A stretch of DNA of 64,000 nt from contig JAZLBW010000045.1 in the NCBI GenBank assembly GCA_045613905.1, forward strand, positions 9,647 to 73,646. Direction: 5' to 3'. The notes beneath the pieces are model-generated. The model was not told the origin of the DNA, made no database searches, and saw nothing but the letters and a program-made list of their open reading frames with translations. This document shows positions 1 to 64,000 of the stretch, one piece after another. The DNA is from Candidatus Caccoplasma sp. (GTDB taxonomy: Bacteria; Bacteroidota; Bacteroidia; Bacteroidales; G3-4614). Position numbers and translations under genes: made by a program. Position 1 is the stretch's first letter. Every line of letters begins with the position of its first letter.

Positions 1-1
1 G

Positions 2-958
2 TTTGTTATTCTCTGTTTGGGGATTTGTTGTTGCAAACAAAAAACCGTTGAAGCCAAGGAGCAAAAACCTACTGTTTCGGCTCCACAGTTTGTTGCCGAC
101 AGTGCTTATGCCTATACCAAAAGTCAGTTGGATTTTGGATATAGAATTCCCGGCACAAAAGCACATAAAGAGTGTGCTGCGTTTTTGGCAGAGAAGCTTC
201 ATGATTTTGGAGCTGATACCACTATGCAACATGGCAAGGTTATGGCTTATGATGGCAGCTATTTGAATATTACCAATATTATTGGTAGCTTTGCACCTGA
301 AAAACAACGTCGTATAATGTTGTTTGCTCATTGGGATAGCAGACCTTATGCCGACAACGACCCTGATAAGGCTAACCACAAGAAGCCTGTTGCAGGTGCT
401 GACGATGGAGCTGCATCGGTTGCTGTTTTGTTGGAAATTGCTCGACAAATAGGATTACAAAACACCAATATAGGTATTGACATAATTTTCTTTGACGCAG
501 AGGATTACGGCACTCCATACTTTTACTCAGGCGAGGAGAAGCTGGAACACGATTGGGCTTTGGGCTCGCAATTCTGGGCAATGAACCCTCACATAAAGGG
601 ATACAGAGCCGAGTATGGTATTTTGCTCGACATGGTTAGCGGAAAAGGTAGCTCGTTCCCCATTGAGCAAGTTTCGAAACACTTTGCTCCCCATATTGTA
701 AAAAAGGTTTGGGACAAGGCTGAGAGTTTAGGTTATGGTAATATCTTCCTCAAAAGCAATGGCGGAAGCGTTATTGACGACCACTATTATATTAACATGT
801 ACGGTATCCCCTGCGTGGATATTATTGCATACCACCCAAATACCGCCACAGGCTTTCCGCCATATTGGCACACTGTCAACGACGATATGAGCAATATCGA
901 CAAAAACAACATGAAAGCCGTTGGACAGACTGTCTTGGAGGTTATTTATAACGAATAG
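2..958 (+). CDS. Glutaminyl-peptide cyclotransferase-like M28-fold zinc protein; 5' end probably outside the window
   Basis: ORF track 17..958. The frame stays open back to base 2 and reads FVILCLGICCCK, the tail of a lipoprotein-type signal peptide. Metal-ligand blocks FAHWDSRPYAD, DDGAASVAVLLE and IFFDAEDYG are typical of M28/glutaminyl cyclases. Confidence 0.75.
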   Translation, partial: FVILCLGICCCKQKTVEAKEQKPTVSAPQFVADSAYAYTKSQLDFGYRIPGTKAHKECAAFLAEKLHDFGADTTMQHGKVMAYDGSYLNITNIIGSFAPEKQRRIMLFAHWDSRPYADNDPDKANHKKPVAGADDGAASVAVLLEIARQIGLQNTNIGIDIIFFDAEDYGTPYFYSGEEKLEHDWALGSQFWAMNPHIKGYRAEYGILLDMVSGKGSSFPIEQVSKHFAPHIVKKVWDKAESLGYGNIFLKSNGGSVIDDHYYINMYGIPCVDIIAYHPNTATGFPPYWHTVNDDMSNIDKNNMKAVGQTVLEVIYNE

Positions 959-964
959 ACTTTT

Positions 965-1399
965 TTGAAGATGAAAACTATTAACGAAATACAAGAGGAG
1001 ATTATCGAGGAGTTCTCAGGATTTGAAGACTGGATGGATAAGTATTCATTGATTATGGATATGGCTTCGTCTCTTGAGCCTCTTGATGAGGAGTATAAAA
1101 ACGACAGTAACTTGATTGAGGGGTGCCAAAGCAGAGTGTGGTTGCAAGCTGACTTTGTTGATGGCAACATTATTTTTAAAGGTGATAGCGATGCTCTTAT
1201 TGTAAAGGGCATTGTGGCTATGCTTATAAACACTTTGTCGGGACACTCACCAAAAGAAATTTTGGAGAGCGACCTATACTTTATTGAGAAGATTGGTTTG
1301 AAAGAGAATCTTTCGCCCACTCGCTCAAATGGTTTGGCTTCGATGGTAAAACAGATGAAGCTTTATGCATTGGCTTTTGAAACAAAAAATAATAACTAA
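965..1399 (+). CDS. sufE: SufE-like cysteine desulfuration (sulfur acceptor) protein
   Basis: 144 aa with the IEGCQSRVWL active-site cysteine block characteristic of the SufE/CsdE family. Confidence 0.8.
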   Translation: MKMKTINEIQEEIIEEFSGFEDWMDKYSLIMDMASSLEPLDEEYKNDSNLIEGCQSRVWLQADFVDGNIIFKGDSDALIVKGIVAMLINTLSGHSPKEILESDLYFIEKIGLKENLSPTRSNGLASMVKQMKLYALAFETKNNN

Positions 1400-1428
1400 A
1401 TATTTATTAACTTAAAAATCAATTAACT

Positions 1429-2955
1429 ATGTTCAACAATCAACCCAAAGGGCTTTTTGCCCTTGCCCTTGCGAACACAGGTGAACGCTTTGGTTACTAC
1501 ACCATGTTGGCTGTGTTTGCATTGTTCCTGCGCGAGAACTTTGGTTTGGACGCTGGTGTTGCAGGTGCTATTTACAGTACCTTCTTAGGTTTAGTCTATT
1601 TTATGCCACTTATCGGTGGTATTATGGCCGATAAATTCGGTTTCGGTAAAATGGTAACCATTGGTATTATGGTTATGTTCTTAGGGTACCTTCTTCTTTC
1701 TTTCCCTCTTGGCGGTGATACTCTTGCCATGGTGGTGATGTTGGGTGCCTTGATTTTTATCAGCCTTGGTACAGGTTTGTTCAAAGGAAACCTTCAAGTT
1801 ATGGTGGGTAACCTTTATGACGATCCTAAATATGCCGACAAACGCGATGCTGCATTCTCAATCTTCTACATGGCCATCAACATTGGTGCGTTGTTTGCTC
1901 CTACTGCTGCCGTTGAGATTAAAGAGTGGGCCATGACAACTCTTGGATACTCTTCAAACGATGCTTACCACTTCTCTTTTGCTGTGGCTTGTGCTTCGCT
2001 TGTTGCATCTATTGCCATCTATTACATCTTCCGTCCTACTTTCCGCCATGTTGAAGGTGGTGTTCGTAAAGCTGGTGACGCAAAAGTTGAGGATAACCTT
2101 ACTCCTCAAGAGACTAAAGCCAGAGTTATCGCTCTTTGCTTGGTATTTGCCGTTGTAATCTTCTTCTGGATGGCTTTCCACCAAAATGGTTTGGCTCTTA
2201 CTTACTTTGCAAGCGAGTTTAACGTTAAAAGCGCTGAAGGTCCTCAAAGCATGTTGTTTGATGTTTGGAACTTGGTTGCTATCATCGTTGCTGTTTATGC
2301 CACATTCTCTTTCTTCCAAAGCTCTACCAAAAAGGCTAAAGCTATTTCAGGAGGTGTATTCGCAGCAGTTGCTCTATTTTTAGGATATAGATATATTGGA
2401 GCAGAGAACGCTTCTATTGCAGTAAGCGCTCCTATTTTCCAACAATTCAACCCATTCTATGTAGTTGCTCTAACTCCTGTTTCATTGGCTATTTTTGGTT
2501 CTCTTGCAAGAAAGAAAAAAGAGCCTTCTGCTCCTCGTAAGATTGCTTACGGTATGTTGGTTGCGGCTGCAGGATTCGCAGTTATTGCCATAGGTTCTTT
2601 GGGATTGCCTACTCCCGATGCTCAAGCGGCTACTGTTGCAGCAGGCGGAGAGCCTACATTGGTATCTTCAAACTGGTTGATTTCAACTTACCTTGTGTTG
2701 ACTTTCGCTGAATTGTTGCTTTCTCCAATGGGAATCTCTTTCGTATCGAAAGTTGCTCCTCCAAAACTTAAAGGAATGATGATGGGTGGTTGGTTTGTTT
2801 CAACTGCTTTGGGTAACATGCTTGTTGCTGTTGGAGGTTTCCTTTGGGGTGGTCTTCCATTGTGGTTGGTATGGAGCGTATTTATTGCGCTTTGCTTGAT
2901 TTCAGCTCTATTCATGTTTGCCATGATGAAACGCTTGGAGAGCGCTACAAAATAA
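1429..2955 (+). CDS. POT/PTR2 family di-/tripeptide:proton symporter
   Basis: 508 aa polytopic membrane protein. N-terminal GERFGYYTM and FGxxxADKFG blocks match the PTR2 signatures. Confidence 0.85.
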   Translation: MFNNQPKGLFALALANTGERFGYYTMLAVFALFLRENFGLDAGVAGAIYSTFLGLVYFMPLIGGIMADKFGFGKMVTIGIMVMFLGYLLLSFPLGGDTLAMVVMLGALIFISLGTGLFKGNLQVMVGNLYDDPKYADKRDAAFSIFYMAINIGALFAPTAAVEIKEWAMTTLGYSSNDAYHFSFAVACASLVASIAIYYIFRPTFRHVEGGVRKAGDAKVEDNLTPQETKARVIALCLVFAVVIFFWMAFHQNGLALTYFASEFNVKSAEGPQSMLFDVWNLVAIIVAVYATFSFFQSSTKKAKAISGGVFAAVALFLGYRYIGAENASIAVSAPIFQQFNPFYVVALTPVSLAIFGSLARKKKEPSAPRKIAYGMLVAAAGFAVIAIGSLGLPTPDAQAATVAAGGEPTLVSSNWLISTYLVLTFAELLLSPMGISFVSKVAPPKLKGMMMGGWFVSTALGNMLVAVGGFLWGGLPLWLVWSVFIALCLISALFMFAMMKRLESATK

Positions 2956-2957
2956 GA

Positions 2958-2993
2958 GTTGTTAGTTGTTAGCTATCAGTTGTTAGCTATCAG
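2958..2993. repeat. Short tandem repeat: GTTGTTAG followed by 2 x TTGTTAGCTATCAG (14-bp period)
   Basis: Read directly: gttgttag ttgttagctatcag ttgttagctatcag, starting immediately after the transporter stop codon. Confidence 0.8.
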
Positions 2994-3023
2994 TAGCAAC
3001 AAAGAGACTTAATGACAAAAAAA

Positions 3024-3066
3024 CAAGAGAGGGGGACCCAAAAAGAAAACGGGTCCCCCTCTCTTG
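3024..3066. terminator. GC-rich hairpin, rho-independent terminator-like
   Basis: caagagagggggaccc / gggtccccctctcttg form a 16-bp perfect stem. An A7 run lies on the left (a T-run on the minus strand), so it may serve the minus strand or both strands. Confidence 0.6.
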
Positions 3067-3110
3067 TCTAAGGGTTGAATAAAAGTATTGATAAATAAAT
3101 TAAGCCCATA

Positions 3111-3142
3111 CAAAAAGAGGTTACTCCAGGAGCAACCTCTTT
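3111..3142 (-). terminator. Terminator hairpin downstream of the HU gene
   Basis: aagaggtt / aacctctt stem, followed on the minus strand by TTTTTG; 24 nt past the hup stop. Confidence 0.55.
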
Positions 3143-3165
3143 GTTTGATTAATGCTAATGCTTGA

Positions 3166-3438
3166 TTATTTTACTTTCTCAGCAAGTTCAGCACCGGCTT
3201 TGAATTTAACTACTTTTTTAGCAGCGATTGTGATAGCCTCTTTAGTTTTAGGATTGATACCTGTTCTCTCTCCTTTTTCGTTGATTGAGAAAGTTCCGAA
3301 ACCTACCAAAGCAACTTTGTCACCTGCAACCAATGCCTCTTCTACAGCACCAGTAAATGCCTCTAATGCTTTTTTAGCATCTGCTTTTGACAAGCCTGCT
3401 TTCTCAGCAATAGCGTTGATTAATTCTGATTTGTTCAT
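3166..3438 (-). CDS. hup: HU family DNA-binding protein
   Basis: 90 aa: MNKSELINAIAEKAGLSKADAKKALEAF...GFGTFS...RTGINPKT is the canonical HU/IHF fold sequence. Confidence 0.92.
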   Translation of the reverse strand: MNKSELINAIAEKAGLSKADAKKALEAFTGAVEEALVAGDKVALVGFGTFSINEKGERTGINPKTKEAITIAAKKVVKFKAGAELAEKVK

Positions 3439-3500
3439 AAAGCTTTACTTTTTAAAAATAATTATTTATATTTTGGAGTATTATTTCTCCTTTAACAATT

Positions 3501-3508
3501 GCAAATAT
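3501..3508 (-). promoter_or_regulatory. Candidate Bacteroidota -7 promoter box (TATATTTG on the minus strand) for hup
   Basis: The plus strand reads CAAATATA, the reverse complement of TAnnTTTG, 63 nt upstream of the hup ATG. No clear -33 TTTG partner. Confidence 0.3.
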
Positions 3509-3591
3509 AGATATATAAAATTAATTAGCAATGTTTTAAGTGATGTTTTTTTAAAAATTTTTTCTTTTTTTTTACTATGATAATATCTGCT

Positions 3592-3624
3592 TTTGCGTTA
3601 TAAGCAAAAAATTAGTTACTTTTG
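3592..3624 (+). promoter_or_regulatory. Candidate Bacteroidota promoter (-33 TTTG / -7 TACTTTTG) for the rhomboid gene
   Basis: TTTG at 3592..3595 and TACTTTTG at 3617..3624 with 21-nt spacing; 41 nt upstream of the ATG at 3665. Confidence 0.45.
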
Positions 3625-3664
3625 CGACTTGATTTATAATTTCAATTTATAATTTATATATAAT

Positions 3665-4378
3665 ATGTTCAAAGGAAATTCTTTCTTTTCTTCGATTCCT
3701 CCAGTAACAAAGAACTTGATTATCATCAATCTTTTGTTTTGGTTGGCAACTTTTGTTCTACGAAATAGATTCGACATAGATTTAACCGATTATTTGGGAC
3801 TTCACTATATAACCTCTGACGGTTTTAATGCAGCCCAACTCTTCACATATATGTTTATGCACGACCCTAATTCTATTGGGCACGTGTTCTTTAACATGTT
3901 CTCGGTCTTTATCTTCGGTCGCACGTTGGAGATGGTATGGGGTGCTAAAAGATTCTTGTTCTACTACCTTACCACAGGTATTGGAGCAGGTCTTATTCAG
4001 GAGTTTGTATGGTTTTTGTCAATGGCAGGAGAAACAAACATTGCAGCAGAGACTATTAACGGTGCAATCGTAAATATTCCTATCGAATACTATGCTTCAC
4101 TCCTTAATACCGTTGGTGCTTCGGGTGCTGTTTTTGGTATTTTGCTCGCATTTGGTATGTTATTCCCGAATGCCGAGATGTTCTTAATGTTTCTCCCTAT
4201 CCCCATTAAAGCAAAATATTTTGTTGCTTTCTATGGTATTGTGGAACTATTCTTTGGTGTTGCAGGTGCCGCAGGAGACAATGTGGCTCACTTTGCCCAC
4301 CTCGGAGGTATGTTGTTTGGACTTATACTTATCCTCTATTGGAGGAAAAAGGGTATAGGTGGTGGTCCATACTTTTAA
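3665..4378 (+). CDS. Rhomboid family intramembrane serine protease
   Basis: 237 aa polytopic protein. It has the catalytic GASGAVFG serine motif and a downstream AHLGGMLFG histidine helix. Confidence 0.85.
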   Translation: MFKGNSFFSSIPPVTKNLIIINLLFWLATFVLRNRFDIDLTDYLGLHYITSDGFNAAQLFTYMFMHDPNSIGHVFFNMFSVFIFGRTLEMVWGAKRFLFYYLTTGIGAGLIQEFVWFLSMAGETNIAAETINGAIVNIPIEYYASLLNTVGASGAVFGILLAFGMLFPNAEMFLMFLPIPIKAKYFVAFYGIVELFFGVAGAAGDNVAHFAHLGGMLFGLILILYWRKKGIGGGPYF

Positions 4379-4391
4379 TTAGCGTTACAAA

Positions 4392-5498
4392 TTGAAATTC
4401 TTAAAACTTATATATAGCTACTTGGGTATTATCATAACCTCTTTTATAGGGGTTATGTTAATTCTGTCGGCATACAGCAACCATATATCGCCTAACGTTA
4501 TTCACTATGCTGTATATCTCTCTTTGGCATTCCATGTATTGGTATGGTTGAATATTGCCATTCTTATTTTCTGGGCTGTTCAAAAGAGTAAAATTGCGTT
4601 TATATCCATCGTGGCTATTGCCCTCACATGGAGTGCAACATATCGCTACTGTCCAATAAACTTTAAGAATAGCGAATACAATGGAGGCGAAAAGGTAACT
4701 GTCATGTCGTACAACACATGCAGCCTTAATAAAATGCATCAGCACACAAAGGATAACCCAAATCCTATCATAGAGTATATCAAGGAGGTGGATGCCGATA
4801 TTGTCTGCCTACAGGAATATGCTATCGGAAAATCTAAAAACTCTATTAAAGAGAGAGATATCGAACGAACTCTTAAAGAGCAATATCCTTACAAAAAGAT
4901 TTTCTTGAGTAACAACAGCTACTACGAATCGGGATTGGCTTGCATGTCGAAATACCCGATTGTTGAAGCCACTCCGATTATATACCCCAAGAAGACAAAC
5001 GGCTCAATAATGTACAGCATAGACGTTAAAGGGAGAATCATAAAGGTTGTTGTTAACCACTTAGAATCAAACAGATTCTCTTCGGACGACAGAGGTCTGT
5101 TCAACTACGTTACCACCCACTTGTCTGAATCGGATTCTCTTATGGGGGATGTTAAACGTCAGATTGTTTGGAAACTTGCAAACGCATCTAAAAGACGGGC
5201 AAAACAGGCAGACGTCATTGCAAACTACATTAAAGATATTGACGATTACATTATTGTGTGCGGTGACTTTAACGACACTCAACAATCATATGTATATGAT
5301 AAGATAAGGGGTAATTTAAAAGATGCATATGTAGAGAACTGCTTTGGCCCCGACATTACTTACCACGCAGATAAATTTCTATTCAGAATAGACCATATTC
5401 TATATGGCAATGGTCTAAATCCCTTGAATACAAAAATTGATAAAAGCATCAAGGTTTCAGACCACTATCCTGTTATAACTACTTTTGAGATAAGATAA
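4392..5498 (+). CDS. Membrane-anchored endonuclease/exonuclease/phosphatase (EEP) family protein
   Basis: TTG start, three N-terminal TM helices, then EEP blocks (VMSYN, DIVCLQE, VVNHL, CGDFN, SDHYP). Confidence 0.7.
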   Translation: MKFLKLIYSYLGIIITSFIGVMLILSAYSNHISPNVIHYAVYLSLAFHVLVWLNIAILIFWAVQKSKIAFISIVAIALTWSATYRYCPINFKNSEYNGGEKVTVMSYNTCSLNKMHQHTKDNPNPIIEYIKEVDADIVCLQEYAIGKSKNSIKERDIERTLKEQYPYKKIFLSNNSYYESGLACMSKYPIVEATPIIYPKKTNGSIMYSIDVKGRIIKVVVNHLESNRFSSDDRGLFNYVTTHLSESDSLMGDVKRQIVWKLANASKRRAKQADVIANYIKDIDDYIIVCGDFNDTQQSYVYDKIRGNLKDAYVENCFGPDITYHADKFLFRIDHILYGNGLNPLNTKIDKSIKVSDHYPVITTFEIR

Positions 5499-5526
5499 TT
5501 GTAGTTGTCTCTTTAGAGATACAATC

Positions 5527-7134
5527 CTACTTTTTAGACTTGTTCCCCAACAGAGCATTGTACTCCTCATCATTGGCTATTATCTCCAATGCTCGTTTAA
5601 GGGCTTCGTTTGCGCCTGTGTTAATCACTTTGTAGTACGACGATTGTTCGTATAAATCTCGAGCTATAAGAGCCTTCATCTGCAAACTCATCAACTCTTT
5701 TGAGAGCTCATACTCGTCGGCTTTGAACTCTACCCCCTCTTGAGTCGCCAAATTAACAAGTTGCAACATCAGCGAATCACTCACTTGATACTCATCCACA
5801 AAGTTTTGCTCGCGTCGGTATTGAGATAGTATCTCATTTCTGTTCTTCTCTGAATACTCCGCTGCCAATTGTGGCATTATACCTTTAGCCACGACGTTTC
5901 TGTGATATGTCGAAAAATTTGTTGTGTCAAGCGGAATAAAACAGTCGGGCATTATTCCTCCTCCGCCAAATACTGTTCTGTGATTTTTCAGAGTGGTATA
6001 TTTTAATGAATCCATAAAGTGAATGCTATCAGCGCTTATCATCTCTCCGCGTTTATATCGCTCTACAATGTCGTTGCGGTATGCATTGTTATTACCCTTA
6101 CTGTATGGACGTTGTATTGAACGACCTGTTGGTGTGTAATAGTGTGCAACCGTTAAACGCAACATTGAGCCATCGGGCATTTGCAATGGTCGTTGCACCA
6201 ATCCTTTTCCAAAGGTGCGACGTCCTACAATCACTCCTCTATCCCAATCTTGTACAGCACCTGATAAAATCTCCGAAGCAGAAGCCGAATACTCATCAAC
6301 AAGAACTACAAGTTTACCATCACGAAATACTCCTTTTTCGCCACTATGTTCTTCTTGACGAGGCGATGTACGCCCTTGGGTATATACTATAAGATTACCT
6401 TCGTCCAACAACATATTGCACAACCCAACTGCAGCCGAAAGGTATCCTCCTCCGTTTCCTTGAAGGTCTATTATAAGATTCTTCATGCGGTTTAATCGTA
6501 TCATCGGTACTATTGCCTCAACAAATTCATCGAAGGTCGTAGCCGCAAACCTGCTCAACTTTACATATCCTGTGTTTTTGGCAACCATATACGCGGCATC
6601 AACACTATGAACAGGTATTTGATCGCGTGTTATACGAAATTGCAACAACCCCTGTTGTCCGTTACGTTTTACCAATACGTCAACCGTTGTCCCTCGTAAT
6701 CCACGCAAACGTTTCTTTATGTCGTTTGCAGTCATCTTTACTCCTGCAACCACAGTATCGTTTATGAATATTATTCTGTCTCCTGCCAACATTCCTACCT
6801 TTTCACATGGACCTCCTGCTATTGTTTGTATAACATAACAGGTATCTTTTTGCATCATGAATTGTATGCCAACTCCGTCGAAGTTTCCGTTCAACTCCTC
6901 GTTGCTCTCTTGTACCTCTTCGGCTGTAAGATATGCCGAATGAGGATCTAACTCCTCCAACATTGCTCGTATTCCTGCCTCAACTATTCGAGACTCGGTA
7001 ACAGTATCAACATAGAGGTGATTTATCGCATAGTTTACCAACGATAGTTTTTTTGAACCTTCGGTTTGATTCAATTGTGCATACAAACCTTGTGCTATAA
7101 ATAGCATTAATATGGGGAATAGTATCTTTTTCAT
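5527..7134 (-). CDS. S41 family C-terminal processing (tail-specific) peptidase
   Basis: Signal peptide, a PDZ-like segment, and the IIDLQGNGGGYL and SASASEI catalytic blocks. Confidence 0.85.
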   Translation of the reverse strand: MKKILFPILMLFIAQGLYAQLNQTEGSKKLSLVNYAINHLYVDTVTESRIVEAGIRAMLEELDPHSAYLTAEEVQESNEELNGNFDGVGIQFMMQKDTCYVIQTIAGGPCEKVGMLAGDRIIFINDTVVAGVKMTANDIKKRLRGLRGTTVDVLVKRNGQQGLLQFRITRDQIPVHSVDAAYMVAKNTGYVKLSRFAATTFDEFVEAIVPMIRLNRMKNLIIDLQGNGGGYLSAAVGLCNMLLDEGNLIVYTQGRTSPRQEEHSGEKGVFRDGKLVVLVDEYSASASEILSGAVQDWDRGVIVGRRTFGKGLVQRPLQMPDGSMLRLTVAHYYTPTGRSIQRPYSKGNNNAYRNDIVERYKRGEMISADSIHFMDSLKYTTLKNHRTVFGGGGIMPDCFIPLDTTNFSTYHRNVVAKGIMPQLAAEYSEKNRNEILSQYRREQNFVDEYQVSDSLMLQLVNLATQEGVEFKADEYELSKELMSLQMKALIARDLYEQSSYYKVINTGANEALKRALEIIANDEEYNALLGNKSKK

Positions 7135-7143
7135 CTTTTTTTC

Positions 7144-7593
7144 TTATGGTATATATTTAGATACATCGTGTCCGAAATGGTTTAATTCTCGAACCATCGA
7201 TGAACTTATATGTGAAAGGGTTGGGTGTGTAAACATGAGTATTGTCTCAACTCCGGATAGTTCTCTGTTTATATCGGCAATGTTCTTCTCATATTCAAAA
7301 TCTATTGTCGAACGCACTCCTCTCACTATTGCATAAGCTCCAACCTCTTTTGCGATGTCAATGGTCAGACCTGAATATGTGACAACTTCCACTTGAGGAT
7401 TCTCGGCATATACTCTTTTTATCGCAGCCTCAACCTCCTCAATGGCAAATGTTCTCTTTTTGTTCTCATTCACCCCTATTGCAACTACAACTCTATCTGC
7501 AATAGCAAGTGCTTTGTCAACAACCCATTTGTGTCCTATGGTAAAGGGGTCGAAACTGCCCGGGAATAGTAGTGTTTTATGAGAGTTCTTCAT
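7144..7593 (-). CDS. coaD: Pantetheine-phosphate adenylyltransferase
   Basis: 149 aa with the [12 protein letters not shown] nucleotidyltransferase motif. Overlaps the parE 3' end by 17 nt. Confidence 0.9.
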
Positions 7594-9445
7594 CGGTCAC
7601 CAAATTATCTATAATAAAGTTTTGACGCTCCATTGTGTTTTTACCCATATAGAACTCCAACATTCCTGATACAGAATCTTGTTTGTTCAACGAAACAGGG
7701 TCGAGTCTCATGTCGGGTCCTATGAAGTTGGCAAATTCCGAAGCCGAAATCTCTCCAAGTCCTTTGAATCGGGTTATCTCGGGATGCGCTCCAACCTTCT
7801 CTATTGCCGCCAATCGCTCCTCCTCGGTATAACAATAGTATGTCTCTTTTTTGTTTCGCACGCGGAACAACGGGGTTTGCAATATATATACATGTCCTTT
7901 CTTTACAAGTTCGGGGAAGAATTGCAAGAAGAAGGTCAATAACAACATTCTGATGTGCATTCCGTCAACGTCGGCATCGGTTGCTATCACTATTCGATTG
8001 TAACGCAACCCTTCAAGTCCCTCCTCAATATCAAGTGCAGCTTGCAATAGATTGAACTCCTCATTTTCATATACCACTTTTCGGGTCAGTCCGTATGAGT
8101 TTAGAGGTTTACCTCGCAAACTGAAGACAGCTTGTGTCTCCGCATTGCGACTCTTTGTGATTGATCCCGAAGCTGAGTCTCCCTCGGTAATAAAGAGGGT
8201 TGATTTATCTCTGTCTTCGCCTTTGGCATCGCTTAAGTGGATGCGACAATCTCTCAATTTTTTATTATGTAGATTTGCCTTTTTTGAACGCTCACGCGCA
8301 AGTTTGGTTACTCCTGCTATGGCTTTACGCTCCTTCTCCGACTCCTGGACCTTCTTCAACATAAGCTCTGCTGTTTCGGGTTGACGGTGCAGATAGTTAT
8401 CCAACTCTTTCTTTAAAAAGTCGTTTAGGAACTTTCCTATGGTAGGGCCATCAGGTCCCATATCTTTTGAACCCAACTTGGTTTTTGTTTGCGATTCAAA
8501 TACGGGTTCCTCAACCTTTATGCTTACTGCCGCAACCATTCCGTTTCGGATGTCTGAGAACTCAAAATTTTTATTGAAGAACTCCTTTATTGTGCGTGTC
8601 GCAGCCTCACGAAATGCCGAAAGGTGTGTTCCTCCCTGTGTTGTATGTTGTCCGTTTACGAATGAGTAGTATTCCTCTCCGTATTGGTCGCAGTGCGTTA
8701 AAACAACCTCAATATCATCTCCCTTCAAGTGGATTATGGGATATAGAGGGTCGGCTGTCATCTTATCGTTCAAAAGATCCAACAATCCTCCTCTTGAATA
8801 GAACTTACGCCCGTTGAAGAATATAGATAGTCCACTATTCAAGTATGAGTAATTCTTTAGAAGGTTCTCAACATACTCCTCGTTAAATGAGTAGTTCGCA
8901 AATATCTTTGCGTCATTATCGGGTGTAAACTGAACCAATGTTCCGTTCTTCTCGGTTGTCTCGGCAATAGGAGCATCAAGAACCACAGAACCTTTTTCAT
9001 AAACAACCTCTTTGCATTGTCCATCGCGGAATGCAACTATTCTGAAGTTTGTCGACAGAGCATTCACTGCCTTGATACCCACACCATTCAATCCAACTGA
9101 TTTTTTGAAGGCTTTAGAGTCGTATTTTGCTCCTGTGTTCATCTTTGATGAAACATCCTTAACCTTATCAAGAGGTACTCCTCGACCATAGTCGCGAACC
9201 TCCACACTGTTTTCGGTAATGTTCACCTCCACTTGAGAGCCAAAGCCCATCATATACTCATCTATGGCATTGTCCATTACCTCTTTTAGGAGCACATATA
9301 TTCCATCATCGGCATGTGAACCATCTCCTAATTTTCCGATATACATACCGGGGCGAAGACGTATATGCTCCTTCCAATCGAGAGTTTTTATATCTTCACC
9401 ATCGTAATTTACCTCTTGCTTCTTAAGTTCTATATCTTCTGCCAT
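7577..9445 (-). CDS. parE: Type IIA topoisomerase subunit B, topoisomerase IV ParE-like
   Basis: 622 aa with GHKL ATPase blocks ([14 protein letters not shown]), a TOPRIM block (LFITEGDSA) and [12 protein letters not shown]. Shorter paralogue of the gyrB at 17094..19049. Confidence 0.8.
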
Positions 9446-9535
9446 ATTCGAGTATAATTTAGCTTATCTGCGAAGATACAAATTTTTAATGAAAACCCAC
9501 TTAATTATTTTATTAAAATATCTCTATATAAACAA

Positions 9536-9570
9536 TTTCGGCTTACTCAGAGTAATAGAGTAAGCCGAAA
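9536..9570 (-). terminator. Hairpin downstream of nadB
   Basis: tttcggcttactc / gagtaagccgaaa form a 13-bp perfect stem with a 9-nt loop; 30 nt past the nadB stop. Confidence 0.5.
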
Positions 9571-9599
9571 CGTTATTTTAGTTGGATTATACTGTTATT

Positions 9600-11186
9600 T
9601 TAGTTTTTAGGAGGATAATCTATTGTGTAGTGCAATCCCACGCTCTCCTTGCGAGCCATGGCTTGTTTTATAATCAGATAGCCAACATTTATTTTATTAC
9701 GCAATTCGCATATCTGACTTGTAACAACCGAACGCTGGAAGAGATTCTCGGTCTCCTTATAGAGAATATTCAACCTATCCAATGCTCGTTGAAGACGCAA
9801 ATCAGAACGCACGATTCCTACATATGCCGACATCAACTGCTCAACCTCTCGCAGACTTTGTGTTATCAAAACCATCTCCTCGGGCTGGGTTGTGCCTTCG
9901 TCGTTCCAAGCAGGAACATCCTCTCTGAGTTCTATATTTTTTATTGCCTCCACAGCATGTTTTGCTGCTGCATCGGCATAAACAACTGCTTCAATCAATG
10001 AATTGGATGCCAAGCGGTTACCTCCGTGCAATCCTGTGCAGGCACACTCTCCGAATGCATATAGATTCTTTATTGAAGAACATGCGTTCAAATCAACCTT
10101 TATTCCTCCACACAGATAGTGTGCGGCAGGAGCTACAGGTATGTAATCCTTGGTTATATCTATACCTAACGATAGGCACTTGCTGTATATATTTGGGAAG
10201 TGAGATTTTGTCTCCTCTGCATCCTTATGGGTTACATCGAGATATACGCACTCATCTCCTCGAGTTTTCATTTCATTGTCTATGGCACGAGCCACAATGT
10301 CGCGAGGTGCAAGAGATTTACGCTCATCATACTTCTGCATAAACTCCTTGCCATCTTTTGTTCGCAACACTCCTCCATAACCACGCATTGCCTCGGTTAT
10401 CAAGAAGCTTGGTCGCTCTCCCGGATTGTATAGGGCTGTTGGATGAAATTGGATGAACTCCATGTCGCTAACCTCTCCTTTTGCTCGATATACCATTGCT
10501 ATTCCGTCACCTGTGGCTACCGTTGGATTTGTTGTGGTTTTATATACATTACCCACTCCTCCTGTTGCAATGATTGTGGTTTTTGAGAGGAAAGTATCTA
10601 CCCTGTTTGTCTCTTGATTCAACACATACACTCCATAACATGTTATGTCGGGAGTTTGACGTGTCACCTCAACTCCAAGATGGTGTTGAGTAATGAGTTC
10701 TACAGCAAAATTATTCTCGAACAGCTCTATTTTTGGATGACGTTTTATAGCTCTTATCAAACTGTCTTGTATCTCCTGTCCCGTATTGTCTCTATGGTGT
10801 AAAATACGAAATTCTGAGTGTCCTCCCTCACGGTGAAGGTCAAAACGACCCTTTTCGTCACGGTCAAAATTTACACCCCAATTTACCAACTCCTCAATTT
10901 GAGCGGGAGCTTCTCGCACAACTTTCTCAACGGCATCTCTGTTACACAGTCCTCCGCCGCAAATAAGCGTATCTTCAATGTGTTTTTCAAAGTTATCGGT
11001 GGGTTTGGTTACCGATGCTATTCCTCCCTGTGCATAAAAGGTATTTGCCTCCGAAATCCCTGTTTTACATATTATTCCTACCCTGCCTTTTTCTGCTACT
11101 TTTAAGGCAAAACTCATTCCGGCTATTCCGGAACCTATCACCAAAAAATCATATTTGTAAACCATATCGCATATTTTATGCGGCAA
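9600..11186 (-). CDS. nadB: L-aspartate oxidase
   Basis: 528 aa. N-terminal FAD fold DFLVIGSGIAG, plus fumarate reductase/succinate dehydrogenase flavoprotein-like blocks (HPTAL, GGLHGANRLASNSL-like). Confidence 0.9.
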   Translation of the reverse strand: MPHKICDMVYKYDFLVIGSGIAGMSFALKVAEKGRVGIICKTGISEANTFYAQGGIASVTKPTDNFEKHIEDTLICGGGLCNRDAVEKVVREAPAQIEELVNWGVNFDRDEKGRFDLHREGGHSEFRILHHRDNTGQEIQDSLIRAIKRHPKIELFENNFAVELITQHHLGVEVTRQTPDITCYGVYVLNQETNRVDTFLSKTTIIATGGVGNVYKTTTNPTVATGDGIAMVYRAKGEVSDMEFIQFHPTALYNPGERPSFLITEAMRGYGGVLRTKDGKEFMQKYDERKSLAPRDIVARAIDNEMKTRGDECVYLDVTHKDAEETKSHFPNIYSKCLSLGIDITKDYIPVAPAAHYLCGGIKVDLNACSSIKNLYAFGECACTGLHGGNRLASNSLIEAVVYADAAAKHAVEAIKNIELREDVPAWNDEGTTQPEEMVLITQSLREVEQLMSAYVGIVRSDLRLQRALDRLNILYKETENLFQRSVVTSQICELRNKINVGYLIIKQAMARKESVGLHYTIDYPPKN

Positions 11187-11207
11187 CCTTGCGTAACCGT
11201 TATATGA

Positions 11208-12221
11208 TTACTTTAGCCAACCATTCTCTTTATACCACGCTATACACTCGTTTACGCCCTTTTCAAGGTCATAATCTGCAACGAATCCAAGATCATTTTT
11301 GGCTTTTGACGTGTCGCAGGTCCAATTTCGCTGTTTTAATATTTGATATTTATCCCTGTTCAATACAGGTATTTTTTTGCTCCTCGCAAATTTTTCAGAT
11401 ATATTACACACAAATTCACACAAACCAAGTGGCACTGTTATTGGCAATAACATCTTCTTACCAAGGGCTTTTGCCACCAACTGTCCAAATTCTTTTTGTG
11501 TATAATACTCTACTCCATCGGTAAGGAAGTATCCCTCGCCATCTCGTCCTTTCGCGAGGGCGAGGAATACTGCTTTTACCAAATCTTTCACATATATAAA
11601 TGTAAGATATTGAGGTTCAAATCCCACTGTTATGTCCAATCCTCTCTTGATGAGTTTTACCATCTCGAAATAGTCCTTCTCTCTTGGACCATACACCCCT
11701 GTGGGGCGCAATGCCACAAAAGGGAAACCTTTAAGAGAACGCAAATAGAGTTCACCTCTGAATTTGCTTCTTCCGTATGCCGACGACGGATATGGATGTT
11801 CCTTGTCGTTTATATCATAAAGTTCTTTTGTGTCTGAACGCCATGCACTCAAACTACTCATATATACAAACTTCTCGGGAACGTTACCTGTTGAGATAAG
11901 AGCATCTACGAATATTCGCAAATATGCATAGTTTATCTTGTCAAACATAAAATGGTTCAAAGCCTTTGTCACACCCATGTTGTGAACAATGTAGTCCCAC
12001 TTCCCGTTCGTTTTGACAAACTCGGTTATCTCCTCTGCAAGTTTCTCTCTATTTGCAAAATCGAGTGTTATAAAGTTAATTCTTTCGTCTTGCAAATATT
12101 CAAGATTAGTTGAAGAGCGCACACCTGCATAAACCTCAAATCCTCTTTTGAGGGCCTCTTCAACCAAATAACTGCCTATAAATCCTCCGGCTCCGGTAAT
12201 TAAAATCTTTTTCCTCATCAA
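11208..12221 (-). CDS. NAD-dependent epimerase/dehydratase family (extended SDR) protein
   Basis: 337 aa with the ILITGAGGFIGS Rossmann motif and a YxxxK-type block (YGRSK). Confidence 0.8.
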   Translation of the reverse strand: MMRKKILITGAGGFIGSYLVEEALKRGFEVYAGVRSSTNLEYLQDERINFITLDFANREKLAEEITEFVKTNGKWDYIVHNMGVTKALNHFMFDKINYAYLRIFVDALISTGNVPEKFVYMSSLSAWRSDTKELYDINDKEHPYPSSAYGRSKFRGELYLRSLKGFPFVALRPTGVYGPREKDYFEMVKLIKRGLDITVGFEPQYLTFIYVKDLVKAVFLALAKGRDGEGYFLTDGVEYYTQKEFGQLVAKALGKKMLLPITVPLGLCEFVCNISEKFARSKKIPVLNRDKYQILKQRNWTCDTSKAKNDLGFVADYDLEKGVNECIAWYKENGWLK

Positions 12222-12258
12222 TCAGAATCAAATAAATCCTTTGCCTATTGCCTTACTA

Positions 12259-13068
12259 TTATAGCAATGAATCGGGATTTAAGTTCTCTTTTTCAATATC
12301 TTTGAAATATTTGTATGTACCAACTGTCAATTCAGCAGTTGCATCTTCGTCACAAACGATAATGCTCTTCTCGTGTTGTTGCAATGCGCTGATTGTCCAC
12401 ATTTGAGATACACTACCCTCTACTCCATGTTTAAGAGCGCGAGCTTTGTTGTGTCCGTTTACAATAATCAATACGCTTTTTGCTGACATGATTGTACCTA
12501 CTCCTACAGTCAACGCTGTTTTGGGAACTTTGTTTACATCGTTCTCAAAGAAACGTGAGTTTGCGATGATTGTATCTGTTGTAAGAGTTTTGATTCTTGT
12601 GCGTGATGTCAAAGATGAACCTGGCTCGTTGAATGCGATGTGTCCGTCAGGTCCGATACCGCCCAAGAACAAATCAATACCACCCAATTTTGCAATTTTC
12701 TCCTCGTAAGCTTTGCACTCTGCTTCAGGATCCTCTGCATTTCCATTAAGAATATTTACATTCTCAGGATTGATGTCGATGTGATTAAAGAAGTTGTTCC
12801 ACATGAACGAGTGGTAACTTTGTGGATGCTCTTTAGGAAGACCAATATACTCATCCATATTGAATGTGATTACGTTTTTGAACGACACAACACCTTTTTT
12901 GTTCAACTCAATAAGAGCTTTGTACATTCCAAGAGGTGATGAACCTGTTGGCAATCCTAAAATAAATGGTTTCTCCGCTGTGGGATTAAATGCATTGATG
13001 CGAGATGCTACATAGTTTGCAGCCCAACGTGATACGTTCTCGTAATCGGGTTGAATAATAAGTCTCAT
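12259..13068 (-). CDS. nagB: Glucosamine-6-phosphate deaminase
   Basis: 269 aa with canonical NagB blocks: [30 protein letters not shown]. Confidence 0.92.
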
Positions 13069-13307
13069 AATCGTTTAATTTTTTATGGTTGTTTTTAAAT
13101 AGTTTATCGCAAATCGATATTGGTAATATATGCGTAATATGTGGAGATATTTTCACACATAAAAACACACCACACCGCTTAAAGTACAAAGGTATAAATT
13201 AAAATTATAAAGAGAGGGATATTTATGATACTATTTTATGAATTTTGACTCAAATTTTCAAGTTTTGTATTTTTTACAATTATACATCAAATTTTACATG
13301 AAAAAGT

Positions 13308-13338
13308 TTTGAATTCCTTTTTTTAACGTATAACTTTG
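13308..13338 (+). promoter_or_regulatory. Candidate promoter (-33 TTTG / -7 TAACTTTG) for the long NagB-like gene
   Basis: TTTG at 13308..13311 and TAACTTTG at 13331..13338 with 19-nt spacing; 59 nt upstream of the ATG at 13397. Confidence 0.45.
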
Positions 13339-13396
13339 CTAATTGCATATGATATTTTTTTTCGAAAAAATTTTCTAACTAAATATTGAAAGAATT

Positions 13397-15370
13397 ATGA
13401 AAACTAATTTGAGCTCTCAAATTAAATTAGACAGAGTTCCAAAAAGATATTATGCTCCGGATAATGTCATAGAACTTACTGCTTTATCTCGATTTGAGAA
13501 AGTTTTTACAGAGGTGTTTGAGAGTGCTGACGGCGGTGCTGCTCACGTGGCAAAAAAAATTGCCGCCATTATCGAAAAATGCAATGATGAGAATCGCAAA
13601 TGCGTTATGGCTTTGGGTTGGGGATTGGGAACCCACTCGGTTTACAACGAATTGGTTGAGATGCACAAAGCCAACGGATTTAGTTTTGCAAATACCGTAA
13701 TTTTCAATGTCAGCGACTTCTATTCTGCAGATGAAGGAGAGAAAAGTACATTAAGCGTACTAAAAGAGAACTTTATCGACAAAGTTGATATCAATCCCGA
13801 AAATGTGTTTACTCCCAAAACAGGCGAGAATGTGTTTGAATATTGCAAGCAATACGAAGAGACCATTGCCAAATTCGGAGGATTGGATATTACTCTTCTT
13901 GAACTTGGACAAACAGGCGCACTATCTTTCAATGAGCCAGGTTCTCAATTGAGCTCTACCACTCGTTTGATGTTATTGAGCAACGAATCTCAAAATCTTG
14001 TATCAAGAGTGTTCCAAACTAACGACAAACGTATTACAAGTGCAATAACAATGGGAGTATCTACCCTATTGAATGCGAAAGAGACCTTTGTTGTGGCATG
14101 GGGCGAAGAGGTTGCATCGAGCCTTAAGAATGCTGTTGAAGGAGCCGTTTCGGATGCTGTTCCTGCAAGTTTCTTGCAAACTGTAAAACGCGCACGTTTT
14201 GTTGTTGACCTTGCCGCAGCAGAGAAACTTACTCGCATAAGCAAACCTTGGTTGGTTTCATCATGCGAATGGACCGACCAACTTATCCGCAGAGCTATTG
14301 TTTGGTTGTGCAACGAAACAAACAAGCCTATTCTAAAACTTACAAACAAAGATTATAACGACCACGGATTGAGCGAATTGCTTGCTCTATACAAATCGGC
14401 ATACGAAGTTAACATAAAAATCTTCAACGATTTGCAACACACCATTACAGGATGGCCAGGAGGCAAACCCGACACTGACGACACATATCGTCCCGAGCGT
14501 GCCAAACCATATCCCAAAAAGGTTATCGTATTCAGCCCTCACCCCGATGATGATGTTATCTCCATGGGAGGAACTCTTCAACGTTTGGTAAACCAAAAAC
14601 ATGACGTTCACGTTGCATACGAGACATCGGGTAATATTGCTGTTGGCGATGAGGATATGATGCGTTACGTTTTGCTTATGAACAGCATTGCAGAAGAGTT
14701 TGAGTTTGCAACTCCCGGAATCAAAGAGCGTCTTGATGCCATCACAGCTTCTGTTGCCTCCAAAAAAGATGGAGACATGGATATTCCTGAGGCTCGCTAC
14801 ATGAAGGGAATGATTCGTAGAGCAGAGGCTCGCACAGCATGCTCTTACGTTGGCGTTAAACCTGAAAATGTTCACTTCCTTGCACTTCCTTTCTACGAAA
14901 CAGGAACAATCAAAAAAGGAACATTAGGCAGAGCCGATGTTGATATTGTCAAAAAACTTCTTCTTGACGTAAAACCCGATCAAATGTTTGTGGCAGGAGA
15001 CCTTGCAGACCCACACGGAACTCACCGAGTTTGTTTGGACGCAGTTTTAGCCGCTATTGACGAGGTTAAAGACGAAGAGTGGATGAAAAACTGTAAAGTA
15101 TGGATGTACCGCGGTGCTTGGGCAGAATGGGATATTGACTATATTGAAATGGCAGTGCCTATCAGCCCTGAGGAGCTTCGCCAAAAACGCAACTCAATTC
15201 TTAAACACCAATCTCAAATGGAGAATGCTCCATTCCTTGGAAACGACGAGCGTTTGTTCTGGCAACGCGCCGAGGACAGAAACAAAGCAACTGCCGAACT
15301 ATACTCTAAATTAGGCTTGGCTTCGTACGAGGCCATTGAGGCATTTGTTGAGTATCACCCTATACGATAA
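13397..15370 (+). CDS. Long fused protein: NagB-like sugar-phosphate isomerase/deaminase domain plus PIG-L/LmbE-type deacetylase domain
   Basis: 657 aa. The N-terminal half resembles NagB (GxG...FNVSDF...GALSFNEPGS). The C-terminal half has VIVFSPHPDDDVISMGG, the PIG-L/LmbE zinc-deacetylase signature. Confidence 0.8.
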   Translation: MKTNLSSQIKLDRVPKRYYAPDNVIELTALSRFEKVFTEVFESADGGAAHVAKKIAAIIEKCNDENRKCVMALGWGLGTHSVYNELVEMHKANGFSFANTVIFNVSDFYSADEGEKSTLSVLKENFIDKVDINPENVFTPKTGENVFEYCKQYEETIAKFGGLDITLLELGQTGALSFNEPGSQLSSTTRLMLLSNESQNLVSRVFQTNDKRITSAITMGVSTLLNAKETFVVAWGEEVASSLKNAVEGAVSDAVPASFLQTVKRARFVVDLAAAEKLTRISKPWLVSSCEWTDQLIRRAIVWLCNETNKPILKLTNKDYNDHGLSELLALYKSAYEVNIKIFNDLQHTITGWPGGKPDTDDTYRPERAKPYPKKVIVFSPHPDDDVISMGGTLQRLVNQKHDVHVAYETSGNIAVGDEDMMRYVLLMNSIAEEFEFATPGIKERLDAITASVASKKDGDMDIPEARYMKGMIRRAEARTACSYVGVKPENVHFLALPFYETGTIKKGTLGRADVDIVKKLLLDVKPDQMFVAGDLADPHGTHRVCLDAVLAAIDEVKDEEWMKNCKVWMYRGAWAEWDIDYIEMAVPISPEELRQKRNSILKHQSQMENAPFLGNDERLFWQRAEDRNKATAELYSKLGLASYEAIEAFVEYHPIR

Positions 15371-15386
15371 TAGGATAATTAATACA

Positions 15387-15424
15387 AAAGGGGTTGTCTT
15401 TATGTACTATCGACAACCCCTTTT
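15387..15424 (+). terminator. Rho-independent terminator
   Basis: aaaggggttgtc / gacaaccccttt form a 12-bp stem followed by a T-run. Confidence 0.7.
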
Positions 15425-15439
15425 CAATTCAAAAAGAAT

Positions 15440-17020
15440 ATGGAATTTTCTATTAAAGGGAAACTTGTTGACATTGTTAAAGGGGAGATATTCCCTGCCG
15501 AGATAGTAATAGCAGAGGATAAAATCGCATCGATAAAAAGGATAAATGAGAGCGAACTAAATGGCAACGAAAAATACATTATGCCCGGCTTTGTTGACTC
15601 TCATTGCCATATTGAAAGTTCTATGCTCAACCCCATTGAGTTTGGACGTAACGCATTAAAACATGGCACATTGGCTTCGGTAAGCGACCCTCATGAAATT
15701 GCCAACGTTTGTGGTATAGAGGGATTGGATTTTATGTGCAGATGTGCAGAAAAGAGTCCAATGAAGATTTTCTACACTCTGCCTTCGTGCGTACCTGCTG
15801 TTGATTTTGAAATTGCAGGAGGAGTGATTGATGCTGCAACCACAAGCGAACTAATCAAAAGCGACAAATACATTGGTTTGAGCGAAATGATGAATGTTCC
15901 CGGCGTTCTGTATAAAAACCACGAGGTCATTGCTAAATTGGAGGCTGCAAGAAACATTGGCAAACCAATTGACGGGCATGCCCCCGGATTATTAGGCGAG
16001 GCACTGAAACACTACGTCAGAATGGGTATTTCCACCGACCACGAAGTTACAACGTGGAAAGAGGCTGAAGCTAAAATTGCCGAAGGAATGATGATACAGA
16101 TACGCGAAGGAAGCTCGGCAAAATCACTCAATACACTTATTCCCCTTATAGACAAATACCCCAAATCTGTTTCGTTTTGTACCGACGACTACAAAGCCTA
16201 CGACCTGAAAAATGGATACATCAACAGAATGGCTAAAGAGGCGGTAAAAGAGGGATGCAATATATATAATGTATTAAGAGCCGCAACACTCAACGCAGTT
16301 GAACACTACAATCTGCCGCTCGGATTATTGAGAGAGGGAGATGATGCAGACTTTATAATAGTAAACAACCTCTCGGATTTTGAGGTTGAGGCTTCATATA
16401 TTAAAGGGGAAGAGGTATCTCACCTTGAATACACCCCCATTGATGAGAGCGTAAATAATTTTGAAGCAGAAAATATAGAGGTTTCTGATATACCCGAGCC
16501 TGACCTTAATCACATTATAGGCATTGTACAGGACTCGCTATACACAAGACACCTGACCATAAATGATGTTACTGAGAGATTAAATAAGATTATCTGCTAT
16601 AACAGATATCATAAGGGGGCAAAACCCGCCTCTGCTCTTATAGAGGGACTGAATTTAAGACATGGAGCTTTTGGCTCGACCGTAGGTCACGACAGCCACA
16701 ATATAACAGTTGCAGGATATGACAATGAGTCTATTGCAAAGGTCGTGGATGCTATTGTTGAGATGAAGGGAGGAATGGCTGTTTGGGACGGAACAGAGAT
16801 ATATACCCTACCTCTACCTGTGGGAGGGCTGATGTCAAACAATTCTATTGATGATGTTTCGGAAGAGTATCTTGTCCTACACAATAAGATTAAGGAATTG
16901 GGATGTCCGCTGACATCTCCCCTCATGACTTTGGCATTTATGTCATTGCCCGTAATACCTGCACTCAAATTAACTGCAAGCGGACTGTTTGATGTAGATA
17001 AATTTGAGTTTATAAAGTAA
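15440..17020 (+). CDS. ade: Adenine deaminase (amidohydrolase superfamily)
   Basis: 526 aa with the PGFVDSHCHIESS metal-binding motif and DGHAPG, characteristic of adenine deaminases. Confidence 0.85.
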   Translation: MEFSIKGKLVDIVKGEIFPAEIVIAEDKIASIKRINESELNGNEKYIMPGFVDSHCHIESSMLNPIEFGRNALKHGTLASVSDPHEIANVCGIEGLDFMCRCAEKSPMKIFYTLPSCVPAVDFEIAGGVIDAATTSELIKSDKYIGLSEMMNVPGVLYKNHEVIAKLEAARNIGKPIDGHAPGLLGEALKHYVRMGISTDHEVTTWKEAEAKIAEGMMIQIREGSSAKSLNTLIPLIDKYPKSVSFCTDDYKAYDLKNGYINRMAKEAVKEGCNIYNVLRAATLNAVEHYNLPLGLLREGDDADFIIVNNLSDFEVEASYIKGEEVSHLEYTPIDESVNNFEAENIEVSDIPEPDLNHIIGIVQDSLYTRHLTINDVTERLNKIICYNRYHKGAKPASALIEGLNLRHGAFGSTVGHDSHNITVAGYDNESIAKVVDAIVEMKGGMAVWDGTEIYTLPLPVGGLMSNNSIDDVSEEYLVLHNKIKELGCPLTSPLMTLAFMSLPVIPALKLTASGLFDVDKFEFIK

Positions 17021-17040
17021 TCTTAAACCGACGTAAACAT

Positions 17041-17073
17041 AAAGGGGAGTCAGATCACTGTGACTCCCCTTTT
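17041..17073. terminator. Terminator hairpin between convergent ade and gyrB
   Basis: aaaggggagtca / tgactccccttt form a 12-bp perfect stem with an 8-nt loop. Confidence 0.7.
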
Positions 17074-17093
17074 CGTGTTATATATCGTTTGTA

Positions 17094-19070
<1,977 letters not shown>

Positions 19071-19294
19071 TTACTCTGAATACATAGCCTAAAGCCATGC
19101 TTAATACCAATGTGCCACTTCTTACTTCAAGAGACAATACACACAAATACAAAGATAGTTATTTTATTGCAAAATAGCAAGAAAAAAGGTACCGTTTTTT
19201 AACAAAAACCGACACCTTCTCCCTCATATATCAATATTAGCATCCTCCACTTTTTAAGTATGCGTAATTTTACATTAAAAAAAGAGTTTACATA

Positions 19295-20170
19295 TTAAAA
19301 ACCAAATGAATAGCGAACCAACAGACCTATTGCAAATGTTCTTATCTTATCGCTCGTCACAGCCATTCTCTCGTTGCCATTCTGCACATTTGCGCTCCAC
19401 ATCGGAGTATAATAGAATTCTCCTCCTCTATATTGCAATTGTGGAGTCAATTCGGAACGTTTATAGAGCGGTCCGAATCCATACTCACCATGGAGACCAA
19501 GATAGAGCAGATACTGTTCGTTCCATTCCCATGTCCAACCCAATTCAGCACACAGCGATGTGTTAAATTTCATTTTGTAGCTCCTGTCAACTTCTGTATT
19601 GTAGTATGAGCCAAATCCATGTTGTGGCAAATTGGTGTATGTTACATTTTCAAGGGGGAAATATCCCTTTGTTGTAAGCTCCTCAAAATATATTTCGCTT
19701 CCTGCCTTCACAGGAACTCCAAACTTGGCTCCTACCCTTATATAAAAGCCACTGTCAAACCTATATTGAGCATATATGGGGACGTTTATATATAGGGCTC
19801 TTTGACGCTCCTCAAAATTTTTATAGACATAGGAGAATGTCATTAGATCGGCATTGCCCGACATCAACGAATTCGCCTCGGTTTGATATGAATCTGAGAA
19901 GTTGTCAAACCTTAGAGAAGATTGGTACAATTTTAACTCTCCTCCTATTCCGACACTCCAATTCCAATCGATGTTATATTGATATTTTATTGCAGCAGAG
20001 GTTCCTGCCATGGCTCTACAATCACCCAAATTGGTTTCGTAGGCAAAGGCAGATGCTCCACCTGTCAGTTCCAACGTAATGTTGTTGCGGATGTTTTGAG
20101 CCACACTCGCAAAAGCGGGGAGCATAAGAAAAACGATATACAGAAATAACCTTTTCATATTATCTGACAA
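19295..20170 (-). CDS. Predicted outer-membrane beta-barrel protein
   Basis: Signal peptide MKRLFLYIVFLMLPAFASVAQ, alternating aromatic/hydrophilic strands, and a C-terminal ...LVRYSFGF aromatic terminus. The more likely start is the ATG at 20158, 1 nt after the upstream protease stop. Confidence 0.5.
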   Translation of the reverse strand: MSDNMKRLFLYIVFLMLPAFASVAQNIRNNITLELTGGASAFAYETNLGDCRAMAGTSAAIKYQYNIDWNWSVGIGGELKLYQSSLRFDNFSDSYQTEANSLMSGNADLMTFSYVYKNFEERQRALYINVPIYAQYRFDSGFYIRVGAKFGVPVKAGSEIYFEELTTKGYFPLENVTYTNLPQHGFGSYYNTEVDRSYKMKFNTSLCAELGWTWEWNEQYLLYLGLHGEYGFGPLYKRSELTPQLQYRGGEFYYTPMWSANVQNGNERMAVTSDKIRTFAIGLLVRYSFGF

Positions 20171-23100
20171 TAAATTTCAGGCTCTTTGCAGTTCCGTTTG
20201 AAAGAACTACATTGACTATGTATGTACCCGACACCTGCGGAGCTGTTATTATGTTTTCGCCCAAGGTTAGGTTTAACGGTTGAACCTGACCCGACAGATT
20301 AGAGAGTGTTGCATACACTGTTGTTGATTGCGGTACTGTTATGTTTAACGTTATCTTCTCACCTCGCTCAACAATGTTCGGATATAGCAATATGCCGCTA
20401 TCGATAACATCGAAACTCATATCACAGCTTCTCAACTCTACCCCCTCATCTGTAACAACCTTTACAGAAACAAGGTCGTTGACACCAACTCCATTCGGAA
20501 TTGTTATGTAAGGCTCGTTACCATCCAACTCCTCGCCATTGAGATACCAAGTGTATTCGACAAAATTCATTGCCCCGTTATAATCGGGATTGTTATTTAC
20601 GGCAAGCACATCATCCCAACGCTTTACCAATATCTCCGAAGGGAGCTTATACAGGGCCAATTCATACTCATTTCGGCTCTCTCCGCTCTCCGAAATTACC
20701 GTAATGGGCAATATATACTTACCTCCAAGCGATATATCCTCAACATATTCACCACCCTCTACCCCATTGATTACAATCACTCCGTTATTATTAGCTGTAA
20801 CAACAACCTCGGCAATATCGTTTGAGCAGGTAGCCGAATAGATAAATTTTCCTCCTCTCTCTTCATCAAGTTTTATTCCGTTAACCACGACATCCTCTAT
20901 CTGCGAAGAGAAACTCTTTTCGCTCAAATGGAATGAGTGCGGCATACTCGAACAAATCTCTCCATCCTTATACTCTGCCTCCAAGCGATATTCGTATGTT
21001 GTTCCTTTGGCAAGGTTTCGATCGGTATGTTTGCTTGTCATTCCCGACAAAGTTGTCAACAACTCCTCATCGCGATAGAGTCTGTATCTCACGGGGCGTT
21101 CAAATGCAACAGGCACGGAAGAATAGAGTGTCATATCGCCAAATTCGCTGACCGGCTCAACTCCCTTATATCCTTCAGAAGGGGGAGAGAGTATGGCCTT
21201 AAGGGCAATATTCCCCTTTGTGTCCAAGCCATGCCATTCGTACCCATCTGTAGAGACTATATTCCCCTTACCCTCAACTATTTTATCTCTATCCGTCGCC
21301 ACTAAGTAGCCACTACCGCTATTTACCCTTAACGTGCAATACAGAGGCGCGTTGTCGCTTACCACAAATTCCTTATCAAGGGTTATCGATACCTTTTTGT
21401 CAACCGAATAAGTTGGGATTGATTGAGTGTATATATTCGTTCCCTGTCTGATATAGAGAGTGTAATTTACATTTGCCAAGCAAGTTGTTTCAACTCTTTT
21501 TATCACATAGCCTGTTAATCCCGACAAATCAGAATCGCTCCACATCTGTCCGAAATAGATAGGAAACGAAGTGGTTGCCGTCAATCTATAATTGGCCTCT
21601 CCCGTACCCCAAAATATAGTCTGTTCACTTTGGGGAAGAGTCCAATTCAAAGCAATGCTGTTTTCCGAAACTCTTGTGACTTCCCCTATTTCGGGAGTTA
21701 CCGTAGGAGACTTCACCACTATGCTTTGATTGCTTTTTTCGGTCTCCTGTTTTACGTCGGCATAATATGCCGAGACCTGATATGTATGTTTTCCCGTGTA
21801 TATATTCTCATCCGTAAAAATGTTTGAGACAGGATGCCCTACTATCATACCGTTACGATATACCACATAGTTTGTTGGTGCGTTACTCACAGGCAACCAC
21901 GACAACTCAACTTTGGTGGCATTATCCGTCAGCTTTGCATTTAAACCTTTGGGAGAATCGATAACCTCACCCTTTCGCTTGCCTTGCAGTGTATATGCTC
22001 CACTATTTACAGGGTCGAGATACTTTGATACATAAGCCCAAAATCGTTGAAACTTTCCATAATAATTTGTCCCTAAAGTGTTTGAACAAGAGGAATTTCC
22101 TCCCGTCAAAGACCCGACTACCAATTTCCCCTGATTAAATAGCGGAGACCCCGACGAACCTCCCTCTGTAACAGAAAATCCGTTTGCTGTACGGGTAAAT
22201 CTAACAACCCAATGAGCATTCACTCCTCCTGATGACATCGAGGGCCAAGTATCGCTTACCGCAGGTGAGATGTATGTTGATATTTTCTTTACCGCACCCT
22301 TAGGGTGATGAATAGAGACTCCCTCTTGCGAAGGATTTGTTCCTCTATCCCAACCATTAAAATAGGGTACGATTGATTTGGGAATTTCGGAAGATAGCAA
22401 CAAAAGAGCCTGATCCAACCCCTCGTCGCTACTCAAACTCTTTCCCTCAAGGAATTTACAACCCACAAGGGTTGAACCCTCTTTGACATTATCTCCACCG
22501 CACTCTGTTGCCTCGTAGTTAAAATAGAAGATTGTCTTTTTTAGGTCAATGGCAGATGCCGTATGACCATCACCCTCTAAACAGTGAAATGCTGTATAAA
22601 TATATGGAGTGAAATCCTCAGCGGTGTTGTTCAAAAACGTAGAGGTACACATATATGAGTAGTTTCCTATTGTGGTTACCATCTTCACCACGCCATCCTT
22701 CTCATCTTTCCAATCCTCTCCCTCGCTACATACGACATCCACCATACAACTCAACTTTGAATCGGACGCCACTTTTAAGTTTTTATAACCGTAACATATC
22801 TTTTCCACCTCAATTTGAGGAGTCTCTGTCGGAGAGGCAGGGACATACTCCAAAATAAGGTTATCTCCCGCTACAAACTCTGTTGCAAAAGCTCCTCCTT
22901 CGGGGTTTGTATCAAAGGTATATGCTCCCAATAAATGTGAATGGTCGGAGTTGTAGATATATAGTTTTGCTCCTTGTGGTATCTCAAACTTGGAGTAATA
23001 AAGAGATATTGCCAAAGCTCCCGAAGACTCTATCTTCAAACGGCATATCTTTTCGCCTGACGGCAACTGACACCACTCTCCGTCCTCGGCAAGAGATAGT

Positions 23101-23366
23101 TTTGTTGCAAGATTTATTCCCACCCTCTCGGGCATATCATTACTCTCCTCCTCATCTTTAAGAAGTTGCTCTACGGTAAAGGGATTTGATATGGCATGAG
23201 TTTTTAACTCATCCACCGACTTCAATTTTGTTTTTTGCAAATTCCAACTTGGCGGAGTCCCTCCAAAACCTGTTTGCGCCATCAAAGGCAAGACAGAGGA
23301 TAAAGTAAGCAGTATAAAAATGTATTTTATATGTTCACGCATGTGTTCGATATTATTATAATTCAC
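20160..23366 (-). CDS. Large T9SS-secreted multidomain trypsin-fold (S1-like) serine protease
   Basis: Signal peptide (the likely real start is M9 at 23342). Putative triad blocks are TAFHC, DQALLLL and GGSSGSPLF. Fn3-like repeats follow (VELSWLP...YVVYRNG, IALNWTLP). The C-terminal sorting domain is ...SGTYIVNVVLSNGTAKSLKFIVR. Confidence 0.7.
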   Translation of the reverse strand: MNYNNIEHMREHIKYIFILLTLSSVLPLMAQTGFGGTPPSWNLQKTKLKSVDELKTHAISNPFTVEQLLKDEEESNDMPERVGINLATKLSLAEDGEWCQLPSGEKICRLKIESSGALAISLYYSKFEIPQGAKLYIYNSDHSHLLGAYTFDTNPEGGAFATEFVAGDNLILEYVPASPTETPQIEVEKICYGYKNLKVASDSKLSCMVDVVCSEGEDWKDEKDGVVKMVTTIGNYSYMCTSTFLNNTAEDFTPYIYTAFHCLEGDGHTASAIDLKKTIFYFNYEATECGGDNVKEGSTLVGCKFLEGKSLSSDEGLDQALLLLSSEIPKSIVPYFNGWDRGTNPSQEGVSIHHPKGAVKKISTYISPAVSDTWPSMSSGGVNAHWVVRFTRTANGFSVTEGGSSGSPLFNQGKLVVGSLTGGNSSCSNTLGTNYYGKFQRFWAYVSKYLDPVNSGAYTLQGKRKGEVIDSPKGLNAKLTDNATKVELSWLPVSNAPTNYVVYRNGMIVGHPVSNIFTDENIYTGKHTYQVSAYYADVKQETEKSNQSIVVKSPTVTPEIGEVTRVSENSIALNWTLPQSEQTIFWGTGEANYRLTATTSFPIYFGQMWSDSDLSGLTGYVIKRVETTCLANVNYTLYIRQGTNIYTQSIPTYSVDKKVSITLDKEFVVSDNAPLYCTLRVNSGSGYLVATDRDKIVEGKGNIVSTDGYEWHGLDTKGNIALKAILSPPSEGYKGVEPVSEFGDMTLYSSVPVAFERPVRYRLYRDEELLTTLSGMTSKHTDRNLAKGTTYEYRLEAEYKDGEICSSMPHSFHLSEKSFSSQIEDVVVNGIKLDEERGGKFIYSATCSNDIAEVVVTANNNGVIVINGVEGGEYVEDISLGGKYILPITVISESGESRNEYELALYKLPSEILVKRWDDVLAVNNNPDYNGAMNFVEYTWYLNGEELDGNEPYITIPNGVGVNDLVSVKVVTDEGVELRSCDMSFDVIDSGILLYPNIVERGEKITLNITVPQSTTVYATLSNLSGQVQPLNLTLGENIITAPQVSGTYIVNVVLSNGTAKSLKFIVR

Positions 23367-25497
23367 CTGCTCGAGATGATTTAAAAAGAGATGTCAGATA
23401 TTTCTTTATGCGATTTATGTATGCGTGATTTTGATGCACGGTTATTGAAAGGGGATCGCTGAAATATGTGACATCACCCACCTCTCCAAACTGCTCGGGA
23501 TATAATATCACGAGGTTATTATTGGCAAAGTATTTAGAAAGGAATGATGGCAATTTATCCAGGTTGGCGGTATAAGAGACCGATGCCTGACGCGCAGATA
23601 CAATTATAAAGAGGTCGTCCTCCAAAACCACGCCTGTAAGCATCAATATATCGTTCCATTTATCCATTATGTGATACTCGGCACGTATGTTTCGTTTTTC
23701 ACGAATAAGTCGGCCTTTTATCTGACCCAAAGTATCGCGATGTCCGTAAAAAATCGTCTTGCAACCTAATTGCGCCGCCATATTAGCCACTCTGCTTACC
23801 CAAGTTCCAAAACCTGTCTCATACTCCGCCTTCTCGGGAATATAGACAATTATTCGAGTCAGGGTATTGGCAGGAATAATGCTCTTTGCAATAAATATGG
23901 TTTTGTTAGTTCCTCTTAATATGGCATCGGCTGTCGAGCCAAAGAAAGAGTCTGCGATATTTGCTTTGTGATGAATACCTATAAGAAGTTCCGAAATACC
24001 CTTCTCCTTCATTGTATGTATAATTCCACTTGCCACATTCATCGAAAAACGGGTTATTGTCTCAACCTGAATATCTGCCGCAGCAGCTATTTTTGATGCA
24101 TGAGTCAACAGATTGCTTGAGATTTTTGCCGAAGCGGGATTATCATGACGTGCCTCATTTACAACATTCAAGAAATAGAGAGGATTCTTTACTTTGGGGT
24201 TTTTCATGACCATGGCCATGTTTACCAACAACTCGGCAGTCATAGGGTTTGAAACCGACACCAATATCTTCTGTGGCAACTTCTCTGTTTTTTGAGGCTC
24301 CTCGTCATTCATAGAGGATAGTGCTATCTCTTTTGCGGCTCTTTCGGTAAACAGAGCGCTGACAGTACAAGATATCAATATCATAAGAATGGCTCCATTA
24401 AGAATGGTACTGTCAAAAAGTCCCATTTCATAACCTATAAGCACAACCGCCAATGTTGCCGCAGCCTTTGCAGTACTCAATCCAAAGAGCATACGCCCCT
24501 CAGAAGATGTCAATCGGAACGATTTCTGCATGACATATGCCGACAACCATTTTGAGGCTATTGCCACAGCCGTCATAATCAAGGCAACATATATGCTATA
24601 CCACGACGTGAAACCTCGTAAATTTATCATCATTCCAACTCCTATAAGGAAGTATGGGATAAACAAGGCATTTCCCACAAACTCCAATCGGTTCATAAGA
24701 GGAGACACTGCAGGTATATAACGAGTCAATATAATACCTGCAAAGAATGCACCTATAATACCAACCAAGCCCACCACTTCGGCAAAATAGGCTGCGGCAA
24801 AAACCAACGATAATATAAAGATGAACTGCGAAACATTATCGTTATATTTCTTAAAGAACCAACGTGTGATACGAGGATAGGTGTATATTATAACCGCTCC
24901 ATATAGGATAACTCCAATTGCAAATTTTATCCAATACAGAGTGCCCACACCACCTTCGGCAATACCAATCGCCACTGCCATTGTTGTCAATGCAACAACC
25001 ACAGCAATAACAGTTCCTGCAATAGCGATTGAGACCGAACGCGATTTTACCACACCGTATCGCGATACTATCGGAAACGATATAAGTGTATGCGACGCAT
25101 ATATTGTAGAGAGCAATGCAGATGCCACCCAATTCAGTTTCAACGCATAGTGAGAAACTGCCAACCCTGCCAACAGAGGAATAATAAAGGTTATAAGTCC
25201 AAAACTTATACCCCGTTTCTTGTTCTTTTTAAAATCGGAGATACTCATCTCCAAACCCACAAGGAACATCAGGTAGAGCAGTCCCACATTCCCGAATATC
25301 TCAAAACTTGCATCGTATTCGAGTATATTGAAACCATAAGGACCGATTAACATTCCCGAAAAGATTAATCCTATTATATGGGGAATATGCAATCGGTCCA
25401 ATATTATTGGAGCAAAAAGGATAATGGTCAACACTATAAAAAATATAAGTGCCGAGTTGGTTAGGGGAAGTTGTGATGTTATAAAACTCCAATCCAT
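23356..25497 (-). CDS. Cation:proton antiporter (CPA family) with a C-terminal cytoplasmic regulatory region
   Basis: 713 aa. About 12 TM helices of the Na+/H+ exchanger type, then a roughly 300-aa soluble tail resembling tandem universal-stress-like domains. Confidence 0.8.
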   Translation of the reverse strand: MDWSFITSQLPLTNSALIFFIVLTIILFAPIILDRLHIPHIIGLIFSGMLIGPYGFNILEYDASFEIFGNVGLLYLMFLVGLEMSISDFKKNKKRGISFGLITFIIPLLAGLAVSHYALKLNWVASALLSTIYASHTLISFPIVSRYGVVKSRSVSIAIAGTVIAVVVALTTMAVAIGIAEGGVGTLYWIKFAIGVILYGAVIIYTYPRITRWFFKKYNDNVSQFIFILSLVFAAAYFAEVVGLVGIIGAFFAGIILTRYIPAVSPLMNRLEFVGNALFIPYFLIGVGMMINLRGFTSWYSIYVALIMTAVAIASKWLSAYVMQKSFRLTSSEGRMLFGLSTAKAAATLAVVLIGYEMGLFDSTILNGAILMILISCTVSALFTERAAKEIALSSMNDEEPQKTEKLPQKILVSVSNPMTAELLVNMAMVMKNPKVKNPLYFLNVVNEARHDNPASAKISSNLLTHASKIAAAADIQVETITRFSMNVASGIIHTMKEKGISELLIGIHHKANIADSFFGSTADAILRGTNKTIFIAKSIIPANTLTRIIVYIPEKAEYETGFGTWVSRVANMAAQLGCKTIFYGHRDTLGQIKGRLIREKRNIRAEYHIMDKWNDILMLTGVVLEDDLFIIVSARQASVSYTANLDKLPSFLSKYFANNNLVILYPEQFGEVGDVTYFSDPLSITVHQNHAYINRIKKYLTSLFKSSRAGEL

Positions 25498-25577
25498 ATC
25501 CTTCTTTTTGCTTTAGCAAAGTTATTAATAAAGATAAAACTTTTATCTTACCGACGCGATACATCGCGTCACTGCTT

Positions 25578-26864
25578 TTATTTTATATCAAATGCTTGTT
25601 TGATTTTCTCTACGTAATCGAGTTTCTCCCAAGTGAAAAGTTCCACCTCTTTTACAATTTCGGGAGTATAGCGAGAAGAGAATTTTTTAATAACTGTTTT
25701 GGGTTCTCTTCCCATGTGTCCGTACGCCGCAGTCTCCTCATAAATTGGATTACGCAATTTCAAACGCTCCTCAATAGCGTATGGGCGAAGGTCAAAAATC
25801 TCATTAACCTTTTCTGCAATTTCAGAATCTTTCAATCCGTTTTTAGCAGTTCCGTATGTATTTACATAGACACTGATAGGTTCCGCAACACCAATTGCAT
25901 ACGACAACTGTATCAAGGCCTCATCTGCCACGCCGGCGGCAACAAGGTTTTTTGCAATATGACGTGCCGCATATGCTGCCGAACGGTCAACTTTCGAGGG
26001 GTCTTTACCTGAGAATGCACCACCTCCGTGCGCACCTTTACCTCCGTATGTGTCAACAATTATTTTACGTCCTGTCAAACCTGTATCTCCATGAGGGCCT
26101 CCAATTACGAATTTTCCTGTAGGATTTACATAAAGTTTGTAATCGTCTTTGAACAAAATCTTAATTCTTTCAGGCAAAGAAGCCACTACGCGAGGAATCA
26201 AAATCTCAGCAACATCTTTACGAATTTGAGCCAACATCTCTGTATCTGCTTGCTCTTGAGTAATTGTTTGTCCGGGTTTTACAAAATCGTCGTGCTGAGT
26301 AGATACCACGATAGCATCAATTCTTAAAGGAGAATTGTTGTCGTCATACTCAATTGTCACCTGGCTCTTTGCATCGGGGCGAAGATATTTCATCTCCTTG
26401 CCCTCTCGACGTATCGCAGCCAACTCAATCAACAATTTGTGCGATAACTCCAAAGACAAAGGCATATAGTTGTCGGTTTCTGACGAAGCATAACCGAACA
26501 TCATTCCTTGGTCTCCTGCTCCTTGTTCCATTTCGCTGCTTCGCTCAACTCCACGATTTATATCTGCACTTTGTTCGTGAATGGCAGAGAATACTCCGCA
26601 TGAATCGCCATCGAAGTTATACTCACTTTTAGTATAACCAATGCGATTGATAACACGACGTGCAACATCCATCAAATCGATATAAGCATTCGATTTAACC
26701 TCTCCCGCAATTACAACTTGTCCTGTTGTAACCAATGTCTCACAAGCAACTTTTGAATTTTTATCTTGAGCCAAAAACTCATCGAGAAGCGCATCCGATA
26801 TTTGATCTGCAACTTTATCGGGATGTCCCTCTGATACCGATTCTGATGTAAATAGATAACCCAT
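25578..26864 (-). CDS. metK: S-adenosylmethionine synthetase
   Basis: 428 aa with the [31 protein letters not shown] and DRSAAYAAR signature blocks. Confidence 0.96.
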
Positions 26865-27143
26865 TTGTTTGTTTATTTTTTATAGGGAAATTCTCGGTCT
26901 TGCAGCAATATCCTTTTTTAGCATTTTTTCGGGTGGTTGCAAGCAGTCAAATCTCTCCACGTTATACATTATTCTCTTTAAAAAACAGCAACTCAAACCG
27001 AACTGTTGTTTATTGGCAACAAAGTTAGTTATTTTTTGGGAATTTTACCTACTCTAATTACTTAAAAATATTGAATTTATACCCATTATGGGTGGACAAA
27101 GCCATAAAATTCACGAATTTTAGCCATAGATGAATCCTATTTT

Positions 27144-27175
27144 TTTGCATGCATTGCATTTTTTATCTATGTTTG
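27144..27175 (+). promoter_or_regulatory. Candidate promoter (-33 TTTG / -7 TATGTTTG) for the first T9SS propeller gene
   Basis: TTTG at 27144..27147 and TATGTTTG at 27168..27175 with 20-nt spacing; 29 nt upstream of the ATG at 27204. Confidence 0.45.
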
Positions 27176-27203
27176 CAAAACATTAACTTTTGAAGAATAA
27201 GAT

Positions 27204-28409
27204 ATGAAAGTAAAGTTATTGACATTTATAATATTGATGATGTGTTGCATCACCTCAAAAGGCGAAACATTAAACGAGAGTAATTACTTCAATCGTTTGG
27301 CTGACGACGGAAAAAACATATGGGTGGCAACAAGCAAAGGAGTTATAAGATACGACAAAACAGAGAAGATGGCATACAATGCGAATGAACTTCTTGGAAT
27401 TGACGAAAACTCCATTGTCAAGTGCATTAAGGCAGACAAAAGCGGCAGAATATGGTATTCGGTTGATGGAGAGGGAGTATATTTTTTTGATGGAGAAAAG
27501 AGCGAGGCCCATTTCGATTACTACAAGGAGGACCTTTTGAGATTGGCTTTTGCCTTTGATGCAAACGATTCGACATGGGTATCGGCAGGCGGATACTATA
27601 TATCCCCCATGATTGAAGGTACTCGAAAAGGATACACAACTCCCGACAACTACTCAAGCACTCAAAAAGCCTATATCATGGATATGGAGTTTGACAACAA
27701 AGGCAATTTATGGATTTCGATGTTTGGAGAGTTCAATTCTCTGCTATGCCACAAAAGAGATAAAAGCTACTGCGAAAGCATCATTGCCGAAGGGAACACT
27801 GTATTACCCTCATTAACAATCGATGAACATGACAATATTTGGTACACCATAGAGAGAGGATTGATCTATTACGACACAGCCACAGGGATAAAAACAACAT
27901 ATTGGAACGATACGGACAGTAATATCCCCGCTGCCCACTTTTTTGCAAGCGACATAGACAGCGAGGGCAATGTATGGTTTACATCGTCACACTACTTGTT
28001 ACGATACGATGGTTCGCATTTTAAATGGTGGAACAGCTACGGATACCACGATACACGAGCAATCCTTTGCGACGAAAATGCCGTGTGGATATTGATGTCA
28101 AATGACGTTTTGTTCCGCTTCGAGAACGATAAGTTTGACAAGATTGATTTAGCCCCCGAAGTAGCAGGTATTGAGGAAAGTATAAACGATGTTGAAAATA
28201 TTAAAGCATATGTTTCGAACGGAGTTTTATATATCGAAAATTCGGAAGAGATAACAAATATTTCGATTTACGACATGATGGGTAAAGTTATAACTTCAAC
28301 TAATGCCAATGGCGCAACTTCTACTCAAATTACATTACCCCCAGGCACTAAAGGTTTGCATATAGTAAAAGTAAACAATGAGGTTATAAAGGTTGTATCC
28401 AACAACTGA
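27204..28409 (+). CDS. T9SS-secreted beta-propeller repeat protein (two-component-regulator-propeller-like blades), copy A
   Basis: Signal peptide. Six or seven repeats of the G-N/R-(I/V)W...G(L/V).xYD type (KNIWVATSKGVIRYD, GRIWYSVDGEGVYFFDG, DNIWYTIERGLIYYD, GNVWFTSSHYLLRYDG). C-terminal sorting domain KAYVSNGVLYIEN...NANGATSTQITLP...VKVNNEVIKV. Confidence 0.65.
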   Translation: MKVKLLTFIILMMCCITSKGETLNESNYFNRLADDGKNIWVATSKGVIRYDKTEKMAYNANELLGIDENSIVKCIKADKSGRIWYSVDGEGVYFFDGEKSEAHFDYYKEDLLRLAFAFDANDSTWVSAGGYYISPMIEGTRKGYTTPDNYSSTQKAYIMDMEFDNKGNLWISMFGEFNSLLCHKRDKSYCESIIAEGNTVLPSLTIDEHDNIWYTIERGLIYYDTATGIKTTYWNDTDSNIPAAHFFASDIDSEGNVWFTSSHYLLRYDGSHFKWWNSYGYHDTRAILCDENAVWILMSNDVLFRFENDKFDKIDLAPEVAGIEESINDVENIKAYVSNGVLYIENSEEITNISIYDMMGKVITSTNANGATSTQITLPPGTKGLHIVKVNNEVIKVVSNN

Positions 28410-28468
28410 TATTCCATTTTTGAGGTTGTCTAAAAATTCCCTATATCGAACTTCCGTTAATAATAGTT

Positions 28469-28482
28469 AAAAAAAGGGGGGG
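28469..28482. repeat. Homopolymer pair A7G7 in the intergenic region
   Basis: aaaaaaaggggggg read directly, 87 nt upstream of the ATG at 28569. A G7 tract is unusual in this AT-rich spacer. Confidence 0.9.
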
Positions 28483-28514
28483 TAAAGATTCTCTTGCTTC
28501 TTCATTGTAAAATG

Positions 28515-28531
28515 TTACTTTCGCAAAGTAA
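28515..28531. promoter_or_regulatory. Perfect 7-3-7 palindrome TTACTTT-CGC-AAAGTAA (operator-like)
   Basis: Read directly; 38 nt upstream of the LamG-like gene start. Confidence 0.35.
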
Positions 28532-28568
28532 ATTACAATATTCTTAATTTTTTAAAGGGGAGGTATAT

Positions 28569-29654
28569 ATGAAAAATATTTACTCGTCAAAAAAAATACT
28601 TTTGGTAATATTTTCACTGCTATTATCTATATCAATAATAAGAGCAAATAACGAACAACCACAAGGAATAGACCTTGGAGAGTATGCTTTTGGAATACCT
28701 GTTGAGCAACTTAATTTTACTAATCAATCACCCTTTACTCTTTCGTTCTGGGTAAAAGTAAAAGAGTTTGACCATTCAGAGTATGGCACTCTGTTTGTGA
28801 GTATTCGCAACCCGAAGGATCCTTATGTCATGAGTGATTATGGTTGGATGTGGGCATTTGTAGAACCCAATGATTCTAAAAATATTCTTAATATGGCTGT
28901 TAGGTCATCTGGTTCATCGGGATTTGATGCAGAAGAGTTATCTTCATTCGATTTTATAAAAGAAGAGTGGCTTAACTTCTCTTTTGTATTTGATTATGAT
29001 GAAAAAAGAATGCTTACGCTATATTTGAATGGAACTCCTGTATATGAGGTAAAAGGAACGTATGAAACATACTCATGGACACAACAAAACATTATTATGA
29101 TAGGAGGTATATCATCGTTACGTTCTCCATTAAATGCATATATTGATGAGGTTCAATTATATAAAAAAGCTTTATCGCAAGCACAGATTATTAAGATTAT
29201 GACCTCACCTTTGATAAGAGATTCATCACTACTTGGATATTGGGATTTTAAAGATGATTGCTCTGTTGATGCAGATGGTTTTATGAAAGCTGATAAAGGC
29301 TCAGCAAAGGCCACTATGTATAAAATTTTAACGAGTGGTATAGTTTCTACAGGCACTGAAGTTCAACCATTCACCTTTGGAGAGGGAGTAGATCCCGAAT
29401 CTGTCATACAGGGAGTTGAGGAGAGTGTCACAAATGAGTCAAAAGCTAAAGCATTTATCTCAAACGAAATATTGAGAATTGAAAATGCAGAGGGCATAGA
29501 TTCAGTGGTAGTTTATGACGCAATGGGAAGAGTTATAACTTCAACTAACGCAAACGGCGCAACTTCAACCCAAATTACCCTTCCTTCAAATACCAAAGGA
29601 GTGATAATTTTGAAAGTAAACAACGAGGTTATAAAGGTTGCTTGCAACAACTAA
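28569..29654 (+). CDS. T9SS-secreted LamG/concanavalin-A-like lectin-fold protein, copy A
   Basis: Signal peptide. FTLSFWVK...LYLNG...IGG...AYIDEVQLYKKALSQAQI is the classic LamG/laminin-G 'LamG-3' pattern. C-terminal sorting domain KAFISNEILRIEN...NANGATSTQITLP...LKVNNEVIKV. Confidence 0.6.
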   Translation: MKNIYSSKKILLVIFSLLLSISIIRANNEQPQGIDLGEYAFGIPVEQLNFTNQSPFTLSFWVKVKEFDHSEYGTLFVSIRNPKDPYVMSDYGWMWAFVEPNDSKNILNMAVRSSGSSGFDAEELSSFDFIKEEWLNFSFVFDYDEKRMLTLYLNGTPVYEVKGTYETYSWTQQNIIMIGGISSLRSPLNAYIDEVQLYKKALSQAQIIKIMTSPLIRDSSLLGYWDFKDDCSVDADGFMKADKGSAKATMYKILTSGIVSTGTEVQPFTFGEGVDPESVIQGVEESVTNESKAKAFISNEILRIENAEGIDSVVVYDAMGRVITSTNANGATSTQITLPSNTKGVIILKVNNEVIKVACNN

Positions 29655-29678
29655 TCGTAGATGACAATTTTTTATAAA

Positions 29679-29708
29679 GGCGGAAAGTTGACACTTTTCG
29701 CCTTTTTT
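29679..29708 (+). terminator. Rho-independent terminator
   Basis: ggcggaaag / cttttcgcc stem (one G-U pair) followed by T6. Confidence 0.65.
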
Positions 29709-29739
29709 ATTAAAAAATCGACAAACTTTATTCAATTAT

Positions 29740-29773
29740 TTTGAAGAAAAAACGCAATTATTTTCTATTTTTG
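29740..29773 (+). promoter_or_regulatory. Candidate promoter (-33 TTTG / -7 TATTTTTG) for the ftsX operon
   Basis: TTTG at 29740..29743 and TATTTTTG at 29766..29773 with 22-nt spacing; 57 nt upstream of the ATG at 29830. Confidence 0.4.
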
Positions 29774-29829
29774 CAAAAGATTTGGGTAAGTATGCCCTAT
29801 TGCATAATATATTACTATAACAGTCAAAA

Positions 29830-30711
29830 ATGGGACAAGAAAACAACAAGCAACATATCTCGTTCTTAAACGCCAGAGTAACATCAATTATCAGTATCTC
29901 TCTCGTGCTGTTTTTATTGGGAATTGTTGTATCACTATCGATATTAGGAACTCAACTTACAAAACATATCAAAGAGAACATGGGCTTTACCATAGTCATA
30001 AAAGATTCTGCTTCGAAACGCGGTATTGAATCGGTAAAGAAAGAGTTGGATAAAGCGCCATATGTTAAAGCCGTTCAGTTTATATCAAAAGAGGATGCTC
30101 TTAAAGAGTTGGAGCTTGAACTCGGAGAGAGTCCAAAAGACCTATTGGGCTTTAACCCTCTGCAATCGTCAATAGAGATTAAACTTTTGGCAGAATATGC
30201 TTCGACCGATTCTCTTGCCTGGATTGAGGCTAAAATAAAAGAACACAGAGAGGTTGTTTCGGAGGTTATTTGTCAAAAAGATGTTATACAGGTTATTAAC
30301 GACAACCTTCGCAAGGCAGAGATAGTATTGTTATCAATATCGGTAATTCTAATGATTATCTCATTTGCCCTCATTAGCAATACCATTCGATTAATGGCTT
30401 ATTCAAGACGTTTTCTTATTCACACAATGAAGCTTGTGGGAGCTACCCCCGGCTTTATCAGACGTCCATTTATTGTTCGTAATGTTGTTGAGGGAATTGT
30501 TGCCGCCATAATTGCAATTGCTCTCCTTTCGGGTTGTGCATACTACTTGGTTAGCGAGTTTGAAAATCTTGCGATTTTGATAAATTTCTTCACCCTTATT
30601 CAAATTTTTGGTATGGTTCTGATTTTAGGTGTGATTCTTACATCCATATCTGCATTCTTTGCCATTAACCGATATATCTCTATGGATAGGGACGACCTTT
30701 ATTATATGTAA
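29830..30711 (+). CDS. ftsX: FtsX-like cell division permease
   Basis: 293 aa with one N-terminal TM, a periplasmic domain, then three C-terminal TMs with the MKLVGAT block typical of FtsX. Confidence 0.8.
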   Translation: MGQENNKQHISFLNARVTSIISISLVLFLLGIVVSLSILGTQLTKHIKENMGFTIVIKDSASKRGIESVKKELDKAPYVKAVQFISKEDALKELELELGESPKDLLGFNPLQSSIEIKLLAEYASTDSLAWIEAKIKEHREVVSEVICQKDVIQVINDNLRKAEIVLLSISVILMIISFALISNTIRLMAYSRRFLIHTMKLVGATPGFIRRPFIVRNVVEGIVAAIIAIALLSGCAYYLVSEFENLAILINFFTLIQIFGMVLILGVILTSISAFFAINRYISMDRDDLYYM

Positions 30712-30729
30712 AAACAAATTTAAAACAAT

Positions 30730-30987
30730 ATGATAAATAAAAACAGTGAAAATAACGATGTAAACACATTTGCTTTGGGAAAGATAAACTACATTCTTAT
30801 TGCCATTGCATTTGGTCTTGTTATCATAGGATTCGCCCTTATGGCGGGCGGAAGTTCTACCCCCGACAGCTACGACCCTGATATTTTCAGTTGGAGACGT
30901 ATAGTTTTTGGTCCCACAATCTCTTTTATTGGTTTTGTGGCTATTGTATTTGCAATCATGTATAAAGGAAAAAAGGAGGTTAAATAA
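30730..30987 (+). CDS. Small two-TM membrane protein (DUF3098-like, commonly follows ftsX in Bacteroidota)
   Basis: 85 aa with two hydrophobic helices. Its stop overlaps the uppP start (TAATG). Confidence 0.55.
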
Positions 30988-31832
30988 TGGAATGGTTAGA
31001 GGCTTTAATTTTAGGACTACTACAAGGATTTACAGAGTATCTGCCTATAAGCAGTAGCGGACACTTGACTATTGCGTCAAATTTTGTTGGAATCACAGAC
31101 CCTGAAGAGATTCTTCCCTTTACGGTTTTGCTTCACGTTGCAACCGTATTGAGCACAATAGTTATATTATACAAAGAGATTATATGGATTTTTAAGGGGT
31201 TGTTTCAATGCCCTTGCAATTCAACCTGCGAGACTACTAAATGTTGTGGATTAAAACTCAACACTCAACAACAATATACCCTTGCCATTATAATATCAAT
31301 GATTCCTGTTGGTATTGTAGGTATATTCTTTAAAGATATGGTTGAAGCGGCTTTTGAGGGCTTGACTATTGTTGGATGCTGCTTGTTGGCAACCGCTGCT
31401 CTTTTGGCATTTTCGTACTACGCAAAACCTCGCCAAAAAGATAAAATCTCATTGAAAGATGCATTTATCATTGGTTTGGGGCAAGCCGCTGCCGTTCTGC
31501 CGGGGTTATCTCGCTCAGGCACAACTATTGCAACAGGTCTTTTATTAGGAAACAAAAAGGAGAACATGGCTCAATTCTCATTCCTAATGGTTATCCCTCC
31601 AATTTTAGGCGAGGCTCTTTTAGAGAGCATTGACATGGTGAAAGAGGGCGTTGCCGCTGCTTTTGGTGGCATAAATGCCACTGCCCTTATAGTAGGCTTT
31701 TTGGCAGCATTCATATCGGGTTGCATTGCTTGCAAATGGATGATTTCCATTGTAAGAAAAGGTAAACTTATATACTTTGCATACTACTGTCTTGCAGCAG
31801 GAGCATTTACTTTGATTTATTCATTTATTTAA
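30987..31832 (+). CDS. uppP: Undecaprenyl-diphosphate phosphatase
   Basis: 281 aa with [17 protein letters not shown] and [10 protein letters not shown], the two conserved UppP/BacA motifs. Confidence 0.9.
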
Positions 31833-31844
31833 TATACCCATAAA

Positions 31845-32582
31845 GTGGCACAAGAGATTGATAGAGATTTTGACTTTATAGGCGGGGAGGTTCTTCATTT
31901 TAACAAACCTCTTCATTGGACTTCGTTCAAGCTTGTAAAGAAACTAAGAGGACATATACACCAACATTACGGAATTAAGAAATTCAAAGTGGGACATGCC
32001 GGCACTCTCGACCCTCTTGCCACAGGAGTGATGACTATTTGCACAGGCAAAGCCACCAAACTTATCGAAAGTTTGCAAGGCGAGGACAAAGAGTATATTA
32101 CAACTATTGCCTTGGGTGCAACCACCCCATCTTTTGACTTGGAGACGGAGGTTGATCAAACATTCCCAACCGAGCATATCACTCGAGAGAGAGTTGAAGA
32201 GGTATTGGCATCGTTTGTTGGAGATATTGAGCAAGTTCCCCCAATATTCTCGGCTGTTAAAATTGATGGAGAGAGAGCATACAAACTTGCGCGAAAGGGT
32301 GATGAGGTTGAACTTAAAGCTAAGCTCATAAGGATTGACGAAATTGAGCTTTTGGAGTTCTCTCAAACTGCCATAAGAATAAGAGTGGCTTGCGGAAAAG
32401 GTACATATATACGCTCTCTCGCAAGAGATATTGGCATGGCTTTGGATAGCGGAGGACACCTTACAGAATTGATAAGAACCCGTGTTGGAAAGGTGAAATT
32501 GGAAGATTGCTTCTCGGTTGAACAGATAGCCGATATTGTTTCAAAAGGAATAGCTCCAAAGGACAACAACATTAAGAAATAA
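31845..32582 (+). CDS. truB: tRNA pseudouridine(55) synthase
   Basis: GTG start. KVGHAGTLDPLATGV is the catalytic Asp motif, and GKGTYIRSLARD is also present. Confidence 0.9.
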   Translation: MAQEIDRDFDFIGGEVLHFNKPLHWTSFKLVKKLRGHIHQHYGIKKFKVGHAGTLDPLATGVMTICTGKATKLIESLQGEDKEYITTIALGATTPSFDLETEVDQTFPTEHITRERVEEVLASFVGDIEQVPPIFSAVKIDGERAYKLARKGDEVELKAKLIRIDEIELLEFSQTAIRIRVACGKGTYIRSLARDIGMALDSGGHLTELIRTRVGKVKLEDCFSVEQIADIVSKGIAPKDNNIKK

Positions 32583-32600
32583 TTATTAAACGATATAGAC

Positions 32601-33653
32601 ATGAAACTTTCAAAATTCAAATTCAAATTACCGGAAGAGTTAATAGCTCAATACCCTACCGAGCATCGTGACGAAGCTCGCATGTTGGTGCTTCACCGTA
32701 AAACCGGAGAGATTGAGCATCTTGTTTTTAAAGATATTATTAAATTCTTTGACGAGGGTGATTTGTTTGTTTTCAATGACACTCAAGTATTCCCAGCTCG
32801 TCTTTATGGAAACAAGGAGAAAACAGGCGCTCAAATTGAGGTATTCCTTCTTCGTGAGCTAAACAGAACTAACCGTCTTTGGGATGTTTTGGTTGACCCT
32901 GCTCGTAAAATAAGAATTGGTAACAAGTTGTATTTTGGAGAGGATGACTCGGTTGTTGCTGAGGTTATCGACAACACTACTTCTCGCGGAAGAACTTTGC
33001 GCTTCTTGTACGACGGAGAGCATGAGGAGTTCAAAAGCTCGCTTCTTGCTCTTGGAGAAACTCCACTACCCGATTACATCAAACGTAAACCCGAACCGGA
33101 AGATGTTGATAGATACCAAACCATATTTGCCAAAAACGAGGGTGCAGTAGTTGCTCCTGCAGCAGGACTACACTTCAGCCGCGAGATGATGAAAAGATTG
33201 GAAATTCGCGGTATAGATACAGCATTTTTAACTCTTCACATTGGATTGGGAAGCTTCAAAGATATTGATGTTGAGGATTTGACCAAACACAAAATGGACT
33301 CTGAGTCAATGATCATCACTGACGAGTTTGCAAAAACCGTCAATGCCGTGAAAGATGCTGAGCATAAAGTTTGTGTTGTTGGTACTTCAACCATGCGTGC
33401 CATTGAAACAGCAGTTTGCACAGGAACTCATATCAACGAGTTTGAGGGATGGACAAATAAATTCATCTTCCCTCCTTACGATTTCTCAATCGCAAATGCC
33501 ATGTTGACCAACTTCCACCTACCTCTTTCTACAATGCTTATGATGACTGCATCGTTTGGAGGTTACGAGCAAACAATGGAGGCATACAAAGAGGCTGTTA
33601 AAGAGGAGTACCGATTTGGTGCTTACGGAGACGCAATGTTGATTATTGACTAA
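32601..33653 (+). CDS. queA: S-adenosylmethionine:tRNA ribosyltransferase-isomerase
   Basis: 350 aa: [19 protein letters not shown]..., [22 protein letters not shown]. Confidence 0.95.
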
Positions 33654-33691
33654 AAATCAACAAATTTAGAAGCAGTATAGATTCTTAAAAT

Positions 33692-34177
33692 ATGAGTGTA
33701 GTTTATCTGTCGTTAGGCTCAAACATGGGCAATAGAGAGGGTGTATTGGCTCTCTCAATAGAGGAGATAGGTAAACGCATTGGCACAGTTACAAAAGTTT
33801 CAAGTAAATACGAAACCGAGCCTTGGGGTTTTATCTCTACCAATAAGTTTATAAACATGGCAATAGAGGTTGATACCAAGCTATCGCCCCGAGAGGTGTC
33901 GGAACGAGTCCACAAGATTGAGGATGATTTAGGAAGAACCCGAAGTAACAACGCCACAGGTTATGAGGACAGAGTTATAGACATTGACATTCTGATGATT
34001 GACAATATAATCTCGGATGAGAGCGATTTGACTCTTCCTCATCCTAAAATGCATCTAAGGGAATTTGTTATATTTCCCTTGAGCGAAATTGCACCCAATA
34101 TTATTCATCCAATATTGGGGTGTTCAATTGAAGATATAAAAACAAACATGACAAACAATCCTTATGAAAGAGTTTAA
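33692..34177 (+). CDS. folK: 2-amino-4-hydroxy-6-hydroxymethyldihydropteridine diphosphokinase (HPPK)
   Basis: 161 aa with YLSLGSNMGNR, ETEPWG, RVIDIDIL and LPHPKMHLREFV. Confidence 0.85.
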   Translation: MSVVYLSLGSNMGNREGVLALSIEEIGKRIGTVTKVSSKYETEPWGFISTNKFINMAIEVDTKLSPREVSERVHKIEDDLGRTRSNNATGYEDRVIDIDILMIDNIISDESDLTLPHPKMHLREFVIFPLSEIAPNIIHPILGCSIEDIKTNMTNNPYERV

Positions 34178-34862
34178 ACCATATCAAAGACTTCTCCTAT
34201 TTATTAAAAAACATGCTCCCGAAAAATTTTGGAAGAGTTTAGGCAGAGCAAGAACCAATGGCTTTGTAGGACTTATTCTGTTCTTTGCGATATTCGGGTT
34301 GGTTCGTATCATGTGGTGGGGCGGAAGTGACAACTTTGCCATATACACCGGTTGGGACGGAGTTTATGACCCCGAACCAATAATGGAGTTTGTTGATTTC
34401 TCGGAATATAACCAATGGATATCTCTTCGCACCGCCGACGGAGTTGAGTTTTTCAACAAATATGTCTTTATGCAAAATATTGACAGAAACAATGAGTCTG
34501 TTGTAATTCGTAGCGACGAAGGTAAATATTTAGGGGGTGTGAGAATATTCCCCACATGCGCAGGCAACAGGGAGATGATGATTATTTTGTTGCTTATGCT
34601 CCTTATTCCAGGTCCTACAAAACCAAAACTTTGGTATATTCCTTCGGCTCTGATACTCTTTTACATTATAAACTGTTTCAGGCTGGCATTGGTGAACATC
34701 TCAACCATGGCAGAAAACAAAGAGGTGTTTACGGCGGCACACGACTATTCGGGAATGGCAATGAGTGTATTCGTATTCTTTATCTGGCTTTTCTGGGAAA
34801 GAAAATATGCTGAGAAATATCGTCTTGAGAGTTGGAAAAAGGTAGATAAACTTGAACAATAG
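34164..34862 (+). CDS. Small exosortase/archaeosortase-like membrane protein (tentative)
   Basis: 232 aa with about 4 TM helices. Three blocks occur in the order and membrane context expected for exosortase-family transpeptidases: Cys-x-Gly at the start of a helix (PTCAGNRE), N-x-x-R in the next helix (INCFRLAL), then AAHDYSG. Overlaps folK by 14 nt. Confidence 0.45.
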   Translation: MKEFKPYQRLLLFIKKHAPEKFWKSLGRARTNGFVGLILFFAIFGLVRIMWWGGSDNFAIYTGWDGVYDPEPIMEFVDFSEYNQWISLRTADGVEFFNKYVFMQNIDRNNESVVIRSDEGKYLGGVRIFPTCAGNREMMIILLLMLLIPGPTKPKLWYIPSALILFYIINCFRLALVNISTMAENKEVFTAAHDYSGMAMSVFVFFIWLFWERKYAEKYRLESWKKVDKLEQ

Positions 34863-34875
34863 TTGTTCTCTAAAA

Positions 34876-34903
34876 CTAACTAACAACTAAAAACTAACAA
34901 CTA
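34876..34903. repeat. 2 x CTAACAACTA at a 14-bp period, abutting the aroK start codon
   Basis: ctaacaacta at 34880..34889 and 34894..34903. AGTTGTT at 34861 is its inverted partner. Confidence 0.75.
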
Positions 34904-35434
34904 ATGACAATATACCTGATAGGTTACATGTGTTCGGGGAAAACCACGCTCGGAACTCTGCTGAAAGAGATTGCCAACGTAACTTTTACCGACCTTGACC
35001 AATATATTGAGGAGAGTGAGGGGAAAACAATAAACGAAATTTTTGCCCAAAAAGGAGAGGATGAGTTTCGGAATATGGAGCGCGCGGCATTAAAAGAGGT
35101 TACCGAAACGATTGGTGGAGTTATTGCTACAGGTGGTGGAACTCCCTGTTTCTTTGACAATATGGAGTATATGAAAGAGAACGGAAATGTTGTATATCTA
35201 AATTGCAGCCGAAAAGAGCTATTCGACCGTTTAAAGATATATAAAGCCTCTCGCCCACTGTTAAAGGACAAAAACGACGACGAGATAAAAGAGTTTATCG
35301 AAAACTCCTTACCAAAACGCGAGCCCTTCTACAACAACGCATCAATTATAATAGATGCCGACCCTTTGTCAACCGAAGAGGGTGCTGTTGCAACAGCAAA
35401 AAAAGTTCTTGAAATAGTTTCAGAGGATAAATGA
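34904..35434 (+). CDS. aroK: Shikimate kinase
   Basis: 176 aa with the Walker A motif GYMCSGKTTLG and ATGGG. Confidence 0.85.
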   Translation: MTIYLIGYMCSGKTTLGTLLKEIANVTFTDLDQYIEESEGKTINEIFAQKGEDEFRNMERAALKEVTETIGGVIATGGGTPCFFDNMEYMKENGNVVYLNCSRKELFDRLKIYKASRPLLKDKNDDEIKEFIENSLPKREPFYNNASIIIDADPLSTEEGAVATAKKVLEIVSEDK

Positions 35435-35467
35435 AATTATCTAATTGCAATTAAAAACAAATAAAAA

Positions 35468-35494
35468 ATGGCGGAGAGTTCTTTCCGCCATTTT
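35468..35494 (+). terminator. Rho-independent terminator
   Basis: atggcggagag / ctttccgccat stem followed by TTTT. Confidence 0.6.
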
Positions 35495-35686
35495 AGTATC
35501 AAAATATCATTAAAACTATGATCTTTTTTAACAGATTCTTTCTTATAAGAGTTGGTTATTATTCTATTTTTTTATTACTTTGCAACTTTGACAAAACAAT
35601 TTTGATTAAATTTAATATTGAATCATTTCGCATAGCAATAATTAACGATTCATGCGATTTCATTATGGAATAAAAAACTGAATATT

Positions 35687-37531
35687 ATGTCAGAACTAAC
35701 AAAAGTAAAATCAGTGGATAAGGTGGTTGTCCGTTTCTCGGGAGACTCGGGAGATGGTATGCAACTTGCCGGTAATATCTTCTCGAATATTTCTGCCGCA
35801 ATAGGTAATGAAATATCAACATTCCCTGACTATCCTGCCGAAATTCGTGCTCCACAAGGAACATTGGGCGGTGTTTCGGGATTTCAAGTTCATATAGGAA
35901 ACGGGGTTTATACTCCCGGTGATAAAGCCGATGTTTTGGTAGCCATGAACCCTGCCGCCCTTAAAACAAACTTTAAGTTTGTGAAAAGCGACGGTGTGGT
36001 TATCTACGACACAGACTCTTTTGCTAAGAGCGACTTGGATAAAGCTGCATTCACAACCGACGACCCATTTGCTGAAATTGGCGCTCCCGCAACCATTCAA
36101 ATAGTTCCGGTTGCCATTTCATCGATGGTTGCCGCTGCTCTTGCCGACAGCGGTATGGACAACAAATCAATTATGAGATGCAAAAACATGTTTGCTCTCG
36201 GTTTGATTTGCTGGTTGTTCGACCGTCCAATCGACCAAGCACAAAAACTTCTTACCAACAAATTCGGTAAAAAACCAACCATTCTTGAGGCCAACCTTAA
36301 GGTTATGGCCGCAGGATACGACTATGGTAACAACATACACGCTACGGTATCTACTTACCGTATTGAAAGCAAAGCTCAAAAACCAGGTATCTACACAGAC
36401 ATAAACGGTAACAGAGCTACTGCCTTGGGATTGATTATGGCTTCTGAGAAATCGGGATTGCCCCTATTCTTGGGTAGCTACCCCATTACTCCTGCCACCG
36501 ATATTTTACACGAACTTGCAAAACGTAAAGATTTGGGCGTTAAAGTGGTTCAAGCCGAAGATGAGATTGCAGGTGTTTGTACTGCTATCGGTGCCTCTTT
36601 TGCAGGCAATTTGGCTGCAACTTCTACATCGGGACCAGGTCTGGCTCTAAAGAGCGAGGCTATTGGCTTGGCTGTCATGGCAGAAATTCCTTTGGTGGTA
36701 ATCGACGTTCAACGCGGTGGTCCTTCAACAGGTTTGCCAACAAAAACAGAGCAAACAGACCTTCTTCAAGCTCTATACGGACGTAACGGAGAGTCACCTG
36801 CTGTTGTTGTAGCCGCTGCTACTCCAACCGATTGCTTTGACATGGCTTTCAATGCTGCAAAAATTGCAGTTGAACATATGACTCCTGTTATTTTGCTTAC
36901 CGATGCGTTTATTGCTAACGGTTCGTCGGCATGGCGCATACCCGAGGATAACGACTACCCCGAAATTAAACCCAACTTCGTTAAACCCGAGATGTTGGAA
37001 GAGGGATGGAAACCTTACAAACGTGATGCCGAAACTTTGGTTCGCTATTGGGCTATCCCCGGAACTGAAGGATTTATGCACCGCTTGGGTGGTTTGGAGA
37101 AAGATGCTACAACAAGCGCAATCTCAACCGACCCTGTTAACCACCAAAAAATGGTTGATATCCGTAAAAACAAAATCGAATATATTGCAAACTGTGTAGA
37201 ACCTCTTAAAGTTGAAGGCGACGAGAGCGCAGATACTTTGGTGATTGGCTGGGGTGGTACTTACGGACACCTTGTTTCGGCTGTTGAAGAGATGAACGCA
37301 ATGGGCAAGAAAACTGCTCTTGCACACTTCCGCTACATCAACCCATTGCCTGCCAACACAGAGGAGGTTATCAAACGATACAAAAATGTTGTCGTTTGCG
37401 AGTTGAATAACGGTCAATTTGCAACTCACCTTGTTTCTAAAATAGAGGGATTGCAAGTTAAGAAATTTAATAAAGTACAAGGTCAACCATTTATGGTTAG
37501 CGAACTTGTTGATTTTCTTAAAAGTTTATAG
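35687..37531 (+). CDS. korA: 2-oxoacid (2-oxoglutarate):ferredoxin oxidoreductase, fused gamma/alpha subunit
   Basis: 614 aa. N-terminal gamma-like domain (FSGDSGDGMQLAG), then an alpha-subunit domain (GSYPITPATDIL, VIDVQRGGPSTGLPTK). Confidence 0.85.
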   Translation: MSELTKVKSVDKVVVRFSGDSGDGMQLAGNIFSNISAAIGNEISTFPDYPAEIRAPQGTLGGVSGFQVHIGNGVYTPGDKADVLVAMNPAALKTNFKFVKSDGVVIYDTDSFAKSDLDKAAFTTDDPFAEIGAPATIQIVPVAISSMVAAALADSGMDNKSIMRCKNMFALGLICWLFDRPIDQAQKLLTNKFGKKPTILEANLKVMAAGYDYGNNIHATVSTYRIESKAQKPGIYTDINGNRATALGLIMASEKSGLPLFLGSYPITPATDILHELAKRKDLGVKVVQAEDEIAGVCTAIGASFAGNLAATSTSGPGLALKSEAIGLAVMAEIPLVVIDVQRGGPSTGLPTKTEQTDLLQALYGRNGESPAVVVAAATPTDCFDMAFNAAKIAVEHMTPVILLTDAFIANGSSAWRIPEDNDYPEIKPNFVKPEMLEEGWKPYKRDAETLVRYWAIPGTEGFMHRLGGLEKDATTSAISTDPVNHQKMVDIRKNKIEYIANCVEPLKVEGDESADTLVIGWGGTYGHLVSAVEEMNAMGKKTALAHFRYINPLPANTEEVIKRYKNVVVCELNNGQFATHLVSKIEGLQVKKFNKVQGQPFMVSELVDFLKSL

Positions 37532-37543
37532 GAGGATATAACT

Positions 37544-38548
37544 ATGGAATATACAGCAAAAGATTTTAAGAGCGACCAATATGTGCGTTGGTGTCCCGGT
37601 TGTGGAGACCATGCTGTGGTAAACACTCTACAAAAAGCAATGGCAGAGGTAGGTATTCCTCCTCATAAAGTTGCAGTTATTTCGGGTATCGGATGTTCAT
37701 CTCGTCTACCCTACTATATGGGAACATATGGTTTCCACACTATTCACGGACGTTCGGGAGCTATTGCAACAGGTGTAAAGACTGCTAACCCCGACTTGAC
37801 CGTATGGCAAGTTTCGGGCGACGGTGACTGTCTTGCAATTGGAGGTAACCACTTTATCCACGAGATACGTCGTAACGTAAATCTAAACATTCTTCTTTTG
37901 AATAATAAGATTTACGGCTTAACAAAGGGACAATACTCTCCAACAAGCGACAGGGGTGCTGTAACAAAATCTTCACCTTATGGTACTGTTGAAGATCCAT
38001 TCATCCCCGCAGAGCTTACTTTTGGTGCAAGAGGTAACTTCTTTGCTCGTACAATTGATGTTGACCTTGTTACTTCAAAAGAGGTTATGGTTGCCGCTGC
38101 AAAACACAAAGGTGCATCGGTGGTTGAGGTTTTGCAAAACTGCGTAATCTTCAACGACCAAATACATAAATATGTTGCCGATAAAGAGTTCAGAGCTGAA
38201 CGTACAATCCACCTTAAACATGGCGAGAAGATGTTGTTCGGTAAAGATATGGATAAAGGTCTTGTTCTTGACGGTCTAAATCTTAAAGTGGTTAAAATTG
38301 GTGAGAACGGCGTTACATTGGACGATATTTTGGTTCACGATGCCACTACACAAGACAGCTTCCTTCACCTACGTCTTGCAATGATGGACGGTCACGACCT
38401 TCCTCTTGCCGTGGGTGTTATCCGCTCGGCTGAGGCTCTTTGCTATGACGAAGAGGTTAAACGCCAAATGGAAGAGGTGAGAAACAAAAAACCAGGCAAA
38501 ACTCTTCGCGACCTTCTATTGAGCGAGGAGACTTGGGAGGTGAAATAA
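37544..38548 (+). CDS. korB: 2-oxoacid:ferredoxin oxidoreductase beta subunit (TPP-binding)
   Basis: 334 aa with WCPGCGDH and GDGDCLAIGGNH, the TPP-binding motif. Confidence 0.9.
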   Translation: MEYTAKDFKSDQYVRWCPGCGDHAVVNTLQKAMAEVGIPPHKVAVISGIGCSSRLPYYMGTYGFHTIHGRSGAIATGVKTANPDLTVWQVSGDGDCLAIGGNHFIHEIRRNVNLNILLLNNKIYGLTKGQYSPTSDRGAVTKSSPYGTVEDPFIPAELTFGARGNFFARTIDVDLVTSKEVMVAAAKHKGASVVEVLQNCVIFNDQIHKYVADKEFRAERTIHLKHGEKMLFGKDMDKGLVLDGLNLKVVKIGENGVTLDDILVHDATTQDSFLHLRLAMMDGHDLPLAVGVIRSAEALCYDEEVKRQMEEVRNKKPGKTLRDLLLSEETWEVK

Positions 38549-38578
38549 GGGATAATCCCCAATAAATATTTTTTACAG

Positions 38579-38619
38579 GAGACAGGCGCTGTATAAAAAC
38601 AGCTCCTGTCTCTTTTTTT
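38579..38619 (+). terminator. Rho-independent terminator of korAB
   Basis: gagacagg-c-gctg / cagc-t-cctgtctc stem (12 bp, one mismatch) followed by T7. Confidence 0.8.
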
Positions 38620-38647
38620 GGGAAATTATCTCATAACATGGAAAAAG

Positions 38648-38893
38648 GTCGAATATACTCCCGCTCGCTGTAAAATATTCAAGTAAACTTGATATTTTGC
38701 TCGCTTATTATCTGATATTTGACGCAAGCGTCGAATATACTCCCGCTCGCTGTAAAATATTCAAGTAAACTTGATATTTTGCTCGCTTATTTTTTGTTAT
38801 TTGACGTAAACGTCGAATATACTCCCGCTCGCTGTAAAATATTCAAGTAAACTTGATATTTTGCTCGCTTATTCGTATATTTGCAATAAATAG
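38648..38893. repeat. 82-bp tandem repeat, 3 units: an identical 62-nt core plus a variable 20-nt linker
   Basis: The cores at 38648..38709, 38730..38791 and 38812..38873 are 62/62 identical: gtcgaatatactcccgctcgctgtaaaatattcaagtaaacttgatattttgctcgcttatt. The first two linkers differ at 5/20 positions and the third is degenerate. Each core contains the hairpin AAAATATTCAAG-TAAA-CTTGATATTTT. Each linker/core junction forms TTTGACG-N4-CGTCGAA. Confidence 0.95.
38876..38883 (+). promoter_or_regulatory. Candidate -7 box TATATTTG at the end of the repeat array
   Basis: Matches TAnnTTTG, 79 nt upstream of the ATG at 38962. The nearest upstream TTTG is only 12 nt away, so the -33 element is unclear. 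Confidence 0.3.
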
Positions 38894-38961
38894 GGGATGG
38901 TATGCATTATACTGTATTTTACCTATAATCTAAAATAGAATTTCTTTACGGTTTTAGATAG

Positions 38962-41949
38962 ATGAACACAGAGGAAGAGAAAAATAAAGGTCAGAGCCTC
39001 AGCGCCTTTTATATGAAAGACACGTCATTTGCAAACCTCATGCAAAAACGCGTGTTTAACGTTTTGCTTATAGCAAGCCGATACGATGCTTTTATTCTGG
39101 AAGAGGATGGTCGTATTGAAGAGCATATATTTTTGGAGTATATGTCGCTGAACTTGAGTTCGCCTCCACGCGTAACCGAAGCTTACACCTTTGAGCAAGC
39201 TGAAAAAGAGTTGCAAGAGAAGAGCTACGACCTTATAATTGTCATGCCCGCCATGCAGGATGCCGATGTATTCAACAACATAAACCGCATAAAAGCAAAA
39301 TACAAGAGTATTCCTCTTGTCTTGCTTACTCCTTTCTCTCACGAAGTATCGCGTAGATTGGCTAAAGAGGATTTAAGTGCAGTTGACTACACTTTCAGTT
39401 GGTTAGGTAATGCCGACCTTTTGCTTGCAATCGTTAAATTGATGGAGGACAACATGAACCTTGAAGAGGACGTTGCATCTGTGGGTGTACAGGTTATTAT
39501 TGTTGTGGAAGATTCTATTCGCTTCTACTCTTCTATGTTGCCCATTCTCTATAAGGTTGTTCTTAAACAATCACAAATATTCTCGACCGAGGCTCTTAAC
39601 CGACACGAACAGATGTTGCGTATGCGCGGCCGTCCAAAAATTGTTTTGGCTCGTACATACGAAGAGGCTGTTGAGATGTATGACAAATACCGCAGCAATG
39701 TGTTGGGTGTGGTTACCGATGTTTCGTTTACCCGTAAGGGTAAAAAAGATAGTAAAGCAGGTTTGAAATTCTGCGAATATCTTCGAAAGGATAATGAGGA
39801 TTTGCCAATCATCATTGACTCATCGGATATTGAGAATAGTGCGGAAGCTTCGAAATATAATGCCGCATTTTTGTTCAAAAATTCAAAGACTCTGCCTATC
39901 GACTTGAAGTATGCCGTTTTACGCAACTTCGGATATGGCGATTTTGAGTTTATAAATCCTTCTACCGGAGAGGTTATTGCCACGGTTAAAGACCTCAAAG
40001 AGTTGCAAGATATAATTTTTGAGATTCCCAACGAGTCGGTTTTGTTTCACGCAAGTCGCAACCATATTTCAAGTTGGCTCTACTCGCGTGCAATGTTCCC
40101 CCTTGCCGAACTTTTAAGACAAAAGCCTGTTCGCTCATGTGATAATGGCGACGAAATTAAGAATATTATTTTCGAGGCTATCGTAGAGTACCGAAAGATG
40201 AAAAACAGCGGTGTTGTTGCAATTTTTGAACGCACTCGCTTTGATAAATATTCAAATTTTGCCCGAATAGGACAAGGTTCGTTGGGTGGTAAAGGTAGAG
40301 GTTTGGCATTTGTTGACGCCATCATAAAACGGCACCCCGAACTTGCCAATTGCAACGGAGTTAAAGTTGCCGTACCTAAAACTGTTGTTTTGAGTACCGA
40401 TATCTTTGATGAGTTTATGGAGGAGAATGTTCTCTACTCTGTGGCAATGAGCGATATTCCTGACGAGGAGATTCTAAACAACTTCCTCAGGGCTAAACTT
40501 CCCGAACGTCTCGACAACGACTTTTTGGCTCTGTTTGACGTTATAAAAGGACCTATAGCCATTCGCTCGTCAAGTTTGTTGGAGGACTCGCACTATCAAC
40601 CTTTTGCAGGTATATATTCTACATATATGATTCCATACATTGAGGATAAGATGATTATGCTTAACCTCTTGAAGGATGCGATAAAAGGAGTGTACGCTTC
40701 GGTTTACTACTCCGACAGTAAAGCCTATATGGAAGCAACATCAAACATTATTGACCAAGAGAAGATGGCCATTATATTGCAAGAGGTTGTTGGCAATATG
40801 TACGACAAGCGTTTCTACCCCTCGTTCTCGGGAGTTGGACGTTCGTTGAACTACTATCCCATAAACAACGAAAAACCCGAAGACGGAGTATGTGATATTG
40901 CCGTTGGATTGGGTAAATATATTGTTGACGGAGGAAGAAGTTTGCGTTTCTCGCCCAAACATCCAAACTCTATATTGCAGACAAGCACAATGGAGATGGC
41001 ATTAAGCGACACTCAAACTCGCTTCTATGCTCTCGACATGGAGAATGTAAGCCAAAATTTCTCAATAGACGACAGTTTCAATATAAAGAAGCTCTCTATT
41101 GCCGACGCAGATGAGGATAAGTCGCTATATGGCATGGTCTCTACTTTTGATCACATTGACCAAGTAATACGTGACGGTTATTATGAAGAGGGTCGCAAAG
41201 TTGTCACCTTTGCCAATATACTTAAGCATGAAATGTTCCCTCTTGCCAAAATTTTAGACATGATGCTGAATTATGGCAAAGATGAGATGGGACGCCCTGT
41301 CGAGATTGAGTTTGCGGGTAACCTTAAGGGTGGCAAAAACAATATGGGTGAGGTTTATTGGCTACAGATACGTCCGATTGTGGATATGAAAGAGATGCGC
41401 GAGGATGAGATTGAAAATGTCCGAGATGAAGATATTTTGATTAAGAGTTCGTCGGCATTAGGTCATGGCATACACGAAGGAGTTAAGGATGTTGTTTACG
41501 TTAAAGACGGGGTCTTCGGATATTTTGCCAACTCCTTTATTGCTCGCGAAATTGAAAAGATTAATAAACAATATTTGGCAGAGAAAAAGAACTATGTTCT
41601 TATTGGCCCCGGACGTTGGGGTTCGAGCGACACAGCACTCGGTATTCCCATAAAATGGCCACACATATCTGCCGCCAAAGTTATAGTTGAGACTGCCATC
41701 AAAGATTTTTGGATTGAACCGAGTCAAGGTACTCACTTCTTCCAAAACCTTACTTCGTTCGGAGTCGGGTACTTTACCATCGACCCAACAAGTTGCAGCA
41801 GTTCGTATGATAAGGAGTTCCTCGATAACCTCCCTGCAAAACACGAAAGCCAATACATAAGAGTTGTTGAGCTTCCAAGTCAGATGGTTATTAAAATAAA
41901 CGGTAAAAAGAATGTGGGAATTGTAATTAAGCCACAAACAGAAGAGTAA
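38962..41949 (+). CDS. Receiver-domain (REC-like x2) protein fused to a PEP/pyruvate-binding (PPDK N-terminal, ATP-grasp) domain
   Basis: 995 aa. The N-terminal ~330 aa has two CheY-like alpha/beta units (VLLIASRYD...LIIVMP...; VIIVVEDS...VVTDVS...PIIIDSS). The central region has GGKGRGLAF and IRSSSLLEDSHYQPFAGIYSTY, the PPDK_N signature. I did not see a GGxTSHAAI-type phosphohistidine swivel motif. Confidence 0.7.
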   Translation: MNTEEEKNKGQSLSAFYMKDTSFANLMQKRVFNVLLIASRYDAFILEEDGRIEEHIFLEYMSLNLSSPPRVTEAYTFEQAEKELQEKSYDLIIVMPAMQDADVFNNINRIKAKYKSIPLVLLTPFSHEVSRRLAKEDLSAVDYTFSWLGNADLLLAIVKLMEDNMNLEEDVASVGVQVIIVVEDSIRFYSSMLPILYKVVLKQSQIFSTEALNRHEQMLRMRGRPKIVLARTYEEAVEMYDKYRSNVLGVVTDVSFTRKGKKDSKAGLKFCEYLRKDNEDLPIIIDSSDIENSAEASKYNAAFLFKNSKTLPIDLKYAVLRNFGYGDFEFINPSTGEVIATVKDLKELQDIIFEIPNESVLFHASRNHISSWLYSRAMFPLAELLRQKPVRSCDNGDEIKNIIFEAIVEYRKMKNSGVVAIFERTRFDKYSNFARIGQGSLGGKGRGLAFVDAIIKRHPELANCNGVKVAVPKTVVLSTDIFDEFMEENVLYSVAMSDIPDEEILNNFLRAKLPERLDNDFLALFDVIKGPIAIRSSSLLEDSHYQPFAGIYSTYMIPYIEDKMIMLNLLKDAIKGVYASVYYSDSKAYMEATSNIIDQEKMAIILQEVVGNMYDKRFYPSFSGVGRSLNYYPINNEKPEDGVCDIAVGLGKYIVDGGRSLRFSPKHPNSILQTSTMEMALSDTQTRFYALDMENVSQNFSIDDSFNIKKLSIADADEDKSLYGMVSTFDHIDQVIRDGYYEEGRKVVTFANILKHEMFPLAKILDMMLNYGKDEMGRPVEIEFAGNLKGGKNNMGEVYWLQIRPIVDMKEMREDEIENVRDEDILIKSSSALGHGIHEGVKDVVYVKDGVFGYFANSFIAREIEKINKQYLAEKKNYVLIGPGRWGSSDTALGIPIKWPHISAAKVIVETAIKDFWIEPSQGTHFFQNLTSFGVGYFTIDPTSCSSSYDKEFLDNLPAKHESQYIRVVELPSQMVIKINGKKNVGIVIKPQTEE

Positions 41950-41976
41950 TATAGTAACAGATAATTAAATAGTAGA

Positions 41977-43722
41977 ATGAAACTAAATTTCAAAAAATCA
42001 CTGCTTTCAATATTCTCGTCAGAGCAAGATACTCAAAACAAGAGTTCAGAAAAGGTTGCACACAAGAAAGCAAATATTGATTTTGAGAATAAAGATTTTG
42101 ATAGAGCCCTCAGCGATTGCGACATCCCCGACACATTACTGGAGGCGATAACAGATATTGTAAACAAACCTCTGCCCGAAGTAATTCTAAAAACGATAGA
42201 CAGAGAGGCTGAAAAAATTGAAATAAGGGAGAACTTACGCCCTGCCTTCTGTGATTATATCAAATATCTTCTGCTTAAAGCCGAAAAGGCAGAAGGCGAA
42301 CCTCTTTTCATTGAGGGAGATGACAATGTTGAACTTGTTGGAGAGCTTGAAGAGAAACTTAAACTTGCCCTACAACGCGAGGAGGATTACAAAAACAGAT
42401 ACCTAAGTGCCGAACGCCAAAAAAGAGCACTAAGCGACAAGGTGAGAGACTTTGAGGAGAAATTTTCAAAACAGGAGAAAGAATTAACAAAATCGGAGAC
42501 TTTCCGCATTGAATCAAATAACAACATTCGTCAACTGAATAAGGAGAAGTGCCAACTTGAGGAGAATGTAGAACAACTTAAATTGGAGGTTGACCACTAC
42601 AAACAGTTAGAGGTTAACAACAACCTTATGGGACAAAGCGAAGGTTTTACCGAGAGTGAATTTATTGAATCGCTAAAGAACAAAATCATTGCTCTTGAAA
42701 CTGAAAATGGAGAGATGGAGCATCGCCTGAACGACAATGAAGACCACATAAAAGAGGTTGTGGAATCGTTCGAAACAGCTCTTCATCTCAAGGAGGAGCT
42801 TGTTATTCAAGCCGTTGAACGAGAAAAAACTCTTCAAGCCCGCATTGAAAGCCTTCAAACCTCATTGGAGGAGAAAGAGGCCATCCCCGAAGGTGGAGAT
42901 GAGGTTCTTACTGCCCGATTGATTGATGTAACAAGAAAATATCAAGCACTTCAATCGGAGTTGGCAAACTACAAAAATAAGATTTACGAAGAGTCTGAAG
43001 GCGAGCTAAACAAACGCATCGAACAACTTAATGCAGACCTTGCCTTGGCAAATGCCAAATTGGAGGCAGCAGATAAAAACAGCAACGAACCCACAGATGG
43101 TTTGTATGCCCAAATGGAGGATTTGAGAGAGAAACTCGAGATTGCCGACAGCAAATATTCTGAATTGGAGACAAAACTCAAAGAGACAGAAGTGGCTCTC
43201 GAAGAAAAAGAGAAAGAGATTCTTTCACTAAAAGAGTTACCAACCGACTCAAACAAGGAGATAGATGAATTAAAGGCTCAAATAACAGAGCTTCAGATTG
43301 AAATTCAAAACAGAGACAACACCATCGCCGAGGCTAACGAAAAGATTGAAAAGATTCAGATAAAACGCGAAAGAGTTGCTGAAAACAAGAGAGCAGCCAA
43401 ACAGATTGAAGAGTTGACTACTAAACTTGAAGAGGCTGAGAAGAGAAGCGAGAAGGCTCGCAAAGATGCTGAAATTGCACGTATGAATGTTGTTGCTTTG
43501 ACCAACGAAGTGGAGAGCTTGCGCAATGCAATGCCTAAACAAGACGAGGGGTTGTTTGAGATGATTGAGGAGGATTGGTTGGTTGTTATGGAGCCTGAGA
43601 CTGAAGCCGAAATCAGAGAACGTACAAAACGAGAGAAAGAGAGAGAACAAAGAAATGAGGAGGAGAAGAATGTTATAGATATTCCTTTTGAGGATCCTGC
43701 TCAGATGAAACTTTGGGACTAA
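41977..43722 (+). CDS. Long coiled-coil protein of unknown function
   Basis: 581 aa uninterrupted ORF, 27 nt after the previous gene. A roughly 120-aa N-terminal region is followed by about 400 aa of heptad-like E/K/L-rich sequence and an acidic tail ending FEDPAQMKLWD. Confidence 0.6.
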   Translation: MKLNFKKSLLSIFSSEQDTQNKSSEKVAHKKANIDFENKDFDRALSDCDIPDTLLEAITDIVNKPLPEVILKTIDREAEKIEIRENLRPAFCDYIKYLLLKAEKAEGEPLFIEGDDNVELVGELEEKLKLALQREEDYKNRYLSAERQKRALSDKVRDFEEKFSKQEKELTKSETFRIESNNNIRQLNKEKCQLEENVEQLKLEVDHYKQLEVNNNLMGQSEGFTESEFIESLKNKIIALETENGEMEHRLNDNEDHIKEVVESFETALHLKEELVIQAVEREKTLQARIESLQTSLEEKEAIPEGGDEVLTARLIDVTRKYQALQSELANYKNKIYEESEGELNKRIEQLNADLALANAKLEAADKNSNEPTDGLYAQMEDLREKLEIADSKYSELETKLKETEVALEEKEKEILSLKELPTDSNKEIDELKAQITELQIEIQNRDNTIAEANEKIEKIQIKRERVAENKRAAKQIEELTTKLEEAEKRSEKARKDAEIARMNVVALTNEVESLRNAMPKQDEGLFEMIEEDWLVVMEPETEAEIRERTKREKEREQRNEEEKNVIDIPFEDPAQMKLWD

Positions 43723-43756
43723 CCACACACTCCCTTCATCACTAATATATAAGGCT

Positions 43757-44257
43757 ATGCAAGAGATTACAGTTGATAAATTTAACGAGAATGTTATAAA
43801 TCTTATAGGCAAAGATTGGTGCTTGATTACCGCAGGAGAAATAGGCCATTTCAACACCATGACGGCAAGCTGGGGCAGTATGGGTTTTCTATGGGGAAAA
43901 CCTGTTGTTACAATATTTATTCGCCCACAACGCTACACTTATGGTTTTATTGAAAAGGCAGAATCATTTACTCTATCGTTCTTTAAAGAGGAGTACCGCA
44001 AAGCCCTTACTCTTTGTGGCACAAAATCTGGAAAGGATATAGACAAAGCAAAGGAGGCAGGCATAACTCCATTTGCGCCAACCGAAGATTGCGTAGCTTT
44101 TAAAGAGGCAAGATTGATAATGAAGTGCAAGAAATTATATAAATCGCTTTTAAACGAGGAGAGCTTTATCGATAAGAGTATTATTCCTGCCTGGTATAAA
44201 GATGGCGATTTCCACTATGTATATGTTGCCGAAATAGAGAATATTTGGGAAGTGTAA
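43757..44257 (+). CDS. Flavin reductase-like (FMN-binding split-barrel) domain protein
   Basis: 166 aa with KDWCLITAG...NTMTASWG...IFIRPQRYT, typical of the flavin reductase-like family. Confidence 0.7.
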   Translation: MQEITVDKFNENVINLIGKDWCLITAGEIGHFNTMTASWGSMGFLWGKPVVTIFIRPQRYTYGFIEKAESFTLSFFKEEYRKALTLCGTKSGKDIDKAKEAGITPFAPTEDCVAFKEARLIMKCKKLYKSLLNEESFIDKSIIPAWYKDGDFHYVYVAEIENIWEV

Positions 44258-44277
44258 CAATATCTTCTGTCAGATAA

Positions 44278-44318
44278 ACAACAAAAGGGAAAGAGAGTCA
44301 CTCTTTCCCTTTTGTTGT
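44278..44318. terminator. Bidirectional terminator between convergent genes
   Basis: acaacaaaagggaaagag / ctctttcccttttgttgt form an 18-bp perfect stem. Confidence 0.8.
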
Positions 44319-44341
44319 ACTTATGATGCTGTTATTGCATG

Positions 44342-45088
44342 CTATTTTACTTTCTGTGCCGAATATATGGCACAAGCTCCAAAGGTCATGTAGGTGTAGC
44401 TGCAATCGGTCATTCCGACATTTGCCATAAGGTCAAGCATGGCTTTTCCCTGTGGCACCACGGCTATTGACTTGCGTAAGTAGTCATATGCACTTCTCTC
44501 ACCTGTTATAAGCTTTCCTAACGTAGGAATAACAAGTTTTGTGTATATGGTATAGAAAAACTTATAAAAGCCGTTCTCAGGCACAGAAAGCTCCAAAATA
44601 ACCAATTTACCTCCGGGGGTCAGCACTCTGTTTATTTCTGACAAACCGCGCTCTATATCCTCAACATTGCGAATTCCAAACGATATTGTTACCGCATTGA
44701 AACTGTTATCAGAGAAAGGTAGCGAAATACAATCTCCCGCCGTAAAAGCAATCTCATTGGATAGCTCCAAATTTGCAACTTTTTTTCGGGCAACCTCCAT
44801 CATTCCCTCAGATATGTCGCAACCTGTCACTCGACAAGGAGCAAGCATAGAGTGTATCTTTATTGCCATATCTCCCGTTCCCGTTGCAATATCGAGAATT
44901 GTTTTGGGAGAATTGGGTTTTAGAATGGATATTGCTTTACGTCGCCAACGTTTATCCTGTCCGAGAGAGATAAGGCGGTTCATAATATCATAACGAAACG
45001 CTATGGCATTAAACATCTTTTCTATCTGCTTGCCTTTGTTCTCTCCACTGTTATATGGAGTCAGTTTTTCAACACTCTTTTGCGACAT
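44342..45088 (-). CDS. menG: Demethylmenaquinone/ubiquinone C-methyltransferase
   Basis: 248 aa with FNAIAFRYDIMNRLISLGQDKRWR and ILDIATGTGDMA (SAM motif I), i.e. the UbiE/MenG family. Confidence 0.9.
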   Translation of the reverse strand: MSQKSVEKLTPYNSGENKGKQIEKMFNAIAFRYDIMNRLISLGQDKRWRRKAISILKPNSPKTILDIATGTGDMAIKIHSMLAPCRVTGCDISEGMMEVARKKVANLELSNEIAFTAGDCISLPFSDNSFNAVTISFGIRNVEDIERGLSEINRVLTPGGKLVILELSVPENGFYKFFYTIYTKLVIPTLGKLITGERSAYDYLRKSIAVVPQGKAMLDLMANVGMTDCSYTYMTFGACAIYSAQKVK

Positions 45089-45116
45089 AACTCAATATCT
45101 GTTTTTATATATTTAA

Positions 45117-45142
45117 AGAGTGAGAAGCAAGCCTCTCACTCT
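45117..45142. terminator. Hairpin downstream of purC
   Basis: agagtgaga / tctcactct form a 9-bp stem with an 8-nt loop. Confidence 0.45.
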
Positions 45143-45157
45143 CTTTTCTTTATTTTA

Positions 45158-46108
45158 TTATTTACGCTCTTTCAAGTATTCCGAGATGTTTTTCTCGATA
45201 CGAGCATTAATATCGTCACACTCAGAACGAGAGAACTTCTCGCCAACGATATGCTCATAAAGCTCGATATAACGGTCAGATACGCTGTTTACATACTCCT
45301 CTGTCATTTCGGGAACTGTTTGTCCCTCTTTGCCCATAAATCCGTTCTCAATCAACCATTGACGAACAAACTCTTTTGACAACTGTTTTTGAGGCTCACC
45401 TTTTTCGAAACGCTCTTCGTAACCTTCGGCATAGAAGTAACGTGATGAATCGGGAGTATGAATCTCGTCGATTAGATATACTTTGCCATCACGTTTTCCG
45501 AACTCATATTTTGTGTCAACAAGAATAAGACCTTTCTCTTTTGCCATTTGAGTTCCTCTCTCAAATAGAGCATAGGTGTATTTCTCCATCAACTCGTAAT
45601 CCTCTTTGCTTACGATACCTTGAGCAATAATCTCCTCTTTTGAGATATTCTCATCGTGTCCCTCGTCAGCTTTTGTGGTGGGAGTGATTATTGGTGTGGG
45701 GAATTTCTCATTCTCTCTCATTCCTTCTGGAAGTTTAACTCCACAAATCTCACGACATCCTGCCGCATACTCTCTCCAAGCACTTCCGGTCAAATATCCA
45801 CGAATAATCATCTCTACTCTGAATCCCTCGCATTGCAAACCTACGGTCACCATTGGGTCGGGAGTGGCAAGTTTCCAGTTGGGGACTATATCTGATGTTG
45901 CGTCCAGAAATTTTGCAGCAATCTTATTCAATACCTCTCCTTTAAAGGGAATTCCTTTGGGTAGAATTACATCAAATGCAGAAATTCTATCGGTTGCAAC
46001 CATTATCAACAACTCATCATTGATGTTATAAACATCACGAACTTTTCCGTGATACACACTCTTTTGTCCTTCGAACTCAAAATCGGTTCTTACCAAAGCT
46101 TTTTCCAT
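45158..46108 (-). CDS. purC: Phosphoribosylaminoimidazole-succinocarboxamide (SAICAR) synthase
   Basis: 316 aa, long-form PurC: [27 protein letters not shown]. Confidence 0.95.
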
Positions 46109-46127
46109 TGTTTTTTATATGTTTTTA

Positions 46128-47138
46128 TCAATTATCTTTCTCTTTTTTTACACGCTTATCTCTTTGCTTTTTATCATAAGCCTCGTACGCCTCAACAATT
46201 GCTTGAACCAAACGGTGACGAACTATATCGCTCTTGTCGAAACGTACCAACCCTATGCCCTTTATATCTCTCAGAATGTCTATAGCCTGAACCAAACCCG
46301 ATGTTTGACTTTGAGGTAGGTCAATCTGACTCATATCTCCTGTAATTATCATCTTTGCATTACTTCCCAGGCGGGTTAAAAACATCTTTATTTGGGGCAC
46401 TGTGGTGTTTTGAGCCTCATCCAATATAACAACCGCATCATTCAAGGTTCTTCCACGCATAAATGCCAAAGGGGCAATCTGAATTGTGTTGTTCTCCATC
46501 ATCTCGCGAAGCTTAACGGCCGGAATCATATCCTGCAAAGCGTCATAAAGTGGTTGAAGATAGGGGTCGATTTTCTCCTTCATATCTCCTGGTAAGAATC
46601 CGAGCTTCTCGCCTGCTTCAACAGCCGGACGACTCAATATAATCTTTCTTACCTCTTTGTTCTTCAATGCTCTTACGGCAAGAGCAATTGCAACATATGT
46701 TTTACCCGTACCTGCAGGGCCAAGTGCAAAGACCAAATCATTCTTTTCAAAGCTCTTTACAAGCTTTTGTTGGTTTTCTGTTCGTCCAACAATCTGCTTT
46801 CCATTAATGCCATGTATTATAAGATGCTCTTGTTTTATTTCAAGAGGAGTGCCTCCATTAACTATAGCACCAATGATTGTTCCATCAAGGCGATTATACT
46901 CCGAACAATACTTTATTATCAAAGATATACTCTTTTCAAACTGCATAATATCCTTCTCCTCTCCTATTACCTTCATAACGTTGCCTCTGGCTATGATATG
47001 AAGTTTAGGATAGAGTGTCTTTATAAAGTGCAGATTATCGTTGTTTGTCCCATAGAACACTACGAGATCAACATCTTCGATTATTATATTTTTCTCTATC
47101 ATTATACAATATTGATATTGTCCGATTTTGCAAAACAA
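46128..47138 (-). CDS. phoH: PhoH family ATPase
   Basis: Walker A motif GPAGTGKTY, VILDEAQN and ITGDMSQIDLP. The more likely start is the internal ATG at 47102 (MIEKNIII...). Confidence 0.9.
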   Translation of the reverse strand: MFCKIGQYQYCIMIEKNIIIEDVDLVVFYGTNNDNLHFIKTLYPKLHIIARGNVMKVIGEEKDIMQFEKSISLIIKYCSEYNRLDGTIIGAIVNGGTPLEIKQEHLIIHGINGKQIVGRTENQQKLVKSFEKNDLVFALGPAGTGKTYVAIALAVRALKNKEVRKIILSRPAVEAGEKLGFLPGDMKEKIDPYLQPLYDALQDMIPAVKLREMMENNTIQIAPLAFMRGRTLNDAVVILDEAQNTTVPQIKMFLTRLGSNAKMIITGDMSQIDLPQSQTSGLVQAIDILRDIKGIGLVRFDKSDIVRHRLVQAIVEAYEAYDKKQRDKRVKKEKDN

Positions 47139-47178
47139 AGATAGATACTTTTATATAAAATCTCAATTTTTTGAAGAT

Positions 47179-47206
47179 AAAAAAAAGAGATTATTTCTAA
47201 TCTCTT
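47179..47206 (-). terminator. Rho-independent terminator of the M23 peptidase gene
   Basis: aagagatta / taatctctt form a 9-bp stem with a 4-nt loop, followed on the minus strand by T8. Confidence 0.8.
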
Positions 47207-47234
47207 CTCCTTTGACTCTATTTTTATAAATAAC

Positions 47235-48122
47235 CTATCTAACTCTTAAAACGCTACCCACTTTTAAGACCTTGTTCGATTTTATTCCATTCAAACGACA
47301 CAATTGGGTAACAGATGTTCTATACTTTTTAGCAATGGAAGATAGAGTCTCTCCCGATTTAATACGGTGGGTTGCATAGCTGTTAACCGCACTTTTTTGT
47401 TGTTTCTTTTTATAGAACATATAGGTGTCGGTGTGTGCTACCTGATTTTTAAAGTCGAATATCTCGGCAGGGTTTATGGTCATACCCATGATTTTGGTTT
47501 CGAAGTGTAGGTGAGGACCTGTTGAACGACCTGTATTTCCTCCCAAAGCAATAACATCTCCTGCCTTTACAACTTGGTTAGGTTTAACAAGAATCTTTGA
47601 TAGGTGTCCGTACACAGTTTCAAAACCGTTTGTGTGGCGTATCTTCACATAATAACCATATCCTTTTGCCTGATATGCGGTTGCGCTGATTTTTCCTGTA
47701 AAAGCTGCACGAACTGTATCTCCTGTACGCAACTTAAGGTCAATACCTTTGTGCATACGTCCCCAACGCCATCCGTATGCCGACGTTACATGTCCCGGAA
47801 CAGGAATGCAGTGATCTTTTACATCAATTGCCAAAGTATCTTTTGTGTTTTTGGTAGAGAAAGTCTCAAGCCATTGCTCATCCCATCCGTCTGCCAACAT
47901 TGCATCCAAATCATCCTCCTCCATTACATATTGATTCAATATCAAAGTTGAATCAACAACGTTCATTATTTTGGGAAGGATTTTGTTATAGGCAATCATG
48001 TTTTGTTGTGTCATAGCATGGTATTGTTGTGCATTAATGCGGGTAGGTTGAGCATACGCCAAACCCGATTGCATCACTGCAAACAAAAGAATAAGTACTG
48101 CTATTTTCACACTTTTTATCAT
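47235..48122 (-). CDS. M23 family metallopeptidase with a C-terminal LysM domain
   Basis: Signal peptide, HKGIDL and GNTGRSTGPHLHFE zinc motifs, and a LysM block HRIKSGETLSSIAKKY...LNGI. Confidence 0.85.
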   Translation of the reverse strand: MIKSVKIAVLILLFAVMQSGLAYAQPTRINAQQYHAMTQQNMIAYNKILPKIMNVVDSTLILNQYVMEEDDLDAMLADGWDEQWLETFSTKNTKDTLAIDVKDHCIPVPGHVTSAYGWRWGRMHKGIDLKLRTGDTVRAAFTGKISATAYQAKGYGYYVKIRHTNGFETVYGHLSKILVKPNQVVKAGDVIALGGNTGRSTGPHLHFETKIMGMTINPAEIFDFKNQVAHTDTYMFYKKKQQKSAVNSYATHRIKSGETLSSIAKKYRTSVTQLCRLNGIKSNKVLKVGSVLRVR

Positions 48123-48314
48123 GTTTTCCTCAATGTTTTTTTGCGATTTGCAGGGAGATAATTTCCCAAAGTCGCGCCAAAGATAAGTATTTTCTTTTGA
48201 TTATTAGCAAGTTGCAATCATAAAATTTGTTTATCAAGAACAGAAACCGCAACTATCGTAGTTGTATATCGTTGATAATCTGAATGTTATAACAAAACAT
48301 GTTTTTAAACATAT

Positions 48315-48350
48315 AAAAAGCAAAGGAGGCCATATGAATGAACCTCCTTT
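48315..48350 (-). terminator. Rho-independent terminator of proS
   Basis: aaaggagg / cctccttt stem, followed on the minus strand by TTTTT. Confidence 0.6.
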
Positions 48351-48382
48351 AACTGAATTATATAACAAATAGATTTACTCTA

Positions 48383-49858
48383 TTAGTATGAGCGAGCAAA
48401 CAATACTCTGCGTGCCGATGGTTTTCCTGTTACCATACATACACCCGGAGTAGCATCCATATCCTCAGGGATACAACGGATGGTAGCTTTTGTCTCCTCC
48501 TTAATCAACTCCTCTGTCTCTGCTGTTCCATCCCAGTGAGCATATATAAATCCACCTTTTTCAATCTCCTCTTTGAACTCTTCGTATGTATTAACCTCAC
48601 GGATATTCTCGTCACGGAATTTGCGAGCTTTCTCGAAGATGTTGTTTTGAATGTCTGCAAGTAGTTGCTCAACGTACTCTACAATTCCATCGCAAGTGCG
48701 AGTCTCTTTTTCAAGAGTATCACGACGCATAACCTCAATTGTGTTGTTTTCAAGGTCTCTTCCACCCATTACCAAACGAACAGGTACACCTTTCAACTCA
48801 TAGTCTGCAAATTTAAATCCGGGACGTTTGTTGTCAGAGTTATCATATTTAACCGAAATTCCTTTTGCTTTAAGAGCAGAAACAATTCCTGCAACTTTCT
48901 CATCGATTTGAGCAAGTTGCTCTGCTCCGCGATAGATAGGAACAATTACAACTTGAATTGGTGCCAATGCAGGAGGAAGTACAAGACCATTGTCGTCAGA
49001 GTGAGACATAATCAAAGCTCCCATCAAACGAGTAGATACACCCCAAGATGTTGCCCAAACATAAGACAATGAGTTGTCTTTATCCAAGAATTGAACATCA
49101 AATGCTTTAGCAAAGTTTTGTCCAAGGAAGTGAGATGTTCCAGATTGCAAAGCTTTACCGTCTTGCATCAAAGCCTCGATAGTATAAGTGTTTACTGCAC
49201 CTGCAAACTTCTCGCTCTCCGATTTAACACCTTTGATAACAGGCATAGCCATATATTTTTCGGCAAATGTAGAATATACATTCAACATTCTTACTGCTTC
49301 TTCCTCTGCCTCCTCTTTAGTTGCGTGAGCAGTGTGTCCCTCTTGCCACAAAAACTCTGCAGTACGAAGGAACAAACGAGTACGCATCTCCCAACGCATT
49401 ACGTTAGCCCATTGGTTGCAAAGAATTGGAAGGTCGCGATAAGATTGTATCCAGTTTTTATATGTATTCCAAATGATTGTCTCTGATGTGGGGCGAATAA
49501 TCAACTCCTCCTCCAATCTTGCGGCAGGGTCAACAGTTACACCGCCAAACTCTGAGTTTTTCAAGCGATAGTGAGTTACAACGGCACACTCTTTAGCAAA
49601 TCCCTCAACATGTTCAGCCTCTTTGCTCAAGAAAGATTTTGGAATCAACAATGGGAAATAAGCATTAACGTGTCCTGTCTCTTTGAACATATCGTCCAAT
49701 TGACGTTGCATTTTTTCCCAAATTGCATATCCGTAAGGTTTGATAACCATACAACCACGCACTGCAGATTGCTCTGCCAAGTCGGCTTTAACAACAAGTT
49801 CGTTGTACCATTGCGAATAGTTCTCGCCTCTTTTTGTTAGATTTTTTAATTCTGCCAT
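48383..49858 (-). CDS. proS: Proline--tRNA ligase (archaeal/eukaryotic-type class II)
   Basis: 491 aa with class II motifs (FRDE-like [25 protein letters not shown]) and a C-terminal zinc-domain-like tail ending ARSY. Confidence 0.95.
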
Positions 49859-49937
49859 AGTTATATTGTCTATTGTATTATTTCTTATTGAATTACAAGC
49901 TACAAAATTACAATAATCTGTTTATATTACAAACAAG

Positions 49938-49972
49938 TGAGCGGAAAGATATTTTTTATATCTCTCCGCTCA
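49938..49972 (-). terminator. Hairpin downstream of LamG-like copy B
   Basis: tgagcggaaagatat / atatctctccgctca form a 15-bp stem with one mismatch. Confidence 0.5.
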
Positions 49973-50017
49973 TATTGATTTTTAGTAATTAGTTATAACC
50001 TGAAGGTTTTAAAGTTA

Positions 50018-51103
50018 CTAAATCATTACTTTCATAACTTCATTGTTTACCTTAACAATCAACATACCTTTAATGGTTGAAGGTAATGCAATTTGAGTGG
50101 AAGTTGCACCATTGGCATTAGCTGAAGACATTACTTTACCTGTTGCATCGTAAACTACTACTGAGGTTATTCCTTCTGCTCTTTCAATATTAAGCACTCC
50201 GTTCGAAACAAATGCTTTGGTATTGCTCTCCGAAACAACGTTCTCTTCAATGCCCTGTATAACAGATTCGGGATCTACTCCTTCGCCAAAGGTAAAAGGT
50301 TTTATCTCAACTCCATTTGAATATCCTGCTTCTGTTTGATTAATCATATACATTGTTGCTTTTATCTCTCCATTATCTGCAGGCATAAACCCATCTGTGT
50401 CTGTAATAGCCTCATTTTCAAAATTCCAAAACCCTAAAAGTGATTCATCGTTTGACAACGGCTCGGTCATAGTTGCATAAACCTCTGCTTGTGATAATGC
50501 TTTGTTATAAAACTGAACTTTATCTACGTATGCGTTTAAAGACGAACGATTTTTTGCTGCACCGCCAAGCATAATTATATTATTTTTAGTCCACGAATAT
50601 GTAACATTATAACATTGCACTTTATATGTTGGTGAGCCATTTATATAAACCAAAAGAGTTCTATTAGTATCATAACCAAAAACGAATGAGAAATGGAGCC
50701 ACTCTTCAGTATTAAACTTAAACGGGTTTAATTCTGTATCCAAAAACACATCTCCTGCATTACTTGTAAGTATTCCAATTTCCAACCCATCAAAATCTCC
50801 ACCGAACGAGTCTCCTACAAGAGAATACATCCAGCCCCAATCGCTCATAGGCGCCCCTTGCGCAACATCTCTTATATTTACAAATTGTGTTCCGTTTTCG
50901 GAATGATTAAACTCTTTTACTTTAGTCCAGAAAGATAAAGTAAATTTTGAATATGTGTCAAAATTTAACTGCTCCGCAGGTATCCCAAAGGCGTATTCCC
51001 CTAAATATATTCCTCGAGATTCAACCTCATTGGCAGTTGCTAATGATATTGAGAATATCAGAGATATTATTACTGATAATAATTTTTGTGATCTCATAAT
51101 CAT
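50018..51103 (-). CDS. T9SS-secreted LamG/concanavalin-A-like protein, copy B (paralogue of 28569..29654)
   Basis: 361 aa, collinear with copy A: LGEYAFGIPAEQLNF, FTLSFWTKVKEF, LNAYVDKVQFYNKALSQAEV, PFTFGEGVDPESVIQG. It carries the same type of C-terminal sorting domain. Confidence 0.6.
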   Translation of the reverse strand: MIMRSQKLLSVIISLIFSISLATANEVESRGIYLGEYAFGIPAEQLNFDTYSKFTLSFWTKVKEFNHSENGTQFVNIRDVAQGAPMSDWGWMYSLVGDSFGGDFDGLEIGILTSNAGDVFLDTELNPFKFNTEEWLHFSFVFGYDTNRTLLVYINGSPTYKVQCYNVTYSWTKNNIIMLGGAAKNRSSLNAYVDKVQFYNKALSQAEVYATMTEPLSNDESLLGFWNFENEAITDTDGFMPADNGEIKATMYMINQTEAGYSNGVEIKPFTFGEGVDPESVIQGIEENVVSESNTKAFVSNGVLNIERAEGITSVVVYDATGKVMSSANANGATSTQIALPSTIKGMLIVKVNNEVMKVMI

Positions 51104-51113
51104 ATATTTAAAT

Positions 51114-51260
51114 TTATTTAATAATTACTTTTTGAGCGTTAATATTACCATCTATTACTACTACTATAATATACGCACCAGAAGTAAGAAAATATTGACA
51201 TACAATTTCCCCTGCTTGATGTATTGATTCTGGTTGCAATAATGTTTGTTGAGATGTTTG
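51114..51260 (-). pseudogene. Orphan 3' fragment of a T9SS C-terminal sorting domain, with no start codon
   Basis: My manual minus-strand translation between two stops gives QTSQQTLLQPESIHQAGEIVCQYFLTSGAYIIVVVIDGNINAQKVIIK*. The tail SGAYIIVVVIDGNINAQKVIIK parallels the protease sorting-domain end SGTYIVNVVLSNGTAKSLKFIVR at 20160. It contains no Met and begins 2 nt after the stop of the upstream gene, in a different frame. Confidence 0.45.
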
Positions 51261-51265
51261 TCACA

Positions 51266-52480
51266 TTAATTAATAGCAACCTTCGCAACCTCATTATTTA
51301 CTTTAACCATTATCACTCCTTTAATGGTTGTGGGTAATGGAATTTGGACATTAGTTGCTCCCCTCTCTACGGGAGAGGGGTTGGGGGTAAGGTTCCTTCC
51401 CATTGCATCATAAACAGCAACAGAGTTTATGCCTTCTGCATTCTCTATATACAGCACTCCATTTGAAACGTATGCTTTGGTGTTGCTCTCCTCTGCGATA
51501 CACTCTTCAACACCCGCCACAACAGGGGATAAATCGATTGTTTCAAATTCATTATTCTGGAACTTCAACAGAGTGTCGTTCTTTAACAGTACCCAAACAA
51601 TATCTCCATCGCAAAGTATTGAACGAGCCTCGTGATAACCATAACAGTTCCACCACTTAAAGTTCTCTCCATCAAAACACAAAAGATAGTGTGAGGATGT
51701 AAACCATATATTCCCTTGATTATCTACATCATTTGCATAAAATTGCGTAGCAGGAATATCAGGGTTGGTAGCATTGGTCATAACACTATCCTTGCCTGTT
51801 TCTTGATTATAGCAATGTATTCCGTATTCATCGGAGAACCATATATTGTCATTGTTATCTATTGAGAGAGAGCAAACTTGACGTTTCCCACTCAATTTCG
51901 TAATTGATGTATTGCCCCCAGATTTATGACAAAGAATATGACTGTCATTTCCCTTCGCTGCTATCCATAAATTATTTTTACTATCAAATGCCATATCTGT
52001 AATTATCCCATAATTGGGTACTACATATCCGTCAGGTATTAAATATATATTTAATCCTATTCCTTCGGAGGTAAATTTTGAGTAGTAACATACAGATGAA
52101 AGCCACAAATTAGAATTATCCTCAAAAACTATGGCATATACTTGGTATGGAAACGACGGGATTGTTGCTGATAATTTGGTGGTTGATACCCCATTATAAC
52201 TATATACTCCATTTTGACTATCTGCATAATAGATATTCCCTTCAGGGGAGGCTCCAATTGAGAAAATTGTCGATTCGCTATCAGATACAAGTTCTTCAGA
52301 AGCATCTGAAACAACTCCCGTTAATTTATCAAGTTTAACAATTCCTTTACTTGTTGCTGCAAATAATATATTACCTTTGATTGCTAACCGATTAGAATGA
52401 TACTCCATACAAAACTCTGAGGCACTAATATTGAAGATATAGAATAAACATATCATCAATAACATAATAATCTTTTTCAT
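51266..52480 (-). CDS. T9SS-secreted beta-propeller repeat protein, copy B (paralogue of 27204..28409)
   Basis: 404 aa, collinear with copy A: GNIWFTSSHYLLCFDGENFKWWNCYGYHEARSILCD versus GNVWFTSSHYLLRYDGSHFKWWNSYGYHDTRAILCD. It carries the same sorting-domain type, interrupted by a GC-rich element. Confidence 0.65.
   Translation of the reverse strand: MKKIIMLLMICLFYIFNISASEFCMEYHSNRLAIKGNILFAATSKGIVKLDKLTGVVSDASEELVSDSESTIFSIGASPEGNIYYADSQNGVYSYNGVSTTKLSATIPSFPYQVYAIVFEDNSNLWLSSVCYYSKFTSEGIGLNIYLIPDGYVVPNYGIITDMAFDSKNNLWIAAKGNDSHILCHKSGGNTSITKLSGKRQVCSLSIDNNDNIWFSDEYGIHCYNQETGKDSVMTNATNPDIPATQFYANDVDNQGNIWFTSSHYLLCFDGENFKWWNCYGYHEARSILCDGDIVWVLLKNDTLLKFQNNEFETIDLSPVVAGVEECIAEESNTKAYVSNGVLYIENAEGINSVAVYDAMGRNLTPNPSPVERGATNVQIPLPTTIKGVIMVKVNNEVAKVAIN
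51359..51394. repeat. GC-rich palindromic mini-element embedded in frame in the sorting-domain coding sequence
   Basis: tcccctctctacgggagaggggttgggggtaaggtt. CCCCTCTC / GAGAGGGG form an 8-bp stem, followed by TTGGGGGTAAGG. It has 22/36 G+C inside an AT-rich gene. It replaces 27 nt that are conserved in the other three sorting domains. Confidence 0.85.
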
Positions 52481-52634
52481 AATAACCTCCTTTTTTAGAA
52501 GTAATAAAATACGCTATAAAGGTAATAACTTTTTTAAGATTCAAATACTTATATAAATATATATTTGATATGGAATAAAAAAATAGCGGAAAGAATTGTA
52601 TCTCTCCACTACCTGTAAGTTGGTGAATGAAATT

Positions 52635-54896
52635 TTATTTTTTTACTAACACAAACTTAATCTCTTTTGCATTTACTATTTGCTCGTGAGTTAGTTTGCG
52701 ACCACATATTTTTTTACCGTCAATTTTGATACAGCTGATAGTGTTTGCATCGGGTGTGCATTTTTCGGTTGTGATAACCACTTTGTCGTTATTGTAGTAT
52801 CTCTTGTCCAAAGTGAGTGTTATCTTGTCGAATATTGGAGCAACTGCTGTATATTCAGCTTTTGCAGGACAATCGGGATAGAATCCAATCATGTTGAATA
52901 CTGCCCATGCCGACATTGTTCCTGTATCATCATTACCGGGTATTCCGTCGGGAGTGTTGGTAAAGTGTGTTGCGAGCAATCTTCTCACCTCTTTATCGGT
53001 TCGCCACTCCTCTCCTTTGAATGCCGAGAAGATATAGGGATATGCAATGTTTGGTTCGTTTGCAGGGTCGTATAGTTTTTCATCGAATACCATTTGTAAT
53101 TTGTTTACAAATTTCTTTTTACCACCCATTAGTTTTGCCAAACCTTGAATATCTTGTGGCACATAGAATGTGTAGTTCCATGCTGTTCCTTCGTGGAAAC
53201 CAGGAGAGGGTTCAAAGTTCTCTCCTTGTTTTGGGTTGAATGGAGATAGGAATTTGCCATCTTCTGTTACAGGACGCAATGTTCCGAACTCTTTACAATA
53301 GTATTTTTTATATCCCAACGAACGGTTATAGTAGAACTCTGCATCTTTGGTTTTGCCCAAATCTTTTGCCAATTGCGACAAAGCAAAGTCAGCAACGTAA
53401 TACTCCAATGAGCGAGACACTGAGTTGTCACCCGAAAGGTCTGCCGCAAAAATTCCGTAAGGGATATATCCTTTTTCGTTGTATGGGTCGCAGTCGGGAC
53501 GCAACAGGTTGTCTTTACCCGGTGTGGTTGCCGATTTTATCATTGCCTCGTATGCCGCCTCTACATCAAAATCTTTTAAGCCGCGTAACCATGTATCCAC
53601 AATTACAGGTATTGCAGGGTCACCTGACATTACGTAAGTTTCACGTCCGTACAACTCCCAACGTGGCAACCATCCACTCTCTTTATACATGTCAACCATA
53701 CTGCGTACCATATCCAACTGACGCTCGGGATAGAGCAACGATTGCAATTGGTGTACGTTACGGAAGGTGTCCCATAATGAGAATACGGTATAACGGTTTG
53801 TTGAGGTTTTAAGATTTTCGCCACTCTCCATTGCGGGATACTCTCCGTTTACATCTTGCAAGATGTTGGGGTGTATCAATGAGTGGTATAGCGCTGTGTA
53901 GAAGACTGTTTTTTGATCTTCAGTTCCTCCCTCTACTGCTGCTGCCGATAGATACTCATTCCATGTGTTGTAAGCATCGGTGCGAACTTTGTCGAAATTG
54001 AAACCTTGTTGCTCTGCATCAAGGTTTTCACGAGCATTTTCGCAACTTACAAACGAAATTCCTATTTGCACCTCAATTTGCTCTCCTTCAGTTGTGTTGA
54101 ATACATACCAGTTACCAATGTCATCGCCTGACATTACTCGAGAGTACTTGGGGTAGAGTTTGTATTTTCCGTTGTCAACATCCCACTCTCCCTCTACGCC
54201 TGTTTTGTTGCGTTGCATCTTCCAGAAACCGTAATTTTGGGGTGCTTTGCTGACACGCATCACAAAGTATATTGGGAATACAGCTTGTGGGGTGTAACAG
54301 AAAGTTCCCATCAATTTGCTTCCTTCAATCTCTGTGGCGCTAACGCGACGAACGGTAGCTCCCGACTCGTTTGTCAATCCCTCTCCCAAGTTCATAAGTA
54401 TGTTACTTTGTCCTGCGGGGAAAGTGAATCGTGCGATACTTGTACGAGGAGTTGCCGATACTTCACATTTGATGCCATACTTGGTCAACTCGTTTGAGTA
54501 GTAACCGGGAGTGGCATTTTCGTTTTTATAGGTACTGCCATACTCTTTATAATCGACAGAGAGGTCGCCTGTTGTAGGCATCAACAAAAGAGAGCCTAAC
54601 TCGGGACATCCCACTCCACTCAAATTCACATGCGAAAAGCCTGTAAAAAAAGAGTTATGATATTCGTATGGTGTTGACCACCAACGAGCATCTTTGTCAA
54701 ATTTATTATCTGCCGAGCCCATTACATTGAAGGGGACAACAGACATAAACCCTCCGGGAGATATTGCTCCGGGGTTGGTTGTTCCAAAGTTTGTTGTTCC
54801 GATAAACGGATTTACGTAGTCGGCTGCTGTTTTAGCCTCTACGGTCACCAATGCAAAAAGCATCAATGCGACACACAGATAACGATATATTTTCAT
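52635..54896 (-). CDS. Glycoside hydrolase family 92 alpha-mannosidase
   Basis: 753 aa with a signal peptide and GH92 blocks: FIGTTNFGTTNPGA, FSHVNLSGVGCPELG, SLWDTFRNVH, GNDDTGTMSAW. Confidence 0.85.
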   Translation of the reverse strand: MKIYRYLCVALMLFALVTVEAKTAADYVNPFIGTTNFGTTNPGAISPGGFMSVVPFNVMGSADNKFDKDARWWSTPYEYHNSFFTGFSHVNLSGVGCPELGSLLLMPTTGDLSVDYKEYGSTYKNENATPGYYSNELTKYGIKCEVSATPRTSIARFTFPAGQSNILMNLGEGLTNESGATVRRVSATEIEGSKLMGTFCYTPQAVFPIYFVMRVSKAPQNYGFWKMQRNKTGVEGEWDVDNGKYKLYPKYSRVMSGDDIGNWYVFNTTEGEQIEVQIGISFVSCENARENLDAEQQGFNFDKVRTDAYNTWNEYLSAAAVEGGTEDQKTVFYTALYHSLIHPNILQDVNGEYPAMESGENLKTSTNRYTVFSLWDTFRNVHQLQSLLYPERQLDMVRSMVDMYKESGWLPRWELYGRETYVMSGDPAIPVIVDTWLRGLKDFDVEAAYEAMIKSATTPGKDNLLRPDCDPYNEKGYIPYGIFAADLSGDNSVSRSLEYYVADFALSQLAKDLGKTKDAEFYYNRSLGYKKYYCKEFGTLRPVTEDGKFLSPFNPKQGENFEPSPGFHEGTAWNYTFYVPQDIQGLAKLMGGKKKFVNKLQMVFDEKLYDPANEPNIAYPYIFSAFKGEEWRTDKEVRRLLATHFTNTPDGIPGNDDTGTMSAWAVFNMIGFYPDCPAKAEYTAVAPIFDKITLTLDKRYYNNDKVVITTEKCTPDANTISCIKIDGKKICGRKLTHEQIVNAKEIKFVLVKK

Positions 54897-54975
54897 ACCT
54901 TTTAGTTAATAGCGGATAATTCCGTAAATTAGGCAAAACTATCGACCTAATTTACGGAATACACCTATAGAAATA

Positions 54976-55950
54976 TTACAATATGTTTGTTTTTTTAACG
55001 AACTCTATCACCTCGCTTATTTTACCGAACGCCATTCCTGTAACAGTATCGGCGCATCCGTAATAAACTGCAACTTGATCTTTCTCTTTATCGAACAATG
55101 CTGCGCAAGGGAATACTACGTTAGGCACATCGCCTTGCATCTCGTAAGGTGCGGCAGGAGCCAAAATGTAGTCACGAGTGCGATATAGAACTTTTGTTGG
55201 ATCCTCTTTATCAAGGATAGCTGCTCCCATTGAGTAGCGGAATCCGTTACAAGTTGTGATAACTCCGTGGTAGAACATCAACCAACCCTCGTCTGTTAGG
55301 AAAGGAACTGATCCTGCTCCAATTTTTGTACATTGCCATGCACTCTCGGGGAATGGAGTAACTTTCATTACACAACGGTGCTCACCCCAATATTTCATGT
55401 CGGGAGAGAAACTGATATAGATATCTCCAAAAGGAGTGTGTCCGTTATCACTTGGACGGCTCAACATAGCATACTTGCCATTGATTTTCTCGGGGAACAA
55501 CACACCATTACGGTTGAAAGGCAAGAATGCGTTTTCGCATTGATAGAACTCTTTAAAATCGAAAGTATAACCGATTCCTATTGTTGGTCCATGGTAACCG
55601 TTACACCAAGTAATCCAATATCTGTCCTCAATCCAAGTAACACGTGGGTCGTATTTGTACTCCGACTCAATCATTTCAGTGTTTCCTGCTTTGAATTTGA
55701 TTGGCTCGTGGTTGATTTCCCAGTTGATACCGTCTTTACTGAATCCTGCAAAGATGTTCATTTGAACAGCTTTGTTGTCGCAACGGAACACTCCTGCAAA
55801 TCCATCGCCAAAAGGCACTACTGCACTGTTAAAGATACTATTTGATGAGGGGATATGATAGCGGTCGATAACCGGATTTTTTGAATATCTCCACATTACA
55901 TCTTTACATCCTTCGGGACGATCTTCCCATGGCATTTCTACTTTTCCCAT
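54976..55950 (-). CDS. GH130 family beta-mannoside phosphorylase/hydrolase (BT1033/UhgbMP-like)
   Basis: 324 aa five-bladed-propeller-type sequence with no signal peptide: NPVI...FNSAVVPF...RCDN...DPRV...YYGCADT. Confidence 0.7.
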
Positions 55951-55983
55951 AATTTTATTATCTAAATTGGTTAATATTTTGTG

Positions 55984-57288
55984 TTATTCTTCTACTTTTT
56001 CAATCTCTTTATCGGGATGTGAAAATGGTACAACCCAAGCCAATATAAATGCAGGTATCGATACCAACAACGCAATAAAGAAGAATTGTTCGTATCCTAC
56101 TTGCTCATAAATCCAACCGCTTATCATACCAGGTATCATAAATCCAAGGTTCATGATTCCCGATGCAAAAGCATAGTGCGCCATTGTATGTTTTCCCGGT
56201 GCTACTTGTTGCATCATAAACAGTGTCAATCCAACAAATCCGAATCCGTAACAGAAATACTCAAGAACCAATCCGCTACCAATCAAATATATGTTTTCGG
56301 GTTGAATAAGTGCAAATATGTAGTATATCACAAATGGTATGTTAAAGATGCAGACCAATGAAAACAACACCTTTTTAAGACCGAATGCTGCAATATAGTA
56401 ACCTCCTGCAATCGATCCGATGATAAAGGCTATTGTTCCGAGAGTTCCGTAAATCAAACCTATTGCCTCGTTGCTCAATGCCAATCCTCCGCCTTCGATG
56501 CTCGCTTTCAAGAACAAAGGCACCATCTTAACGGCAAATCCCTCTGTCAAACGATAGCATATGATAAACAAAATGTATAACCATATATATTTCTTTTGGA
56601 AGAAAGTTTGGAACACATCAATAAATGACGAAAACGCTTCGTATGTAGATGTTGGAGCATCTGCTGATTTTGACCCTTTTGGAAGCACAAAGTAGTGGTA
56701 AATTGACAATCCGCACAACAATACGGCTATCAATCCCATTATTATCATCCAAGCATACATAGGTGCATTTTCGGGGTTGGTCTCTTTGAAGTGATTCATA
56801 AGAATACCTGCCAATCCCACCATTCCTCCGTTTGCAAGAACCTTTGCAAGGTTAAAGAATGCTCCTTGCCAACCAATGTAACGAGCTTGTGTGTCTTTAT
56901 CAAGCGCTGTAAGATAAATTCCGTCAGTTGCAATATCGTGAGTTGAACCACTAAATGCAATAACTCCCATCATTGCTATTGCAAATGCAAAGAAGTTTGG
57001 AATGGGAAGCATAAAGGCAATGAATCCGAAGCACAATCCCGATAGCATTTGAGTTGCTACGACCACTCCTTTTTTAGTTCCCCAAATCTCAAGTAAGGGA
57101 CTCCAAATTGGTTTTAGCGAATAGGGTAATATTATCAACGATGTCCAGAATGTGATTGATTTTGCATCTATTCCAAGGTCGGCAAACATAATTACCGATA
57201 CCAACGATAGAGCAACAAACGGCATACCCATCGCAAAATATACCGAAGGAACCCATGTTATGGGATTTTTTACTTTTACGTCTTTCAT
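55984..57288 (-). CDS. MFS transporter, AmpG-like
   Basis: 434 aa with about 12 TM helices. The N-terminal block WVPSVYFAMGMPF and overall pattern resemble AmpG/glycan-fragment permeases. Confidence 0.65.
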   Translation of the reverse strand: MKDVKVKNPITWVPSVYFAMGMPFVALSLVSVIMFADLGIDAKSITFWTSLIILPYSLKPIWSPLLEIWGTKKGVVVATQMLSGLCFGFIAFMLPIPNFFAFAIAMMGVIAFSGSTHDIATDGIYLTALDKDTQARYIGWQGAFFNLAKVLANGGMVGLAGILMNHFKETNPENAPMYAWMIIMGLIAVLLCGLSIYHYFVLPKGSKSADAPTSTYEAFSSFIDVFQTFFQKKYIWLYILFIICYRLTEGFAVKMVPLFLKASIEGGGLALSNEAIGLIYGTLGTIAFIIGSIAGGYYIAAFGLKKVLFSLVCIFNIPFVIYYIFALIQPENIYLIGSGLVLEYFCYGFGFVGLTLFMMQQVAPGKHTMAHYAFASGIMNLGFMIPGMISGWIYEQVGYEQFFFIALLVSIPAFILAWVVPFSHPDKEIEKVEE

Positions 57289-57348
57289 CTCTCTTCCTCT
57301 ATAAATTAGTAGGGAGAACCACTAAAAAAGCGATTCTCCTCCTTTATG

Positions 57349-59601
57349 TTATTTTATTTTTATCTCATCAATAAACATATATGCTCCCTCTTTGGGCAAT
57401 TGATGTGCTGTGTAGCGAATGTAACGACACTTTTCGTCTCCATTGAAACCGAAGTTTTGAATCAACAACCCTTCTGTATCGCGTGGAACGTCGTTGTCGA
57501 TGTGTTTAACATTGCGCCAATTCTCACCATCTTCACTCATATATATATCGACATACTCGGGGAACCAAATCCATGGCCCTGCTTGTTGCATAAAGTTAAC
57601 CTCTATTGCTTTAATTTCGGTTACTTCGCCCATATCAAGAACAACATCAACATCTTTGTTAAAGCCTTGCCAACTGCCATCGCCGTAAGATGCTCCACCA
57701 TTATAACCATCAGTTAGAGTTGCCTCGCCTTTTGCTACATAGTGGCTGCAGTGTGGTATGTTGTACGATACCTTTTTGCCAATTGCTTTGTGGTATAGGG
57801 GTGTGAATGTTTGAACCTCGGTTATGCGCTCATCGTTTTGGAATATCGCAACTTTTATTGTTGCAGAATCTTTGATTGAGATGGGCAATTTATATAGTGC
57901 AGAGGCTTTGGTTGGCTCTGTTCCGTCTTCGGTATAGCGAATATCCACAGGCATTTTATCGCAACGGAACGACAACTCAATCTTTTGATTTTCAACATCA
58001 ACAACTTCTGTTGCTATTACACTGTTTGATATTTGATGTGCGTTTATGCCTTTTGCTTTTAATATTTCAAGGTGTTTGTTTGCCGCAGGCAAGAAACGCG
58101 CCCAATCTTTTGCATCTGCCATGCACCAACCCAACTCTGAAAGAGCCAACAAGCGAGGATATATCATATACTCGGCATGCTCTTCGGTTTGAATATACTC
58201 TGTCCAGATGTTTGCTTGAACTCCTTTTATATGTGTTTTCTCCTCTAACGACAAAGAATCGGGAACAGGCTCGTAGCTGTAAACTCGGCTCAAAGGAAGG
58301 TATCCGCCAATTGCCTCAGGCTCAGTTGCCGGGTTATCTTGATAAGCATCAAAATATAACCAGTTTCCCGGAGTCATTATGGCATCGTGTCCCAATTGAG
58401 CTGCTTTTATACCGCCTGCTTCACCACGCCAAGCCATTACTGTTGCGTATGGAGACAGACCTCCTTCGATTATCTCATCCCAACCAATCAACTTTTTGCC
58501 TTTTGTGCTTAGGTAGTTCTCGATGCGTTGAATAAGATAACTTTGTAGCTCATGCTCGTTTTTAAGACCTTTTGCGCGAATGATGTTTTGACATTTCGAA
58601 CACTCTTTCCAATTTTTGTGGTCTGCCTCATCGCCACCAATGTGGATATACTCCGACGGGAACAACTCGCATACCTCTGAAAGAACATCTGTAAGGAATT
58701 TATATGTATCCTCGTTACCAATGCAGACCTCGCCACTTGTGTAGGGTTTACCTTTACAAGAGAGGTTTGGATATGCCGCCAACACCTCATCGCTGTGTCC
58801 GGGCATCTCAATTTCGGGGATTACTGTGATGTTCAATTTTTGTGCATACGCAACAACCTCTTTTACATCTTCTTGTGTATAATAACCTCCTTTTGCTTTG
58901 GGGTCGTTTTGGTCGCAATACAATCTCTCGCCAAACCAGAACTCTTTCCAATTATTATATGGACGCCATGCTGCAAAATTTGTAAGACGGGGATATTTCT
59001 TTATCTCAATTCTCCAACCTGCTCCATCGGTCAAGTGCCAATGGAAACGGTTCATTTTGTAGAACGACATTACGTCCAACTGCTTTTTAAGGAACTCAAC
59101 ACTATAAAAATGACGAGATACATCCAAGTGTAATCCGCGATACTCAAAACGTGGAGTATCGTTTATAATCAAGCAAGGTATTCTATCTCCCTCGGTCAGA
59201 TAGTTCAATTGTGCCACTGTTTGAATACCATATATCAAACCTGCAGGAGTACGCGCATCAATATCTATCGAACTGCGAGATACACACAAGTCATAACTCT
59301 CGGTTGCATTGTTTGAAAATGGAAGTTGATTTACTCGTATCACTCCGCGAGCTGTGCTGTCCTCGGTCTCTGTGGCTGAGGGGAAGACTCCCTTAATCAA
59401 CTCCATTAAGTTCTCTTTATCTGCTTCAGCGACATTAGAGAAATAGACTACAGGAGCCTCACACGAAAAACTTCCCGATTTTATTATGGTTTTGGCAGGT
59501 TGTGGAATAAGCATATCCACCACCTTATCATTCCCGCTGTTGCAGCTGAACAACATAGCTGCGACAGCAAGAGAAAGCATGATTCTTTTTATATACGCCA
59601 T
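57349..59601 (-). CDS. GH20 beta-N-acetylhexosaminidase with a C-terminal F5/8 type C (discoidin)-like domain
   Basis: 750 aa with a lipoprotein-like signal (LFSCNS), HLDVSRHF, FHWHLTDGAGWR and HIGGDE (catalytic D-E pair). Confidence 0.88.
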   Translation of the reverse strand: MAYIKRIMLSLAVAAMLFSCNSGNDKVVDMLIPQPAKTIIKSGSFSCEAPVVYFSNVAEADKENLMELIKGVFPSATETEDSTARGVIRVNQLPFSNNATESYDLCVSRSSIDIDARTPAGLIYGIQTVAQLNYLTEGDRIPCLIINDTPRFEYRGLHLDVSRHFYSVEFLKKQLDVMSFYKMNRFHWHLTDGAGWRIEIKKYPRLTNFAAWRPYNNWKEFWFGERLYCDQNDPKAKGGYYTQEDVKEVVAYAQKLNITVIPEIEMPGHSDEVLAAYPNLSCKGKPYTSGEVCIGNEDTYKFLTDVLSEVCELFPSEYIHIGGDEADHKNWKECSKCQNIIRAKGLKNEHELQSYLIQRIENYLSTKGKKLIGWDEIIEGGLSPYATVMAWRGEAGGIKAAQLGHDAIMTPGNWLYFDAYQDNPATEPEAIGGYLPLSRVYSYEPVPDSLSLEEKTHIKGVQANIWTEYIQTEEHAEYMIYPRLLALSELGWCMADAKDWARFLPAANKHLEILKAKGINAHQISNSVIATEVVDVENQKIELSFRCDKMPVDIRYTEDGTEPTKASALYKLPISIKDSATIKVAIFQNDERITEVQTFTPLYHKAIGKKVSYNIPHCSHYVAKGEATLTDGYNGGASYGDGSWQGFNKDVDVVLDMGEVTEIKAIEVNFMQQAGPWIWFPEYVDIYMSEDGENWRNVKHIDNDVPRDTEGLLIQNFGFNGDEKCRYIRYTAHQLPKEGAYMFIDEIKIK

Positions 59602-59613
59602 ACGATGTAACTA

Positions 59614-61962
59614 CTATTTTACTACAATTTCATCAACAAATAGGAATAGAGGAAGATTTTTTCCGTCGTGCCACTCCGGACCAACCTTCACACTCTCAGC
59701 TTTGATTTTTATGTATTGAGCTTTAACAGGCTCGAATTTTGCCTCAAGCATTTGACGCTCTTGTTTGTATCCCTCATATCCTGTGGGAAGAGCGAATGTT
59801 TGATCGCTTACAGTAGTAAACTCTTTTCCGTCGGCAGAAACCTCAACTTTATAGCTTGCAGCAGGGAAAATCCAGTTTGCGAGGTCGCAAAGTTGACCAA
59901 CTGAAACCTCTGAAATCTCCTCAACTTTACCAAGGTCAAGATTTGCAACAAGGTCTTTAGTCTCAAATGCAATCCAACGACCTGTGTTGAATGCGTGAGT
60001 ACCTGTCAAACCGTCAACCAAAGTTTTTGCTCCATCGTAAACATATTTTACGCAGATAGGCTCATCCAATGTGATTTTGCTTGCTGTAGCTTTGTTGAAA
60101 TCGAAAGTACACTCATAAACACTCTTCTCCAATCCTGCTCTGTCTGAGAATGTTTTAAGAGTTGCGGTCTCGTTCAATTTAATTACATCTTGATAAACTG
60201 CGCTCTCGGTGGTTGGCTCTGTTCCGTCTAAAGTGTAGTAGATAGGAGCATTACCTTGTGTGCGAAGCGTAATATCTATTGTGTTGTCTTGCATGTTTAC
60301 GTTATATGACATTGCAACCTCCAAGATGTGTTTTGCAAAGTTGTTTCCGTTTTGAACGTAAACTTGTACGTTTTTATCCAAACGTTTCAAGAAACTTGAC
60401 CAATCTTTGTTCTCCAAGTTTGTCCATGCGACTTCACTTAATGCATCCAAACGAGGAAGAAGCATATATTGAAGATATTCAAAATCTTTTATGTACTCAG
60501 TCCAGATGTTTGCTTGAACACCAATAATACGAGCACCCTCTTCTGCTGTCAATGAAGTATCAACGGGGTTGTAGTTGTAAACCATCTCAACCGGGATGTT
60601 ACCACCGATGGCAAGAGGCTCACGCTCTGTATCCAAAGTTTGGTAGTAGTCGAAGTATAGGTGAGTGTTGGGAGTCATAATAACATCGTGTCCTTTGCGA
60701 GCAGCCTCAATACCACCTGCAACACCACGCCATGACATTACTGTTGCGCTTTGAGAAAGCTCTCCCTCTAAAATCTCATCCCAACCAATCATCTTACGTC
60801 CGTTCTCGTTCAAGAATTTCTCAACACGTTTGTTGAAGTATGATTGTAGATATACCTCTGCCGCGTGTATTGAATCGCCAACAATTCCTTCTGCTTTGAT
60901 TCTTGCTTGACAACGAGGACATTTTGCCCATGCCTCTTTTGGGCACTCATCACCACCAATGTGTATGTACTCTGATGGGAACAATTCCATAACCTCTGTC
61001 AAGATATCCTCAACAAACTCGAATGTGCTCTCTTTACCAACACACAAAACATCGCGACTGATACCCCATGTTTTCATAACCTCGCATTGCTTGTTGAAAC
61101 ATCCAAGGTGAGGATAAGAGGCAACTGCAGCAACCATATGTCCGGGCATGTCAACCTCGGGAATGATTGCAATTTGACGTTCCGCAGCGTAGTTAATAAT
61201 ATCCTTCATCTCCTCACGAGTGTAGAAACCTCCGTAAGGGATGTTGTCATATTCGTTTGTATCGGGACGACCGATGATTGTTCCGCTACGGTATGCTCCA
61301 ACCTCTGTCAAACGAGGATAGACAGCACTCTCCATACGCCAACCTTGGTCATCGGTAATATGCCAGTGGAATACGTTCATTTTGTGCATAGCCATCAAAT
61401 CCAAGAATGTTTTCAACTCATCAACAGAGTACATGTGACGAGCCACATCCAAGTGGTTACCACGATATGCCATACGAGGAGCATCATTAATTGAAATACA
61501 TTTTGCGCTCCACTCAATACCTTCAGCCAAATCCTTGCCGTAGATTTGAGCAGGAAGCAGTTGTTTTAGAGTTTGAATTGCATAGAACATTCCGTTCGCT
61601 GCACTTCCTTTAATTTTAACACTCTTTTTAGATACCTCAAGAGAGTATGCCTCTTTACCTAACTCGCTGTTTAGTTCAAAACTAATAGTTGCATCTTTAG
61701 CACCTTTTTCAACCGCAACAGAGTATCCTGTAACGTTTGCAAGCATTGCCGCAAAATTTTCAACTACCTTAACCGCTGCTGAGTCCATATCAGCATCGTA
61801 TGCAATCGATACATTGTTTGGTAAAACAAAATTGCCACATTTGGGCTCAAGAGAGTTTGGCATTGGAATAATTGTATATTCCGATTTGCTTGGTTTGCAT
61901 GAAACTGCAGCAAATAGCACAACTGACAAACAGAGTGCAACTAATGTCGAGAACTTTTTCAT
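59614..61962 (-). CDS. GH20 beta-N-acetylhexosaminidase, second paralogue, with a C-terminal discoidin-like domain
   Basis: 782 aa with a lipoprotein-like signal (AAVSCKPS), HLDVARHM, FHWHITDDQGWR and HIGGDE. Confidence 0.88.
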   Translation of the reverse strand: MKKFSTLVALCLSVVLFAAVSCKPSKSEYTIIPMPNSLEPKCGNFVLPNNVSIAYDADMDSAAVKVVENFAAMLANVTGYSVAVEKGAKDATISFELNSELGKEAYSLEVSKKSVKIKGSAANGMFYAIQTLKQLLPAQIYGKDLAEGIEWSAKCISINDAPRMAYRGNHLDVARHMYSVDELKTFLDLMAMHKMNVFHWHITDDQGWRMESAVYPRLTEVGAYRSGTIIGRPDTNEYDNIPYGGFYTREEMKDIINYAAERQIAIIPEVDMPGHMVAAVASYPHLGCFNKQCEVMKTWGISRDVLCVGKESTFEFVEDILTEVMELFPSEYIHIGGDECPKEAWAKCPRCQARIKAEGIVGDSIHAAEVYLQSYFNKRVEKFLNENGRKMIGWDEILEGELSQSATVMSWRGVAGGIEAARKGHDVIMTPNTHLYFDYYQTLDTEREPLAIGGNIPVEMVYNYNPVDTSLTAEEGARIIGVQANIWTEYIKDFEYLQYMLLPRLDALSEVAWTNLENKDWSSFLKRLDKNVQVYVQNGNNFAKHILEVAMSYNVNMQDNTIDITLRTQGNAPIYYTLDGTEPTTESAVYQDVIKLNETATLKTFSDRAGLEKSVYECTFDFNKATASKITLDEPICVKYVYDGAKTLVDGLTGTHAFNTGRWIAFETKDLVANLDLGKVEEISEVSVGQLCDLANWIFPAASYKVEVSADGKEFTTVSDQTFALPTGYEGYKQERQMLEAKFEPVKAQYIKIKAESVKVGPEWHDGKNLPLFLFVDEIVVK

Positions 61963-62133
61963 AAGTTTTTAATGTGATAGGTTTATATTATTTTCTTTGT
62001 TATCAATATATTGGCACAACTCACCCTCTACATGTGGGCAAATTTTTGGTAAAAATACAAAATAAAAATTTTATCTCCTAATTAATATGGAGGAAATTAT
62101 CGAAGAATTATATACTCAAAAACACCCTAATGA

Positions 62134-62165
62134 TTTGGATATGAGATTTATTATGAGTAATTTTG
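62134..62165 (+). promoter_or_regulatory. Candidate promoter (-33 TTTG / -7 TAATTTTG) for the GH2 gene
   Basis: TTTG at 62134..62137 and TAATTTTG at 62158..62165 with 20-nt spacing; 112 nt upstream of the ATG at 62277. Confidence 0.35.
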
Positions 62166-62267
62166 TAAGTCGTTTCGAAGGGTTAGGGTTTATATTGGAA
62201 TAAAATAGAACATTCCTTTAAACGAAATGAAGAAAAACAAACAACACAACTTATTAATATACAATAA

Positions 62268-64000
<1,733 letters not shown>

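Follow-up and report, generated by a model that had tools for sequence, protein, structure and literature searches.

Two inverted propeller-LamG gene pairs of a Candidatus Caccoplasma genome belong to variable islands of putative T9SS cargo genes

The analysed stretch of Candidatus Caccoplasma DNA, in the following called the window, comprises 64,000 nucleotides and contains two gene pairs in opposite orientation, each consisting of a gene for a propeller protein followed by a gene for a LamG-like protein (Table 1). The coordinates that an earlier note on this DNA had given for the four ORFs were exact, their lengths of 401, 361, 361 and 404 aa (in coordinate order) were recovered, and every peptide cited there was found in the four proteins. 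Alignment also bore out the end-to-end collinearity of both pairs: at full length, PropA and PropB are 43% identical in an alignment of 405 columns (E = 9e-106), and LamGA and LamGB are 58% identical in one of 358 columns (E = 1e-143). With the DNA of the copies strongly diverged, both pairs are old paralogues and an assembly artefact is ruled out, as had been claimed.

Table 1. Features of the two cassettes and their surroundings (positions within the window).
Feature	Position	Strand	Description
PropA	27204..28409	+	signal peptide, seven-bladed Reg_prop beta-propeller (aa ~30-315), linker, CTD (predicted)
PropA T9SS type A CTD	28200-28406 (aa ~333-401)	+	'NANGATSTQI' type, common to LamG genes
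Spacer A	28410..28568	+	GGAGG-type start region at its end, as at the PropB and DUF7689 gene starts
LamGA	28569..29654	+	signal peptide, LamG/ConA-like jelly roll (aa ~30-272), linker, CTD (predicted)
LamGA CTD	29445-29651 (aa ~293-361)	+	
Terminator-like hairpin	29676..29705	+	closes island A; 13-pair stem, then T-run
HP2 hairpin (GCGGAGAGATA..TCTTTCCGC)	49938..49972	-	terminator-like, after LamGB
LamGB	50018..51103	-	LamGA-like architecture; CTD about nt 50021-50221
Spacer B	51104..51265	-	DUF7689 gene remnant: last ~45 codons and stop (51260-51126)
PropB	51266..52480	-	propeller and 'TPNPSPVERG'-type CTD (about nt 51269-51478)
HP1 hairpin	52581..52614	-	terminator-like, after GH92; direct copy of HP2

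Both propeller proteins exceeded the gathering cut-off of Reg_prop (PF07494; 20.4 bits) with 38.2 and 32.8 bits, and the AF2 model of PropA (pLDDT 86.9) shows 28 strands in 7 blades forming one propeller. Orthologues of PropA in related genomes are 54-92% identical, while PropB is a rare paralogue for which one close relative was found (P0115, 84% identity). The best Foldseek matches of the PropA model were HTCS sensor domains of B. thetaiotaomicron and PorZ. Like PorZ of the T9SS attachment complex (PDB 5m11; E = 2.6e-11), the cassette propellers combine a Reg_prop-type propeller with a following CTD; unlike PorZ, a single-copy core component with two propellers and ~760 aa, they contain one propeller in ~400 aa and are multi-copy and variable. 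Identity with PorZ was rejected, since the matches to NF052228 were partial (48.3 and 46.3 bits, equivalog cut-off 260). The top structural matches (E ~1e-12) were the Bacteroides HTCS periplasmic sensors BT4663, BT4673 and BT3049; in HTCS sensors, Reg_prop repeats bind glycans. Identity with these was rejected as well: at ~400 aa the cassette proteins have a single propeller plus CTD and no YYY, transmembrane, kinase or regulator parts, and they are predicted to be secreted, whereas HTCS sensors are membrane-bound.

The LamG proteins scored 65.3 and 51.9 bits against Laminin_G_3 (PF13385), both above the gathering cut-off of 27.6, and the AF2 model of LamGA (pLDDT 85.2) is a jelly roll matched in Foldseek by the PAPP-A LG domain, pentraxins and BoNT Hc-N. 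LamGA is 82-85% identical to P0003/P0002, LamGB 98.9% to P0013 and 79% to P0008. About 70 full-length homologues were found, all from Bacteroidales MAGs and metagenomes, and the family search gave 17 cluster representatives at E <= 1e-30 among 1.84 billion. Seven GTDB species genomes had LamG matches: five with three to five full-length copies, one with three divergent copies and one with a single divergent LamG-like gene. The closest LamG relatives outside the family are accessory domains of GH85-LamG-CTD enzymes in seven clusters (P0169, P0173, P0190, P0204, P0210, P0272 and P0274). With the LamG/CBM-like domain of these T9SS-secreted endo-beta-N-acetylglucosaminidases the cassette LamG module shares the subtype (28-37% identity across its full extent) and the following T9SS CTD, but it is not joined to an enzyme.

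The four proteins have the appearance of T9SS cargo, as the earlier note had proposed. A Sec signal peptide is predicted in each from a hydrophobic N-terminal stretch and, after it, a cleavage-type motif of small residues; it forms an N-terminal helix in the AF2 models of PropA and LamGA, in which the CTD is a beta-sandwich. Scores against TIGR04183 (cut-off 23) were 30.2 for PropA, 23.1 for LamGB, 22.9 for LamGA (just below) and 10.3 for PropB (below); against PF18962 (cut-off 27) they were 28.4 for PropA, 20.8 for LamGA and 21.8 for LamGB. This organization resembles that of T9SS type A cargo such as RgpB and HBP35 of P. gingivalis or RemA of F. johnsoniae, namely a Sec signal peptide, a functional domain and a ~70-aa C-terminal beta-sandwich with matches to TIGR04183/PF18962 that in part stay below the cut-offs; the RemA CTD was also matched weakly in a profile comparison. 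Unlike such cargo, the cassette proteins are very small, single-module and without a catalytic domain, and their secretion is a prediction. Among the ORFs of the 64-kb window scanned against Pfam, no T9SS machinery (PorK/L/M/N, Sov/SprA, PorV, PorU) was found, so secretion is predicted from the CTDs alone. Among themselves, the four cassette CTDs share 55-65% identity. CTDs on unrelated modules show 55-79% mutual identity, which indicates recent sharing or exchange. At 63% and 61% identity, the PropA CTD is closer to the LamG CTDs than to that of its orthologue Prop_L001 (47%).

The spacing of about 160 nt between the two genes had been regarded as preserved. Both spacers are indeed close to this size (159 nt in A, 162 nt in B), but they are not homologous. 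Spacer B carries the end of a DUF7689 gene, whose translation (..QPESIHQAGEIVCQYFLTSGAYIIVVVIDGNINAQKVIIK followed by the stop codon) is 62% identical to DUF7689 over 45 aa (tblastn, E = 6.5e-11); its DNA aligns to the 3' ends of intact DUF7689 genes, and blastn matches came from 18 non-redundant loci comprising such 3' ends and other relics. In spacer A, neither a DUF7689 remnant nor a terminator-like site was found. With spacer B a remnant and spacer A unrelated to it, the equal spacing is a coincidence. DUF7689 remnants also lie upstream of many solitary LamG genes, and a LamG gene is most often preceded by DUF7689, either intact or as a relic. Cassette B once comprised propeller, DUF7689 and LamG and has lost the DUF7689 body; cassette A looks like a propeller ... 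DUF7689-LamG array in contracted form. Whether the window lost genes or the relatives gained them is certain only for cassette B, where a remnant persists.

Related loci come from uncultured Bacteroidales of the ruminant and bird gut, labelled Muribaculaceae bacterium RGIG7362, Bacteroidales SIG122, RGIG1667, RGIG7307, RGIG9119 and Candidatus Caccoplasma; gene arrangements may in some cases be incomplete, as most of these loci are contigs from MAGs or metagenomes. Across these genomes, the islands lie at fixed intergenic positions flanked by conserved core genes, namely the slots metK|ftsX (slot A in the window), GH92|proS (slot B), aroK|POR and GH2|GH20. Their genes come from a single shared pool, which comprises four families of small proteins: the Reg_prop propeller, LamG, a 332-aa module (U332) and DUF7689. 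All four families follow a common plan of signal peptide, one module, linker and T9SS-type CTD. Slot A of a sister genome (L010), whose core genes are 92-95% identical to those of the window at the DNA level, holds propeller (90%)-LamG-DUF7689-LamG (82%)-LamG, and its slot B one LamG gene alone. Upstream of ftsX, L001 carries propeller-U332-DUF7689-LamG and L051 a PropB-like gene immediately adjacent. Between GH92 and proS, L013 has one LamG gene, while in L007 GH92 directly adjoins proS and a DUF7689-LamG pair lies between GH2 and GH20; in L009, LamG sits between aroK and POR. LamG-U332 fusions occur in L029, L030 and P0166. The proposed duplication of a dedicated two-gene unit is not borne out by these data, as both loci are hypervariable and use four cargo families.

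Variable multigene families of bacterial surface proteins occur in hypervariable islands. The islands described here resemble this general kind in three respects: presence/absence and copy-number differences between sisters with 92-95% identical flanks, cargo proteins that evolve faster than the adjacent core genes, and conserved shared ends as potential recombination substrates. Compared with the sister genome, dN/dS was 0.125 for PropA and 0.197 for LamGA, and 0.00-0.08 for most compared core genes, with two short ones higher (DUF3098 0.13, HPPK 0.24); dN of the cargo genes was ~3-30 times that of most core genes. By these ratios, the PropA and LamGA genes are functional but fast-evolving. 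The comparison of loci indicates that island turnover is by deletion, duplication, slot-to-slot translocation, gene fusion and CTD exchange.

An alternative is that propeller scaffold and lectin form a dedicated cassette encoding an obligate complex, which was duplicated in inverted orientation so that the copies allow the ftsX-proS segment to flip. Matching gene order and sizes in both copies would fit this, as would the two-gene propeller-LamG arrangement of L012, the co-inheritance of PropA-type and LamGA-type genes at slot A in L001, L010 and L012, and natural fusions of propeller and LamG in one polypeptide (L026, L028 and, separately, the three 50%-identity clusters P0163, P0164 and P0167). 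Linkage of the two families thus stands insofar as both occur within one cluster in several genomes (L001, L004, L010, L012, L019) and as fusions, but many propeller genes have no LamG gene nearby, and LamG most often follows DUF7689. The pairing is not obligatory, and the unrelated spacers and the different content of both slots in the sister genome also speak against a dedicated cassette. Inversion of the segment (29.8-49.9 kb), which the earlier note had considered, is unlikely as well, because the repeats are short and diverged and relatives show a single orientation. The inverted arms are 72-87% identical, with arms of up to 191 nt at 72-78%, and no exact inverted match exceeds 20 nt. Long near-identical inverted repeats, as needed for an invertible segment, were not found between the cassettes. 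Orientation was unchanged in every relative seen, including the RGIG7362 contig, the L007/L009 genome and L001. Among the window ORFs of at least 150 aa scanned against Pfam, covering most of the window, there was no recombinase domain, and a programmed switching mechanism (for example invertase, silent cassettes, phase-variable repeats) was not found either. We therefore regard a dedicated inverted pair as quite improbable.

Strong terminator-like sites follow both LamG genes, and none was found between propeller and LamG in either cassette. Island B is bounded by HP1 and HP2, and the 3' flank of HP2 is the conserved region upstream of proS. Conceivably, the islands could be hairpin-bounded mobile cassettes, integron- or REP-like, that insert and excise at a conserved palindrome (GCGGAGAG..CTTTCCGC). 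Two direct hairpin copies flank island B, the empty site of L007 has one hybrid copy, hairpins also flank the L009 LamG gene in the aroK|POR slot, and of the 21 hairpin sites, 14 are no farther than 250 nt from the end of a cargo gene (expected 3.8%). These sites are not independent observations, since most represent the same GH92|proS slot in different genomes. Moreover, the hairpins resemble ordinary strand-specific terminators, a single HP1 x HP2 deletion accounts for the empty site, island A lacks such a flanking pair, and no integrase or transposase was seen beside the window islands or among the called genes of those loci whose gene tables were read. This makes mobile cassettes a very remote explanation.

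Island B abuts a gene cluster with GH92, GH130, MFS, two GH20 and GH2. Island A and the other slots do not adjoin glycan genes. In and next to both window islands, no TonB-dependent receptor or SusD domain was found, and a polysaccharide utilisation locus with a neighbouring SusC-like and SusD-like gene pair was rejected accordingly. Island B, and perhaps the whole family, might be accessory to the adjacent N-glycan catabolic cluster: putative T9SS-anchored lectins would bind N-glycans or glycoproteins of host or dietary origin for processing by GH85, GH92, GH20 and GH130 and would replace binders of the SusD/SGBP type. In favour of this, a GH92|proS island is present in most relatives (L013, L015, L018, L025, L035, L036, L046), GH85-LamG-CTD enzymes contain the LamG module as well, HTCS proteins sense glycans with Reg_prop propellers, and the window cluster lacks a SusC/SusD gene. 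We consider this role doubtful nevertheless, given the terminator-like hairpin between GH92 and PropB, the empty GH92|proS slot of L007 and the presence of the same families in slots beside ftsX, aroK and glycosyltransferases.

The reading we prefer, at a probability of roughly 0.65, is that both cassettes belong to a set of several hypervariable cargo islands, which draw on a four-family pool and encode putative co-transcribed, surface-anchored, non-catalytic binders. The inverted layout would then follow from each island being co-oriented with its neighbours. Propeller and LamG genes would be transcribed together, and their products would be exported by Sec, pass through the T9SS and, after CTD removal, be anchored on the cell surface, where they may serve as non-catalytic binding modules that sometimes act as a pair. 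Their ligands are possibly N-glycans or glycoproteins, as suggested by the domains found together with the LamG module in other proteins (28-37% identity) and by the gene neighbourhood.

More tentatively, and with a low probability in our view, the four cargo families could constitute a combinatorial surface-diversification system. Portable homology would be provided by the near-identical gene ends that encode the CTDs and by the 3' end of DUF7689 kept in front of LamG genes; with it, modules could be duplicated, deleted, fused, supplied with another CTD and moved among a few fixed chromosomal slots. If so, each strain would display its own set of T9SS-anchored lectin-like proteins, with phage, host antibody or glycan-niche pressure as the drivers.

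All four open reading frames of the two cassettes were found at exactly the positions proposed in the earlier note and contain the peptides quoted there. The propeller proteins PropA and PropB aligned end to end (43% identity, E = 9e-106) and the LamG-like proteins LamGA and LamGB aligned with 58% identity (E = 1e-143). Each of the four carries a C-terminal sorting domain (CTD) of the T9SS type, the curated TIGR04183 cut-off being reached by PropA and LamGB only. Compared as DNA, the inverted arms share 72-87% identity, and their longest exact match is 20 nt. Due to this divergence between collinear paralogues, the proposed duplication can be regarded as old and real and not as an assembly artefact. 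For the suggested inversion of the ftsX-to-proS segment no support was obtained: the repeats are too diverged, no recombinase domain was detected in those ORFs of the window that were scanned against Pfam, and the segment had the same orientation in the contig of the sister genome RGIG7362, in the genome comprising the relatives' loci L007 and L009, and in L001.

Features of the window and of loci in related genomes
Feature	Position	Strand	Description
ORF, 1068 aa	20160-23366	-	weak fn3, trypsin-like and cadherin-like matches; CTD not detectable
SAM-II (long-loop) riboswitch	26908-26966	-	64.1 bits, gathering score 44; metK leader
PropA	27204-28409	+	Reg_prop (PF07494) propeller
LamGA	28569-29654	+	Laminin_G_3 (PF13385)
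Exosortase-family (EpsH-like) membrane protein	34164-34862	+	between folK and aroK; position kept in all relatives seen
82-nt tandem repeat	38644-38873		2.8 copies, 95% identity; just upstream of the 995-aa ORF
ORF, 995 aa	38962-41949	+	response-regulator receiver domain and PPDK_N (PEP-utilising, ATP-binding)
Second hairpin of island B	49972-49938		terminator-like
LamGB	50018-51103	-	Laminin_G_3 (PF13385)
PropB	51266-52480	-	Reg_prop (PF07494) propeller
First hairpin of island B	52614-52581		terminator-like
Glycan catabolic cluster	52635-64000		GH92, GH130, MFS transporter, two GH20, divergent GH2 off window end
L007, GH92/proS site	20451-20586		empty
L009, DUF7689 3' remnant	9669-9744		upstream of solitary LamG
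L009, 82-nt repeat	14041-14255		fewer copies, same place
L010, DUF7689 3' remnants	6128-6225, 11118-11204		upstream of solitary LamG
L026, fusion ORF	9005-11029		signal peptide-propeller-LamG-CTD, 674 aa
L029, fusion ORF	9886-11565		signal peptide-LamG-U332-CTD, 559 aa
L049, DUF7689 3' remnant	1076-1243		upstream of solitary LamG

Island A is flanked by metK and ftsX, and island B by proS and the glycan catabolic cluster. Between the pairs lie the core genes ftsX, DUF3098, bacA, truB, queA, folK, the exosortase-like gene, aroK, a 2-oxoacid:ferredoxin oxidoreductase pair, the PPDK_N/receiver protein, flavin reductase, ubiE, purC, phoH, an M23 peptidase and proS. The unusual PPDK_N/receiver protein is conserved in L009, and the tandem repeat in front of it may be a duplicated promoter region. 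The metK riboswitch is located inside the divergent intergenic region common to metK and PropA. Both islands are co-oriented with their neighbouring genes, the coding strand switching at ~27 kb and ~44 kb, which is sufficient to explain the inverted layout of the cassettes. Symmetry around a replication terminus or origin was discarded as a cause, since the GC skew just tracks the coding strand and switches at the same two places. Because no terminator-like site was found between propeller and LamG in either pair, while a strong one follows LamG in both, we infer that the two genes of a pair are probably co-transcribed. Counts of sigma-70-type promoters were not above those of shuffled controls in a scan that does not cover Bacteroidota promoters.

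The preserved spacing of about 160 nt had been taken as a shared feature of both cassettes. Only the similar length held; the spacers are not homologous. The 162 nt of spacer B are the 3' end of a DUF7689 gene: its minus-strand translation ends in QPESIHQAGEIVCQYFLTSGAYIIVVVIDGNINAQKVIIK followed by a stop, and the intact 822-aa DUF7689 protein of a relative ends in LPDSTHQAGEEIYQYSLASGTYIIAVIVDGNINAQKVIVK (62% identity over 45 aa, E = 6.5e-11, tblastn). The DNA is collinear with intact DUF7689 gene ends through the stop codon and on across the short gap to the LamG start. Cassette B is thus a former propeller-DUF7689-LamG cluster that has lost the ~2.3-kb body of its middle gene. Intact clusters of this order exist at L004 and L019, both more distant than P0115, the single close relative of PropB (84%). 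P0115 itself is encoded directly upstream of ftsX without LamG. No near orthologue of PropB with an intact DUF7689 gene behind it was found. No DUF7689 remnant was found in spacer A; the sole similarity there was a GGAGG-type start region, which is common to the starts of DUF7689 and propeller genes. As the remnant is present in spacer B only, the shared spacing is a coincidence, with the practical lesson that two paralogous clusters can resemble each other in gene spacing without homology of the spacers. Short DUF7689 3'-end remnants also precede many solitary LamG genes (L009, L010, L018, L020, L024, L049), so that LamG copies seem to travel with a DUF7689 3' segment that may contain signals for their expression.

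The content of the islands varies between close relatives. RGIG7362 is collinear with the window from ~62.4 kb down to ~22 kb, with 92-95% DNA identity in core genes. In its metK/ftsX slot, occupied by PropA-LamGA in the window, it has a propeller (90%)-LamG-DUF7689-LamG (82% to LamGA)-LamG array; in L051, ftsX is directly preceded by a PropB-like gene (84%). The GH92/proS slot, holding PropB, the remnant and LamGB in the window, contains one LamG gene in RGIG7362 and is empty in L007. Two slots are empty in the window and filled elsewhere: GH2/GH20 by a DUF7689-LamG pair in L007 (LamG 85% identical to LamGA), and aroK/POR by LamG in L009 and by the 332-aa module U332 in L001. A terminator-like hairpin, present in two direct copies, marks the ends of island B. 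When the empty L007 site was compared with window positions 52481-52634 and 49859-50017, one hybrid hairpin was found that combines the left flank of the first with the right flank of the second, which fits a hairpin-to-hairpin deletion. Hairpin-bounded mobile cassettes were considered as well, as enrichment of the hairpin near cargo genes looked strong. Most other sites, however, turned out to be the same GH92/proS slot in different genomes, and the hairpins are therefore read not as ends of a mobile element but as terminators that can also mediate deletion.

Further differences concern the sorting domains. PropA, LamGA and LamGB share a CTD of the type 'NANGATSTQI', and PropB (CTD at 51269-51478), the propellers of L001 and L004, and U332 one of a second type, marked by the shared insertion 'TPNPSPVERG', which recurs across genomes behind N-terminal modules that are not related to each other. 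The PropA CTD is 63% and 61% identical to the LamG CTDs and 47% to that of its own L001 orthologue. This runs against the relationship of the propeller domains (57% identical between PropA and the orthologue; propeller and LamG domains are unrelated to each other) and indicates CTD exchange between the families. GC3 is low (0.27-0.31) in LamGA (28569-29651), LamGB (50021-51103) and PropB (51269-52480) and 0.44 in PropA (27204-28406), like core genes (0.34-0.44). This contrast fits PropA as a long-term resident of its slot and the other three as more mobile. Compared with the sister genome, most core genes had dN/dS of 0.00-0.08 and 97-100% amino-acid identity, the short genes for DUF3098 (0.13) and HPPK (0.24) lying above. 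The cargo genes are under purifying selection (dN/dS 0.125 at 90% identity for PropA, 0.197 at 82% for LamGA); against most core genes, their dN is higher by a factor of ~3-30.

About 70 full-length LamGA homologues were found, all in Bacteroidales MAGs or metagenomes. With the LamG module as query, an exhaustive HMMER search of 1.84 billion cluster representatives gave only 17 at E <= 1e-30. Matches occurred in seven GTDB species genomes (Muribaculaceae bacterium RGIG7362, Bacteroidales SIG122, RGIG1667, RGIG7307, RGIG9119, two Candidatus Caccoplasma species), five with three to five full-length LamG copies, one with three divergent copies and one with only a divergent LamG-like gene. The relatives' LamG genes are accompanied by three further small CTD-bearing families, namely the propeller, DUF7689 (~820 aa) and U332, which lacks a Pfam match. 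Immediately upstream of LamG, an intact DUF7689 gene was found at six loci, its 3' remnant at at least eight, a propeller directly at two (cassette A, L012) and fused at two, and U332 at one. Searches of Pfam, NCBIfam and PDB sequences gave no informative match for DUF7689 and U332, and the literature searched contained no mention of DUF7689 nor, on the T9SS side, of these cargo families; all four would be uncharacterised T9SS cargo families.

The earlier note had argued from the retained pairing that the two proteins work together. This stands in a weaker form. PropA- and LamGA-type genes are co-inherited at the metK/ftsX slot in L001, L010 and L012, and single signal peptide-propeller-LamG-CTD polypeptides occur (L026, L028; three separate 50%-identity clusters, P0163, P0164 and P0167), as do LamG-U332 fusions (L029, L030, P0166). 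Such natural fusions speak for modules that work jointly or next to each other. The two genes do not have to be paired; propeller genes without LamG within 10 kb were found at L031, L033, L039, L042, L043, L047 and L051.

In the PropA model (pLDDT 86.9), one seven-bladed propeller (aa ~30-315) is joined by a disordered linker to a C-terminal beta-sandwich. Its best PDB matches were PorZ and the periplasmic domains with which hybrid two-component systems of B. thetaiotaomicron (BT4673, BT4663, BT3049) sense glycans; identity of PropA or PropB with PorZ was ruled out by score and architecture. In the LamGA model (pLDDT 85.2), a linker connects a jelly roll (aa ~30-272) to the CTD; the matches were pentraxins, the PAPP-A LG domain and, from clostridial neurotoxins, the lectin-like subdomain. 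None of these structural matches suggested catalysis. Outside the family, the nearest relatives of the LamG module are accessory domains of GH85-LamG-T9SS CTD proteins (seven clusters). GH85 enzymes cut N-glycan cores. The glycan catabolic cluster, in which no SusC/SusD pair was found, looks like an N-glycan core degradation set. From the GH85-protein relatives and the position of island B beside GH92, GH130, GH20 and GH2, binding of N-glycans or glycoproteins is a reasonable guess.

Taken from sequence and models, the cassettes are variable islands predicted to encode T9SS cargo that carries binding modules. The cargo would be exported by Sec and translocated by the T9SS through CTD recognition; after CTD cleavage it would be anchored to the surface, so that propeller and LamG would be co-displayed as non-catalytic binders. 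Recombination could diversify the repertoire by way of the CTD-coding ends and DUF7689 3' ends that the genes share, and we consider it rather unlikely that this amounts to a combinatorial module-shuffling system for surface lectins. These families belong to uncultured Bacteroidales from the gut of ruminants and birds. Should the modules prove to bind N-glycans or host glycoproteins, the result would be a SusD-independent, T9SS-displayed capture layer beside an N-glycan catabolic cluster, and the turnover of the islands at strain level, between genomes with ~93% identical flanks, offers a tractable example of surface-repertoire diversification.
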